Shown: piece after piece, positions 1-40,741 of the stretch
Layout: every line of letters starts with the position of its first letter
How positions within the stretch are numbered: position 1 is the stretch's first letter
NCBI GenBank assembly: GCA_012515635.1
Contig: JAAYXZ010000019.1
Span: 1 to 40,741, forward strand
Reading direction: 5' to 3'
DNA length: 40,741 nucleotides
Source of the DNA: Elusimicrobiota bacterium
GTDB taxonomy: Bacteria > Ratteibacteria > UBA8468 > B48-G9 > JAFGKM01
The notes under the pieces: model-generated
Seen by the model: only the letters and a program-made list of their open reading frames with translations
Told to the model about the DNA's origin: nothing
The model's database searches: none
Program-made: the position numbers and the translations under genes

Positions 1-139
1 CCTTTCTTCGGAAGGCCTCTTATTTTAACTTCTTTTATAAGAGGATGTCAAAGAGATGGATTGGTTAATGTTCGGAAGTTTTTGTGTGAGGTTTGTTTGT
101 AAAGGGGAGTGTTTTAATGTAAACTGGGGAGAGGTGCTT

Positions 140-412
140 ATGTTGAAACAAAAAACGGCGGGTTATGTCAATAAGGTGGTTGTCCTGGATACTTCTACAA
201 AATGGATATATATCGGGACTTTGGTAGAGGAGGATAACTCCTTTTTTGTGCTAAAGGAAGTGGATGCCTTTGATGTCTCGGATACAGCGTTAAGCAAGCA
301 GGAATATGTAAGGATGGTAAAGAAAGACGGGGTAGCGCCTAACAGGAGCAAGGCGCTGGTATTGAAAACGATAGTAACAGGGATAACTCTTGTGGAGGAT
401 ATCCTTATATAA
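140..412 (+). CDS. hypothetical small protein (91 aa)
   Basis: Part of ORF 56..412. The in-frame ATG at 140 is preceded by GGAGAGGTG (Shine-Dalgarno-like). I see no diagnostic motif. Confidence 0.5.
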   Translation: MLKQKTAGYVNKVVVLDTSTKWIYIGTLVEEDNSFFVLKEVDAFDVSDTALSKQEYVRMVKKDGVAPNRSKALVLKTIVTGITLVEDILI

Positions 413-662
413 TGAAAGAGCGTTTTTTTGCTGTTATGTCAGGGCTTTTGGCAGGGCTGTCTGTATATTTTTTTATCGGATGGATTTTTACAAGAAAAAC
501 GAGGATGGGGAAGAGGTATCTGTTGATGTGTCTTCTGTTTACAGCGGGGCTGGTTGCAGTTCTCTGTATGAGGCGATGAGCGGCGAGAGGCGTTTTTATC
601 TAAAAAGCGGTGTTCTGTATTACAGATAAGCGCTTATCTGACAGGAGGTCTTCCAAAAAATT

Positions 663-1259
663 ATGAGCAGTTTTCTTTATTTATGCGCCAGATTTTTAGG
701 CAAAATACTTTTTAAAACGTTGTTTCGTTTGGAGGTAAAAGGCAAGGAAAACCTTGCGGATATAGGGAGGATTTGTATTATCTCTTCCAATCATGAGAGT
801 TATTTAGACCCGCTTATACTGGGCTTGATTTTTCCTCGGCGGCTCAGGTATTTTTCCAAAAAAGAGATGTTTTCCATTCCTGTCCTTTCGTTCCTTATAA
901 GGCAGTTCGGGGCGATTCCGATAGATAGGGACGAGTCATCGTCTATCACGATGCGACAGGGTGTCAGGGTTATCAGGGACGGCGACTGGCTTGTGATTTT
1001 TCCTGAAGGGACAAGAAGTAAAACGAGGGAACTGCTGGCGCCGAAAGAGGGGCTTGGATTCCTTCATTACAAGACAGGAGCGCCTATTATTCCTGTGTAT
1101 ATCTCCGGGGCAGGGAGGGCGTTGCCTGTGGGCGCAAAGTTTATACGGTTTACTAAAATAAAGGTGTTTATAGGGGAGAAGATAAGCATTGGCGGGAAGG
1201 ACTATAAATATACGGCAGAGAAGGTGATGGAAGCGATAAAGGGATTGAAAGAGCGATGA
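663..1259 (+). CDS. plsC: 1-acyl-sn-glycerol-3-phosphate acyltransferase
   Basis: Acyltransferase motif I NHESYLDP (HX4D) and motif III FPEGTRS. Its stop overlaps the ispH start (ATGA). Confidence 0.85.
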   Translation: MSSFLYLCARFLGKILFKTLFRLEVKGKENLADIGRICIISSNHESYLDPLILGLIFPRRLRYFSKKEMFSIPVLSFLIRQFGAIPIDRDESSSITMRQGVRVIRDGDWLVIFPEGTRSKTRELLAPKEGLGFLHYKTGAPIIPVYISGAGRALPVGAKFIRFTKIKVFIGEKISIGGKDYKYTAEKVMEAIKGLKER

Positions 1260-2110
1260 AAAAATTGTTTGTTGCAAAAAATATAGGGTTCTGCTTTGGC
1301 GTGAAAAGGACTGTGGAGATGGCAGAGCGATTGCTTGCAGAGTATGGGGAGATTTATAGCACAGGCGATATTGTTCATAATCCTCTGGTTATGGACGCCC
1401 TTAAGGCAAAGGGGCTGAAGGTTGTGAAAAAAACCGCAGAGATAAAGGGTGAGCGGTTTATAGTCCGTTCACACGGAATAGGGATAGATGTCTTTGATTA
1501 TCTTGAGAAGCGGGGTATCAAGGTCTTTGATGCGACTTGCCCGTCTGTGAAAAAGATTCAATCCCTGATTAAAAAACTGGACAACAGGAAATATTCTATT
1601 ATAATAATAGGGAATGAACAGCATCCTGAGGTGATTGGACTTAAAAAGCACGGGAAAAACACTGTTGTTTTTGGCGGTAGTTGTTCTCCCGTAAAAATAA
1701 AGAAATCGGAGAGGGTGGCGGTAATAGGGCAGACGACCCTTTCGTTTGAGGAGTATATCAGAAGGATAAGATGCCTTATGGAGTTGTCCCCCGGCAGGGA
1801 AGTGATGGTCTATAACACTATATGCAAGGTAACGGGGGAGAGGCAAAAAGAGGCAGTAGAGATAAGCAAAAAGGCGGATGCTGTGTTTGTTCTTGGAGGC
1901 AGGCATAGTTCCAATACTGCAAAACTTTTTGAAACCGTAAAAAAACATAACAGAAGAGCGTTTTATATTGAGCAAATGAAAGATATAGAGGGAATATCTC
2001 TCGCAGGTATTAACTCTATAGGGCTGGTATCCGGGACATCAACCTCTGACGGGTTTATCTCAGAGGTGAAAAAATATATCAAAAAAAAAAGGTACAGGGA
2101 GGTGCAGTAG
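1256..2110 (+). CDS. ispH: 4-hydroxy-3-methylbut-2-enyl diphosphate reductase
   Basis: LytB-type N-terminus GFCFGVKRTVE, HNPLV, and conserved Cys positions (CFG, ATCP, NTICKVT). 284 aa. Confidence 0.9.
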   Translation: MKKLFVAKNIGFCFGVKRTVEMAERLLAEYGEIYSTGDIVHNPLVMDALKAKGLKVVKKTAEIKGERFIVRSHGIGIDVFDYLEKRGIKVFDATCPSVKKIQSLIKKLDNRKYSIIIIGNEQHPEVIGLKKHGKNTVVFGGSCSPVKIKKSERVAVIGQTTLSFEEYIRRIRCLMELSPGREVMVYNTICKVTGERQKEAVEISKKADAVFVLGGRHSSNTAKLFETVKKHNRRAFYIEQMKDIEGISLAGINSIGLVSGTSTSDGFISEVKKYIKKKRYREVQ

Positions 2111-2111
2111 A

Positions 2112-3464
2112 ATGACAAAAGAACTGGATGTAGGAAAACTGCTTGAAGAAAAGATATTGGGATTTAAGCCAGGCACTATGATTAAAGGCAAGGTAGTAAG
2201 GATTATGGATGAGTATGTTGTGATAGATATTGAATACAAATCAGAAGGGGTTGCCCTTAAAGAAGAGTTTAAAGGGGACAGCGTTTCAGAAGGGGAAGAG
2301 GTTGAGGTTGTTGTTGAATCTCTTGACCCTACCGAACACGGGTTTATTCCTTTGTCAAAAGAGAAAGCAGACCTGATTCTTAACTGGGAAAAAGTGGAGA
2401 AGAGTTATGAGACAGGAGGATGGATAGAGGGGACTATCTTTAGAAGCATTAAAGGCGGGTTCAGGGTGGATGTCGGTATTATCGCTTTCCTGCCGTCTTC
2501 TCAGGCAGATATAGCGCCGTTGACCAATTTATCATCATTGGTTGGTCTCCGTTCCAGATTTAAGATTATCAACCTTGATGCTGCGAGAAAAAATGTTGTG
2601 GTTTCAAGGCGGAAATATCTTGAGGAGGAGAGAGAGGAGTACAGGAAGGAGTATTTCACCAATATTCAGAAAGACCAACTGGTGACGGGTGTAGTGAAAA
2701 ACATTGTTGACTACGGGGCTTTTATTGAGTTGGAGTATGGGATAGTGGGGTTGCTGCATATAAATGATATGAGTTGGGGAAGAATCAGCCATCCTTCCCA
2801 AATGTTGAGCATAGGACAGGATGTGGAGATTGTGGTGCTGGAAGTGGATAAGGAAAAACAGGTGCTTTCGTTTGGGCTTAAGCAGAGAACGCCAAACCCT
2901 TGGGATGATATTGAGCAGAAGTATCCTGTGGGTTCTGTGGTTGAGGGGAAAGTGGTAAATATCACGGATTACGGAGCGTTTATAAAGATAGACGAGGGGA
3001 TAGAAGGGCTTTTGCATATATCGGAGATTTCATGGACGGGAAGGATAAAAAAACCCTCTGATGTGATTGCAATGGGAGATACCGTAAGTGTTCAGGTGAT
3101 AGATATGAAGAAAGAAGAACAGAAGATATCGTTCAGTTTGAAGAGTTTGGAGCCGAACCCCTGGCCTGAAATAGCGGAGAGGTATCCTGTGGGCAGTATA
3201 GTTAAAGGGAAGGTGTATAACATTACGGATTTTGGCGCTTTTGTTGAACTTGAGCCGGGCATAGACGGACTGTTGCATGTCTCAAATATAATGGATGAGG
3301 CGGTTAAGCATCCTTCAGAGGTTTTGAGAAAAGGTCAGAGAGTGGATGTGATGGTTCTTGAGATAGATTCTGATAATAAGAGAATCGCTTTAGGGATGAA
3401 GCAGATAGAAGGGGGGCAGGAGGTAACGGAAGAAGATGAGGGTTCTGATAGTCAAGAATTATGA
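2112..3464 (+). CDS. rpsA: 30S ribosomal protein S1 (multi-S1-domain)
   Basis: Repeated S1 modules (G.V..I.DYGAF..L..G..GLLHIS) occur at least four times, with an acidic C-terminal tail. It starts 1 nt after the ispH stop. Confidence 0.9.
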   Translation: MTKELDVGKLLEEKILGFKPGTMIKGKVVRIMDEYVVIDIEYKSEGVALKEEFKGDSVSEGEEVEVVVESLDPTEHGFIPLSKEKADLILNWEKVEKSYETGGWIEGTIFRSIKGGFRVDVGIIAFLPSSQADIAPLTNLSSLVGLRSRFKIINLDAARKNVVVSRRKYLEEEREEYRKEYFTNIQKDQLVTGVVKNIVDYGAFIELEYGIVGLLHINDMSWGRISHPSQMLSIGQDVEIVVLEVDKEKQVLSFGLKQRTPNPWDDIEQKYPVGSVVEGKVVNITDYGAFIKIDEGIEGLLHISEISWTGRIKKPSDVIAMGDTVSVQVIDMKKEEQKISFSLKSLEPNPWPEIAERYPVGSIVKGKVYNITDFGAFVELEPGIDGLLHVSNIMDEAVKHPSEVLRKGQRVDVMVLEIDSDNKRIALGMKQIEGGQEVTEEDEGSDSQEL

Positions 3465-4230
3465 GGAGTTATCAGTAAAGGCGGCGGAAGAGGTAGCGGA
3501 ACTTATTAAGAGGAAGCCAATTTGTGTGTTGGGGTTAGCCACAGGAGGCACTCCTGTAGGGATGTATAAAGAGTTGGCGCGGATGCATCAAAGCGAAGGG
3601 TTGGATTTCTCAGGTGTCGCCACTTTTAATCTTGATGAGTATTACGGGTTGGATGGCTCTCATCCCCATAGTTACAGGTGTTTTATGGATGCTAATCTTG
3701 TGGACGGGACAAACATAAACAGAGAGAATATGTTTATTCCGAACGGGAAGGTAGCCATAAAGGATGTAGAGGCGCATTGCGCGGAGTATGAAGAGAAGAT
3801 AAAGGAGGCGGGGGGAATAGACCTGCAGGTGTTGGGCATAGGGGGAGACGGGCATATTGCTTTCAATGAACCGGGGGCGTCCCTTGCTTCGCGAACAAGA
3901 TTGGTGGCGCTTAATGAGCAGACAATTAAGGATAACGCAAGGTTCTTTGCAAGCGCTGAAGAAGTGCCTGTATATGCAATCTCAATGGGTGTGGGAACAA
4001 TACTTGAAGCAAGGGAGTTGCTTGTGCTTGCCAATGGAGAGAAGAAAGCGGATATTGTGGCAAAGGCGCTTGAAGGGCCTCTGAGTTCATCAGTGGTTGC
4101 GTCTGTTATACAACTGCACCCGAAGGTTACTGTTATACTTGATGAAGAAGCCGCCGGAAAATTAAGCAGGGCTAATTTTTATAAGTTTGCGGCATCAATG
4201 GAAGGACAGGTCAGGTTAAAACTTTTTTAG
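3436..4230 (+). CDS. nagB: glucosamine-6-phosphate deaminase
   Basis: MRVLIV..YEELS N-terminus, GLATGGTP, and GIGGDGHIAFNEPG. It overlaps the rpsA 3' end by 29 nt. Confidence 0.85.
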   Translation: MRVLIVKNYEELSVKAAEEVAELIKRKPICVLGLATGGTPVGMYKELARMHQSEGLDFSGVATFNLDEYYGLDGSHPHSYRCFMDANLVDGTNINRENMFIPNGKVAIKDVEAHCAEYEEKIKEAGGIDLQVLGIGGDGHIAFNEPGASLASRTRLVALNEQTIKDNARFFASAEEVPVYAISMGVGTILEARELLVLANGEKKADIVAKALEGPLSSSVVASVIQLHPKVTVILDEEAAGKLSRANFYKFAASMEGQVRLKLF

Positions 4231-4239
4231 GGCAATGAC

Positions 4240-4626
4240 TTATCTCTGCGGTGAAAATATTGCGGTGGTGATGATGTTTTTGCCTTTGACAAAGAAGTTC
4301 AAGGTCAGTCCGCAGTCCCCTGCTCTGTCTTTTAGGACAGGATAAGGGGTGTCATTATCCCATATAATTGAAATATCCTTAAAGGAGAACTCTTTCTGTT
4401 GCGCGTCAGGCAGAGATTTCCATATTGCCTCTTTGAACGAGAAGGAGACCGCCATATAATAAGACCTGTTCTGCGCAGGGATGTGTTCTATCTCTTTTGT
4501 TGTGTATATCCGTTTGATAAATTTTTCTTTGTAGCGTTCTATCACTTTCTCTAATCGCTTTATATCCAGAATATCAATTCCTACGGTTATCTCCACGCGC
4601 CTCCCTTGAAAAAAGTTGCTATTCAT
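4240..4626 (-). CDS. acpS: holo-[acyl-carrier-protein] synthase (4'-phosphopantetheinyl transferase)
   Basis: GIDILDIKRLEK ... SFSFKEAIWKSL pattern typical of AcpS. The start is uncertain: ATG at 4626, or GTG at about 4596 behind GGGAGG. The ORF extends to 4653. Confidence 0.75.
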   Translation of the reverse strand: MNSNFFQGRRVEITVGIDILDIKRLEKVIERYKEKFIKRIYTTKEIEHIPAQNRSYYMAVSFSFKEAIWKSLPDAQQKEFSFKDISIIWDNDTPYPVLKDRAGDCGLTLNFFVKGKNIITTAIFSPQR

Positions 4627-4670
4627 TGTAAATTGAATAAAAGGTTTTGGCAACTTTTGGGGGAGATGAG

Positions 4671-5711
4671 ATGGTCTATAAAGGGGTGTGTATTCATAAT
4701 GTGGTGGAACTTGTTGAGAAGAGAGATGGAGTTGTTCCTTTAAGGATACCGGACAGTTTAAGGAGGGCTGTGAATGCGGGGGTTAGGTTGATGGCTTCGC
4801 AGGGCGCAGGCGTTGAGATGAGGTTTAATCTTAAGAGCAAGGGGGCAAAACTTGTTCTTAAATCAAAGGAGCGAGGGTGTTTTCTCGGGGAGATATTTCA
4901 AGGAAATTTTTTGGCGGAGAGTTTTTTTGTAAGCGATAGGGATTCGGATGTTGTTATAACCCTTCCGGAGAATATTGAGAAACTTAAAGAGTTGTCAAGA
5001 AGAGAGGGGATGGCGTTTGACGCAGGTCTGACACGGATAATTCTTCCGTATAATACGACCTGCGTAATTAAGGGGATAGAGGGCGATTTTGATTTGCCGC
5101 GGAAGGAGCAGATGCCTGAGGCAAGGTATCTTGCGTATGGCTCATCCATAACACACGGGCTTTATGCTGCAAGGCCTACGGAGACCTATGCAATGAGGAC
5201 AGCGCAGGCATTGGGGGCTGACTTGATAAATCTGGGGTTTGGCGGCAGCGCCCATTGTGAGCGGGAGATGGCAGATTATATTGCAGGGAGGGATGACTGG
5301 GATTTCGCAACCCTTGAGATGGGGATAAATATGATAGGCGATTTTGATGTTGAAGAGTTTAGGAGTCGTGTGGAGTATTTCATTCCGAAGATAGCGCAAG
5401 CCCATCCTGATAAATGGATATTCTGCATAGATGTGTTTCCTTTCTATTGTGATTTGGATACAGAGGCGCAAAAACAGAAGATGTTCAGAGATGTGGTAAA
5501 AGATGTGGTTAAGGGGATAAAGACGGAGAGAGTTAAACATATAGGCGGAAGGGATTTGTTGCGCGATTGGGCGGGGCTTTGCACAGATGTTCTTCATCCA
5601 TCGTCTCTGGGTATGGATGAGATAGCAAGGAATCTGACAGGGGTGATAAGCGGATATGCGCAACAGCGGAGAAAGGCATTTTTTAACAAAGGAGAGGCGA
5701 TTGTTGCCTGA
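4671..5711 (+). CDS. SGNH/GDSL-family hydrolase with N-terminal extra domain
   Basis: SGNH blocks: YGSSITHG (block I Ser), GFGGS (II), GINM (III), DVLHPS (V, DxxH). ATG at 4671 sits 5 nt after GGGGGAG. Confidence 0.7.
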   Translation: MVYKGVCIHNVVELVEKRDGVVPLRIPDSLRRAVNAGVRLMASQGAGVEMRFNLKSKGAKLVLKSKERGCFLGEIFQGNFLAESFFVSDRDSDVVITLPENIEKLKELSRREGMAFDAGLTRIILPYNTTCVIKGIEGDFDLPRKEQMPEARYLAYGSSITHGLYAARPTETYAMRTAQALGADLINLGFGGSAHCEREMADYIAGRDDWDFATLEMGINMIGDFDVEEFRSRVEYFIPKIAQAHPDKWIFCIDVFPFYCDLDTEAQKQKMFRDVVKDVVKGIKTERVKHIGGRDLLRDWAGLCTDVLHPSSLGMDEIARNLTGVISGYAQQRRKAFFNKGEAIVA

Positions 5712-5721
5712 TTGAGATAGG

Positions 5722-6024
5722 ATGGAGAGAGAGAAAAAAATTGCTTTTATCGGGAGGCAGGCAAGCATAGAGTTTTTTAGTGTCTTTGGGGCAGAGATGT
5801 TTCCTGTGCTGGACCAGCAACAGGCGTATGAGGTCATTGAAAAACTTAATGTTGCGGATTATTCGGTTATCTTTATGGCTGAAGAGGTCTTTGATAGCGA
5901 AAAGTTTCACCGTTATGTAATGGAGAAAAAACTGGTAGTGATTCCATCTTTGGAATCAAAAGAAGGGAAGGGTTATAGAATATTAGATGAACTTATAAAG
6001 AAGGCAATAGGTATGAAAGGGTGA
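5722..6024 (+). CDS. ntpF: V-type (A/V) ATP synthase subunit F
   Basis: 100 aa with the IAFIG......F...G pattern typical of V/A-type F subunits. It lies immediately upstream of, and overlaps, the A subunit. Confidence 0.7.
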
Positions 6025-6029
6025 GACAA

Positions 6030-7790
6030 ATGGATAAAGGGAAGATTGTAAAGGTAAGCGGACCGCTTGTGCAGGCAGAAGGAATGAAGAGTGTGCGAAT
6101 GTATGATGTTGTGCGGGTTGGAGAAGATAAACTGATAGGCGAGATAATACGGATAGAGGGAGATATCGTATCTATTCAGGTATATGAAGAGACGGAAGGG
6201 CTGAAAGTGGGAGACCCTGTGGTGGGGACAGGGCTGCCTCTTGTTGTTGAACTTGGACCGGGGCTGCTCTCCAACATATTTGATGGAATACAGAGACCGC
6301 TGACTCAGTTAGAGATAACAGGGGATTTTATTGTCAAAGGAACTCAAATGCCTGCGCTGGACAGGAAAATAAAGTGGCAGTTTACGCCTCTGAAAAAGGC
6401 GGGGGATGTGGTTGGAGGCGGGGATTTCATAGGAGAGGTGCAGGAGACAGAGATATTAACACATAAGATAATGGTCCCTCCTGGAGTGGCGGGGGAGATA
6501 ATTGAGATAAAACAAGGAAGTTTCAATGTGGAGGAAGAGGTTGGCAGGGTGCGAAGAAAAGACGGGGAGGAAGAACCGCTTTATCTGATGCAAAAGTGGC
6601 CGGTAAGGATGAAAAGGCCTGTGCAGGAAAAGAGACCGCCTGTGGAGCCGCTTGTTACAGGTCAGCGGGTTATAGATATGTTATTTCCTGTAGCAAAAGG
6701 GGGGACTGCCTGTGTGCCGGGACCGTTTGGGTCAGGCAAGACGGTGATTCTTCATGCAATAGCGAAATGGGCGGATGCCCAGATTATCGTGTATATCGGG
6801 TGCGGTGAAAGAGGCAATGAGATGGCGGATGTGCTTATAGAGTTTCCTGAACTGAAAGACCCGGGGACAGGAAGGTCTCTGATGGAGAGGACAGTTCTGA
6901 TAGCCAATACGTCTAATATGCCGGTGGCGGCAAGAGAGGCGTCTGTATATACAGGGATAACAATAGCAGAGTATTTTAGGGATATGGGATATTCCGTCGC
7001 TCTTATGGCGGACTCTACAAGCAGGTGGGCTGAGGCGTTGAGAGAGATATCCGGGCGGTTGGAGGAGATGCCGGGTGAGGAGGGATACCCCGCATATTTA
7101 GGAACAACGGTTGCCTCGTTTTATGAACGGGCTGGGAGGAGTTTGTGTCTCGGGGGAAGAGAGGGCGCTCTCTCTGTCATCGGGGCGGTCAGTCCGCCGG
7201 GAGGGGACCTTACAGACCCTGTGGTGCAGATGACATTAAAGGTTGTGAAGGTGTACTGGGGGCTGGACGATACGCTTGCTTACCAGCGGCACTTTCCTGC
7301 GATAAACTGGCTTTCAAGTTATTCTCTGTATGAGGCAAGCGTCAGAGAGTTCTTTGAAAAGAATGTAGCGCAGGATGTTCCTTCTATCAGGCAGGAGGCG
7401 CTCTCTATTCTTGAGAAGGAATCGGAATTGATAGAGATTGTTCGGCTTGTGGGAATGGAGACCCTCTCTGCTAATGACCGCCTTATTCTTGATACAGCAA
7501 AAACAATAAGGGAAGATTTTCTGCATCAACTTGCTTTTGATGACAGGGATGCCTATACAACATTGAAAAAACAATATAGGATGTTAAAGGCGATTATACT
7601 TTTCCATCGTTATGCTTCAAGGGCTATTGAACAGGGCGTTCCTGTGGACAAGATTAGCGCTTTTCCTGTCAAGGAAGATATTGTGTCTATGAGGTATATT
7701 CCGCATTCCAAAGAAGGTGCGTTTGACTTGTTAGAGCAGGCGATAAAGGATGCTTTTATTGCTTCCGATATTGGGAATAAAGGGCTATAA
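6030..7790 (+). CDS. ntpA: V-type (A/V) ATP synthase catalytic subunit A
   Basis: G.I..VSGPLV N-terminus, Walker [16 protein letters not shown], and [10 protein letters not shown]. About 586 aa. The alternative GTG start is at 6021. Confidence 0.92.
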
Positions 7791-10080
7791 CCGCTTGCCC
7801 TGCGGAGATGCCTGCGTCATTGGCGGGGATGTGGTGATGGCAATAGACAGAGAAGCCGTTCCGGCGTAGGTCGGTCCAAGCCATATTAAGGAGAAGGTTG
7901 TTCTGAAACACTCCCCCTGAGAGAGCTACGCGGGATATGTTCTTTTCCTTCCGTATTTTTTTACATATTTCGGTAATCATTGCCGATACGGTTTTATTGA
8001 ATCTGTAGGAGATTATCTCTGTTGCTGTCCCTTTTTTTATATCCGCTACAATCTCTTTTATGATAGGGGAAGGGTCTATGACGAAAAGAGCGCCGGGTTT
8101 GTTGATATTGAAAAGATACTTCTTGGTATCTGTCTTTTGGGCGGTCATCTCAAGGCATACAGCCGCTTCTGCCTCATAGGCAATAGTGTCTCTTATCCCA
8201 AGTATTGCGGAGATGCCATCAAAGAGCCGTCCCATACTGGAAGCAGGCAGACAATTGATGTCTTTTTTCAGCATCTCTCCGATATATTCTGTGTTGCGGC
8301 GGTGTTTTTTCGTAAAGGGGATGTTTTGGCGTAAAAACTCGTCTCCGAAGGCGGTGTATAAAAGGGCGGCGCCGATTCTCCAGACATCCTTGATTGCCTT
8401 TGTTCCGCCCGGAAGCGGTATGTTGTCAAGAAAAGCGTATCTTTCATATTGCGTGTAGTCGGTAATAAGAAACTCGGCGCCCCGTATATCTCCGTCTTCT
8501 CCGTAGCCGGTTCCGTCAAAGGCAATGCCGATAATTTTTTCGTTAGGCAGGTTGTTGTCCATCATACAGGAAGCGATGTGGCTGTGGTGGTGCTGGATGC
8601 CTATGGTTTGTAGTTTTTTTTGTTTCGCCAGTTCTATTGCAAATTTTGTGGGGATATAGTCAGGATGCAAGTCATACGCAATTATTTCGGGAGAGAACCT
8701 GAATATGTTTGTGAAGCGGTTGAATACATCGGAATAGAAGTTGAATGATTCCATATTCTCCTGTGAGCCGGTGTGCTGACTCATTATAATCTGCTCTTCT
8801 CTGCCAAAGGCAAATGTGTTTTTCTCTTCAGCCCCTGCCGCAAAGACCTGTTTTTTGAAGCGAACAGGGGTTGTTATCGCTTCAGGTGTATAGCCGCGGG
8901 CTTTGCGTATTATGTAAGGTTTCTTTTCAGGAGATAGCCTTAATACAGAGTCGTCGCAACCTGTTTTTATGGGGCGGTTGTTGGTAAGGATATAATCGGA
9001 GATACCTGCAAGTTTTTTTAATTCTTTTTTGCTGTCCTTGAATATAATGGGGCTGTCAGCGATGTTGGCGCTTGTGGCTACAATGACATCAGGACAGCCG
9101 AAGAAGAATAAGAGGTGGTGGACAGGCGTATATGGCAGAAAGAATCCTAAGTATTTGTTGCAAGGGGCAACCTCATCGGGAATATCAGCGTTTGCCCTCT
9201 TTTTTAGCAGCACCACGGGAGTCCGCCATGATGTTAGCAGTTGCTCTTCCTCTTTGTTGACTGAGCAGTGTTGTTTGATGGTTTTGATGTCTCCCGCCAT
9301 AAGGGCAAAGGGCTTGTCTCCTCTTTTTTTCAATGTCCGTAATCTGTTTACAGCAAGAGTGTTTTTTGCGTCGCAGACAAGATGATAGCCGCCCGACCCT
9401 TTCACTGCCACAATGGAGCCCTCTCTTATCAGGTCGGCGGTCTTTTCTACGGCGTTTACTCCTCTGCTTAATATACGGTTTTTAGTCAGGAATATATCAG
9501 GTCCGCAGGTAAAACAACAATTGGGTTGCGCGTGAAATCTTCTGTTAGCGGCGTCGTTATACTCCTTTGAGCATAAGGGGCACATCTTGAATATCGTCAT
9601 TGAGGTGTTTTTCCTGTCATATGGGATATTCTCGGTGATGGTATATCGGGGACCGCAGTTTGTGCAGTTGATAAATGGAAAGAGATGGCGGCGGTCTTGA
9701 CGGTTAAAGAGTTCTTTCAAGCAATCATCACAGACAGCAATATCGGGAGAAATCTCAGTTTGTATGGTCCCTGTAATGCTTGGGGTTTCAATAATGCTAA
9801 AGTTCCTTTCATTTTTTAAGGATACAGCGGGTATTACTGAAAGGGTGGTTATGCGGGACCGTGAAGGGGGCAGGGTCTTTATCTTTTCAATAAAACGCTT
9901 TATATTGGCAGAGAGCCCTTCCGCTTCAATATAAACTCCGTCTGCGGCATTACATACAAAGCCGGTCAGTTTATTTTCAACAGCATACCTGAATACCGTA
10001 GGTCTGAACCCTACCCCCTGCACTCTACCGTTAATTAGGAGTTTTACTCTTCTTTTTATTAAGAGAACCATCGTTCCCAC
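7756..10080 (-). CDS. hypF: [NiFe]-hydrogenase maturation carbamoyltransferase HypF
   Basis: Acylphosphatase VQGVGFRP, two zinc-finger pairs ([15 protein letters not shown] and CPLC..CCFTCGP), a YrdC-like middle region and a Kae1-like C-terminus (NDAGIS.GQA). Confidence 0.93.
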
Positions 10081-10850
10081 ATCTCAAGAAAATCTTTGCC
10101 CTTTATCTTTATTGTTCTTTCGTTCACTTTCTCCACAAATAGGTTTTGACTGTGGGCGAAAGCGTCTGCAGAGGAGATGTATTCTATGGTAAGTTCGCAG
10201 GGTCCTTCAATTTTTGCAGGGGCAATCTCCTGTACCCGCTGAATGGCTTTGTATGCGCCGTCCTGTATCTTTTCTCGCGCTTTCACAGGGGCTAATGTTA
10301 TTGCGCAGGTTCTGTTAATGCCTTGCTTCACCGCAACAGCCTCTATGTTTGGAACATACTCTTTCGCTTCCCTGCAAGCCGCTTCATCGCCTGTGACCAG
10401 AACAACGGGTATTCCGAACCAGCCGGCGAGGTATGTGTTCATACCTATCTCTCCGATTGGCTTACCGTTCAAGCGCATCTGTATTATGGCGGTGCTTGAA
10501 TAAGAGTGGTTTAAGTTTCCGTCAGGGGTGCCGTTCATGGCGTGGTGCGAAAGAAGGAAATAGGCGTCCCATTTGCCGTTATGCAACTCCCAGAATTTGC
10601 CTACAGGGCGTCCGTGCAGAAGTTTTGCGGAGGGGTGCAGAAGTTCAGCAACCATTCCTCCCGGACCATGCCCGTCACATATAACAATCTCTGTGGCGCC
10701 TGCCCTTACTGCGCCTTCTACCGCTGCATTGACTTCAGCGGTAAGCAGTTCCTTCGCTTTTTCATAATACTTGCTTGAACTGTATGTTTGGCTGTCAAAA
10801 TCCACTACACCGGCAACTCCTTCTATATCAGTCATTATGTATATCCGCAT
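10059..10850 (-). CDS. peptidase M55 (DppA-type D-aminopeptidase) family protein
   Basis: MRIYIMTDIEGVAGV N-terminus, ICDGHG, GEIGMN.YLAG and VVLVTGDEAA resemble B. subtilis DppA as I recall it. Confidence 0.8.
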   Translation of the reverse strand: MRIYIMTDIEGVAGVVDFDSQTYSSSKYYEKAKELLTAEVNAAVEGAVRAGATEIVICDGHGPGGMVAELLHPSAKLLHGRPVGKFWELHNGKWDAYFLLSHHAMNGTPDGNLNHSYSSTAIIQMRLNGKPIGEIGMNTYLAGWFGIPVVLVTGDEAACREAKEYVPNIEAVAVKQGINRTCAITLAPVKAREKIQDGAYKAIQRVQEIAPAKIEGPCELTIEYISSADAFAHSQNLFVEKVNERTIKIKGKDFLEMWERWFS

Positions 10851-10869
10851 CTCTCCTCCTGTCTTTGGT

Positions 10870-11244
10870 TTAAGGTTCTTTTTTAATGGTTATGGTCTCT
10901 TCCGATGATATGGTCTCCAGTTTTGCATAATCAGATATCATCTCTCCTACAACTTCAACCGCACTGGCGGGGATGGGCTTTTCTCCTTTGCTGATAGGCG
11001 TCGGACCGAAGAAAAGACATAAGCACCTTCCCTCATTCCAGTAAGCGACATCCCCTTTGTTTACCTCATTGACAGCATTCTCCAGTTTGCTTGTGACCGG
11101 TATTTCAAAATAAATCTCCTTGCCCCATATTCTTGTTCTTGCGGTCAATGGGAGTGTATTGTAAATTTTTTCTGCCAACGGTGTATTTTTCATAAGCAAC
11201 TTGATTATAATATCGCCTGTTTGTATGATGACCGTTTTTTCCAT
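10870..11244 (-). CDS. cyclophilin-like (TM1367-type) domain protein
   Basis: 124 aa. The pattern NTPLAEKIYNTLP...IWG.EIYF.....E.......GDVAYW..G..LCLFFGPTP matches the cyclophilin-like family of unknown function. Confidence 0.6.
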   Translation of the reverse strand: MEKTVIIQTGDIIIKLLMKNTPLAEKIYNTLPLTARTRIWGKEIYFEIPVTSKLENAVNEVNKGDVAYWNEGRCLCLFFGPTPISKGEKPIPASAVEVVGEMISDYAKLETISSEETITIKKEP

Positions 11245-11337
11245 AATTCGTTCCTGTAATATGCGTTAACAGGGAATATTTGTATGAGGGCAGAGGTTCT
11301 TATGTCTCTGCCTGCCGTGTCTTTTTTTATCGTGTAA

Positions 11338-11346
11338 ATTATATCA
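11338..11346 (-). promoter_or_regulatory. candidate extended -10 element (TGATATAAT) for the cyclophilin-like/M55/hypF operon
   Basis: The reverse complement reads TGATATAAT about 90 nt upstream of the ATG at 11244. The -35 (TTATCT) is weak. Confidence 0.3.
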
Positions 11347-11483
11347 TATCTTTGAAAGGTAGATAATAGCGGTATGTGTTTAAGGGCGAAGCAGGTCTCT
11401 GTTCGGCTATAACGGCGGGCTTGTTTCCTTTGACATTAAGCAGAGAGAGATTATTCGCTGTCGGGTGTTTTTTTGTCCATTAT

Positions 11484-11513
11484 TTGCCTTGCTCTAATAA
11501 AATCTGGTAATAT
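11484..11513 (+). promoter_or_regulatory. candidate sigma70-type promoter for dnaX (TTGCCT-18-TAATAT)
   Basis: Hexamers read directly from the sequence, 36 nt upstream of the dnaX ATG. Confidence 0.25.
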
Positions 11514-11548
11514 GTTATGATTCTGATTACTTTTGGTTAGGAGCGAAT

Positions 11549-13132
11549 ATGTATCTGGTGCTTGCAAGAAAATATAGACCTAAAAACTTTGAAGAGGTGT
11601 GGGGACAGGGGCCTATTATAGATGTGTTGAAAAAGGCAATAAAAGAAGAACGCACAGCTCATGCCTATCTGTTTTCGGGTCCGAGAGGGACAGGGAAAAC
11701 ATCTGTGGCAAGGGTATTTGCCAAAGCGCTTAATTGCGAGAAGAACTCTATCGGTAAACCGTGTGATAAATGCGAGATATGCAGGAATATTGCGGCAGGA
11801 AGTTCTATGGATGTCCTTGAGATAGATGCCGCGTCAAACAGAGGTATAGACGAGATAAGAAGTTTGCGGGAAAATGTGAACCTAACGCCTTCAAGCGCAA
11901 GGTTTAAAATCTATATCATTGATGAGGTGCATATGCTTACCGAACCTGCGTGGAATGCCCTCTTGAAAACCCTTGAAGAGCCGCCAGATTACGTAAAATT
12001 TTTCTTAGCCACGACTGCTCCGGAGAAGATACCCTCTACGATTCTGTCCAGATGCCAGAGGTTCAATTTCAAGCCCTTTGAACAGGGTGAACTTATCAAG
12101 CGGTTGAAAGAGATATGTAAAAAAGAGGGTTTTACGATAGAGGATGAAGCCCTTAAAGCGGTGTATGATTTTTCAGGGGCGTCTATGAGAGATGCTCTCA
12201 GTGTTCTTGACCAACTCTTTGTCAATGCGGAAGATAATAATGTAACGTATCACGGTGTCAAGGAGTTTCTCGGGCTTGTTGAAGAGAAGAGTGTAGGAGA
12301 GATATTGATGCTTGTCAGAGAAAAGGATGTAAAACAACTTTTGGTGCTTTTTCACTCGCTCCTTGCTGAAGGGAAAGACCCTGCGGTTATAATGGAGGGC
12401 ATCATAAAGAGGTTCAAGGGGATTATATTGGAGAGGATGAGCGTAGGCGAAACAACTCCAAGCGAAGAAGATAAAACTTTATACGGATTGTTTGAAGGCG
12501 TTGAGACAGAGGTTCTTTTAAGCGCGGTGTCGCTGGTCATAGAATATAAAAACAGGTTGCGGGTGGAGAATATTCCTGTGGTGCTTTCGGAGATACTTTT
12601 GATTAAACTGGCGCAGATTTTGGGGGGAGATACTGCCTTGCCGCAAAAGACAGCAGAGAGAAAAGAGGGGAAAGTTCAGCCCAAGAGCAAGCAGGTTGCT
12701 AAGGATGGCGATATCTTTGTATCGGAGAGGACAGTGAAAGAAAAACCTGCGGAGAGGGAAGATGTTGTGGAAGGCAAGGCGTCCCTGAAGAACGAAGAGG
12801 AGGTTTTGGCTCAGTGGAAAAACATTTTGTCGGAGGTTAAAAAAGCGAAAGCCACATTGGAAGCGGCAGTGAGGGAAGGGTCTCCTGTGAGTTTTAAAAA
12901 TAACACGCTGGTTATAAGTTTTGGCAGTAAATATGAGTTTCATAAGTCATTGGTTGAAGGCAAGCAGAGCAATATTAAAATTATAGAGGGGGCGATTACT
13001 AAAATAACAGGGGTAAAGGATGTTAATGTGAGTTTGGTGAGCGAGGGGGAACAGGAGTCGCCGATGGATAACGGTGATGTGAAAAAAATAGTGGATTTTT
13101 TTGGCGGGGAAATAATAAATGTGGAGGAATAA
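11549..13132 (+). CDS. dnaX: DNA polymerase III subunit gamma/tau
   Basis: Walker A GPRGTGKTS, a Zn module CEKNSIGKPCDKCEIC, DEVHML, and SRCQRF (sensor). Confidence 0.93.
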   Translation: MYLVLARKYRPKNFEEVWGQGPIIDVLKKAIKEERTAHAYLFSGPRGTGKTSVARVFAKALNCEKNSIGKPCDKCEICRNIAAGSSMDVLEIDAASNRGIDEIRSLRENVNLTPSSARFKIYIIDEVHMLTEPAWNALLKTLEEPPDYVKFFLATTAPEKIPSTILSRCQRFNFKPFEQGELIKRLKEICKKEGFTIEDEALKAVYDFSGASMRDALSVLDQLFVNAEDNNVTYHGVKEFLGLVEEKSVGEILMLVREKDVKQLLVLFHSLLAEGKDPAVIMEGIIKRFKGIILERMSVGETTPSEEDKTLYGLFEGVETEVLLSAVSLVIEYKNRLRVENIPVVLSEILLIKLAQILGGDTALPQKTAERKEGKVQPKSKQVAKDGDIFVSERTVKEKPAEREDVVEGKASLKNEEEVLAQWKNILSEVKKAKATLEAAVREGSPVSFKNNTLVISFGSKYEFHKSLVEGKQSNIKIIEGAITKITGVKDVNVSLVSEGEQESPMDNGDVKKIVDFFGGEIINVEE

Positions 13133-13422
13133 TGGCAAACATATTTGATAATTTAAAGCAGATTGGGCAGTTGAAACAGCAGGCGTCGCAATTTGAGCGG
13201 ATTTTGCGTTCTAAGACAGTTGAGGCGTCTTCACCAAAAGGAGAGATTAAACTTACTATTAACGGGAAGATGGAACTTCTCTCAATAGAGATTTCTCCTG
13301 ATGTTTTGAGACCTGAGAACAAAGCATATCTTGAGAAATTGTTTAAAAACACATTCAGTTCCGCTCAAAGAGAGATAGAGAAGATAATAGGTTCTGAGAT
13401 GAAGTCAACGCTGGGGTTTTAA
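13132..13422 (+). CDS. ybaB: YbaB/EbfC family nucleoid-associated protein
   Basis: 96 aa in the canonical dnaX-ybaB-recR position, with the typical pattern ..G.IK.TING.....IEI.P. Confidence 0.85.
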   Translation: MANIFDNLKQIGQLKQQASQFERILRSKTVEASSPKGEIKLTINGKMELLSIEISPDVLRPENKAYLEKLFKNTFSSAQREIEKIIGSEMKSTLGF

Positions 13423-13426
13423 TAAG

Positions 13427-14020
13427 ATGAGATATTATCCTGAAAAAGTTGAAAAACTTATAGAGAAACTTATTAAATTTCCGGGTGTAGGGCCGCGGAG
13501 CGCGGAGAGGATAGCCCAATATATTCTTGAAGAGGACGACTGCGTTGTTCTTGCTCTGGCGGAGAATCTTATCGCTATCAAAAAAGATATATGCCTGTGC
13601 AAGAAGTGTTTTAATCTCTCTGAAGGCGAGATATGCGATATATGTAAAGATGAGAGCAGGGAAAAAGTGTTATGTGTTATTGAGGAAGTAAAGGACCTTG
13701 TTTTTATAGAGAAGACAGGATTTAAAGGGGTTTACCATGTTCTCGGAGGGAATATCTCTCCCTTGGAAAAGATTTCGCCTGATAAACTAACCATACCTCA
13801 AATGACAGAACGGCTTCGCAAAGAACCCGTTGAGGAGGTTATAATTGCAACAAATCCAACGCCGGAAGGAGAAAATACGGCTTTGCTTATCTCCGAAATA
13901 TTGAAAAAAATGGGTATCAAACATTCGCGTATTGCTTATGGGTTGCCTGTTGGAGCGGAGATAGAGTATGTTGGAACACAAACCCTTAAAAAAGCGTTGG
14001 AAGACAGGAAATTGTTGTAA
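13427..14020 (+). CDS. recR: recombination protein RecR
   Basis: HhH (FPGVGPRSAERIA), a C4 zinc finger (CKKC...CDIC) and a Toprim region (VIEE..D). Confidence 0.92.
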   Translation: MRYYPEKVEKLIEKLIKFPGVGPRSAERIAQYILEEDDCVVLALAENLIAIKKDICLCKKCFNLSEGEICDICKDESREKVLCVIEEVKDLVFIEKTGFKGVYHVLGGNISPLEKISPDKLTIPQMTERLRKEPVEEVIIATNPTPEGENTALLISEILKKMGIKHSRIAYGLPVGAEIEYVGTQTLKKALEDRKLL

Positions 14021-14036
14021 TAAGAGTAACAAACAA

Positions 14037-14924
14037 ATGCGGAAAATGTATTATACTCTGCTTTATTATGCGATGTTATTGATGGGGAGATGGTTTCCAC
14101 GGCCGCTTTTATATTGGTGCGCGAGAAGAGCGGCAGAGATAAGGTATATCTTTCAGCCAAATCTTAGGAAGACAGTAAAAGAGAATATAAGGATAGTGCT
14201 TGAATACAGAAAAACAACAAGGGGGCAGTCCTATACAGAAGAAGAACTACATAGGTTAGTTAAAAATGCATTCCATAATTTTGGGGTATATTTGGCAGAT
14301 TTTTTTTATATACCCAGATGGAGTAACCGATTGATTGAAAGACAAGTGCAGATTGAAGGGATAGAACTTCTTGATGAGCATCTGGCAGGCGGTAATGGGG
14401 TGATTGCCCTTACGGGGCATATAGGCAATTGGGAGTTGTCAGGAGTTATCGCTGCTATTTTGGGATATAAGGTTACTGCGGTAGCCATACCATATCTGAA
14501 TTCCTCTGTTACGGGCATATGCAATAGAATAAGAAACTCGCAAGGGCTTGAGGTGATACTTACAGGAGAAAATCCTAAAAAACTCTTAAAGACATTTAAA
14601 GAAAACAGGGTCCTTGCGGTTTTGGGAGACAGGGTGTTTACAGAGAAAGGAATGAATATAAAATTCTTAGGTGTTGATGCTGTGCTTCCCCGTGGACCTG
14701 CAACGCTTGCAATAAGGATGAAAACACCGCTCGTTGCCGGGTTTTTTGTAAAAGAGGACCACGGTTATCGGTTCTTCTTTCAAAGGATACCGTTGCCTCC
14801 TCCGTCTCCCACAGAAGAGGAGAAGATAGATTTCCTTGTATCCAAAGGAGCGGAGGTGCTGGAACAAGTTATAATGGACTATCCTGACCAATGGCTGAAT
14901 TTTGCCCCTATTAGAAATCTTTAA
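14037..14924 (+). CDS. LpxL/HtrB-family lysophospholipid (lipid A late) acyltransferase
   Basis: N-terminal TM segment, HIGNWE motif, and GDR....G block. The ORF upstream of 14037 overlaps recR and was trimmed to the first ATG after the recR stop. Confidence 0.7.
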   Translation: MRKMYYTLLYYAMLLMGRWFPRPLLYWCARRAAEIRYIFQPNLRKTVKENIRIVLEYRKTTRGQSYTEEELHRLVKNAFHNFGVYLADFFYIPRWSNRLIERQVQIEGIELLDEHLAGGNGVIALTGHIGNWELSGVIAAILGYKVTAVAIPYLNSSVTGICNRIRNSQGLEVILTGENPKKLLKTFKENRVLAVLGDRVFTEKGMNIKFLGVDAVLPRGPATLAIRMKTPLVAGFFVKEDHGYRFFFQRIPLPPPSPTEEEKIDFLVSKGAEVLEQVIMDYPDQWLNFAPIRNL

Positions 14925-15136
14925 GTGTCTTCAGGGTAGCCCTTTTGAGCCATCTCAAGCATTTTGAATCCTTTGTTCAGCCGTTCTTCATCATCATTCG
15001 GGTCTAAAAGTAAAACCTCGTCATCTTCATAATAATGGCTATAAGAAATGTCTTTCAACCGCACACCTTTTCGCTTGAGTTCATATAACTTCTCAATAAC
15101 AGCATTGGTCGTAAAAGATATAGATATAGGGCCCAT
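14921..15136 (-). CDS. hypothetical small acidic protein (71 aa)
   Basis: The ATG at 15136 is preceded by a strong AAGGAGGTGA Shine-Dalgarno. No recognisable family. Confidence 0.55.
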   Translation of the reverse strand: MGPISISFTTNAVIEKLYELKRKGVRLKDISYSHYYEDDEVLLLDPNDDEERLNKGFKMLEMAQKGYPEDT

Positions 15137-15365
15137 GGTTATCACCTCCTTTTGAACAAATAAGAGGAAAATGCCGCTATAAAAGAATAATAGAAACAAC
15201 GGCAGTAAAAAAACTGCTGTCTTGATAATAGATGTAATGTTAGATATTCGGGGATTGAAATATAAGAATGGCTATAATTTGAATTTGGTGTTTCGGTTGT
15301 CAAAGAACACCAGAACCTGATTCAATTGTATGATACCTGTTTCAATAGGCATTGTCAAGGGTTTG

Positions 15366-16553
15366 TTATTTGTCGTTAAAGAGCCGTTTGATGGACCTTG
15401 TTGCCTGCCTTATTCTATGTTCGTTTTCAACCAGGGCTATTCTAATAAACCCCTCTCCGTATTTACCAAAACCAGCGCCGGGAGAGACGGCGACATCGGA
15501 TTGCTCCAGGAGATGCATTGCAAATTTTACCGACCCCATCTCTTTAAATTTATCGGGTATCTCAGCCCATACATACATAGTGGCTTTGGGTTTTTCCACA
15601 TTCCAGCCGATTTTGCAGAGGTTATTAACAAGGACATCCCGCCTTTTTCTGTAGATATCGGCAATCTCATCAATGTATCTCTGTTCAAGTTTCAGCGCAG
15701 TAATCGCTGCTACCTGCACAGGAGTGAAAATACCGTAGTCATAATAACTTTTAAGTTTTGCCAGTGCGTTGATGATATGTTTGTTTCCTACGGCAACGCC
15801 TACGCGCCAGCCGGCCATATTATATGTTTTGGAGAGAGAATAAAACTCTATGCCGACCTCTTTTGCTCCTTTTACCTGAAGGAAACTGGGCGCTTTATAG
15901 CCGTCAAAGCATAACTCTGAATAGGCGATATCATGTATAACAAAGATATTATGTTTTTTGGCAAACCGCACTACTTCTTCAAAAAACTCAATATTGACTA
16001 CCTGAGTTGTAGGGTTGTTAGGATAACTGAGAATCATTGCTTTTGGTTTTTTCGGACCTTTAACTAAAGAGTCCGAAAGTAACGGGATAAAACCATTTTT
16101 TTTAGTTAACGGCATATCCTTTATTTTTGCTCCGGCAATGAAGGTGCTGTAAAGATGACTGGGGTATGTAGGGTTGGGAACAAGGATTACATCGCCTCTG
16201 TCAAATGTGGCAAGAGCGAGGTGACTTATCCCTTCTTTTGAGCCGATACAGATAATAGATTCCTCTTCCGGGTCAAGTTTTACGCCAAAGCGTTTGTCAT
16301 ACCAGTGACAGATTTCGCGTCTTAAATGAGGGATTCCCTTGGATGCGCTGTATCTGTGTGTTTTACCGTCGCTGGCGACCTCTATGAGTTTATCAATAAC
16401 CGGTTTAGGCGTGGGCTTGTCAGGATTCCCCATACCTAAATCAATAATATCTTTTCCTTCTCTCCGTAATTTAAGTTTTCTGGTGTTTATGTCGTGAAAA
16501 ATATATACGGGAAGGTTGCGTATCCTTTTGGATTCAATATTTAGCAGTTCCAT
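15366..16553 (-). CDS. class I/II PLP-dependent aminotransferase (AlaA/DapL-like)
   Basis: DLGMGNPD, GSKEGISH, NPTYP, and the PLP-lysine block SLSKTYNMAGWRVG. Confidence 0.85.
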   Translation of the reverse strand: MELLNIESKRIRNLPVYIFHDINTRKLKLRREGKDIIDLGMGNPDKPTPKPVIDKLIEVASDGKTHRYSASKGIPHLRREICHWYDKRFGVKLDPEEESIICIGSKEGISHLALATFDRGDVILVPNPTYPSHLYSTFIAGAKIKDMPLTKKNGFIPLLSDSLVKGPKKPKAMILSYPNNPTTQVVNIEFFEEVVRFAKKHNIFVIHDIAYSELCFDGYKAPSFLQVKGAKEVGIEFYSLSKTYNMAGWRVGVAVGNKHIINALAKLKSYYDYGIFTPVQVAAITALKLEQRYIDEIADIYRKRRDVLVNNLCKIGWNVEKPKATMYVWAEIPDKFKEMGSVKFAMHLLEQSDVAVSPGAGFGKYGEGFIRIALVENEHRIRQATRSIKRLFNDK

Positions 16554-16713
16554 AACCTTGTATTATATACCAGTCATCTCTCTGAAGCAAATTTTATTTT
16601 GTATTAAAAGGCGGATAAAACAGAGAGAAATATGGAGAAAAACCGAGTGGGTTAAGCGGTAAAAGATTGTCATAAATCTTTCGTAAAAGGAGAAGGGAAG
16701 GTATAACCGTAAT

Positions 16714-18528
16714 ATGCATATGAAAAAGATGAGGGCTTTTTCAAAAGAGCAGTTGATAAGCGAGATGTGGCGTAATGTTCCCGATATAAAGGATTTGCTT
16801 GTCTCCTCTGATACGTTAAAGGAGGCGAGAACCGCATTGTTTGACCATATCCATTTTCTTGAAAAATCTTTGTTCAAAGCGCAGTGTAAGCCGTTTAATA
16901 ATATATATCCTGTGGAGAAGAAGAATGTAAAGGAATGTATGCGGGTATTGAAAAATATCATAAGAAAAGAGAATGAGCATCTCACAGGGTTTTCTGCGAT
17001 GGAGTGTTTATGGAATCTTGCAAAAAAACCTGATAAGGCAAAGGAAGATGTCAAAAAAGGGTTTGTGGCGGAGATGTTTTTTCTGCTGAAAGGCATATGC
17101 GGAAAGTCAGAGATGTTTATTAATTCTTATAAGGGGATAGAGACAGGAGATAGCAGGCGTATTGCGCTGGAGCGCTCCAAAATACTTGATGAGTACTCTG
17201 CCATAATAGATAACGGGATAGTCAGATATACTATAGGATTGGAAGAGAAGGTGATGCATAAAAGAGAGAAATTTAAAAGAGAGTTGTTATCATTTTTTGG
17301 TATTGATGAGAAAAAATGGAAGAACTATAAATGGCATCTTGCGCATATTATACAGGATGTAAAGATACTTGAACAGTTGATAAGATTGGAAGAGGACGAG
17401 AAGGAAGGGTTGGAGTATGCTCAAAAAAATAATATCGCTTTTCAGATAACGCCATATTATCTCTCGCTCTTTAATCCGGCAGGGAGAACAGAGGAAGACA
17501 GGGCTATTCGCGCGCAGGTGTTGCCTTCTTTGAGATATTGTAAGTCAATAGTGAGCAACAGAAAGAAGGGGCAGGATATGGATTTTATGGGGGAGAAGGC
17601 GACCAGTGTTATGGATTGTATCACCCGCAGATATCCGCAGATAGTTATTATAAAACCGTTTGACTCCTGCCCGCAGATATGTGTGTACTGCCAGAGGAAC
17701 TGGGAGATAAAAGCGTTGGATGATGCTAAGATTACCCGTAGGAAAACACAAAAAGCGCTTGAATGGATAAAAAACAATAAGCATATTAAAGAGGTCCTTG
17801 TTACGGGAGGGGACCCTCTTGTCTTGGATAACAACCATCTTCTTTGGCTTATTGGATATATATCCGAGATTCCCCATATAGAGAGGATAAGAATAGGGAC
17901 ACGGGCAATTGTTACGCTTCCTTGCAGGATAGATAGCGGATTTATAAGGATGTTGAAAAAATATCATTCTTGGGGAAAGAGAGAGGTTTGTGTTGTAACG
18001 CATATTGAACATTCTTCAGAGGTTACTCCGGATGTATTGAGAGCGGTCAGAAAAATAAAAAATGCTGGTATGAATGTCTATAATCAGCAGGTATTCACAT
18101 ACTATAATAGCCGGCGGTTTGAGACAGCGGCATTAAGGCGCGCCTTGAAAATAGCAGGTATTGACCCTTACTATAATTTTAATACCAAAGGCAAAGAGGA
18201 GACAGCGGATTTTAGGGTTCCTATGGCCAGAATTGAGCAGGAAAGGCAAGAAGAGGCGCGTCTTCTTCCGGGTATGGTGCGGATGGATGAGCCAATATTT
18301 AATGTGCCGAAGATAGGAAAATCATACCTGCGAGCGTGGCAGGACCACGAGGTAATTATGGTTCTGTCTGACGGAAGAAGAGTTTATAGGTTTTATCCTT
18401 GGGAATCACAGTTGTTGGTTAGACAACCGTATTTATATACGGATGTCTCTATCTACGATTATCTTGCGCGGCTTGATGAAGAGAAAGAAGATACGGAAGA
18501 ATATAAGTCCATCTGGTATTATTTCTGA
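16714..18528 (+). CDS. KamA-family (lysine 2,3-aminomutase-like) radical SAM protein with about 185-aa N-terminal extension
   Basis: The KamA signature W.NYKW ... ITPYYLSLFNP begins near residue 202. CxxxCxxC is CPQICVYC, followed by VTGGDPL and IRIGTR. Confidence 0.8.
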   Translation: MHMKKMRAFSKEQLISEMWRNVPDIKDLLVSSDTLKEARTALFDHIHFLEKSLFKAQCKPFNNIYPVEKKNVKECMRVLKNIIRKENEHLTGFSAMECLWNLAKKPDKAKEDVKKGFVAEMFFLLKGICGKSEMFINSYKGIETGDSRRIALERSKILDEYSAIIDNGIVRYTIGLEEKVMHKREKFKRELLSFFGIDEKKWKNYKWHLAHIIQDVKILEQLIRLEEDEKEGLEYAQKNNIAFQITPYYLSLFNPAGRTEEDRAIRAQVLPSLRYCKSIVSNRKKGQDMDFMGEKATSVMDCITRRYPQIVIIKPFDSCPQICVYCQRNWEIKALDDAKITRRKTQKALEWIKNNKHIKEVLVTGGDPLVLDNNHLLWLIGYISEIPHIERIRIGTRAIVTLPCRIDSGFIRMLKKYHSWGKREVCVVTHIEHSSEVTPDVLRAVRKIKNAGMNVYNQQVFTYYNSRRFETAALRRALKIAGIDPYYNFNTKGKEETADFRVPMARIEQERQEEARLLPGMVRMDEPIFNVPKIGKSYLRAWQDHEVIMVLSDGRRVYRFYPWESQLLVRQPYLYTDVSIYDYLARLDEEKEDTEEYKSIWYYF

Positions 18529-18602
18529 TAACTACAAGAGTCGCTATCTGCATACCATATACAGTAATATATTATGAACGGCAATAGTTTTTTTAATAGG
18601 TT

Positions 18603-18631
18603 TTGACACAGATGTTTTTATTTGGTATGAT
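18603..18631 (+). promoter_or_regulatory. sigma70-type promoter P1 (TTGACA-17-TATGAT)
   Basis: Perfect -35 hexamer, 17-nt spacer and a 5/6 match at -10, within the AT-rich 192-bp intergenic region upstream of the hydrogenase cluster. Confidence 0.55.
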
Positions 18632-18650
18632 TAATCCAATTCAAAAAAAA

Positions 18651-18679
18651 TTGACAAACATCAAAAACAGTTTTATTCT
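18651..18679 (+). promoter_or_regulatory. sigma70-type promoter P2 (TTGACA-17-TATTCT)
   Basis: A second perfect -35 with 17-nt spacing, 48 nt downstream of P1. Confidence 0.45.
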
Positions 18680-18703
18680 GTTACAAATTTTTTTAAAGGA
18701 CTT

Positions 18704-18719
18704 TGTGAACAAAATCACA
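18704..18719 (+). promoter_or_regulatory. CRP/FNR-family-type operator candidate TGTGAACAAAATCACA
   Basis: Perfect TGTGA-N6-TCACA inverted repeat that ends 1 nt before the ATG at 18721. Confidence 0.4.
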
Positions 18720-18720
18720 A

Positions 18721-19740
18721 ATGGATATACTATACATAACAAAACAGGATTGGGACAATTTTATTCAAGGGAAGGCGGAGAGTGTTGATATCTTCGCTCC
18801 TTTTGAACAGGACGGTAGATTGCTTTACGGGAAGGTCTCGCCTGAGAATAAACAAGAGATTGTCTATAACAGAGTACGGACTGTGGAGCCGCTTAAGATG
18901 TTTTTTGTTCCGCTTAAGGAGAGAGTTGTGCCTGATGCGCAGGAGATTCCGGAGAGAGTTATTATGGGGGTGACTAACTGCGATATGAGCGGGCTTAAGA
19001 TTCTTGATAAGGTGTTCCGTGACGGTGAATATAAAGCCCCTAACTATGCGGAGCGCAGAGCAAAGACGCTCATTATAAGCGCAGATTGTCTTTCGCCCTA
19101 TCCTTCCTGTTTTTGTGAAATTGTGGGGACGCATCCATACTCCGAAGAGGGGTTTGATTTGAATATATCTCTGCTTGGGGATGGTGTTCTTGTAGATGTA
19201 GGGTCTGAAAAGGGGCGTTCTTTCATAGGGGGCGACCAGAAATTTTTTCAGGCAAGCAAGGAACAGATAGACCAGAGAGAGAACAACAGGCAAAAGACAT
19301 CTGAAAAGATAAGAGAGGCGAACAGGGAGTTTGACCTTACGGATATTAGGAAGAGGATGAGAGGGGCGTACCATACAGAGATTTGGAGAATGCCTAAGGA
19401 TATAGAAAATTGTGTGCAATGCGGGAGTTGCACAAATACTTGTCCAACATGTGTCTGTTTTTTACTTGAAGACACAGGGGAGCAGGGGCAGACGACGAAA
19501 GGCAAGGTTTGGGATAGTTGTCTTTTTCCCGGGTATGCGCGTATGGCTGCGGGGGCTTCCCCAAGACCTACGCTTTATGACAGATATGCAAACCGATTGC
19601 TCTGTAAATACTGGTATATGGTGGAACATTTCGGATTGTTTGGTTGCACAGGATGCGGAAGATGTATTGCCGGGTGTGCCGGTAAGATTGACAAGAGAAA
19701 AGTTCTTACAGAGGTGTTAAGAGAGAGGCAGCAGATATAA
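18721..19740 (+). CDS. HydB/AsrA-like iron-sulfur subunit (2x[4Fe-4S])
   Basis: CVQCGSCTNTCPTC and CTGCGRCIAGC ferredoxin motifs. Its size and its pairing with the following FAD/NAD subunit resemble sulfhydrogenase beta or anaerobic sulfite reductase A. Confidence 0.7.
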   Translation: MDILYITKQDWDNFIQGKAESVDIFAPFEQDGRLLYGKVSPENKQEIVYNRVRTVEPLKMFFVPLKERVVPDAQEIPERVIMGVTNCDMSGLKILDKVFRDGEYKAPNYAERRAKTLIISADCLSPYPSCFCEIVGTHPYSEEGFDLNISLLGDGVLVDVGSEKGRSFIGGDQKFFQASKEQIDQRENNRQKTSEKIREANREFDLTDIRKRMRGAYHTEIWRMPKDIENCVQCGSCTNTCPTCVCFLLEDTGEQGQTTKGKVWDSCLFPGYARMAAGASPRPTLYDRYANRLLCKYWYMVEHFGLFGCTGCGRCIAGCAGKIDKRKVLTEVLRERQQI

Positions 19741-19744
19741 TAAA

Positions 19745-20575
19745 ATGGATAAAAATATATATAAACCGATAAGATGTGAGGTAAAGGAAGTTATTACGGA
19801 ATCGCCGACAATAAAAACTGTTGTTCTTAAACCGGAAGAAGAGTTTTCTTTTCTTGCGGGACAGTTTGCGTTACTGACGGTGCATGGGGTGGGAGAGGCG
19901 CCGTTTACCCCGTCATCTTCGCCTTATGACAAGGAAAAACTTGAATTTACCGTGATGAAGACGGGGAGAGTGACAGATGCAATACATAACCTTAAACCGG
20001 GGGATATCGTGGGTGTCCGCGGACCGTATGGCAAACCATATCCTCTGGACCTTTATAAGGGGAAAGAGGTTCTTCTCGTAGGTGGCGGAGTGGGGCTTGC
20101 TCCTATCAGGGCTTTGTTTTTGGCTTTGATGGAGACGGCGGATAAGTATAAAAGGGTTGTCTTTTGCTGTGGAGCGAAGACCCCTCAGGATTACATATAT
20201 AAAGACCAGATTTTTGATAAGTGGCAGAATCTTTGCGAGCAAAACCCGTTATGTTTCAGGATAACCGTGGATAAGAAGGATGAACAATGGAGATATGACG
20301 AGGGGGTAGTGACAAAAGCGTTAGATGGTCTTGATGTTGATATAAGCAACTCTGTTGCGGTAGTTTGCGGGCCGCCAATAATGATGAAGTTCACAACACT
20401 AAAACTTTTGGAGTTGGGTTATAAAGACCATCAGATATACCTTTCAATGGAAAGGAAGATGTATTGCGCTGTAGGGCAATGCAGGCATTGCCTTATAGGC
20501 GATTTGTATGTTTGCAAGGATGGTCCTGTCTTTACCTATGATGTGATTAAAGGTAAGCCGAATATATGGGTATAA
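19745..20575 (+). CDS. HydG/AsrB/PyrK-like FAD/NAD(P)-binding subunit with C-terminal [2Fe-2S]
   Basis: FNR-like fold: PFTPSS (flavin), LLVGGGVGLAPI (NAD(P) binding), and C-terminal CAVGQCRHC...C. Confidence 0.75.
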   Translation: MDKNIYKPIRCEVKEVITESPTIKTVVLKPEEEFSFLAGQFALLTVHGVGEAPFTPSSSPYDKEKLEFTVMKTGRVTDAIHNLKPGDIVGVRGPYGKPYPLDLYKGKEVLLVGGGVGLAPIRALFLALMETADKYKRVVFCCGAKTPQDYIYKDQIFDKWQNLCEQNPLCFRITVDKKDEQWRYDEGVVTKALDGLDVDISNSVAVVCGPPIMMKFTTLKLLELGYKDHQIYLSMERKMYCAVGQCRHCLIGDLYVCKDGPVFTYDVIKGKPNIWV

Positions 20576-20664
20576 AAAAAGATAGGAAGATGTTGCGGGA
20601 AAATTACAGGTTAAAGGAGTTTTCCTAATAGCGTTATCTATAAAAATTGCGATGAGTTAACACT

Positions 20665-21156
20665 ATGAAAAAACTATTTATTGATTATGATAAGTTTTTG
20701 AGTATTCCCGATGAGGAACTTCAGTGCAGTTATAAGATGCACCCGACAAACAACGGAATACTTACTTTAAGAGAAGAGATTGCTTTTCTCTTTGCCTGTA
20801 GAAGGTGCGAGGATTATCCCTGCGTGAATAGTTGCCCTACAGGCGCGCTTAAGAAAGAAGAAGGTCTTATTAAACGTTCTAATGTTGTCTGCATCTCTTG
20901 CAAGACCTGCTCCCTTGCCTGTCCTTTCGGAACCATACTGCAGGAGTTGTTGCCGTATCTTGTGAGCAGATGCGATATCTGTATAGGGCGGTTAAGGGAA
21001 GGGGAAGAACCTCTTTGCGTCCGCACATGTAAAAACGGGGCAGTAAAGTATCTGGATGAAGATGAGATTAAGGATAAAACAAATATCTATACTATTGGGG
21101 ATCGTATAGTGGTCAGGGTCTTTAACTGGCTAAAAGAATACGGGATAAAAAAATGA
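20665..21156 (+). CDS. HycB/HyfA-like polyferredoxin electron-transfer subunit
   Basis: CRRCEDYPCVNSCP, CISCKTCSLACP, and CDIC....CVRTC. It overlaps the next gene by 4 nt. Confidence 0.75.
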   Translation: MKKLFIDYDKFLSIPDEELQCSYKMHPTNNGILTLREEIAFLFACRRCEDYPCVNSCPTGALKKEEGLIKRSNVVCISCKTCSLACPFGTILQELLPYLVSRCDICIGRLREGEEPLCVRTCKNGAVKYLDEDEIKDKTNIYTIGDRIVVRVFNWLKEYGIKK

Positions 21157-22082
21157 AAATTTTTTATATACTCTTGTATTTTGTTGCGGCGCTTCTGTCG
21201 TTCAGCATTTATGGAATGCTTGCGATGTGGGTGGACAGAAAAGTTACCGCGCGAATACATTTTAGGGTGGGGCCTCCATGGTATCAGAACTTTGTGGATT
21301 TCATAAAACTTACAGGTAAAGAGGTCCTGATACCTGAGAAGGCGAATGTGCTTATGTTTGTTTCGGCTCCTGTGTTGGGGGTGATTGCTGCAGCGGTAGC
21401 GGGGACAACAATACTTCTGGTTTTGCAAAACAATATCAGTTTTGCCGCAGATGCAATACTTGTTATTTATCTTCTGACGATTCCTTCATTGGCTGTTATA
21501 CTTGGCGGCAGCGCTTCAGGTAATGTTTTGGCGTCGGTAGGCATTAGCAGGGAGATGAAACTGTTGCTTGGCTACGAACTGCCGTTTGTATGCGCTCTGA
21601 TTATTGCGGCAGTGAAAAGCGGTTCAACGACATCTTTGGGAGAGATTATACAATTCCAGCAGCAAAACGGGAAACTCATCGGCTCTCTTTCAGGTGTTAT
21701 TGGGTTTGGTCTTGGCGTTTTGGCATTGCAGGGCAAAATCGGTTTTGTGCCGTTTGACCTTGCTGAAGCGGAAGGGGAGTTGGCAGGCGGCTCATTTATT
21801 GAGTATTCGGGCATACTGCTTGGCTTGTATAAACTTACTAAGGCAATTTTGCTTGTTGTGGGGCCGTTGTTTCTTATCTCTTTGTATATGGGCGGGATAA
21901 ACTTTTCTTCTGTAGCGGGGGTTATTGCGGGATTATTGAAATATTTTGTTATACTGGTGATTTTTATTCTTATAAAAAACACCAATCCCCGCCTTAGGAT
22001 AGACCAGGCGTTGAAATTGTTTTGGGGATGGCTTACTTTGTTCGGCATAATAGGGATATTGTTGGCTTTAGCAGGATGGTGA
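21153..22082 (+). CDS. NuoH/HycD/MbhM-like membrane subunit
   Basis: Polytopic 309 aa. Motifs MWVDRKV.ARIHFR.GP and FVPFDLAEAEGEL are hallmarks of the NuoH family. Confidence 0.85.
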   Translation: MKIFYILLYFVAALLSFSIYGMLAMWVDRKVTARIHFRVGPPWYQNFVDFIKLTGKEVLIPEKANVLMFVSAPVLGVIAAAVAGTTILLVLQNNISFAADAILVIYLLTIPSLAVILGGSASGNVLASVGISREMKLLLGYELPFVCALIIAAVKSGSTTSLGEIIQFQQQNGKLIGSLSGVIGFGLGVLALQGKIGFVPFDLAEAEGELAGGSFIEYSGILLGLYKLTKAILLVVGPLFLISLYMGGINFSSVAGVIAGLLKYFVILVIFILIKNTNPRLRIDQALKLFWGWLTLFGIIGILLALAGW

Positions 22083-22086
22083 AAAA

Positions 22087-22503
22087 ATGAACTTGAAAAC
22101 GAAAGCGTTAAAAAAATCATTGTGGGTGTACCATATGTCGGGAGGGTCTTGCAATAATTGCGATATAGAGATACTGGATTGCCTGACGCCTAAATTTGAC
22201 CTTGAACGGTTTGGCATAGTGCTTGTAGGAAGCCCGAGGCATGCGGATGTGTTGCTATGCACGGGTATAGTTAATAAAAAATGTGTAGAGAGGGTGAAAG
22301 AGGTTTATGAGCAGACAGCCAAGCCCTGTGTGGTGGTGGCAATCGGCGCTTGCGCTTGTTCGGGGGGTATGTTCAGGGATAGTTATGAGATGGGCGGACC
22401 GTTGAATAAAATTATACCGGTGGATATCTATATTCCAGGGTGTCCGCCTAAACCGGAGGCAATGATTGCAGGGATAGTTAAAGTTCTGGAGAAACTGAAA
22501 TGA
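22087..22503 (+). CDS. group-4 [NiFe] hydrogenase small subunit (NuoB/HycG/MbhJ-like)
   Basis: Cys ligands for the proximal cluster: GSCNNCDIE, GACACSGG, and PGCPPKPE. Confidence 0.9.
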   Translation: MNLKTKALKKSLWVYHMSGGSCNNCDIEILDCLTPKFDLERFGIVLVGSPRHADVLLCTGIVNKKCVERVKEVYEQTAKPCVVVAIGACACSGGMFRDSYEMGGPLNKIIPVDIYIPGCPPKPEAMIAGIVKVLEKLK

Positions 22504-22937
22504 AAGATATCATAGGAAGGATTCAGAGTAAACTGGGAGATAGAGGAAAAGATATAAAAGAACAGACCAACAATCGGGTGTATGTCTCTGTGGATAGAAA
22601 AAATATAAAAGAATGCGCAAAGATATTGTTTGAAGATATGGATGCCAGATATATTGTGGCTTCAGGTATGGAGAACTTTGATAGTTTTGAGATTCTGTAC
22701 CATTTCGGGTTTGACAAGGAAAGCGCTATTGTTTCGCTCAGAGTGTATCTTGACAAGGATAATCCTGAGATAGATACATTGACGGATATTATTCCGGGTA
22801 TCTCCTATATTGAGCGCGAGATGTGGGAATTGTTGGGGATAAACTTTAAAGGGCATCCGAATATGAAACATTTTCTGTTAGGAGATGACTGGGAAAAGGG
22901 GAATTATCCGTTAAGGAAGGATAAATATGAAAAATAA
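22500..22937 (+). CDS. NuoC/MbhK-like 30-kDa-type subunit
   Basis: 145 aa. IEREMWELLGI.F.GHP is the NuoC signature. It is a separate gene here, not fused to the large subunit. Confidence 0.85.
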   Translation: MKDIIGRIQSKLGDRGKDIKEQTNNRVYVSVDRKNIKECAKILFEDMDARYIVASGMENFDSFEILYHFGFDKESAIVSLRVYLDKDNPEIDTLTDIIPGISYIEREMWELLGINFKGHPNMKHFLLGDDWEKGNYPLRKDKYEK

Positions 22938-24123
22938 CAAAAAAACGGTTATTGTTCCGATAGGTCCCTACCATCCGCTTCTGGAGGAGCCGGAGTTTTT
23001 TGCTCTGTATTGCGACGGGGAAAAGATAGTGGATGTGGAGTGGCAGGCGGGCTATAATCATCGAGGGATAGAAAAACTGTCGGAGAGTAAACACTGGGAC
23101 CAGGTAACATTTTTGGTTGAAAGGATTTGCGGAATATGTTCCACTTCTCATCCTTTTGCATATTGTAATACCATAGAAAACTTGATAGGAATGACTATTC
23201 CTGAAAGGGCAAAGTACATAAGAAGCATTATCGGGGAGTTGGAGCGCATACACAGTCATCTTTTGTGGATGGGGCTTGCAGGACATTTCCTCGGTTATAA
23301 TACGGTGTTTATGTGGGCTTGGAAATATAGGGAGCCGGTATTGGACCTCTTTGAAATTATCAGCGGGAACAGAAACCATTATGCGATGTTCAAGATAGGC
23401 GGTGTAAGAAGAAATATAGAGAATGAGGATATTCCCAAGATAAGAAAGATGCTTGCTGAAATTAAAGGGCAGTTAGAGATGTTGATAGGCGCTGTTCTTG
23501 ATGACCCTGTGCTGACGGCGCGTTTGAAAAATGTGGGAGTCCTTACAAAACAGGATATAAAAAACTTTGGCTCGGTGGGACCTGTTGCAAGGGCAAGCGG
23601 AGTTGATGTGGATGTCAGGCGAGATGAGCCGTATGCGGCATATCCTCTTGTGGAATGGAGCGTTATAACCGCTAAAAACGGGGATGTGCTTGATAAGGCG
23701 GTTGTGCGGCTTTCAGAGTGTCTGGAGGCGGTTAAAATTATAACCCAGTGCCTTGACGCTATTGAAGGAAAGGCGGGGGAGATAGGCGAGGAGGTCAGGA
23801 GAGTGCCTGAAGGCGAAGGGATAGGCAGGCATGAGGCGCCGAGGGGCGAGTGCTTCCATTATATACGAAGTGATGGCGCGAATAGTCCTGTAAGACATAA
23901 GATTCGCGCGCCAAGTTATACAAATGTCCCTACATTCAAGGCGAGTTGTATTGGACAGACCATATCCGATGTCGCTATTATTTTAGCGGGGGTTGACCCT
24001 TGTTATTGCTGTACGGAGAGAGTGGCGGTTTATGATGCGGGAAAAAAGAAAAAACTTTATGATTTTCAGCATCTTGTAGAACTGTCAAAACAGAAGACGG
24101 AGAGGATTAGGAAAGAGATATAA
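22927..24123 (+). CDS. group-4 [NiFe] hydrogenase large (catalytic) subunit (NuoD/HycE/MbhL-like)
   Basis: N-terminal Ni-Fe motif RICGICSTSH and C-terminal DPCYCCTER. A 33-aa tail follows (VAVYDAGKKKKLYDF...), like the cleavable HycE extension. Confidence 0.92.
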   Translation: MKNNKKTVIVPIGPYHPLLEEPEFFALYCDGEKIVDVEWQAGYNHRGIEKLSESKHWDQVTFLVERICGICSTSHPFAYCNTIENLIGMTIPERAKYIRSIIGELERIHSHLLWMGLAGHFLGYNTVFMWAWKYREPVLDLFEIISGNRNHYAMFKIGGVRRNIENEDIPKIRKMLAEIKGQLEMLIGAVLDDPVLTARLKNVGVLTKQDIKNFGSVGPVARASGVDVDVRRDEPYAAYPLVEWSVITAKNGDVLDKAVVRLSECLEAVKIITQCLDAIEGKAGEIGEEVRRVPEGEGIGRHEAPRGECFHYIRSDGANSPVRHKIRAPSYTNVPTFKASCIGQTISDVAIILAGVDPCYCCTERVAVYDAGKKKKLYDFQHLVELSKQKTERIRKEI

Positions 24124-24125
24124 AA

Positions 24126-24743
24126 ATGAAGAAACCGAAGATACGTGAATTGAAAGAGGCGGTAAAAGGGATTTTTTCCAGACCGTATACAACGAAGTTC
24201 CCTTATCAACCGCATACACCGCCCCCGAGGTACAGGGGAAAGCCGGAGTATTATGAAGAAGGGTGTGTCGGTTGCGGGGCATGTTTTCAGGTATGTTCGG
24301 CAAATGCGATTGATATGATAGATAATACAGAAAAGGGCAATCCAATCAGAACCCTTATACAGCATCCGTCAAAGTGTATCTTCTGCAGGGAGTGCGAAAG
24401 AAATTGTATAACAGGCGAGGGGATTAAATTGACCCAAAGGTTTGATATCGCCTATGTAGACGAAGAAGATGTTCTCAGTTCCGTGAAGCATAAACTGATT
24501 ACCTGCCTGTATTGCGGGACGGTTATAGGAACAGAAAAACATCTGCGATGGGTATTGAAGCGTATTGGGAATTTAGGGTTTGCGCAGCCGGTTCTTCTTT
24601 CGCAACTTATGGAAGAACTGCAAGTCAAGACAGAATATGAGGAAAAAGGTGTTCCGCCTATCCAGAGAACGGATATGCTTAAGGTGGTGTGTCCAAAATG
24701 CAGGCGGATTGCTTTTATAAGCGATGAGAAAAAGGAAAAATAG
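24126..24743 (+). CDS. NuoI/HycF-like 2x[4Fe-4S] subunit with Cys-pair C-terminal tail
   Basis: CVGCGACFQVC and CIFCRECERNC. An extra CLYCG...CPKCRR tail resembles E. coli HycF as I recall it. Confidence 0.85.
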   Translation: MKKPKIRELKEAVKGIFSRPYTTKFPYQPHTPPPRYRGKPEYYEEGCVGCGACFQVCSANAIDMIDNTEKGNPIRTLIQHPSKCIFCRECERNCITGEGIKLTQRFDIAYVDEEDVLSSVKHKLITCLYCGTVIGTEKHLRWVLKRIGNLGFAQPVLLSQLMEELQVKTEYEEKGVPPIQRTDMLKVVCPKCRRIAFISDEKKEK

Positions 24744-24748
24744 ATAAA

Positions 24749-26113
24749 ATGTTCTTGAATAACATATTATTTTGGATAATTGCAACGCCGTTTTTAGCGG
24801 CGTTTGCAGTAAAACTTTTGCCTGTAAGGGTTGCGATTAAGGCAGGGATGTTGTTTCTGTTAGCGCAACTTACGCTCTGCGGTGTTATTGCGGCGCCTGT
24901 ATTCTCCTCCAAGGTCTTATATCTCGTGATAAAAAACATATTTTTTGTCGCTGACCCGTTAAGTTTTGTGTTCGGGATAACATCTGTTTTTATCGGTGTT
25001 TTCATATATCTTTTTGCGGTAGGTTATTTTGCGGAAGAGGCGCCTCGTGAACAGCAAAAATTTGCTTTCTGGGGGCTTGTCTTTGTGGGGAGCATGATGG
25101 GGGTTGTCTTCTCTGATAATCTTATCTCCTTATATTTTTTCTGGGAACTGGCAGGGTTGTGTTCGTGGAGATTGATTGGGTTTTATAGAAAAGATGAGCA
25201 TCTTCTTAAAGCGGATAAGGCGTTTCTGATAACCTCTGCCGGAGCGGGTTTTATGCTTTTGGGGTTTGCGTATATATATATTATTACAGGGTCTATGAGC
25301 ATCTCGCAGATAATGAATATGCAGGTGTCCCCGTTTGTTTTTGCTCTGGTTTTTCTTGGGGTCTTGACAAAGTCGGCTACACTCCCATTCCATACATGGT
25401 TGCCGGACGCATCGGTGGCTCCTACGCCTGTAACTTCGTTTTTGCATGCCGCTGTTCTGGTGAAGATAGGGGTGTATGGGTTGGCGCGTTTGTTCGGAAC
25501 AACATTAATTGTGTCAGGGAATGTTATGTGGGCGGGGTATCTTGCGCTCTTGAGTAGTTTTGCCGCAGGGGTTATCGCTATGAGAGAAACGGATATTAAA
25601 AGGATTCTCGCTTTTTCTACTGTAAGTCAACTGGGGTTTATGGTGGCGGGTCTTATGGTTTTTAATCCGATTGCCACGCGCGGGGTAGTGATTTTCTATG
25701 TAGCGCATGCCTTAGGTAAGGGGTGTCTGTTTCTCTGCGCAGGGATAATAGAGAAATTTTTTGGGACGAAGGATATAAAACAGATGGGCGGACTGATGAA
25801 AAAAGCCCCGTTGCTTACTTACGCGTTTCTTTTTAGCATGCTCTCTGTTGCAGGTTTTCCGCCGCTGCCCGGGTTTTATGGGAAACTGGAGACAATTACA
25901 GGGATGCTTGTTGGAGGGCATGTGTTTTATGGGTTGTTTGCAATACTGACATCTGCGTTGACGCTTATGTATATGATGCGTCTTTTCAGTAATGTGTTTA
26001 TGGGTGACGGAATGGAGATAAAGACCGAAAGAAAGGGTTTCGCTCCTATGGGGGTTGCGGCGGTATTGTTGGCAACCTCTTCACTGGTCTTGGGCGTTAT
26101 GCTTGTGTTGTAA
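24749..26113 (+). CDS. NuoM/N / MrpD / MbhH-like antiporter-type membrane subunit (copy 1)
   Basis: 454-aa polytopic protein with WLPDA..APTPVS..LHAA..VK.G.Y and STVSQLG motifs. Confidence 0.85.
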   Translation: MFLNNILFWIIATPFLAAFAVKLLPVRVAIKAGMLFLLAQLTLCGVIAAPVFSSKVLYLVIKNIFFVADPLSFVFGITSVFIGVFIYLFAVGYFAEEAPREQQKFAFWGLVFVGSMMGVVFSDNLISLYFFWELAGLCSWRLIGFYRKDEHLLKADKAFLITSAGAGFMLLGFAYIYIITGSMSISQIMNMQVSPFVFALVFLGVLTKSATLPFHTWLPDASVAPTPVTSFLHAAVLVKIGVYGLARLFGTTLIVSGNVMWAGYLALLSSFAAGVIAMRETDIKRILAFSTVSQLGFMVAGLMVFNPIATRGVVIFYVAHALGKGCLFLCAGIIEKFFGTKDIKQMGGLMKKAPLLTYAFLFSMLSVAGFPPLPGFYGKLETITGMLVGGHVFYGLFAILTSALTLMYMMRLFSNVFMGDGMEIKTERKGFAPMGVAAVLLATSSLVLGVMLVL

Positions 26114-26139
26114 AGAACAAAGTATCGGGAGGGAGTAAG

Positions 26140-27966
26140 TTGAATATAAATGTATGGTTTCTGCCTGTGGTTATAAGTTTCGGGATAGCCCTTGTCCATA
26201 TTATTTTTAAGAGGGCGGGGAGAAATGTAAGGAGATGGATATCTCTTATAGGGGCTATTGGAGCGCTTGGGGCATGCCTGTATTCAATGTTTATTAATTA
26301 CAATGTCCTTTCCAGCGGGGAGATTCTTGGGCTTGTCTTTGCGGCGCTGATATCTTTCATCGGGCTTTTCAGCATCTCTTATTCTCAGTGGTATAACCCC
26401 GAAGCCAATTTTGTATATGACGGGCTGTTGTTTCTCTTTCTCGGCGGTATGTTTGGGGTGGTGTTGAGCCACTCGCTTATAGCGTTGTATATATACTGGG
26501 AGATAATGACTGTCGCAAGTTTTTTCCTTATTCTCTTTAAAGATACACAAGAGTCAAGAAGGGCTTCACTTAAGTATATTGTAATGACAGGTGTCGGCAG
26601 TATGTTCCTTCTTTTTGGCATATTGGGGGCATGGATGGTGGAACTAAATATTCTGTGGAAACACATCTTCTTTGCCTGTGTTTTGATAGGGACAGGGGTT
26701 AAGATGGGATTGTTCCCTCTGCATACTTGGCTTCCCGATGCATATACGGCCGCTCCCACTCCTGCCTCCGCGATGTTTTCAGGGGTTATGGTCAAGACAG
26801 GGATTTATACGCTTATAAGGTTTTATTTTGCAATATTTCAGCCATCCTGGTCTCTGGGCTGGGATGCGATAATGATGGTGATAGGTGTTATTACGCTTTT
26901 GGGCGGTGTGTTTTTGGCGCTTATCCAGCATGATATAAAGCGGTTGCTTGCATATCACAGCATAAGCCAGATAGGATATATCTTTCTTGGTATTGCCTGC
27001 GGAACTCAGATAGGGCTTGTCGGGGCGCTGTATCATGCGATAAATCACGCAATATTTAAAAGTTTGCTTTTCCTTGGCGCCGGTGTGCTAATTAAGGAGA
27101 CGGGGTCAAGAAACTTAGAGGATTATGGCGGACTTGCAGGTAAATTGCCGTTGACCTTCGGGGTGATGACTGTTGCCGCTCTCTCTATATCGGGAGTGCC
27201 GCCGTTCAATGGGTTTGTGTCAAAATGGATTATATTTCAGGCGTTGCTTGCAAAAAACACAGGATTTTCTGTCTTTGCGCTTGTTGCGGCGTTGTTAGGG
27301 AGTGTGTTGACTCTCGCCTCTTTCATAAAAGTGCTTAATGACTCTTTTATGGGTGTTCGTAAAGCGAAGGTGTCTGTTCCAACGGTAGGAAAATCTCCTT
27401 TTATGAGTATTCCGTTGGTCTTGCTTGCTGTCGGGTGCTTGTTGTTCGGGGTTTTCCCCGGGTTTGTTACGGAGAGGTTTCTGTTTCCATCTATAGGGGA
27501 ATATCTGTTGTTGAATATATCACTGATAAAAATGGCAAGTTTTTATGGATGGTTAGCCATTTGCTTTATAGCGGTAATCTTTATTTTAAGCAGGAGATGG
27601 ATAAAAGGCGTAAGGAAGACAAGTGTTTTTGTGGGCGGTGAAATTCTGTCTGCGGAAGATACCGCTTTTGACGGGGCTCATTTTTACGGAACGGTGAAAG
27701 ATATTGCTCCCTTAAAGAGGTTTTATTCCGCTGAAGTCAGCGGTATGCTTGATATATACCGGAGGGGGTTGCAGTTCCTTCCCCGCATAGGAAAATGTGT
27801 CAGAGCCGCAACGGTTAATGCTGTGAATGCCGTATATGAGAAAGGGAGTGTTTTTCTGAGCAAGTGGGTGGAGCGGTTGAGGTTATTGCAGAACGGATAT
27901 TTAGCGAAATATCTTATCTGGTTTTTTGCAGGGCTTATAATTATTATGGAGGTTATAAGAAGATGA
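26140..27966 (+). CDS. mrpA: NuoL / MrpA N-terminal / HyfB-like antiporter-type subunit with long C-terminal arm (copy 2)
   Basis: TTG start 4 nt after GGGAGGGAG. WLPDAY.AAPTPASA, HSISQIG, and about 120 C-terminal residues that are largely non-TM and end in one TM helix. Confidence 0.8.
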   Translation: MNINVWFLPVVISFGIALVHIIFKRAGRNVRRWISLIGAIGALGACLYSMFINYNVLSSGEILGLVFAALISFIGLFSISYSQWYNPEANFVYDGLLFLFLGGMFGVVLSHSLIALYIYWEIMTVASFFLILFKDTQESRRASLKYIVMTGVGSMFLLFGILGAWMVELNILWKHIFFACVLIGTGVKMGLFPLHTWLPDAYTAAPTPASAMFSGVMVKTGIYTLIRFYFAIFQPSWSLGWDAIMMVIGVITLLGGVFLALIQHDIKRLLAYHSISQIGYIFLGIACGTQIGLVGALYHAINHAIFKSLLFLGAGVLIKETGSRNLEDYGGLAGKLPLTFGVMTVAALSISGVPPFNGFVSKWIIFQALLAKNTGFSVFALVAALLGSVLTLASFIKVLNDSFMGVRKAKVSVPTVGKSPFMSIPLVLLAVGCLLFGVFPGFVTERFLFPSIGEYLLLNISLIKMASFYGWLAICFIAVIFILSRRWIKGVRKTSVFVGGEILSAEDTAFDGAHFYGTVKDIAPLKRFYSAEVSGMLDIYRRGLQFLPRIGKCVRAATVNAVNAVYEKGSVFLSKWVERLRLLQNGYLAKYLIWFFAGLIIIMEVIRR

Positions 27967-28508
27967 TACTCAATCAGTGGCTGTTGGCTGCGCTAATGCT
28001 TCTTATGGCGGCGGGTTGTGTTATTGCTATTACGGCGCGGAGTTTGACTTCTTCTGTTGTCTCTATGGGAACAGCAGGGCTTATATTAAGTATTCTCTTT
28101 TTGCTTTTAGGTGCGCCGGATATAGCGATAGTGCAGGTTTTTGTGGAGATTGTTGCTTTGATAGTTTTGCTTTCAATTATACGGCGGGAGACAAGAGCAG
28201 ATATGACGACTTCAGGGTTATACGGTATATTGACGCTTGCTATTTTTGCTTTGTTATTAATGATATTTTTCATATACGGGAACGATATAGTGCGGCCTTT
28301 GGGCGTGCCTGTTATCACAATGGGGGGAGAGTATCTTGCATCATCGTCTCGTTTGCTGAGCGCTCCCAATGCTGTTACCTCTATTGTTCTGGACTTTAGG
28401 GGTTATGACACATTGGGGGAGGCAACGGTTATCTTTGTCGCTGTGGCAGGGGTTGTTGTCCTTTTACGAAGGAGAGGGAGGAAAGATGAAAAAAAAGGGG
28501 ATGAGTGA
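27963..28508 (+). CDS. MrpA C-terminal-like / MbhD+MbhE-like membrane subunit
   Basis: DUF4040-like N-terminal half (SVVSMG..G...S..F.LLGAPD.A..Q) and an MnhB-type block NAVTSIVLDFRGYDTLGE. ATG at 27963 follows GGAGG and overlaps the upstream stop (ATGA). Confidence 0.75.
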   Translation: MILNQWLLAALMLLMAAGCVIAITARSLTSSVVSMGTAGLILSILFLLLGAPDIAIVQVFVEIVALIVLLSIIRRETRADMTTSGLYGILTLAIFALLLMIFFIYGNDIVRPLGVPVITMGGEYLASSSRLLSAPNAVTSIVLDFRGYDTLGEATVIFVAVAGVVVLLRRRGRKDEKKGDE

Positions 28509-28962
28509 AATAGTTCAAAGTGTGGCGAAAATGGTGTTCCCCTTTATTGTGCTGTATGGTATCTCTCTTATCCTTTATGGGCATATAACGCCGGGCGGCG
28601 GGTTTGCGGGAGGCGTGATTCTTACGGGTGGATTTGTTTTGCTGGTGCTTGCCTTCGGAACAGATTATGCTTTCAGGATTCTGCCTGTTAATGTTGCAAA
28701 AGCGCTTGATAGTATAGGCGCTTTAGGGTTTCTTGCTGTTGCGTTGCTCGGGTTCACAGGTGGTGCGTTCTTTTATAATTTTCTTCCTAAAGGACACATC
28801 TTTCATCTTTGGAGTTCCGGGACTATAATTATCAGCAATATAATGATAGGGTTGAAGGTTGTTGCCGCTCTTTTTATAGCCATAGCCGTTATCTCTAAAG
28901 CGCGGTTGATACGGACCAAAGACGGGTTTCAATATAAGCAAAGCGGGGAGAGAAAACGATGA
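28486..28962 (+). CDS. mrpB: MrpB/MnhB/MbhF-like subunit
   Basis: LYGH.TPGGGFAGG motif. ATG at 28486 lies behind GGGAGG. Confidence 0.8.
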   Translation: MKKKGMSEIVQSVAKMVFPFIVLYGISLILYGHITPGGGFAGGVILTGGFVLLVLAFGTDYAFRILPVNVAKALDSIGALGFLAVALLGFTGGAFFYNFLPKGHIFHLWSSGTIIISNIMIGLKVVAALFIAIAVISKARLIRTKDGFQYKQSGERKR

Positions 28963-29309
28963 TTTTATATATTCTTATTGCGCTGATGTTTTTCATAGGG
29001 TTGTATGGGATGATTGCGAAGAAGAACATTATAAAAATTATTATAGGTATGAATATTGTAGGGTATGCATCCAATCTGCTGTTTGTTCTGCTGGGGTATA
29101 AATGGGACGGTATAGCGCCCATTCTGACAGAGGATATGTCGTTTGCCTATTTTCTGGAAAAAGCTGTTGACCCGTTGCCGCAAGCGCTTGTTCTTACATC
29201 AATAGTTATAGACCTTGCGTTTGTGGCGTTTCTTGCAGCGCTTGCCATACGGCTTTTTGAAAAATACGGGACATTTGATATAGATAAGATAAGGAGATTA
29301 AAGGGATGA
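28959..29309 (+). CDS. mrpC: MrpC/MnhC/NuoK-like subunit
   Basis: 116 aa with three TM segments. GLYG....KN.IK...G.NI pattern. Confidence 0.8.
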   Translation: MILYILIALMFFIGLYGMIAKKNIIKIIIGMNIVGYASNLLFVLLGYKWDGIAPILTEDMSFAYFLEKAVDPLPQALVLTSIVIDLAFVAFLAALAIRLFEKYGTFDIDKIRRLKG

Positions 29310-30790
29310 ACCATCTTATTACTCTTACTATGGCGATATATTTGGGAGGGGCATTTCTCATCTCCCTTTTATGGAGAGAAAATGAAACCGTTGCAGGAGC
29401 AGCGGCTATCTCTTTTGTGGCGTTATCCGCGATAACATCCGTTCTTTTAGGTATAGAGGTGTTTACTAACGGAAGCATTCTGTATTTTGCAGGCGGATGG
29501 GAGAGACCGTTGGGTATTGCTCTTATGCTTGACCCTCTATCCGCGCTCTTTCTGATAATGACAAATGTTATTGCTTTGCTTGTAACGATTTACTCTGCGG
29601 TCTATATGAAAAAATATACATGGACACCTTATTTTTATGTCCTGTTTCTAATTATGCTTGCAGGTATGAACGGCATACTTATAAGTATGGATATATTCAA
29701 TATCTATGTCTTTCTTGAAGTTGCTTCGGTAGCGTCATTTATGCTTGTTGCCTTTGGGCTGAGGGCGGAGGAACTTGAGGCCGCAATAAAATATACCGTG
29801 ATGAGTTTTATTGCGACTACAATGATACTTTTTGCTATTGCGCTCATTTACGGGTTTACCGGGACTTTGAATATAGCCCGGTTTATGGATGCGTCGGCAG
29901 GGCTTACACCTGTGCATCTGTGGTTTCTTGCGGGGCTTCTGCTTGCCGGATTTGCGCTGAAAGCCGCTTTGGTTCCTTTTCATTCATGGCTTCCCGATGC
30001 TCACTCTATGGCCCCTGCTCCCGTCTCTGCCGTGCTTTCAGGGATGTTTGTGAAGGTTGCGGGGCTTTATGTGATAATACGCGTTACCGCAAATATCTTT
30101 ACGAACCTGCCCCAGATACGTATATTGCTTTTGTTGTTCGGCGCGCTCTCAATGGTCTTTGGGGGACTGATGGCATACGGGCAAAAAAACATAAAGCGCC
30201 TTTATGCGTATTCCACCATAAGCCAGATTGGGTATTGTGCTGTGGGGTTGGGTATCGGCGGATATTTGGGGAGTTTGGGGGTTCTTATGCACTTTGTTGC
30301 CCATGCCTTCTCCAAAGCCCTTTTGTTTTTGAATATAGGAGCGGTGGAGTATGTGCGCGGGACAGTGGAATCAGATGACTTGAAAGGGTTAAACGACACC
30401 ATGCCTGTTACCACTCTTTTTGGAAGCACCGGTATGTTAGGCATAGCAGGGGTGCCGCCTATGGGTAATTTTTGGAGTAAACTTATTATTATTATAGCGG
30501 CGGTTAAGGCCGGCTATACAGGCATAGCGGTACTGTGTATTGTTGTGGCTGTAATTACTTTGGGGTATTTTCTTAAATTGCAACGGACGGTATATTGCAA
30601 TTTAACAGAGTCCCCTGTAAAAAAAGAGGCGCCGAAGACATTGCTGGTTCCTATGGGTATTCTGGCATTTATGGTCTTTGTGTCGGGGGTATTGCTGGTC
30701 CCGGGGATAAGAGAACATACGTTGGATAAAGCTGTTGCTGTGATGGAAAACTTTTCCTATGTAGATATTACGATAGGGGATAACAGATGA
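29306..30790 (+). CDS. mrpD: MrpD/MnhD/NuoM-N-like antiporter-type subunit (copy 3)
   Basis: 494 aa with WLPDAHS.APAPVSA.LSG and YSTISQIGY. Confidence 0.85.
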   Translation: MNHLITLTMAIYLGGAFLISLLWRENETVAGAAAISFVALSAITSVLLGIEVFTNGSILYFAGGWERPLGIALMLDPLSALFLIMTNVIALLVTIYSAVYMKKYTWTPYFYVLFLIMLAGMNGILISMDIFNIYVFLEVASVASFMLVAFGLRAEELEAAIKYTVMSFIATTMILFAIALIYGFTGTLNIARFMDASAGLTPVHLWFLAGLLLAGFALKAALVPFHSWLPDAHSMAPAPVSAVLSGMFVKVAGLYVIIRVTANIFTNLPQIRILLLLFGALSMVFGGLMAYGQKNIKRLYAYSTISQIGYCAVGLGIGGYLGSLGVLMHFVAHAFSKALLFLNIGAVEYVRGTVESDDLKGLNDTMPVTTLFGSTGMLGIAGVPPMGNFWSKLIIIIAAVKAGYTGIAVLCIVVAVITLGYFLKLQRTVYCNLTESPVKKEAPKTLLVPMGILAFMVFVSGVLLVPGIREHTLDKAVAVMENFSYVDITIGDNR

Positions 30791-31272
30791 ATCAACTTTT
30801 AGTTTTTATTTTGTTGTTCGGAATCTGGAAATTAATGACATGGAGTAATGACTTGGGGAGTTATATTGCAGGCATATTGTCCGCTCTCTTTATTACGCTC
30901 CTTTATGGGAAAGAGTTTCCCTATCATCCTAAACATACTTTTCAGATAAGAAGATACATTATTTTCATAAAGTTTCTTTTTGTTTTCCTGTATCAGATGA
31001 TAAAAGCAAACTTTGTGATGGCATACCGTATTTTAAGTCCCGGACCGCCTATCAAGCCGGGAGTGGTAAAGATATCTTTGCGTCTCAAATCGCCGTTGGG
31101 AAGGTTGATATTGGCGAATGCCATTACATTGGCGCCGGGAACATTCACATTAGACATAACAGAGGATACTCTTCTTATTCACTGGATATATGTAGGGACT
31201 ACAGACCCTGTAGAGGCGGAAGAGATGATATGCGGAAACTTACAAAGCATATTGAAGGAGGTCTTTGAATGA
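30787..31272 (+). CDS. mrpE: MrpE/MnhE-like subunit
   Basis: 161 aa. Its position after MrpD and the block AN.ITL.PGT..LD fit MnhE. Confidence 0.75.
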   Translation: MNQLLVFILLFGIWKLMTWSNDLGSYIAGILSALFITLLYGKEFPYHPKHTFQIRRYIIFIKFLFVFLYQMIKANFVMAYRILSPGPPIKPGVVKISLRLKSPLGRLILANAITLAPGTFTLDITEDTLLIHWIYVGTTDPVEAEEMICGNLQSILKEVFE

Positions 31273-31523
31273 TTCTTTTATTTTCGTTTCTAACCTTGTG
31301 TGTGGCGATGTGCGTATATAGGATATTCCGGGGTCCAAGGGCGGCGGACAGGATGGTGGGTATAGATATTCTCGGTATTATTATGATTATTTTTTGTGTG
31401 TTGCTATCGTTGTCTACCGGTTCCGAATGGTATATGAGTATAGCCATTGCTTGGGCTATTATAGGGTTTGTAAGCACTTTAACTCTGGCAAAATTTTTGG
31501 AGGGGAGGAACTTAAATGATTGA
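31269..31523 (+). CDS. mrpF: MrpF/MnhF-like subunit
   Basis: 84 aa with YRI.RGP...DR..G.D motif. Confidence 0.8.
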   Translation: MILLFSFLTLCVAMCVYRIFRGPRAADRMVGIDILGIIMIIFCVLLSLSTGSEWYMSIAIAWAIIGFVSTLTLAKFLEGRNLND

Positions 31524-31869
31524 TCTCCTTTTTTATGTTCTTATGTCCATCGGGCTGTGTTTTGTTTTTCTTGGTTGTGTGGGGCTTCTGAGAATGCCTG
31601 ATGTGTATTGCCGTCTGCAGGCATCTACAAAATGCGTAACACTTGGGACTGGCAGCATTCTCTTAGCCGCGCTGGCCAAAACAGGGTTTTCTGCTATAGG
31701 GATGAAGGCGTTGATATCCTTGGTCTTTTTATTTCTTAACTCACCTACCTCGGCGCATGCGCTTGCAAAGGCGGCGGATATTTCAGGAATCAAGTTTTGG
31801 GAAAAGCCGGGCGATGAAAAAATATATCCGGCAAAGCCGCGGCCTACTGTGGATAGCGATATAGAATAA
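31516..31869 (+). CDS. mrpG: MrpG/MnhG-like subunit
   Basis: G..GLLR.PD.Y.RL.ASTK..TLG motif. Confidence 0.8.
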   Translation: MIDLLFYVLMSIGLCFVFLGCVGLLRMPDVYCRLQASTKCVTLGTGSILLAALAKTGFSAIGMKALISLVFLFLNSPTSAHALAKAADISGIKFWEKPGDEKIYPAKPRPTVDSDIE

Positions 31870-31909
31870 AGAGGCAGAAAAGTAAATAGTGTGGTAAAAG
31901 TATAATACG

Positions 31910-32167
31910 ATGCATGAACTTTCAGTGGTCCAAAATCTGTTAAAAATACTTGAAAAACTACGCAAAGAAAGAGCGATAAAGTCCTTTCTTAAGATAAACC
32001 TTACTGTAAATCCTTTCAGTTGTCTTGACGAAGACAATATTAATTTTACTTTTTCTGCTCTTACAAAAGGGCAGGATGCGTATAAAGATGCGAAGATTTA
32101 TATCAGGAGAACTGATAACCCGTCATCTAAGGAGTTTATCCTTGATGATGTAGAGATAGAGGTGTGA
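31910..32167 (+). CDS. hypA: HypA-like hydrogenase nickel-insertion protein lacking the zinc-finger domain
   Basis: MHELS N-terminal Ni-binding motif and a HypA-like alpha/beta core (..L.V.P.S....D...F.F). Only 85 aa and no CxxC pairs. Confidence 0.65.
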   Translation: MHELSVVQNLLKILEKLRKERAIKSFLKINLTVNPFSCLDEDNINFTFSALTKGQDAYKDAKIYIRRTDNPSSKEFILDDVEIEV

Positions 32168-32171
32168 ATAA

Positions 32172-33308
32172 ATGAAAAAAATACAGGTAATAGAGGTAGG
32201 AGCGAGTATATTTGAAGAGAATGATAAGATTGCAGGGGAAAACCGTTCTTTATTAAGAGAGATGAATACTGTTGCTATTAACGTTATGGGGTCGCCTGGC
32301 GCAGGTAAGACATCTGTCTTGGAAAAAACCATAGCCCAACTTAAAAGCAGTCTTTCTTTTGCCGTGATAGAAGGGGACATAAAAGGCGCTTTGGATGCTG
32401 AACGACTTGTAAGGTTGGAGATACCCGTTATCCAGATAAATACAGGCGGGGCTTGTCATTTGGATGCTTTGATGGTCAAAAAAGGGTTAGCGGCGCTTCC
32501 GTTAAAAGAGGCGGATGTTGTCTTTGTTGAGAATGTAGGCAATCTTGTGTGTCCCGCGGAATTTGATATAGGCGCCTTATTGAATGTGGTGATAGCAAGC
32601 GTGCCTGAAGGGGAGGATAAACCGCTAAAATATCCTATGATGTTTAAGACGGCGGATATATGCATCCTAAATAAAATGGATTTTTTGCCGTATGCGGATT
32701 TTGATATTAAGCGTTTCAAGAGATATCTCGGCGAGGTATCGTGCTGTAAATTATTTCCGCTCTCTGTCAAGAGCGGCGAAGGATTCTCCGCTTGGATAGA
32801 GGAGTTCTCTGATTTGCTGTGTAAGCAACGCGCGGGGTTGAAGGATATAGCATCTCTTGAATTAAAAGGAAGAGTGGCAATTATGGGGATAGGAGATAGA
32901 ATGAAGGCGGATGATGCCGTCGGTTCTCTTGTGGCGGAACTACTTAGCAAGACCGTGAAAAGAAAGAATATAAAAATCATTGATGCTGGGAATGCTGTGG
33001 AGAATTATGTCGGCGTAATCAAGCGGTTTAAGCCGGATACCGTTGTAGTTATAGATGCTGTGGATTTTCAAGGTAAGGCAGGGGATATAAAAATAATGGG
33101 ATGCGGAGAGATAGAGGAGACCACAATATCCACTCACGGCTTTTCGTTGGCGTTAATTTTAGAGAATCTGCAGAAAGAGACAGGGGCAGAATGCAGGATT
33201 ATAGGAGTTCAGCCAGTAAAGGTGTCTCTCTCCGAGGAGATATCCCCCGCTGTTGAAAGAGCCATCCAAAAACTTGTAAAAGAGATTACTTTGGGGCTCT
33301 GCAGGTAA
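32172..33308 (+). CDS. hypB: fusion of HypB nickel GTPase (N-terminal) with HycI/HybD-type hydrogenase maturation endopeptidase (C-terminal)
   Basis: Residues 1 to about 215 carry GSPGAGKTS, GGACHLD, ENVGNLVCP and NKMD. Residues about 225-378 carry MGIGDRMKADDAVG, IIDAGNAVEN, VVIDAVDF and STHGFSL (the Asp/Asp/His Ni-binding triad pattern of HycI). Confidence 0.8.
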   Translation: MKKIQVIEVGASIFEENDKIAGENRSLLREMNTVAINVMGSPGAGKTSVLEKTIAQLKSSLSFAVIEGDIKGALDAERLVRLEIPVIQINTGGACHLDALMVKKGLAALPLKEADVVFVENVGNLVCPAEFDIGALLNVVIASVPEGEDKPLKYPMMFKTADICILNKMDFLPYADFDIKRFKRYLGEVSCCKLFPLSVKSGEGFSAWIEEFSDLLCKQRAGLKDIASLELKGRVAIMGIGDRMKADDAVGSLVAELLSKTVKRKNIKIIDAGNAVENYVGVIKRFKPDTVVVIDAVDFQGKAGDIKIMGCGEIEETTISTHGFSLALILENLQKETGAECRIIGVQPVKVSLSEEISPAVERAIQKLVKEITLGLCR

Positions 33309-33331
33309 AGGTCATTGTGGTATTAGAGAAT

Positions 33332-33403
33332 TGGGCGCACGTGGATTCGAACCACGAACCCCCGCGTTATCAGCACGGTGCTCTGCCCTTGAGCTATGCG
33401 CCC
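33332..33403 (-). tRNA. tRNA-Ile (anticodon GAU), no encoded CCA
   Basis: Folded manually into a cloverleaf. Acceptor GGGCGCA/TGCGCCC, D stem GCTC/GAGC, anticodon stem CCGTG/CGCGG with loop CTGATAA, T arm CGTGG-TTCGAAT-CCACG, discriminator A. Confidence 0.9.
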
Positions 33404-33413
33404 TGAAAATGTT

Positions 33414-34091
33414 TTATTCTTTTGTTGTAGTGTCGTCTTTCTTCTTTAAAAAATCCTCAAGATATTCTTTTATGATGTCTTTTGCTCCTAAAGCAAAGGC
33501 GAGCGCAAGTCCAAAAGCAACTGCCGCAAGAAGGATAATAAAGACATTACCAATGAACGCTCCGGCTATTCCTATCTGCTGTAATGCTATCACAGTTCCG
33601 AATACAACAATGGCAATCTGTGTGAGTTTGCCTAATGTGGATGCTTTCTGGATGCCGATATTGCCTGCGGATGTTCGGACAATGCCGCTGAAAAAGTTGC
33701 CAAGAAAGAAGGAGAAAAGGAATATCAGAAGCCCTAAAATAAAATTGGGAATAAAAGCAAGCAATCCATCTACTACAGAATCCGGGATATCAATACCGGC
33801 AAAATTGACTGAAATAAAAACTACTACCAGCATTACTATCCAATAAACAGCCATACCGATAAGTTCAGAGACATCTTTGGTTATATTCCCTTTCTCTAAC
33901 ATTGCTTTAAGACCGGCATCTTCCGATAGTTTGTCAACCTGCAAAAATTTGAATAGTTTTGTTATAATAAGGTGTAAGAATTTCGCCACTATCCAACCAA
34001 TGACGAATACGATGAAAGCGCTGAATAAAATTGACAACCCATTCCAGAATCGCTGCACTATATCTGTGACAGGCGCATATCCGCCTTGCAT
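33414..34091 (-). CDS. membrane protein with conserved-TM-helix repeats (MscS-associated type)
   Basis: 225 aa with repeated hydrophobic helices and a charged tail. AAGGAGG lies before the ATG. Confidence 0.55.
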   Translation of the reverse strand: MQGGYAPVTDIVQRFWNGLSILFSAFIVFVIGWIVAKFLHLIITKLFKFLQVDKLSEDAGLKAMLEKGNITKDVSELIGMAVYWIVMLVVVFISVNFAGIDIPDSVVDGLLAFIPNFILGLLIFLFSFFLGNFFSGIVRTSAGNIGIQKASTLGKLTQIAIVVFGTVIALQQIGIAGAFIGNVFIILLAAVAFGLALAFALGAKDIIKEYLEDFLKKKDDTTTKE

Positions 34092-34171
34092 ATCTGCCTC
34101 CTTTGCTCCATAAAGGAACGATTGGTGTTACTCTTTTATTTTACCATTATAGACATAAAAATCAACCTGTT

Positions 34172-36103
34172 TTATTTTATCAAGGTATATTTGCGGGGTT
34201 CTGCCAGAGGGGAGAAAGGCCTTCCGCCGCCTTCAAAAAACTTTGTGAAAAATTCAAGATATTGTAAACGGCTTGTATGAACATATCCTCCCAAAAGGTT
34301 AATCCCTAAGTTTGCCATATGACCAACTATAAACAGGATAGCGGCAATGATATACCCTACAATCGGAATGCCTGTTAACAGGAAAGCCATTTCGTTTATT
34401 ACAAACCCTAATACCGCAGTTGTAAGGCCAAGCCCGAAAAGGCGGCTATAACTCAGAATGTCTCCCAGTAAATTGCTGGCTATTACGCTATATGCGCTAT
34501 ATACAGCCCAGAATATCCGCATAAAAAACCCTTTTTGCGTCATTCCTGTTAGTATCATCAGATATATAAAAAAGAAGACAAGTATAGAGGACAATGGCAA
34601 GATAAGGGTGTTTTTGGATGTAACGAGGGCAACGATTATCAGGGCGACAAGAACCTGTATTATAAGGAGAGAGAATGGCTCTCCGGAGTTCTTGAAGCCA
34701 TGATGTTTCAAGGATGTTGAAAGGTTGAGATATAAGCCCCATATAATCTGGATGTATCCTAAAATTAAAGCCCATCCGAGAAAGATAAATGCGGAGTTTC
34801 CTCCTTCAAGGGGATTTAATATAACAAGTTTTTTAAGGGTTTCCACAGGGAGGGAGCCGGCTGGTATCCGTGAGAGCATATCTCCAAACCAACTGCCTGT
34901 AATAACTCCCATAAATATTGTTGCGATACCGCTGTAAAGGATAAGGCGGGAAAATTTTATAATGCCGGGCGCGTATTTGAATTTTTTCATGAGGAGAAGG
35001 GACGCTATAATAAGAATAATGCCATAAGCGGCGTCTGTAATACAAAAAGCAAAAGATAACAGGAAAAAAACAGAGAGGTGCGGAGAGGGGTCCAGGTTAT
35101 TATAAACAGGTTTTCCATATAGGTCGGTTACTACTTCAAATGGTTCTATGCCCCGTTTGTTTTCAAGCGCTATGGGAATCTCGTCGTTAGCGTCGGGGTT
35201 TGAAAGATAGAGGTATCCGTCAGGAAGAAATGTGTTCAGAAGAGATTCTATGCGGGGAACGTCATGCTCCTTTATCCAGCCGCGAAGGCCCTTTACAAAT
35301 TTTGAGATTCCTGTGTTTTTTCTTGCTTTTAAATACTGTAAAACGGAGAGGGCATAATCGTAGAATACAAAAATCGGGTATTTCATAGAGGATATTTCTT
35401 TTAAGCGGGTATGCAGTTCTTTTATCCTTGTTTGGTTATTCTCTTCTAATTGCGTGATTTTTTTCAGGATATCCGAAGGGAAGCGGTTCCATCGTTTTAT
35501 TTGTAATATCGTTCCGTTGATATCTTCTATGTGGCGTATTATGTCGTTCTTTTTTTCAATAGGGAAAATAATAAGATAAAGCGATGCCTGCCCGTGTTGT
35601 CCTGCCTCTTCAACCTTAAAACTGAGGATGTTGTCAGGACTTTTCCGTTTTACAGGCAAAAGAAAGAGAGAGAAAGAAAATAGTTTCATTGAGAAGAGTT
35701 CCTGCGGTATAACGGGAATATCCTTTATCAGAGACAGTTCCTTTCTTATGCTTGATAGTTTTTCTTGTATTTTGTTCCGTTGTTCTATATCCCTTGATAT
35801 CTGATAAAATTTCTTATAGGTTGCATCCAGCGGGAATCCTTTGATAATCTCTTCTTCCTCTTGTGCGTTGAGTATGATTTTTCCTGAAAAACTCTTTCCT
35901 TCAACCTTATTGACGGTCTCTTTGAGGAACTCAATTTTTTTTAGGTTTTCTTCCGGCTCGTCCCCTGAAGCGAACGTGTTATTGAATCCGAGCGTCTCCG
36001 GCAGGTGGGTTATCTCCACATATCCTTCTCTTTGAAGTTCTCTGAGGAAGTCAGAGGGGTCTCCTGTAAAGAAAAGATAAAACTTTTTCATCTTTGATAT
36101 CAC
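34172..36103 (-). CDS. ntpI: V-type (A/V) ATP synthase subunit I (a-subunit, stator/ion channel)
   Basis: 643 aa. The N-terminal soluble coiled region begins MKKFYLF...L..L...G.VE. The C-terminal polytopic domain carries the essential-Arg motif LSYSRLFGLGL. Confidence 0.85.
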   Translation of the reverse strand: MISKMKKFYLFFTGDPSDFLRELQREGYVEITHLPETLGFNNTFASGDEPEENLKKIEFLKETVNKVEGKSFSGKIILNAQEEEEIIKGFPLDATYKKFYQISRDIEQRNKIQEKLSSIRKELSLIKDIPVIPQELFSMKLFSFSLFLLPVKRKSPDNILSFKVEEAGQHGQASLYLIIFPIEKKNDIIRHIEDINGTILQIKRWNRFPSDILKKITQLEENNQTRIKELHTRLKEISSMKYPIFVFYDYALSVLQYLKARKNTGISKFVKGLRGWIKEHDVPRIESLLNTFLPDGYLYLSNPDANDEIPIALENKRGIEPFEVVTDLYGKPVYNNLDPSPHLSVFFLLSFAFCITDAAYGIILIIASLLLMKKFKYAPGIIKFSRLILYSGIATIFMGVITGSWFGDMLSRIPAGSLPVETLKKLVILNPLEGGNSAFIFLGWALILGYIQIIWGLYLNLSTSLKHHGFKNSGEPFSLLIIQVLVALIIVALVTSKNTLILPLSSILVFFFIYLMILTGMTQKGFFMRIFWAVYSAYSVIASNLLGDILSYSRLFGLGLTTAVLGFVINEMAFLLTGIPIVGYIIAAILFIVGHMANLGINLLGGYVHTSRLQYLEFFTKFFEGGGRPFSPLAEPRKYTLIK

Positions 36104-36107
36104 GAAT

Positions 36108-37298
36108 CTACTCCTTGTTTATTTTTACATAATCTTCTGTAAGGTCGCATCCCCACGCAGTAGCGCAAAAATCGCCTTTTTTGATATCCACTTCAACGGT
36201 TATTTTTTTTACGGACTTCATTGTTTCTTGAAGTTTTTTCTCGTCATACCTCAAGGGAGCCCCTTTATAAACCCTTACTCCGCAAAGAGAGACCGCAGTG
36301 TTGTTTACATCTATTTTGGCGTTGACAGAGCCCGCGGCGGCGAGGATTCTGCCCCAATTGGGGTAAGCGCCATATACTGCTGATTTGAACAGATTTGAAC
36401 CGGCAATCCGTTTAGCCACTCTTTTTGCGTCCTTTATGCTCCATCCGCCCTTTACTGTAACCTCTATCAGTTTTGTGGCTCCCTCTCCGTCGGAGGCAAT
36501 CATCTTTGCAAGTTCTGCGCAGGTGGTTTGGAGGGCGGAGAGAAACTGGTTGTATTCGTCTGTTCCTGTTCGGATGGTCTTGTTCTTTGCCTCTCCGTTT
36601 GCAAGGCATAGCGCCATATCGTTTGTGCTTGTATCATTATCAACGGTAACCATATTGAATGATTTTTCAACGGCTTCTTTCAAGGCGTTCTGTAAAGCAT
36701 CTCTTTCTATGACAGCGTCTGTGGTTATGAAGCAGAGCATTGTTGCCATGCAGGGATTTATCATGCCTGCTCCTTTTGCCATTCCGCCGATAGCGACCTC
36801 TTTATGTTTGCCTTTAATTCCTGTGGAGGTATGAAACTGTTTTAAAATAGTATCGGTGGTGATTATTCCTTCTGCGGCGAGTGTATGGTTGGCAGGACTG
36901 AGGGTTTTTACCAGTTCCGGCATGGCTTTTAAAATGCTTGTATGGGGGAGAGGTTTGCCTATGATGCCTGTTGAAGCAATAAGGATAGAGGATGTGTCTT
37001 TCTCTATGATAACAGAGAGTTCTTTGGCTAATAATTCGGTGTGTTGGTAATTCTCTTTGCCGTTGCAGGTGTTTGCGTTTCCGCTGTTTATCAGGACGGC
37101 GTTAATAGGGTTATTGATGTTCTTCAATGACCAGATTAAACTATATGATTTGAACTGGTTTGTTGTGAAAGTTCCTGCTGCCACACAAGGGGATTTGGAT
37201 AATATAAGGGAAAGGTCCTTTTTTTCCAGTTGCTTTATACCGCTGTGAACAGCGGATGCATAAAATCCTTCAGGGTAGGTTATTCCGCCTTTTTCCAT
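36108..37298 (-). CDS. argJ: bifunctional ornithine acetyltransferase / N-acetylglutamate synthase
   Basis: GMAKGAGMINP.MATMLCFITTDA autoprocessing site and a typical C-terminal DLT.DYV.IN. Confidence 0.92.
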   Translation of the reverse strand: MEKGGITYPEGFYASAVHSGIKQLEKKDLSLILSKSPCVAAGTFTTNQFKSYSLIWSLKNINNPINAVLINSGNANTCNGKENYQHTELLAKELSVIIEKDTSSILIASTGIIGKPLPHTSILKAMPELVKTLSPANHTLAAEGIITTDTILKQFHTSTGIKGKHKEVAIGGMAKGAGMINPCMATMLCFITTDAVIERDALQNALKEAVEKSFNMVTVDNDTSTNDMALCLANGEAKNKTIRTGTDEYNQFLSALQTTCAELAKMIASDGEGATKLIEVTVKGGWSIKDAKRVAKRIAGSNLFKSAVYGAYPNWGRILAAAGSVNAKIDVNNTAVSLCGVRVYKGAPLRYDEKKLQETMKSVKKITVEVDIKKGDFCATAWGCDLTEDYVKINKE

Positions 37299-37954
37299 TT
37301 TTTTATTATCTCCTTTGCGAGTGTAATATCCATAGGGTAGGTTATCTTGAGATTCTCCCTTTCCCCTTTTACAAGATATACTTTTCCTCCTGCTCGTTCA
37401 ACCAGAGAGGCGTCATCGGTTCCATAAAAGTTCTCTTTATATGCTTTGGCGTAAGCATCTCTTATTATGTCCGCCGTAAATGCTTGAGGTGTCTGTATGC
37501 ATACAAGGCGGTCTCTGTCGGGCGTCTGTTTGACAAAATCGCTTTCCCGTTCTTTTAAGGTGTCTTGCGATTCAACATAAGGGACAGCGGCTCCGTGTGT
37601 TTCGGCTCCCTCTATTACTCTAAGGAGCAACTCTTCGGAGAATAGCGGTCTGGCAATGTCGTGTATGATTATAATCCCTCCATACGATTTCAATGCGTTT
37701 AGTCCCGCTTGCACAGAGTCCTGCCTGTGCGTTCCGCCCGGTATTACTGCGATGTTTTTGTATTCCTGTTTTAATTTTTCTTTCCATTGTTCAACATACT
37801 CCGTAGGAAGAACAAGGACAATCTCGTCAACTTTTTTATTAAACATTTCAAGAGAATAATAGAGGAGAGGTCCTTCGCCTATATTGATAAATGCCTTTGG
37901 TGTATCTCCACTTCGGCTGCCTCTGCCTCCGCCGGCGAGTATTGCTGATATCAT
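37280..37954 (-). CDS. ispD: 2-C-methyl-D-erythritol 4-phosphate cytidylyltransferase
   Basis: AILAGGGRGSR P-loop-like motif, IHD.ARP, and TPQ.F. It overlaps argJ by 19 nt. Confidence 0.88.
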   Translation of the reverse strand: MISAILAGGGRGSRSGDTPKAFINIGEGPLLYYSLEMFNKKVDEIVLVLPTEYVEQWKEKLKQEYKNIAVIPGGTHRQDSVQAGLNALKSYGGIIIIHDIARPLFSEELLLRVIEGAETHGAAVPYVESQDTLKERESDFVKQTPDRDRLVCIQTPQAFTADIIRDAYAKAYKENFYGTDDASLVERAGGKVYLVKGERENLKITYPMDITLAKEIIKKWKKAE

Positions 37955-38919
37955 TTTATTTTAGCAAAGATAATTCTTCCTGTGGATGTTTGTAGGGCGC
38001 TGTCAATAATGATGTTGATAATTTTGCCTAAATATTTTGTTCCACCCTCAACAATTACCATTGTGCCGTCTTCAAGGTATCCTATACCCTGTCCTGCCTC
38101 TTTGCCTTCCTTGATTATTTTTAGAGGTATCTCTTCGCCGCTCATCAGGTTGGGCCTCATCAGTGTTGCGAGTATATTGAGATTGAGAACCTTTATGTTT
38201 TGCACCTCAGCCACTTTTGCAAGGTTTGAGTCGTTGGTAAGCAGATTAGCGCCTATGTCGATTGCCAGTTTTACAAGTTTGGCGTCCACGGCTTCAATGT
38301 CGGGGTAGTCAATATCATAGATGTTTACATCCATATTAGGGTTGCTTCTCAGGTGTTGCAATACCTCAAGACCTCTGCGTCCGCGTTGTCGCTTCATATC
38401 TCCCGCGCTATCGGCAAGACCTTGCAGTTCTTGTATTACAAACTTTGGAATGATAATAATGTTGTCCAGAAAACCGCCTTGCGCAAGTTCATAGATGCGT
38501 CCGTCTATAAGAACGCTTGTGTCAACCACCAAAAGACGTTCCGGTTCTTTGACTCCTCTCAGGAAAGGGAATATAAATCCAAGTTCTTCAACGCCCTTCA
38601 ACCCTATCATTATCCCTAAATAAGTGAAGGCGAAATACAGGGTAAACCGTATATAAATGATGGTTCTTGGCTCGCTTACCGGAATAAGAAGGACAAAACT
38701 TGCAAGCAGAATAGCGGTTATAAGTCCGACCAACAGCCCGCCTATGGCGAGTAGAAGTTTCTTTAACGGGATTTTCTCAATAAGTATCTCAATCCCTACA
38801 ATCAAAAGGGAACCTCCCAAACCGGTTAAAGCGCCCATTAAACGTGTGTTGGGAGCAATATAAAGACCTGTTAAAGTGCCTAATATGATAAAAAAACTAC
38901 GAATAATATAGATGCCCAT
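37951..38919 (-). CDS. PIN/TRAM domain membrane protein (YacL-like)
   Basis: Four N-terminal TM helices, a PIN domain (LVVDTSVLIDGRI ... LLTND.NL) and a C-terminal TRAM-like domain. The ATG at 38919 lies behind AAGGGAGAG, and the ORF extends to 38943. yacL-ispD synteny is as in Firmicutes. Confidence 0.8.
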   Translation of the reverse strand: MGIYIIRSFFIILGTLTGLYIAPNTRLMGALTGLGGSLLIVGIEILIEKIPLKKLLLAIGGLLVGLITAILLASFVLLIPVSEPRTIIYIRFTLYFAFTYLGIMIGLKGVEELGFIFPFLRGVKEPERLLVVDTSVLIDGRIYELAQGGFLDNIIIIPKFVIQELQGLADSAGDMKRQRGRRGLEVLQHLRSNPNMDVNIYDIDYPDIEAVDAKLVKLAIDIGANLLTNDSNLAKVAEVQNIKVLNLNILATLMRPNLMSGEEIPLKIIKEGKEAGQGIGYLEDGTMVIVEGGTKYLGKIINIIIDSALQTSTGRIIFAKIK

Positions 38920-39069
38920 TTTCTCTCCCTTTGTATAAAGCAATAGAATGGAGAAGATGTTTTTTGTAAAATCTCTCGCTACTCTATAACAAATATTGTA
39001 TATCAGAACAGATAAAAGGTAAATACCTTGTTTTGATACGGAGTAAGCAAAAAAGAAGGAGACGGTTTT

Positions 39070-40425
39070 TTATAAAGAGAGAAGCGTATGGACTGCGTCC
39101 TTTAGCCATTTTACGGGGTATTGCTTTATTTTCAGTTCTTTTATATCTTTTAGGTTTTTGTCGGGGATGATTGCTTTCGTATATCCTAACCGTATTGCCT
39201 CTTTTATTCGCTGGTGTATGTGGTTGACCGGTCTTATCTCTCCTGTCAGCGCTATCTCTCCCGCTATTACACATTGCTCCATTGGCGATTTGTCTTTGAG
39301 AGAGGAGATACAGGAGAGAGCAATGGCAAGGTCTGCGGCCGGTTCAAGGATTTTGATGCCGCCGCCAGTATTAAAAAATACATCATAGGCGCTGAGGTTA
39401 AACTTCAATTTTTTCTCAATCACTGCTGTAATCATAGAGATTCTGTTATAGTCCAGCCCTGTTACAGACCGTTTAGGGATTCCATAATAGGTAGGTGTTA
39501 CAAGGCATTGTATCTCTGCCAAGATGGTTCGGGAACCTTCTTGAGAGGGGAAAATAACAGCGCCGGGGAGAGGTTTTTGGGAATCGGGGAGAAAGATAGC
39601 GGATGCTTCGGGAATCTCCTTTAATCCGTTCTCTTCCATAGAAAATACGCCTATCTCCATTGTGGAGCCAAACCTGTTTTTTGTTGCCCTTAAAATCCGT
39701 AAGTTCGATTTTATCTCTCCCTCAACACTTAAAACAACATCAACTATATGTTCAAGAACTTTTGGTCCTGCTATTATTCCTTCCTTTGTGATGTGTCCTA
39801 CAAGGAATATTGAGTATCCGTTCTCTTTTGCGTTGGCAAGAAAAAACCCGGCGCTTTCTCTTACCTGGCTTACAGAGCCGGGAATAGCGGGAAGTTCAGG
39901 GTCAAAGACAGTTTGTATGGAGTCCACGATGACATAGTCGGGACGAAGGGTGTCTATGCTGTGTTTGATAGAGGGCATCTCTGTTGTGGAAAGGATATAA
40001 AGGTTCTCTGATAAAGCCCCTAATCGTTGCGCCCGCATCTTTATCTGGTTTTTTGACTCTTCCGCGCTGACATAAAGCACCTTGTTTGTCTCCATGGCGA
40101 TTCTGCCGGCTAAGTTTAACATAAGAGTGGATTTACCGACTCCCGGCTCTCCCGCCAGAAGGACCAAACTACCGGGGACAATACCGCCGCCGATTACTCT
40201 GTCAAACTCGTTTATCCCTGTCCGTTTTCTTACAACGGACTCAGTTTTTATTGATGTAATCTGTTCCGGGACGGGGGCTGTGGAGGCGATAAGAGTTTTT
40301 TTGCCGCGGATTATTTCTTCAATGAAGGTGTTCCAGCCGCCGCAGTCAGGGCATCTGCCTAACCATCTTACCGACTGGTATCCGCATTCAGAACAAGAAA
40401 ATATATTCTTTCTCTCTTTTTTCAT
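39070..40425 (-). CDS. radA: DNA repair protein RadA/Sms
   Basis: Zn ribbon CSECGY...CPDCGGWNTF, Walker A GEPGVGKST, KNRFG, and a Lon-like C-terminal domain. Confidence 0.93.
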   Translation of the reverse strand: MKKERKNIFSCSECGYQSVRWLGRCPDCGGWNTFIEEIIRGKKTLIASTAPVPEQITSIKTESVVRKRTGINEFDRVIGGGIVPGSLVLLAGEPGVGKSTLMLNLAGRIAMETNKVLYVSAEESKNQIKMRAQRLGALSENLYILSTTEMPSIKHSIDTLRPDYVIVDSIQTVFDPELPAIPGSVSQVRESAGFFLANAKENGYSIFLVGHITKEGIIAGPKVLEHIVDVVLSVEGEIKSNLRILRATKNRFGSTMEIGVFSMEENGLKEIPEASAIFLPDSQKPLPGAVIFPSQEGSRTILAEIQCLVTPTYYGIPKRSVTGLDYNRISMITAVIEKKLKFNLSAYDVFFNTGGGIKILEPAADLAIALSCISSLKDKSPMEQCVIAGEIALTGEIRPVNHIHQRIKEAIRLGYTKAIIPDKNLKDIKELKIKQYPVKWLKDAVHTLLSL

Positions 40426-40428
40426 TGC

Positions 40429-40741
40429 TTATCTTCTTATCAACAGTTTCCATGGGTGCGCTTTTATGTCTTTTACAAAATCGTTTAGATTATTGTATAA
40501 TTCATCATCTCTGAGCAGTTTTCCTGTGGTCCCTTTGCCTTTTTCTACATCCGCAACTATTTTATTGATGTTAAACGTTACTTCGTTGATTCTTTCGGAA
40601 GATTCTGTTAGTTGGGTTGTGGCAGAAGTGAAAAGGTTTAGTCCATGTTTTAGTTGGCCGACCATCTCTTTTTCTTGCATAAGTTGGGCAAAGAATCCTT
40701 CGTTTTGAATCTGCCAGAGGAAATCCTGCATATCCGTTGAC
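40429..40741 (-). CDS. MlaD/MCE-family protein, C-terminal part (truncated by window edge)
   Basis: The C-terminal block EKGKGTTGKLLRDDELYNNLN....D...HPW.LL is typical of MCE/MlaD proteins. The frame runs off the window. Confidence 0.6.
   Translation of the reverse strand, partial: STDMQDFLWQIQNEGFFAQLMQEKEMVGQLKHGLNLFTSATTQLTESSERINEVTFNINKIVADVEKGKGTTGKLLRDDELYNNLNDFVKDIKAHPWKLLIRR

What the first reader, a model, noticed from the sequence alone, without database searches (positions are those of the whole stretch)
18721..31869. Chimeric 17-gene membrane-bound [NiFe] hydrogenase: NAD(P)H/FAD-type input module + FHL-like catalytic core + full Mrp antiporter
What the sequence shows: 17 co-oriented genes. 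From 21153 to 31869 the junctions are overlaps of 4, 8, 11 or 23 nt or gaps of 2-5 nt, plus one 26-nt gap. This implies one translationally coupled unit.

The large subunit keeps both Ni-Fe Cys pairs (RICGICSTSH and DPCYCCTER), so it is a true hydrogenase rather than an Nuo- or Mbs-like derivative.

In characterised Mrp-linked group-4 enzymes, the input module is formate dehydrogenase, CO dehydrogenase or free ferredoxin (Thermococcus Mfh/Mch, Pyrococcus Mbh). Here the only candidate input is different. It is a HydB/HydG (AsrA/AsrB)-like pair with FNR-type flavin and NAD(P) motifs (PFTPSS, GGGVGLAP), a [2Fe-2S] site and two [4Fe-4S] motifs, followed by a HycB-like ferredoxin.

Inference: this is a pyridine-nucleotide-linked, ion-translocating hydrogenase. 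H2 production from NAD(P)H would have to be driven by the ion gradient. Alternatively, H2-driven NAD(P)+ reduction would be coupled to ion export. I am not aware of this combination being biochemically characterised.
Basis: partly seen in the sequence, partly recalled or inferred. Interest (0 to 1): 0.78.

Follow-up and report, generated by a model that had tools for sequence, protein, structure and literature searches.

The report
Hun-type NiFe hydrogenase–Mrp operon
This is a real 17-gene operon for a membrane-bound hydrogen-producing enzyme of the already named but never purified "Hun" family, and its flavin subunit and NADH-sensor control site suggest, without proving, that it runs on NAD(P)H rather than ferredoxin.

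Summary
Seventeen co-oriented, mostly overlapping genes at 18721-31869 encode five modules:
- a sulfhydrogenase beta/gamma-like (AsrA/AsrB-like) FeS + FAD/NAD(P) pair;
- a HycB-like ferredoxin;
- a group-4 [NiFe] core with intact Ni-Fe cysteines;
- a HycF-like subunit;
- a full Mrp module.

The architecture is not new. It matches, gene by gene, the 16-subunit "Hun" supercomplex of Glass et al. (bioRxiv 10.1101/536078), including the diagnostic CGIC/CYCC motifs. Hun was classed by HydDB as group 4g and reported in Atribacteria, Omnitrophica, Bacteroidetes, Elusimicrobia and Kosmotoga. That paper predicts ferredoxin as the donor, and I found no biochemical study of Hun.

What I add:
- The HunAB–hydrogenase linkage held in all 58 related loci with enough upstream DNA.
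- All FNR-type flavin/NAD(P) motifs of HunB are invariant or nearly so.
- A Rex (NADH/NAD+ sensor) operator abuts the hunA start codon here and recurs upstream of hunA in 42 of 59 loci; 40 loci carry an adjacent Rex gene.

The window carries a rare arrangement, with a third antiporter-like subunit and a relocated HycF-like gene.

Verdict: a new member of a known, uncharacterised family. NAD(P)H coupling is plausible but unproven.

The parts
18603..18679 (+). Two sigma-70-like promoter candidates (TTGACA-17-TATGAT with TG, 18603-18631; TTGACA-17-TATTCT, 18651-18679) in the 192-nt intergenic region upstream of hunA
   Evidence: These are the two best-scoring + strand sites in 16.5-34.2 kb, but the scan as a whole is not enriched over shuffles (39 found, 40.4 expected). 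Suggestive only.
18703..18720 (.). Rex (NADH/NAD+ sensing repressor) operator-like palindrome TTGTGAACAAAATCACAA, abutting the hunA ATG
   Evidence: It has one mismatch to the consensus TTGTGAANNNNTTCACAA and is the only match in the 40.7-kb window. Only 1 of 100 shuffles gave any match at <=1 mismatch. A site sits at about the same position (-18 to -24) in the eight closest-relative loci L001-L003, L005-L007, L009 and L012, and 42 of 59 loci have a site upstream of hunA. The consensus is quoted from Ravcheev 2012 in PMC5317091 and PMC6391272.
18721..19740 (+). hunA: sulfhydrogenase-beta / AsrA-like FeS protein (339 aa, Fer4_22; 16 Cys)
   Evidence: Pfam. NCBIfam ShyB, HydB and AsrA hits are all below their cutoffs. 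Full-length match to P. furiosus SHI beta 9nez_B, E 2.7e-41. Of its 16 Cys, 15 are invariant and one is 98% conserved in 60 sequences.
19745..20575 (+). hunB: sulfhydrogenase-gamma / AsrB / PyrK-like flavoprotein (276 aa; FAD, NAD(P), [2Fe-2S])
   Evidence: Pfam. Match to 9nez_C, E 1.1e-51. The motif GEAPFTPSSS and the four [2Fe-2S] Cys are invariant, and GGGxGxAP and CGPP are nearly so (the CGPP Cys 92%), in 66 sequences. It is 52-85% identical across phyla.
20576..20664 (+). 89-nt hunB-hunC spacer
   Evidence: No promoter-like or terminator-like site. A weak hairpin, z = -1.4, with no U-tract. The same junction is 12 nt in L001 and a 10-nt overlap in L005.
20665..21156 (+). hunC: HycB-like poly-[4Fe-4S] ferredoxin (163 aa, Fer4_11)
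   Evidence: Pfam. Best PDB matches are HDCR HycB3/HycB4 and FHL HycB. Eight Cys are invariant; the Cys set of a third cluster is kept in only 38% of orthologs (one of its four Cys in 73%), including the window.
21153..22082 (+). hunD: NuoH/MbhM/HycD-like membrane subunit
   Evidence: PF00146, E 9e-58; same Pfam as hunD in Table S5.
22087..22503 (+). hunE: hydrogenase small subunit (NuoB-like, one [4Fe-4S])
   Evidence: PF01058; NCBIfam NuoB family.
22500..22937 (+). hunF: NuoC/MbhK-like subunit
   Evidence: PF00329.
22927..24123 (+). hunG: [NiFe] large subunit (398 aa) with L1 RICGICSTSH, L2 DPCYCCTER and a C-terminal extension after the L2 motif
   Evidence: Pfam. Ni-Fe Cys invariant. Scores 296 bits to Mbh 6cfw_L and 293 bits to HycE 7z0s_E. 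66% identical over the full length, with the same motifs, to the large subunit of a hun-type operon in a MAG from the Hun study's own data set. That the extension is cleaved during maturation is my inference from textbook HycE processing and the HycI domain encoded downstream.
24126..24743 (+). hunP-like: HycF/NuoI-like 2x[4Fe-4S] subunit with 4 extra conserved Cys; here placed directly after hunG
   Evidence: Pfam. NCBIfam FHL iron-sulfur subunit. Best PDB match is 7z0s_F HycF. The eight cluster Cys and C127/C130 are invariant; C189/C192 are 98% conserved. Among loci that reach mrpG (2 against 51), this position was seen only in L001 and L004; truncated L002 and L003 show it too.
24749..26113 (+). 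Extra antiporter-like subunit (454 aa, Proton_antipo_M), absent from the 16-gene Hun layout
   Evidence: Pfam. NCBIfam HyfD / MrpA / NuoL-like. A third antiporter-like gene is present only in L001, L004 and L057, against two such genes in 55 loci.
26140..27966 (+). hunH: MrpA-N / NuoL / HyfB-like antiporter-like subunit (608 aa, TTG start)
27963..28508 (+). hunI: fused MbhD + MbhE-like subunit (181 aa)
   Evidence: start codon chosen at the ATG that overlaps the hunH stop by 4 nt.
28486..28962 (+). hunJ: MnhB-like subunit
28959..29309 (+). hunK: MrpC/NuoK-like subunit
29306..30790 (+). hunL: MrpD/NuoN-like antiporter-like subunit (494 aa)
30787..31272 (+). hunM: MrpE
31269..31523 (+). hunN: MrpF
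31516..31869 (+). hunO: MrpG
31910..32167 (+). Short HypA (85 aa) that lacks the zinc domain; nickel-insertion accessory protein
   Evidence: Matches HypA model positions 1-67 of 112. Conserved downstream of hun in L001, L004, L005 and L008.
32172..33308 (+). HypB (CobW-type GTPase) fused to the HycI C-terminal endopeptidase
7756..10080 (-). HypF maturase (774 aa), elsewhere in the window

Best explanation
The locus is an Omnitrophota-type member of the Hun family, a membrane-bound group-4 (HydDB 4g-like) [NiFe] hydrogenase fused to an Mrp antiporter module.

Proposed wiring (inferred from homology): the HunB flavoprotein (FAD, NAD(P)-binding fold, [2Fe-2S]) exchanges a hydride with NAD(P)H. 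Electrons then pass through the FeS clusters of HunA, the HycB-like HunC, the HycF-like subunit and the small subunit to the Ni-Fe site of HunG, where protons are reduced to H2.

This chemistry happens at the interface with the NuoH-like subunit. It is coupled to ion movement through the Mrp-type membrane arm, which here has three antiporter-like subunits.

Transcription starts upstream of hunA and is gated by Rex, so the operon is switched on when NADH/NAD+ is high.

The most likely physiological role is disposal of excess NAD(P)H as H2. The Na+/H+ gradient assists the reaction when H2 is too high for it to run alone, and the reaction can reverse when H2 is abundant.

Shown: gene content, homology, conserved cofactor motifs, conserved synteny, the Rex site.
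Inferred: complex assembly, NAD(P)H as substrate, direction, ion coupling.
For: Family identity:
- Pfam content matches hunA-hunP of Table S5 in Glass et al. one for one.
- The large subunit has the CGIC/CYCC motifs called diagnostic for HunG.
- It is 66% identical to the large subunit of a hun-type operon in MAG GCA_009619095, which belongs to that study's data set.

Linkage:
- hunB and hunC lie upstream of the large subunit in 58 of 58 loci with at least 4.6 kb of upstream DNA.
- hunA is within range in 57 and just beyond an insertion in the 58th, L009.
- These loci come from Omnitrophota, Bacteroidales, Cloacimonadota and Desantisbacteria.
- Three sampled HunA homologs at 39-42% identity (a Clostridia-like MAG, Elusimicrobia, Actinobacteria) are also in hun operons.

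NAD(P)H module:
- HunA and HunB align over their full length to the beta and gamma subunits of P. furiosus sulfhydrogenase I, 9nez (E 2.7e-41 and 1.1e-51). NCBIfam names that enzyme NADPH-dependent.
- In HunB, GEAPFTPSSS and the four [2Fe-2S] Cys are invariant, and GGGxGxAP and CGPP are nearly so, in 66 sequences.
- HunB is the third most conserved subunit, after the large and small subunits.
- A conserved hydride-transfer flavin domain has no obvious purpose if one-electron ferredoxin were the only partner (my inference).

Rex control:
- The only Rex-operator match in the window abuts the hunA start codon.
- Such sites lie upstream of hunA in 42 of 59 loci, at 1.81 per kb against 0.043 per kb overall.
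- A Rex gene sits next to hunA in 40 loci. It is listed as hunR in Table S5.

Context: in Ace Lake Omnitrophota MAGs, each MAG for which one is listed has a single hydrogenase type: 3b, 3d, A3 or Mrp-linked 4g. The two 4g-bearing genera also encode Rnf.
Against: - No biochemical data on any Hun enzyme turned up in my searches.
- The only published functional prediction is ferredoxin-driven H2 evolution.
- Rex also represses the ferredoxin-dependent membrane-bound [NiFe] hydrogenase and PFOR of Caldicellulosiruptor bescii. Rex control therefore does not prove that NADH is the substrate.
- NADH to H2 is endergonic under standard conditions (E0' -320 against -414 mV, about +18 kJ/mol; textbook values). 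The enzyme would have to consume the ion gradient or depend on very low H2.
- NADH versus NADPH specificity cannot be read from the sequence.
- No multimer model or structure shows HunAB docked on the hydrogenase.
- No Rex gene lies in this window.
Confidence: 0.5

Rival explanations
1. Ferredoxin-driven, Mbh-like proton reduction, which is the published Hun model. Reduced ferredoxin donates to HunABC or to the HycF-like subunit. H2 evolution drives H+/Na+ export through the Mrp module. The HunB flavin/NAD(P) domain is only a wire or a secondary site.
For: - This is the prediction of Glass et al. and the default reading of Mrp-linked 4g enzymes in Omnitrophota, Cloacimonadota and Auribacterota.
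- The large subunit scores 296 bits to P. furiosus Mbh.
- Rex also regulates ferredoxin-dependent hydrogenases.
- The poly-ferredoxin-like HunA and HunC offer many possible docking clusters.
Against: - Mbh needs no such module, since ferredoxin docks on MbhN.
- Here a three-protein module is conserved in every locus examined.
- Its flavoprotein keeps every FNR-type NAD(P)/FAD motif.
- That flavoprotein is homologous to the gamma subunit of sulfhydrogenase I, which NCBIfam names NADPH-dependent.
- The published claim rests on the statement that AsrAB transfer electrons from ferredoxin. It was not tested.
Confidence: 0.27
2. An energy-conserving uptake enzyme. H2 reduces NAD(P)+ through HunAB while ions are exported. 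It would supply reductant to acetogenic or other H2-consuming metabolism.
For: - H2 to NAD+ is exergonic at high H2 (textbook potentials).
- In L084 the hun operon lies next to an FdhA-like gene and Wood-Ljungdahl genes.
- Elusimicrobia that carry 'Mbh-Mrp-oxidoreductase' enzymes are predicted acetogens.
- Ca. Gorgyraea (Omnitrophota) has the Mrp-linked 4g enzyme together with the Wood-Ljungdahl pathway.
Against: - Rex derepresses when NADH/NAD+ is high. That is the opposite of when an NAD+-reducing enzyme would be needed.
- At environmental H2 levels of a few Pa the reaction has almost no driving force to pump ions.
- Most hosts are described as fermenters.
Confidence: 0.13
3. HunAB is an electron exit to a sulfur or other acceptor (sulfhydrogenase-like or Asr-like), or an independent enzyme that merely shares the operon.
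For: The closest named families are sulfhydrogenase beta/gamma and anaerobic sulfite reductase AsrA/AsrB.
Against: - No AsrC/siroheme subunit is present in the operon or among the window ORFs I scanned.
- All equivalog scores are far below their cutoffs.
- The strict, translationally coupled linkage to the hydrogenase across phyla argues for one complex.
Confidence: 0.05

Closest known systems
Hun [NiFe] hydrogenase-Na+/H+ antiporter supercomplex (Glass et al., bioRxiv 10.1101/536078; HydDB group 4g by web tool)
   Same: - Same Pfam content gene by gene, hunA to hunP.
- Same CGIC/CYCC large-subunit motifs.
- The same phyla are reported, including Omnitrophica.
- 66% large-subunit identity to a hun-type operon in a MAG of that study's data set.
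- A Rex-family regulator gene is associated with the operon (hunR).
   Different: - 17 genes rather than 16, because of an extra antiporter-like subunit at 24749-26113.
- The HycF-like hunP homolog sits directly after hunG instead of last.
- There is no adjacent hunR, but a Rex operator abuts hunA.
- The published donor is ferredoxin. I favour NAD(P)H.
Pyrococcus furiosus Mbh (group 4d, PDB 6CFW)
   Same: - A true Ni-Fe large subunit (296 bits to 6cfw_L).
- NuoB/C/H/I-like core.
- MbhD/E, MnhB and MrpC-G-like membrane subunits.
   Different: - Mbh takes ferredoxin directly and has no HunABC module.
- The FeS subunit here is closer to HycF than to MbhN (64 against 43 bits).
- Mbh has one antiporter-like subunit (my recollection of the structure), against three here.
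E. coli formate hydrogenlyase FHL-1 (group 4a, PDB 7Z0S) and Mrp-linked formate/CO enzymes of Thermococcus (group 4b)
   Same: - HycB-like wire, HycF-like subunit and a HycE-like large subunit (293 bits).
- A HycI protease domain is encoded downstream.
- As in group 4b, a dedicated soluble-substrate module is combined with Mrp.
   Different: - No molybdopterin formate dehydrogenase or CODH in the operon or among the window ORFs I scanned.
- The input module is a flavoprotein/FeS pair.
- NuoC is not fused to the large subunit.
Pyrococcus furiosus sulfhydrogenase I beta/gamma subunits (group 3b, PDB 9NEZ) and AsrA/AsrB
   Same: HunA and HunB are full-length homologs with conserved Cys ligands and FNR-type FAD/NAD(P) motifs.
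   Different: - They are attached to a membrane-bound group-4 enzyme, not to a soluble group-3 dimer.
- Scores are far below the NCBIfam equivalog cutoffs (176 against 690; 185 against 650; AsrB 214 against 289).
- There is no AsrC.
Respiratory complex I (Nuo)
   Same: Same logic: a pyridine-nucleotide flavoprotein input, an FeS wire, a NuoB/D/H coupling site, and here three antiporter-like subunits.
   Different: - The input module is unrelated to NuoEFG.
- The acceptor is H+ at a Ni-Fe site instead of quinone.
- The membrane arm is Mrp-type.

Membership tests
Hun supercomplex (Glass et al.) | Large subunit HunG with L1/L2 motifs CGIC ... CYCC | tested here: met
   RICGICSTSH and DPCYCCTER are present and invariant in homologs.
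Hun supercomplex (Glass et al.) | hunA (PF17179), hunB (PF00175 + PF00970 + PF10418) and hunC (PF13247) at the 5' end of the hydrogenase operon | tested here: met
   One search compared with Table S5.
Hun supercomplex (Glass et al.) | hunD-hunP Pfam set: PF00146, PF01058, PF00329, PF00346/PF00374, PF00361, PF13244, PF04039, PF00420, PF00361/PF00662, PF01899, PF04066, PF03334, PF12838 | tested here: met
   All are present (Table S5).
Hun supercomplex (Glass et al.) | 16 genes in the order A-P, with the Fer4_7 subunit (hunP) last | tested here: not met
   There are 17 genes. The Fer4_7 gene follows hunG and an extra PF00361 gene follows it. The canonical order holds in 51 related loci. Among loci that reach mrpG, the window's order occurs only in L001 and L004. 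This is a variation in arrangement, not in content.
Hun supercomplex (Glass et al.) | Direct sequence relationship to the study's hun operons | tested here: met
   The large subunit is 66% identical and HunB 53% identical to the operon in L084 (GCA_009619095, MAG 1244-F3-H4-B3 of that study). The reference protein RXG63129 itself could not be fetched.
HydDB [NiFe] group 4g | Classification of the large subunit by the HydDB classifier or its sequence similarity network | not testable with these tools
   HydDB is not available here. The literature classes HunG, and the Mrp-linked enzymes of Ca. Stygibacter, Omnitrophota and Auribacterota, as 4g. The Ca. Stygibacter australis homolog P0113 is 67% identical to the window protein.
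Group 4d Mbh (ferredoxin-coupled, Mrp-linked) | Ferredoxin as direct donor with no dedicated input module | tested here: not met
   A conserved HunABC module precedes the core. The donor itself is not testable here.
Group 4a/4b formate- or CO-linked hydrogenases | A formate dehydrogenase (molybdopterin) or CODH catalytic subunit in the complex | tested here: not met
   No such domain was found in the operon or in the other window ORFs I scanned. HycB-like and HycF-like subunits are present.
Group 3b sulfhydrogenase beta/gamma (HydB/HydG, ShyB/ShyC) | NCBIfam equivalog score above the cutoff, and a partner group-3 large/small subunit pair | tested here: not met
   Scores against cutoffs: ShyB 176.5 / 690, HydB 153.5 / 750, HydG 185 / 650, ShyC 181.8 / 600. 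The partner large subunit is group 4. Homology itself is clear.
Anaerobic sulfite reductase AsrABC | An AsrC siroheme catalytic subunit, and AsrA/AsrB equivalog scores above the cutoffs | tested here: not met
   AsrA 102.5 / 323 and AsrB 213.7 / 288.6. No AsrC-like gene is in the operon.
Rex regulon | An 18-bp palindrome matching TTGTGAANNNNTTCACAA in the promoter region, conserved in orthologous loci | tested here: met
   Binding by Rex was not tested.

The most novel reading that the evidence does not exclude
Hun enzymes are Rex-controlled NAD(P)H:proton oxidoreductases. They use the Na+/H+ gradient, built for example by Rnf, to push H2 evolution from NAD(P)H. That would be a chemiosmotic alternative to flavin-based electron confurcation, and the first pyridine-nucleotide-linked, ion-coupled group-4 hydrogenase. 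Nearly 600 candidate relatives of the large subunit were found among species-representative genomes, and cultured Bacteroidales and Kosmotoga are available for testing.
Probability: 0.4. Interest if true: 0.8.

Novelty: new member of a known kind. Interest (0 to 1): 0.5.

Why it matters
How fermenters and syntrophs get rid of NADH as H2 is usually explained by soluble confurcating or NADH-dependent [FeFe] hydrogenases. Every characterised group-4 membrane hydrogenase uses ferredoxin, formate or CO.

If Hun really couples NAD(P)H/H2 chemistry to an ion gradient, it would be a hydrogen-evolving analogue of complex I. It would also change the energy budgets drawn for Omnitrophota, Atribacteria, Cloacimonadota and sediment Bacteroidales, where it is currently drawn as an Mbh-type ferredoxin sink.

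The question is directly testable, because cultured carriers exist. For this window specifically, the finding is not a discovery of a new system. It adds one more member, in a rare 17-gene arrangement, to a family already named.

Tried and rejected
- **Promoter/terminator scan.** Overall counts equal the shuffle expectation. I use only the position of the two best sites, and as weak support.
- **Hairpin in the 89-nt gap.** z = -1.4 and no U-tract, so I do not read it as a terminator.
- **Molybdopterin gene between hunB and hunC.** Glass et al. and the Saganbacteria paper report one. In my 18 loci with an insert it is a roughly 155-aa cNMP-binding protein in the three of 17 Bacteroidales loci whose ORF I scanned. 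In L002 it is a 23S-rRNA-IVP gene. The window has no insert.
- **Other conserved input partners.** I looked upstream and downstream in 49 and 41 loci. Only Rex, hyp genes, HycI and a 137-aa ORF of unknown family recur. No formate dehydrogenase, PFOR or CODH recurs.
- **Rex gene in the window.** None found.
- **Literature on Hun biochemistry.** Searches on Kosmotoga, Atribacter laminatus and AsrAB + Mbh returned nothing beyond the papers cited. The journal version of Glass et al. is not held.
- **NADH versus NADPH.** A basic residue after the second beta-strand (GAKT) aligns with TAR of SHI gamma. I judged this too weak to call specificity.

Full report
**1. Observation**

The 17 + strand genes are real.
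From hunA onward the junctions are +4, +89, -4, +4, -4, -11, +2, +5, +26, -4, -23, -4, -4, -4, -4 and -8 nt.
- Pfam assigns every gene. In order they are:
  - a Fer4_22 protein;
  - a FAD_binding_6 / NAD_binding_1 / DHODB_Fe-S protein;
  - a Fer4_11 ferredoxin;
  - NuoH-, NuoB-, NuoC- and NuoD/NiFe-large-subunit-like proteins;
  - a NuoI/HycF-like protein;
  - three Proton_antipo_M proteins;
  - a fused MbhD + MbhE protein, then MnhB, NuoK/MrpC, MrpE, MrpF and MrpG.
- The large subunit has both Cys pairs (RICGICSTSH, DPCYCCTER). They are invariant in an alignment with ten homologs from different phyla.
- Maturation genes follow the operon: a short HypA and a HypB-HycI fusion. HypF lies elsewhere in the window.
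- Public assemblies from at least three sequencing runs carry the identical locus with the same gene calls.
- The closest named relatives of the large subunit are Omnitrophica/Omnitrophota MAGs, at 80-85% identity.

**2. Is the HydB/HydG-like pair really part of the hydrogenase?**

Yes, by every test available here.
- A scan of species-representative genomes with large-subunit motifs found 597 stretches encoding a relative. I kept the best 80 loci.
- tblastn with all window proteins shows the order hunA-hunB-hunC-NuoH-small subunit-NuoC-large subunit in essentially every locus that reaches far enough upstream.
- Counted strictly, hunB and hunC are present in 58 of 58 loci. hunA is within range in 57, and in the 58th (L009) it lies just beyond an insertion.
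- The hosts are Omnitrophota, many Bacteroidales (including the isolate Labilibacter sediminis CG51), Cloacimonadota and Desantisbacteria.
- In the reverse direction, three HunA homologs at only 39-42% identity all sit in the same operon type. They come from a Clostridia-like subsurface MAG, Elusimicrobia and Actinobacteria.
- The window's 89-nt hunB-hunC gap is local. It is 12 nt in L001 and a 10-nt overlap in L005. It holds no promoter-like or terminator-like site and only a weak hairpin.

**3. What the parts are**

- HunA and HunB are full-length homologs of the beta and gamma subunits of Pyrococcus furiosus sulfhydrogenase I, PDB 9NEZ. E-values are 2.7e-41 and 1.1e-51, with aligned Cys motifs.
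- NCBIfam ranks ShyB/HydB/AsrA for HunA, and the hydrogenase gamma subunit, AsrB, HydG and ShyC for HunB. All scores are far below the curated cutoffs. The pair is therefore a distinct branch, not a member of those equivalog families.
- Across 60-66 sequences:
  - HunA: 15 of its 16 Cys are invariant and one is 98% conserved.
  - HunB: GEAPFTPSSS and the four [2Fe-2S] Cys are invariant. GGGxGxAP and CGPP are nearly so.
- HunB is 52-85% identical across phyla. That makes it third in conservation, after the large and small subunits.
- HunC resembles the HycB proteins of HDCR and FHL.
- The FeS subunit after the large subunit is closest to E. coli HycF, including a C-terminal Cys pair.
- The large subunit scores equally to Mbh (296 bits) and HycE (293 bits).

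**4. Already known**

The literature search shows that the architecture is published.
- Glass et al. (bioRxiv 10.1101/536078) name a 16-subunit Hun supercomplex. HunAB are AsrA/AsrB-like. HunG is classed as HydDB group 4g but described as distant from other 4g enzymes, with diagnostic CGIC/CYCC motifs. HunH-O are Mrp-like and HunP is a Fer4 protein.
- They report it in Atribacteria, Firmicutes, Omnitrophica, Elusimicrobia and Bacteroidetes MAGs and in Kosmotoga isolates.
- Their Table S5 lists the Pfam families of hunA-hunP, and these match the window gene for gene.
- One of my loci, L084, belongs to a MAG of that very study. Its large subunit is 66% identical to the window's and has the same motifs, and HunB is 53% identical.
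- Related notes exist elsewhere:
  - Saganbacteria: an 'enigmatic' group-4 enzyme with Mrp, cooF, asrA and asrB.
  - Elusimicrobia: an 'Mbh-Mrp-oxidoreductase type' whose oxidoreductase has unknown function.
  - Omnitrophota, Cloacimonadota and Auribacterota: Mrp-linked group 4g enzymes, assumed ferredoxin-coupled.
- None of these reports biochemistry. Glass et al. predict ferredoxin as donor and do not mention NADPH at all.
It is therefore met only for the assignment, not for a demonstrated donor.

**5. New evidence on the donor question**

- An 18-bp palindrome, TTGTGAACAAAATCACAA, lies at 18703-18720, directly against the hunA ATG. It has one mismatch to the Rex consensus TTGTGAANNNNTTCACAA. 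The consensus is as quoted from Ravcheev et al. 2012.
- It is the only match in the window. At one mismatch or fewer, only 1 of 100 shuffles gives any match.
- The two best promoter-like sites of the region lie 24-100 nt upstream of it.
- In the related loci, 42 of 59 have a Rex-like site within -400 to +60 of hunA. The density is 1.81 per kb there against 0.043 per kb over all loci. In the eight closest-relative loci (L001-L003, L005-L007, L009, L012) a site sits at -18 to -24, as in the window.
- Forty loci carry a Rex gene (Put_DNA-bind_N + CoA_binding) next to hunA. It is divergent in Bacteroidales and co-oriented in Desantisbacteria and in L084.
- Glass et al. tabulate this gene as hunR, with no hunR listed for Omnitrophica, and do not discuss it.
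- The hun operon is therefore a conserved Rex target. It would be expressed when NADH/NAD+ is high.
- This fits an NADH-relieving, H2-evolving role. It argues against a primarily NAD+-reducing uptake role.
- It is not proof, because Rex also represses the ferredoxin-dependent membrane [NiFe] hydrogenase of C. bescii.

**6. Mechanism and energetics (inference)**

- With textbook potentials (NAD+/NADH -320 mV, H+/H2 -414 mV), NADH to H2 costs about 18 kJ/mol under standard conditions. It becomes feasible only at H2 pressures of a few Pa.
- A soluble NADH-dependent [FeFe] hydrogenase reached 2.2-40.2 Pa (abstract of PMC7311640).
- Coupling to ion influx through the Mrp arm would raise the tolerable H2 pressure by orders of magnitude.
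- With Rnf exporting ions at the expense of ferredoxin, the pair would achieve chemiosmotically what confurcating hydrogenases achieve with a flavin.
- Context fits this. In Ace Lake Omnitrophota MAGs each MAG for which one is listed has a single hydrogenase type (3b, 3d, A3 or Mrp-linked 4g). The two 4g-bearing genera also encode Rnf.
- All three antiporter-like subunits of the window keep the WE/LE and (V/F)K(I/T/V) stretches. I recognise these, from memory of complex I and Mrp work, as the TM5 Glu and TM7 Lys. This is a lead, not a test.

**7. What is particular to this window**

- The HycF-like gene follows the large subunit instead of closing the operon.
- An additional antiporter-like gene (24749-26113) is present, giving 17 genes and three pump-like subunits.
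- Among loci that reach mrpG, only L001 and L004 share the gene position, against 51 with the canonical order. Truncated L002 and L003 show the same placement. Only L001, L004 and L057 have three antiporter-like genes, against two in 55 loci.

**8. Verdict**

Anatomy and linkage are right, and NAD(P)H coupling is plausible and now better supported. It is still unproven, and the architecture is not new.
- I file the locus as a new member, in a rare arrangement, of the known but biochemically uncharacterised Hun family.

Noticed in passing
window 31910-32167 and 32172-33308: HypA is only 85 aa. It keeps the N-terminal MHE nickel motif but lacks the zinc-finger domain (matches HypA model positions 1-67 of 112). 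The next gene fuses a HypB/CobW GTPase to the HycI endopeptidase. Both genes recur downstream of hun in L001, L004, L005 and L008.
   Followed up: partly
L016:7176-7673, L045:7174-7638, L055:6968-7507 (and 14 other Bacteroidales loci): A roughly 155-aa ORF sits between hunB and hunC. The three I scanned are stand-alone cyclic-nucleotide-binding-domain proteins, which hints at an extra regulatory subunit or ligand sensor in the Bacteroidales Hun complexes.
   Followed up: partly
L002:7271-7690 and L085:13615-13983: Genes of the '23S rRNA intervening sequence protein' family (four-helix bundle) are inserted inside hun operons at two different junctions in unrelated phyla.
   Followed up: no
L009:7046-9574: Two unrelated genes (amidase-like and PD40 beta-propeller) are inserted between the small-subunit and NuoC-like genes of an otherwise intact hun operon.
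   Followed up: partly
L084:1-9811: In a Clostridia-like subsurface MAG the hun operon follows, on the same strand, Wood-Ljungdahl genes (RACo, CooC-like, CdhD, pterin-binding protein). Next come an FdhA-like molybdopterin protein, a second Fer4_22 (HunA-like) protein, MobA-like, FdhD and Rex. A HunA paralog may partner a formate dehydrogenase there.
   Followed up: no
window 24126-24743 (residues C127, C130, C189, C192): The HycF/NuoI-like subunit has four extra conserved cysteines beyond its two [4Fe-4S] motifs (two invariant, two at 98%). The first pair aligns with a Cys pair in E. coli HycF. The metal site, if any, is unknown.
   Followed up: partly
window 5722-7790 and 34172-36103 (-): V/A-type ATPase genes are scattered. 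Subunits F and A stand alone and are followed by a convergent hypF. A subunit-I-like gene lies 26 kb away on the other strand. No other subunit was recognised among the window ORFs I scanned.
   Followed up: no
window 16714-18528: The gene upstream of hunA is a KamA-family radical SAM aminomutase-like protein of 604 aa, with an N-terminal extension of about 190 residues that matches no family. It is not conserved next to hun in other loci.
   Followed up: partly
L015:18149-18562 (27 loci): A conserved 137-aa ORF with no Pfam match lies just downstream of hunP in many Bacteroidales loci.
   Followed up: no
window, whole length: GC skew is strongly positive (0.2-0.38) wherever genes are on the + strand and near zero where they are on the - strand. 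The coding strand is therefore markedly G-rich over C.
   Followed up: no

Follow-up and report, generated by a model that had tools for sequence, protein, structure and literature searches.

The fusion gene and its operon

The window, which is the whole 40,741-nt stretch of DNA analysed here, contains an open reading frame that runs from an ATG start codon through 378 amino acids with zero internal stops in the ORF read-out (Table 1). A sequence-only reading of this DNA had proposed that the frame joins HypB to a HycI-type endopeptidase. The single frame is confirmed, and each half is a complete domain. The fusion gene is the last of a 19-gene cluster on the + strand. Its ATG lies 4 nt from the stop codon of hypA, and a Shine-Dalgarno-like sequence, AGAGGTG, sits within the 3′ end of hypA ahead of that ATG. 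A convergent tRNA-Ile gene is found 23 nt downstream of the fusion gene.

Table 1. Positions of features in the window, with the evidence for each and, for the three segments of the fusion protein, dN/dS and mean pairwise identity within the fused clade
Feature	Position	Strand	Evidence or description	dN/dS	Mean pairwise identity
hypF (carbamoyltransferase)	7756..10080	-	same maturation pathway
Rest of hydrogenase/Mrp operon	18721..31869	+	FeS and FAD/NAD input proteins, HycB-like protein, NuoH/B/C/D/I-like core, Mrp subunits (Pfam)
Presumed substrate: large subunit of the group-4 (Hun-type) [NiFe]-hydrogenase	22927..24123	+	PF00346 and PF00374; L1 RICGICSTSH, L2 DPCYCCTER, both CxxC pairs present
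Large-subunit C-terminal extension, 33 aa, VAVYDAGKKKK...KEI	24022..24120	+	predicted removal after Arg365
Short HypA, 85 aa	31910..32167	+	PF01155, 39 bits, profile positions 1-67 of 112
hypB::hycI fusion gene	32172..33308	+	378 aa, single open frame, both domains over profile cut-offs
HypB G-domain, residues 1-213	32172..32810	+	TIGR00073, 2HF8 match, model TM, invariant motifs, dN/dS	0.06-0.14	0.66
Inter-domain linker, residues 214-233	32811..32870	+	low identity, indels, pLDDT	0.08-1.8	0.20
HycI-type endopeptidase, residues 234-378	32871..33305	+	PF01750, TIGR00072, 5ZBY and E. coli HycI matches, TM, triad, dN/dS	0.09-0.35	0.57
Predicted metal triad, D248	32913-32915	+	alignment with E. 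coli HycI
Predicted metal triad, D295	33054-33056	+	alignment with E. coli HycI
Predicted metal triad, H322	33135-33137	+	alignment with E. coli HycI

The input side of the operon comprises two AsrAB-like proteins, one an FeS protein and the other an FAD/NAD protein, together with a HycB-like ferredoxin, and the operon includes a full Mrp antiporter module. This make-up is shared with the Hun-type [NiFe]-hydrogenase-Na+/H+ antiporter operon, as is the CGIC...CYCC signature, which was reported for HunG of the Hun complex (Glass et al., bioRxiv 10.1101/536078). The terms HypB, HycI, protease and maturation have zero occurrences each in that paper. The earlier suggestion that the cognate substrate is encoded nearby also stands: the hydrogenase large subunit specified by the same operon ends in DPCYCCTER followed by a 33-residue tail, a context that resembles HycE. 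Across the fused clade, DPCYCCTER and the VAVYD... tail that follows it are conserved, with a tail length of 33-35 aa. By analogy with E. coli HycE, cleavage would occur after Arg365, between DPCYCCTER and VAVYD.

The short HypA encoded immediately upstream of the fusion gene retains the MHE nickel-binding N-terminus and has no CxxC zinc domain. A connection between this zinc-less form and the fusion was considered and rejected, because HypA proteins of 84-92 aa with zero CxxC motifs are found phylum-wide, in fused and unfused relatives alike. Of the other maturation genes, hypC, hypD and hypE were located by tblastn on other contigs of the genome. That genome, of 1.07 Mb and about 92% complete, contains a single match each to HycI and HypB and a single [NiFe] large subunit; these matches indicate that the fusion is the sole source of both activities for the sole hydrogenase.

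The two domains and the linker between them

The N-terminal half of the protein is recognized by the NCBIfam hypB model TIGR00073 at equivalog level (residues 7-213; 238.5 bits; cut-off 121.2), and by the cobW/HypB Pfam family PF02492 (residues 36-189; 77 bits; cut-off 20.7). All of the HypB motifs quoted in the sequence-only reading were found: GSPGAGKTS, which holds the P-loop (G40-T47); GGACHLD, with C95/H96; ENVGNLVCP (residues 120-128, including C127); and NKMD (167-170). In an alignment of 19 fusion proteins that are 47-67% identical to the query, the P-loop, C95-H96, ENVGNLxCP with C127, and NKxD are invariant (19/19). Among solved structures, the HypB half aligns end to end with Methanocaldococcus jannaschii HypB 2HF8 (E=1.9e-44), and also with the HypBs of A. 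fulgidus (2WSM) and H. pylori (4LPS); the metal ligands C95, H96 and C127 align with the GKECHLD and NLICP blocks of 2HF8. The modelled domain superposes on 2HF8 with a TM score of 0.94-0.96 and an rmsd of 1.1-1.2 Å (Foldseek). On these features, the HypB half is a HypB G-domain, a member of the G3E family of P-loop GTPases (SIMIBI class), and is predicted to hydrolyse GTP.

The closest counterparts of this half are the short stand-alone HypBs (M. jannaschii 2HF8/2HF9; A. fulgidus 2WSM), with which it shares the G-domain, P-loop and NKxD motif at 39% identity, a metal site formed by a Cys-His pair and a further Cys at the dimer interface, and the absence of an N-terminal high-affinity nickel site. 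HypB works as a GTP-dependent dimer. Two differences set the fusion apart from these proteins: its C-terminal helix runs via the linker into a protease domain, and its HypA partner lacks the zinc domain. Residues 1-35 contain no Cys and no His, and therefore neither a CxxCGC motif nor a His-rich site. The earlier reading had singled out this absence, and was right about it, but the absence is ordinary, since the closest solved HypBs likewise lack an N-terminal nickel-site extension. To our knowledge, archaeal HypBs have no such N-terminal site. The model for E. coli-type HypB, NF007775 (PRK10463), gives 222 bits, under its cut-off of 385, and judged by its sequence the HypB half is of the short type, and not of the E. 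coli type with an N-terminal CxxCGC.

The C-terminal half had been proposed to be a HycI-type endopeptidase from four blocks, MGIGDRMKADDAVG, IIDAGNAVEN, IDAVDF and STH, all of which are present. The HycI family PF01750 matches residues 254-373 (69 bits; cut-off 23), so that the Pfam search supports cobW/HypB and HycI in one protein, both above cut-off. The maturation protease superfamily model TIGR00072 covers residues 237-373 (99.5 bits; cut-off 47.45). Among models for specific proteases, the hycI equivalog TIGR00142 scores best, but at 110.2 bits it falls narrowly under its cut-off of 119.1, and the domain is therefore named HycI-type here, rather than as a strict HycI equivalog. Among solved structures, the end-to-end alignment is strongest with 5ZBY, the HycI of Thermococcus kodakarensis (E=1.4e-25), followed by that with 2E85/2I8L, the HycI of E. 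coli (E=1.3e-13), and, more weakly, by that with HybD 1CFZ. Foldseek comparison of the modelled domain gives TM scores of 0.89 to 5ZBY, 0.77 to 2E85/2I8L and 0.75 to HybD 1CFZ. Profiles, solved-structure matches and the predicted model thus agree on a HycI fold for this half, in line with the sequence-only reading.

The predicted metal triad is intact. In the alignment with E. coli HycI 2E85/2I8L, D248 falls in the GDDG block, D295 in VDA and H322 in TTH, opposite Asp16, Asp62 and His90, and all three residues are invariant in the 19 aligned fusion proteins. The HycI proteins of group-4 hydrogenases (5ZBY; 2E85/2I8L; MEROPS A31) share with the fusion the full-length fold and the Asp-Asp-His triad, and also the type of substrate, which ends in DPCxxCxxR plus a tail of about 32 aa. 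Stand-alone HycI, however, is a free protein of about 155 aa, whereas here it is the C-terminal domain of HypB, and outside the fusion's own family the closest stand-alone HycI shares only 35-40% identity with its HycI domain.

Selection on the two halves was assessed from dN/dS computed on moderately diverged pairs inside the fused clade (Table 1). Both the HypB and the HycI halves are under purifying selection, and both are maintained. This bears on the alternative that one domain is degenerate, so that the protease is dead and serves only for docking, or HypB has lost its GTPase activity and remains as a scaffold. While the TIGR00142 score just under cut-off would fit such decay, none of the positions for nucleotide binding, metal binding or catalysis varies among 19 sequences, and dN/dS is well below 1 in both halves. 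Moreover, the genome has no other HypB or protease gene, yet its large subunit still carries 33 C-terminal residues that must be cut off. Degeneration of either domain is thus highly improbable, and GTPase and protease activity of the fusion protein would be expected from the conserved residues.

The linker behaves differently from the two halves. It spans about 20 residues in the query and about 9-20 aa across the family, and is variable in length and sequence, with indels. An AlphaFold2 model of the 378-aa protein, built on a 70-sequence alignment, has two well-folded domains (mean pLDDT 89.3; pTM 0.62); its sole weak stretch is at about residues 221-233, and the linker has a pLDDT of about 59. 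The model gives no sign of a fixed inter-domain interface, with a pTM of 0.62 and a low-confidence, non-conserved linker, and the linker is predicted to act as a flexible tether.

A second alternative is that two proteins are present in the cell, either because the fusion is split post-translationally or because the protease half is also made from an internal start. There is an in-frame ATG at M238 (nt 32883) with a purine-rich stretch upstream. However, the M238 column holds I, V, A or L in relatives and is not conserved, and, since M238 lies inside the first HycI beta-strand (E235-240), a product started there would miss that strand. The linker, for its part, has no conserved motif that could serve as a processing site. 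Separate proteins in the cell are therefore very unlikely.

Distribution and origin of the fusion

The PF02492 plus PF01750 architecture is represented by about 27 clusters of 362-392 aa in a collection of 5.8 billion proteins. These clusters are 47-67% identical to the query and derive from NCBI, JGI, ENA and Logan assemblies; where named, they are called just "HypB", from Candidatus Ratteibacteria or Candidatus Omnitrophica metagenome-assembled genomes (MAGs). All carriers of the fusion are uncultivated MAGs. Within the window's phylum, the fused frame is present in 17 of 65 species genomes, 16 of them besides the window's own, and all 17 fall in three genera of one family: g1, to which the window belongs, g3 and g6. 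Fused homologues at 50-54% identity occupy the same operon position, after MrpG and the short HypA.

These data also bear on whether the fusion could be an assembly or sequencing artefact, in which a missed stop or a frameshift merged two real genes. Sister genera have two overlapping genes at this position, and a 1-nt error could mimic a fusion. Against this, the same open frame recurs in 17 independently assembled species genomes and in about 27 clusters from different projects, linkers of differing length are all in frame, and the fused forms make up one well-supported clade. Since 16 further species genomes and about 27 independent protein clusters keep this frame open, the chance of a frameshift or missed stop at this locus is negligible.

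An exhaustive HMMER pass over 1.84 billion representatives at 50% identity returned one full-length fusion (P0008) and one junction-spanning fragment (P0129); the remaining top matches are HypB alone, and no second fusion family was found among these representatives. Several long "HypB" matches were examined as candidates for further fusions and rejected, since their C-terminal domains are MnmE helical, YchF C-terminal, KH, SLT or methyltransferase domains and include no protease. Two Solirubrobacterales loci with an apparent match to both halves were also set aside, as they carry separate protease-hypA-hypB genes. A complementary search for HycI domains in long proteins, restricted by region and limited by its word index, returned three close relatives. 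The architecture is real and, as far as these searches reach, restricted to one narrow lineage.

Other genera of the same family provide a comparison. In g7 (10 genomes), g4 and g2, hypB is directly followed by a separate hycI; the overlap between them measures 43-46 nt in g7 and 37 nt in g2, and in g4 it is the 4-nt ATGA. The hycI of g7 is read in the -1 frame, and its ATG falls within the stretch that encodes W-I-E-Y of HypB. These unfused pairs hold the same operon position as the fusion, after MrpG and the short HypA; in more distant families, the protease gene is upstream of hypA-hypB or elsewhere. The adjacent pairs of the sister genera (e.g. G048:C43, L022) therefore share with the fusion the gene order, the MrpG-hypA-hypB-hycI operon end and the hydrogenase, and their HypB and HycI proteins are 51-57% and 36-53% identical, respectively, to the fused domains. 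They differ in being two ORFs in different frames with a 43-46 nt overlap, which corresponds to the pre-fusion state.

Programmed -1 frameshifting was considered as a route by which g7 might make a fused product. The g7 overlap contains A_AAA_AAG or A_AAA_AAA in the hypB zero frame in 4/10 genomes. In these AT-rich genomes, in-frame "slippery" heptamers of this kind number 2-12 per hypB gene, and background ORFs contain 0.30 of them per 15 codons. Because such heptamers are common in hypB and background ORFs, and those in the overlap are not conserved, they are attributed to chance.

Phylogenetic evidence for the origin of the fusion came from a maximum-likelihood tree of concatenated HypB and HycI (38 taxa, including 16 fused sequences; LG+C20+F+G4). 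All 16 fused sequences form one clade with support of 100/99, the adjacent-unfused forms fall outside it, and one state change is sufficient. Since all fused forms make up a single clade, there was a single fusion event, which took place in the ancestor shared by g1, g3 and g6. Most simply, one small indel in or near the hypB-hycI overlap would have joined both frames in that ancestor; a change of this size could suffice because hycI already lay behind hypB, overlapping it by 4-46 nt in the -1 frame. The present linkers, at about 9-20 aa, exceed the bare product of such a frameshift and differ by indels, so the linker was altered after the fusion.

Function and significance of the fusion

The evidence from profiles, structures, selection and phylogeny supports the conclusion that the product of this ORF is a genuine maturation protein for [NiFe]-hydrogenase with two functions, a HypB-HycI fusion of single origin, with a probability of roughly 0.87. 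In the mechanism proposed for it, the HypB domain, as a presumed GTP-dependent dimer, would bind nickel at the C95/H96/C127 site; the short HypA would act with it, via the MHE N-terminus, in delivering Ni(II) to the large-subunit precursor already loaded with Fe(CN)2CO. The tethered HycI domain would then recognise the nickel-loaded precursor through its Asp-Asp-His site and cut after Arg365, so that the 33-residue tail is removed and the active site can close. The fusion would ensure 1:1 synthesis of the two activities and would keep the protease near the site of nickel delivery. Coupling of nickel delivery to proteolysis by the tether, with a kinetic benefit, may be a further consequence, through a linker that is variable and predicted to be flexible.

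A competing view of the significance of the fusion, though not of its identity, is that it reflects neutral gene packing: in a streamlined genome, the overlap between two genes was resolved in a way that happened to join them, while the domains work as their stand-alone versions do and the tether confers no kinetic or ordering advantage. Several observations favour this view. The linker is about 20% conserved, contains indels, reaches dN/dS values of about 1 and above, and is modelled with low confidence at a pTM of 0.62. Sister genera use separate overlapping genes with the same hydrogenase at 77-82% identity, and the fusion is found in one narrow clade only among 1.84 billion representatives. 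On the other side, the fused state has been kept down to about 47% identity, in three genera, with no reversion in 17 genomes, but this persistence fits neutrality as well as benefit. Because the pTM of 0.62 and the non-conserved linker show no fixed interface, the fusion may add no mechanistic coupling beyond co-expression. Neutral packing is thus a serious possibility, given here a chance not far below even.

Whichever of these applies, the genome content suggests why a bifunctional HypB-HycI protein could persist. HypB is a general chaperone while the protease is specific, and the two could be joined at no cost because one hydrogenase needs only one protease. This one-hydrogenase economy may explain why the fusion is tolerated in a streamlined lineage and unseen in multi-hydrogenase organisms.

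A more far-reaching proposal is that nickel insertion and proteolysis take place, in the general case, within one transient complex of HypA, HypB, endopeptidase and precursor. The protease would be pre-docked on the C-terminal tail while HypB hydrolyses GTP, and nickel release would license cleavage. If so, the fusion would represent that complex in a stable, naturally occurring form, a "Rosetta stone" that provides a handle for structural trapping. This generalization is speculative and rather unlikely.

The individual parts of the HypB-HycI fusion are well known and no new chemistry is implied; what is new is the architecture, in a narrow distribution. No description of a natural HypB-HycI fusion was found in the searched literature on HypB, HycI, maturation endopeptidases and gene fusion, as the sequence-only reading had supposed, and no report of a physical link between HypB and a protease was found there. 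The literature on Ratteibacteria hydrogenases likewise yielded nothing relevant, and a 2025 Metallomics review of [NiFe] cofactor assembly has zero occurrences of "fused" or "fusion". Conceptually, the protein comes closest to IcmF, a fusion of isobutyryl-CoA mutase with a MeaB-like G3E GTPase chaperone (PDB 4XC6), which is among the structural neighbours of the G-domain in the Foldseek search. Both are natural fusions of a G3E metallochaperone GTPase with a partner from one maturation or repair pathway. They differ in that IcmF joins the chaperone to its client enzyme, whereas the fusion described here joins it to the enzyme of the next maturation step, and not to the client.

The order and hand-over of the last two steps of [NiFe] assembly, nickel insertion by HypA/HypB and removal of the tail by a protease that senses nickel, are only partly understood. 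A single-chain HypB-HycI protein could serve as a reagent to trap the precursor-maturase complex for cryo-EM or crystallography, and as one compact part that supplies both maturation activities when group-4 hydrogenases are produced heterologously. Public databases label the fusions only "HypB", so genomes of this clade will seem to be without a maturation protease. For the family itself, the passage from an overlapping gene pair to a fusion is documented here with the intermediate state preserved in sister genera, and the fusion provides comparative evidence that nickel delivery and tail cleavage can work side by side on one substrate.

Overlap and operon layout in the sister genus

In the sister genus g7, which belongs to the same family and carries hypB and hycI as separate genes, the two genes share a conserved overlap of 43–46 nt (loci L022–L025 and L028–L033). 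The HypB codons for W-I-E-Y contain the hycI ATG, and hycI is read in the −1 frame. This overlap is unusual in length and conservation for a gene pair. Frameshifting into the −1 frame at the overlap was considered and rejected, as the signal was at chance level.

No catalytic subunits lie upstream of the Mrp-hypA-hypB-hycI block in g7. The large subunit of the group-4 [NiFe]-hydrogenase/Mrp antiporter (Hun) operon type, 78% identical, is found on a separate contig from this block (contig pairs compared: G044:C11 vs C12, G048:C43 vs C6 and G041:C5 vs C33). Given that this separation holds even in an assembly of 10 contigs, the Hun operon seems to exist as two separate parts in g7.

Partial copies and other domain combinations

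One genome of the window's genus, G024, has the fusion as two partial copies (G024:C157 and G024:C101, L052), each cut by a contig end. They span residues 118–378 of the window's fusion protein and are 58–61% identical to it. The two copies could reflect duplication or strain heterogeneity in the metagenome-assembled genome.

Some 50%-identity protein representatives (P0137, P0143, P0260, P0173 and P0163) join a HypB G-domain to an unrelated C-terminal domain: MnmE helical, YchF C-terminal, KH, SLT transglycosylase or methyltransferase. Chimeric gene calls or assembly joins, not genuine architectures, probably account for these proteins. In a Solirubrobacterales maturation protease (L082), an N-terminal extension of ~125 aa precedes the protease domain.

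HypA and a cyclophilin-like neighbor

The HypA genes of the window and of loci L003–L045 encode proteins of 84–92 aa that retain the MHE nickel-binding N-terminus; none has the CxxC zinc-finger domain. Fused and unfused genomes from several of the phylum's families share the short HypA, so the trait is phylum-wide and has no relation to the HypB-HycI fusion.

A cyclophilin-like protein (PF04126/PF18050) repeatedly adjoins hyp genes (window, L003, L004 and L005), and in both L003 and L004 its gene and the 3′ end of the fusion gene overlap. In E. coli, the PPIase SlyD has a role in hydrogenase maturation. By analogy, the cyclophilin-like protein may be an additional maturation factor.

Positions of the overlap, cyclophilin-like, HypA and protease features
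Feature	Location	Strand	Remark
hypB/hycI overlap (example)	L022 8996-9038		genus g7
Cyclophilin-like gene	window 10870-11244	(-)	first gene of M55-peptidase-hypF operon
Cyclophilin-like gene	L003 11104-11469		overlaps 3′ end of fusion gene
Cyclophilin-like gene	L005 13507-13896		between fusion and hypF
Short HypA gene	window 31910-32167		MHE N-terminus present, CxxC domain absent
Maturation protease ORF, 289 aa	L082 1129-1998		Solirubrobacterales; upstream of hypB
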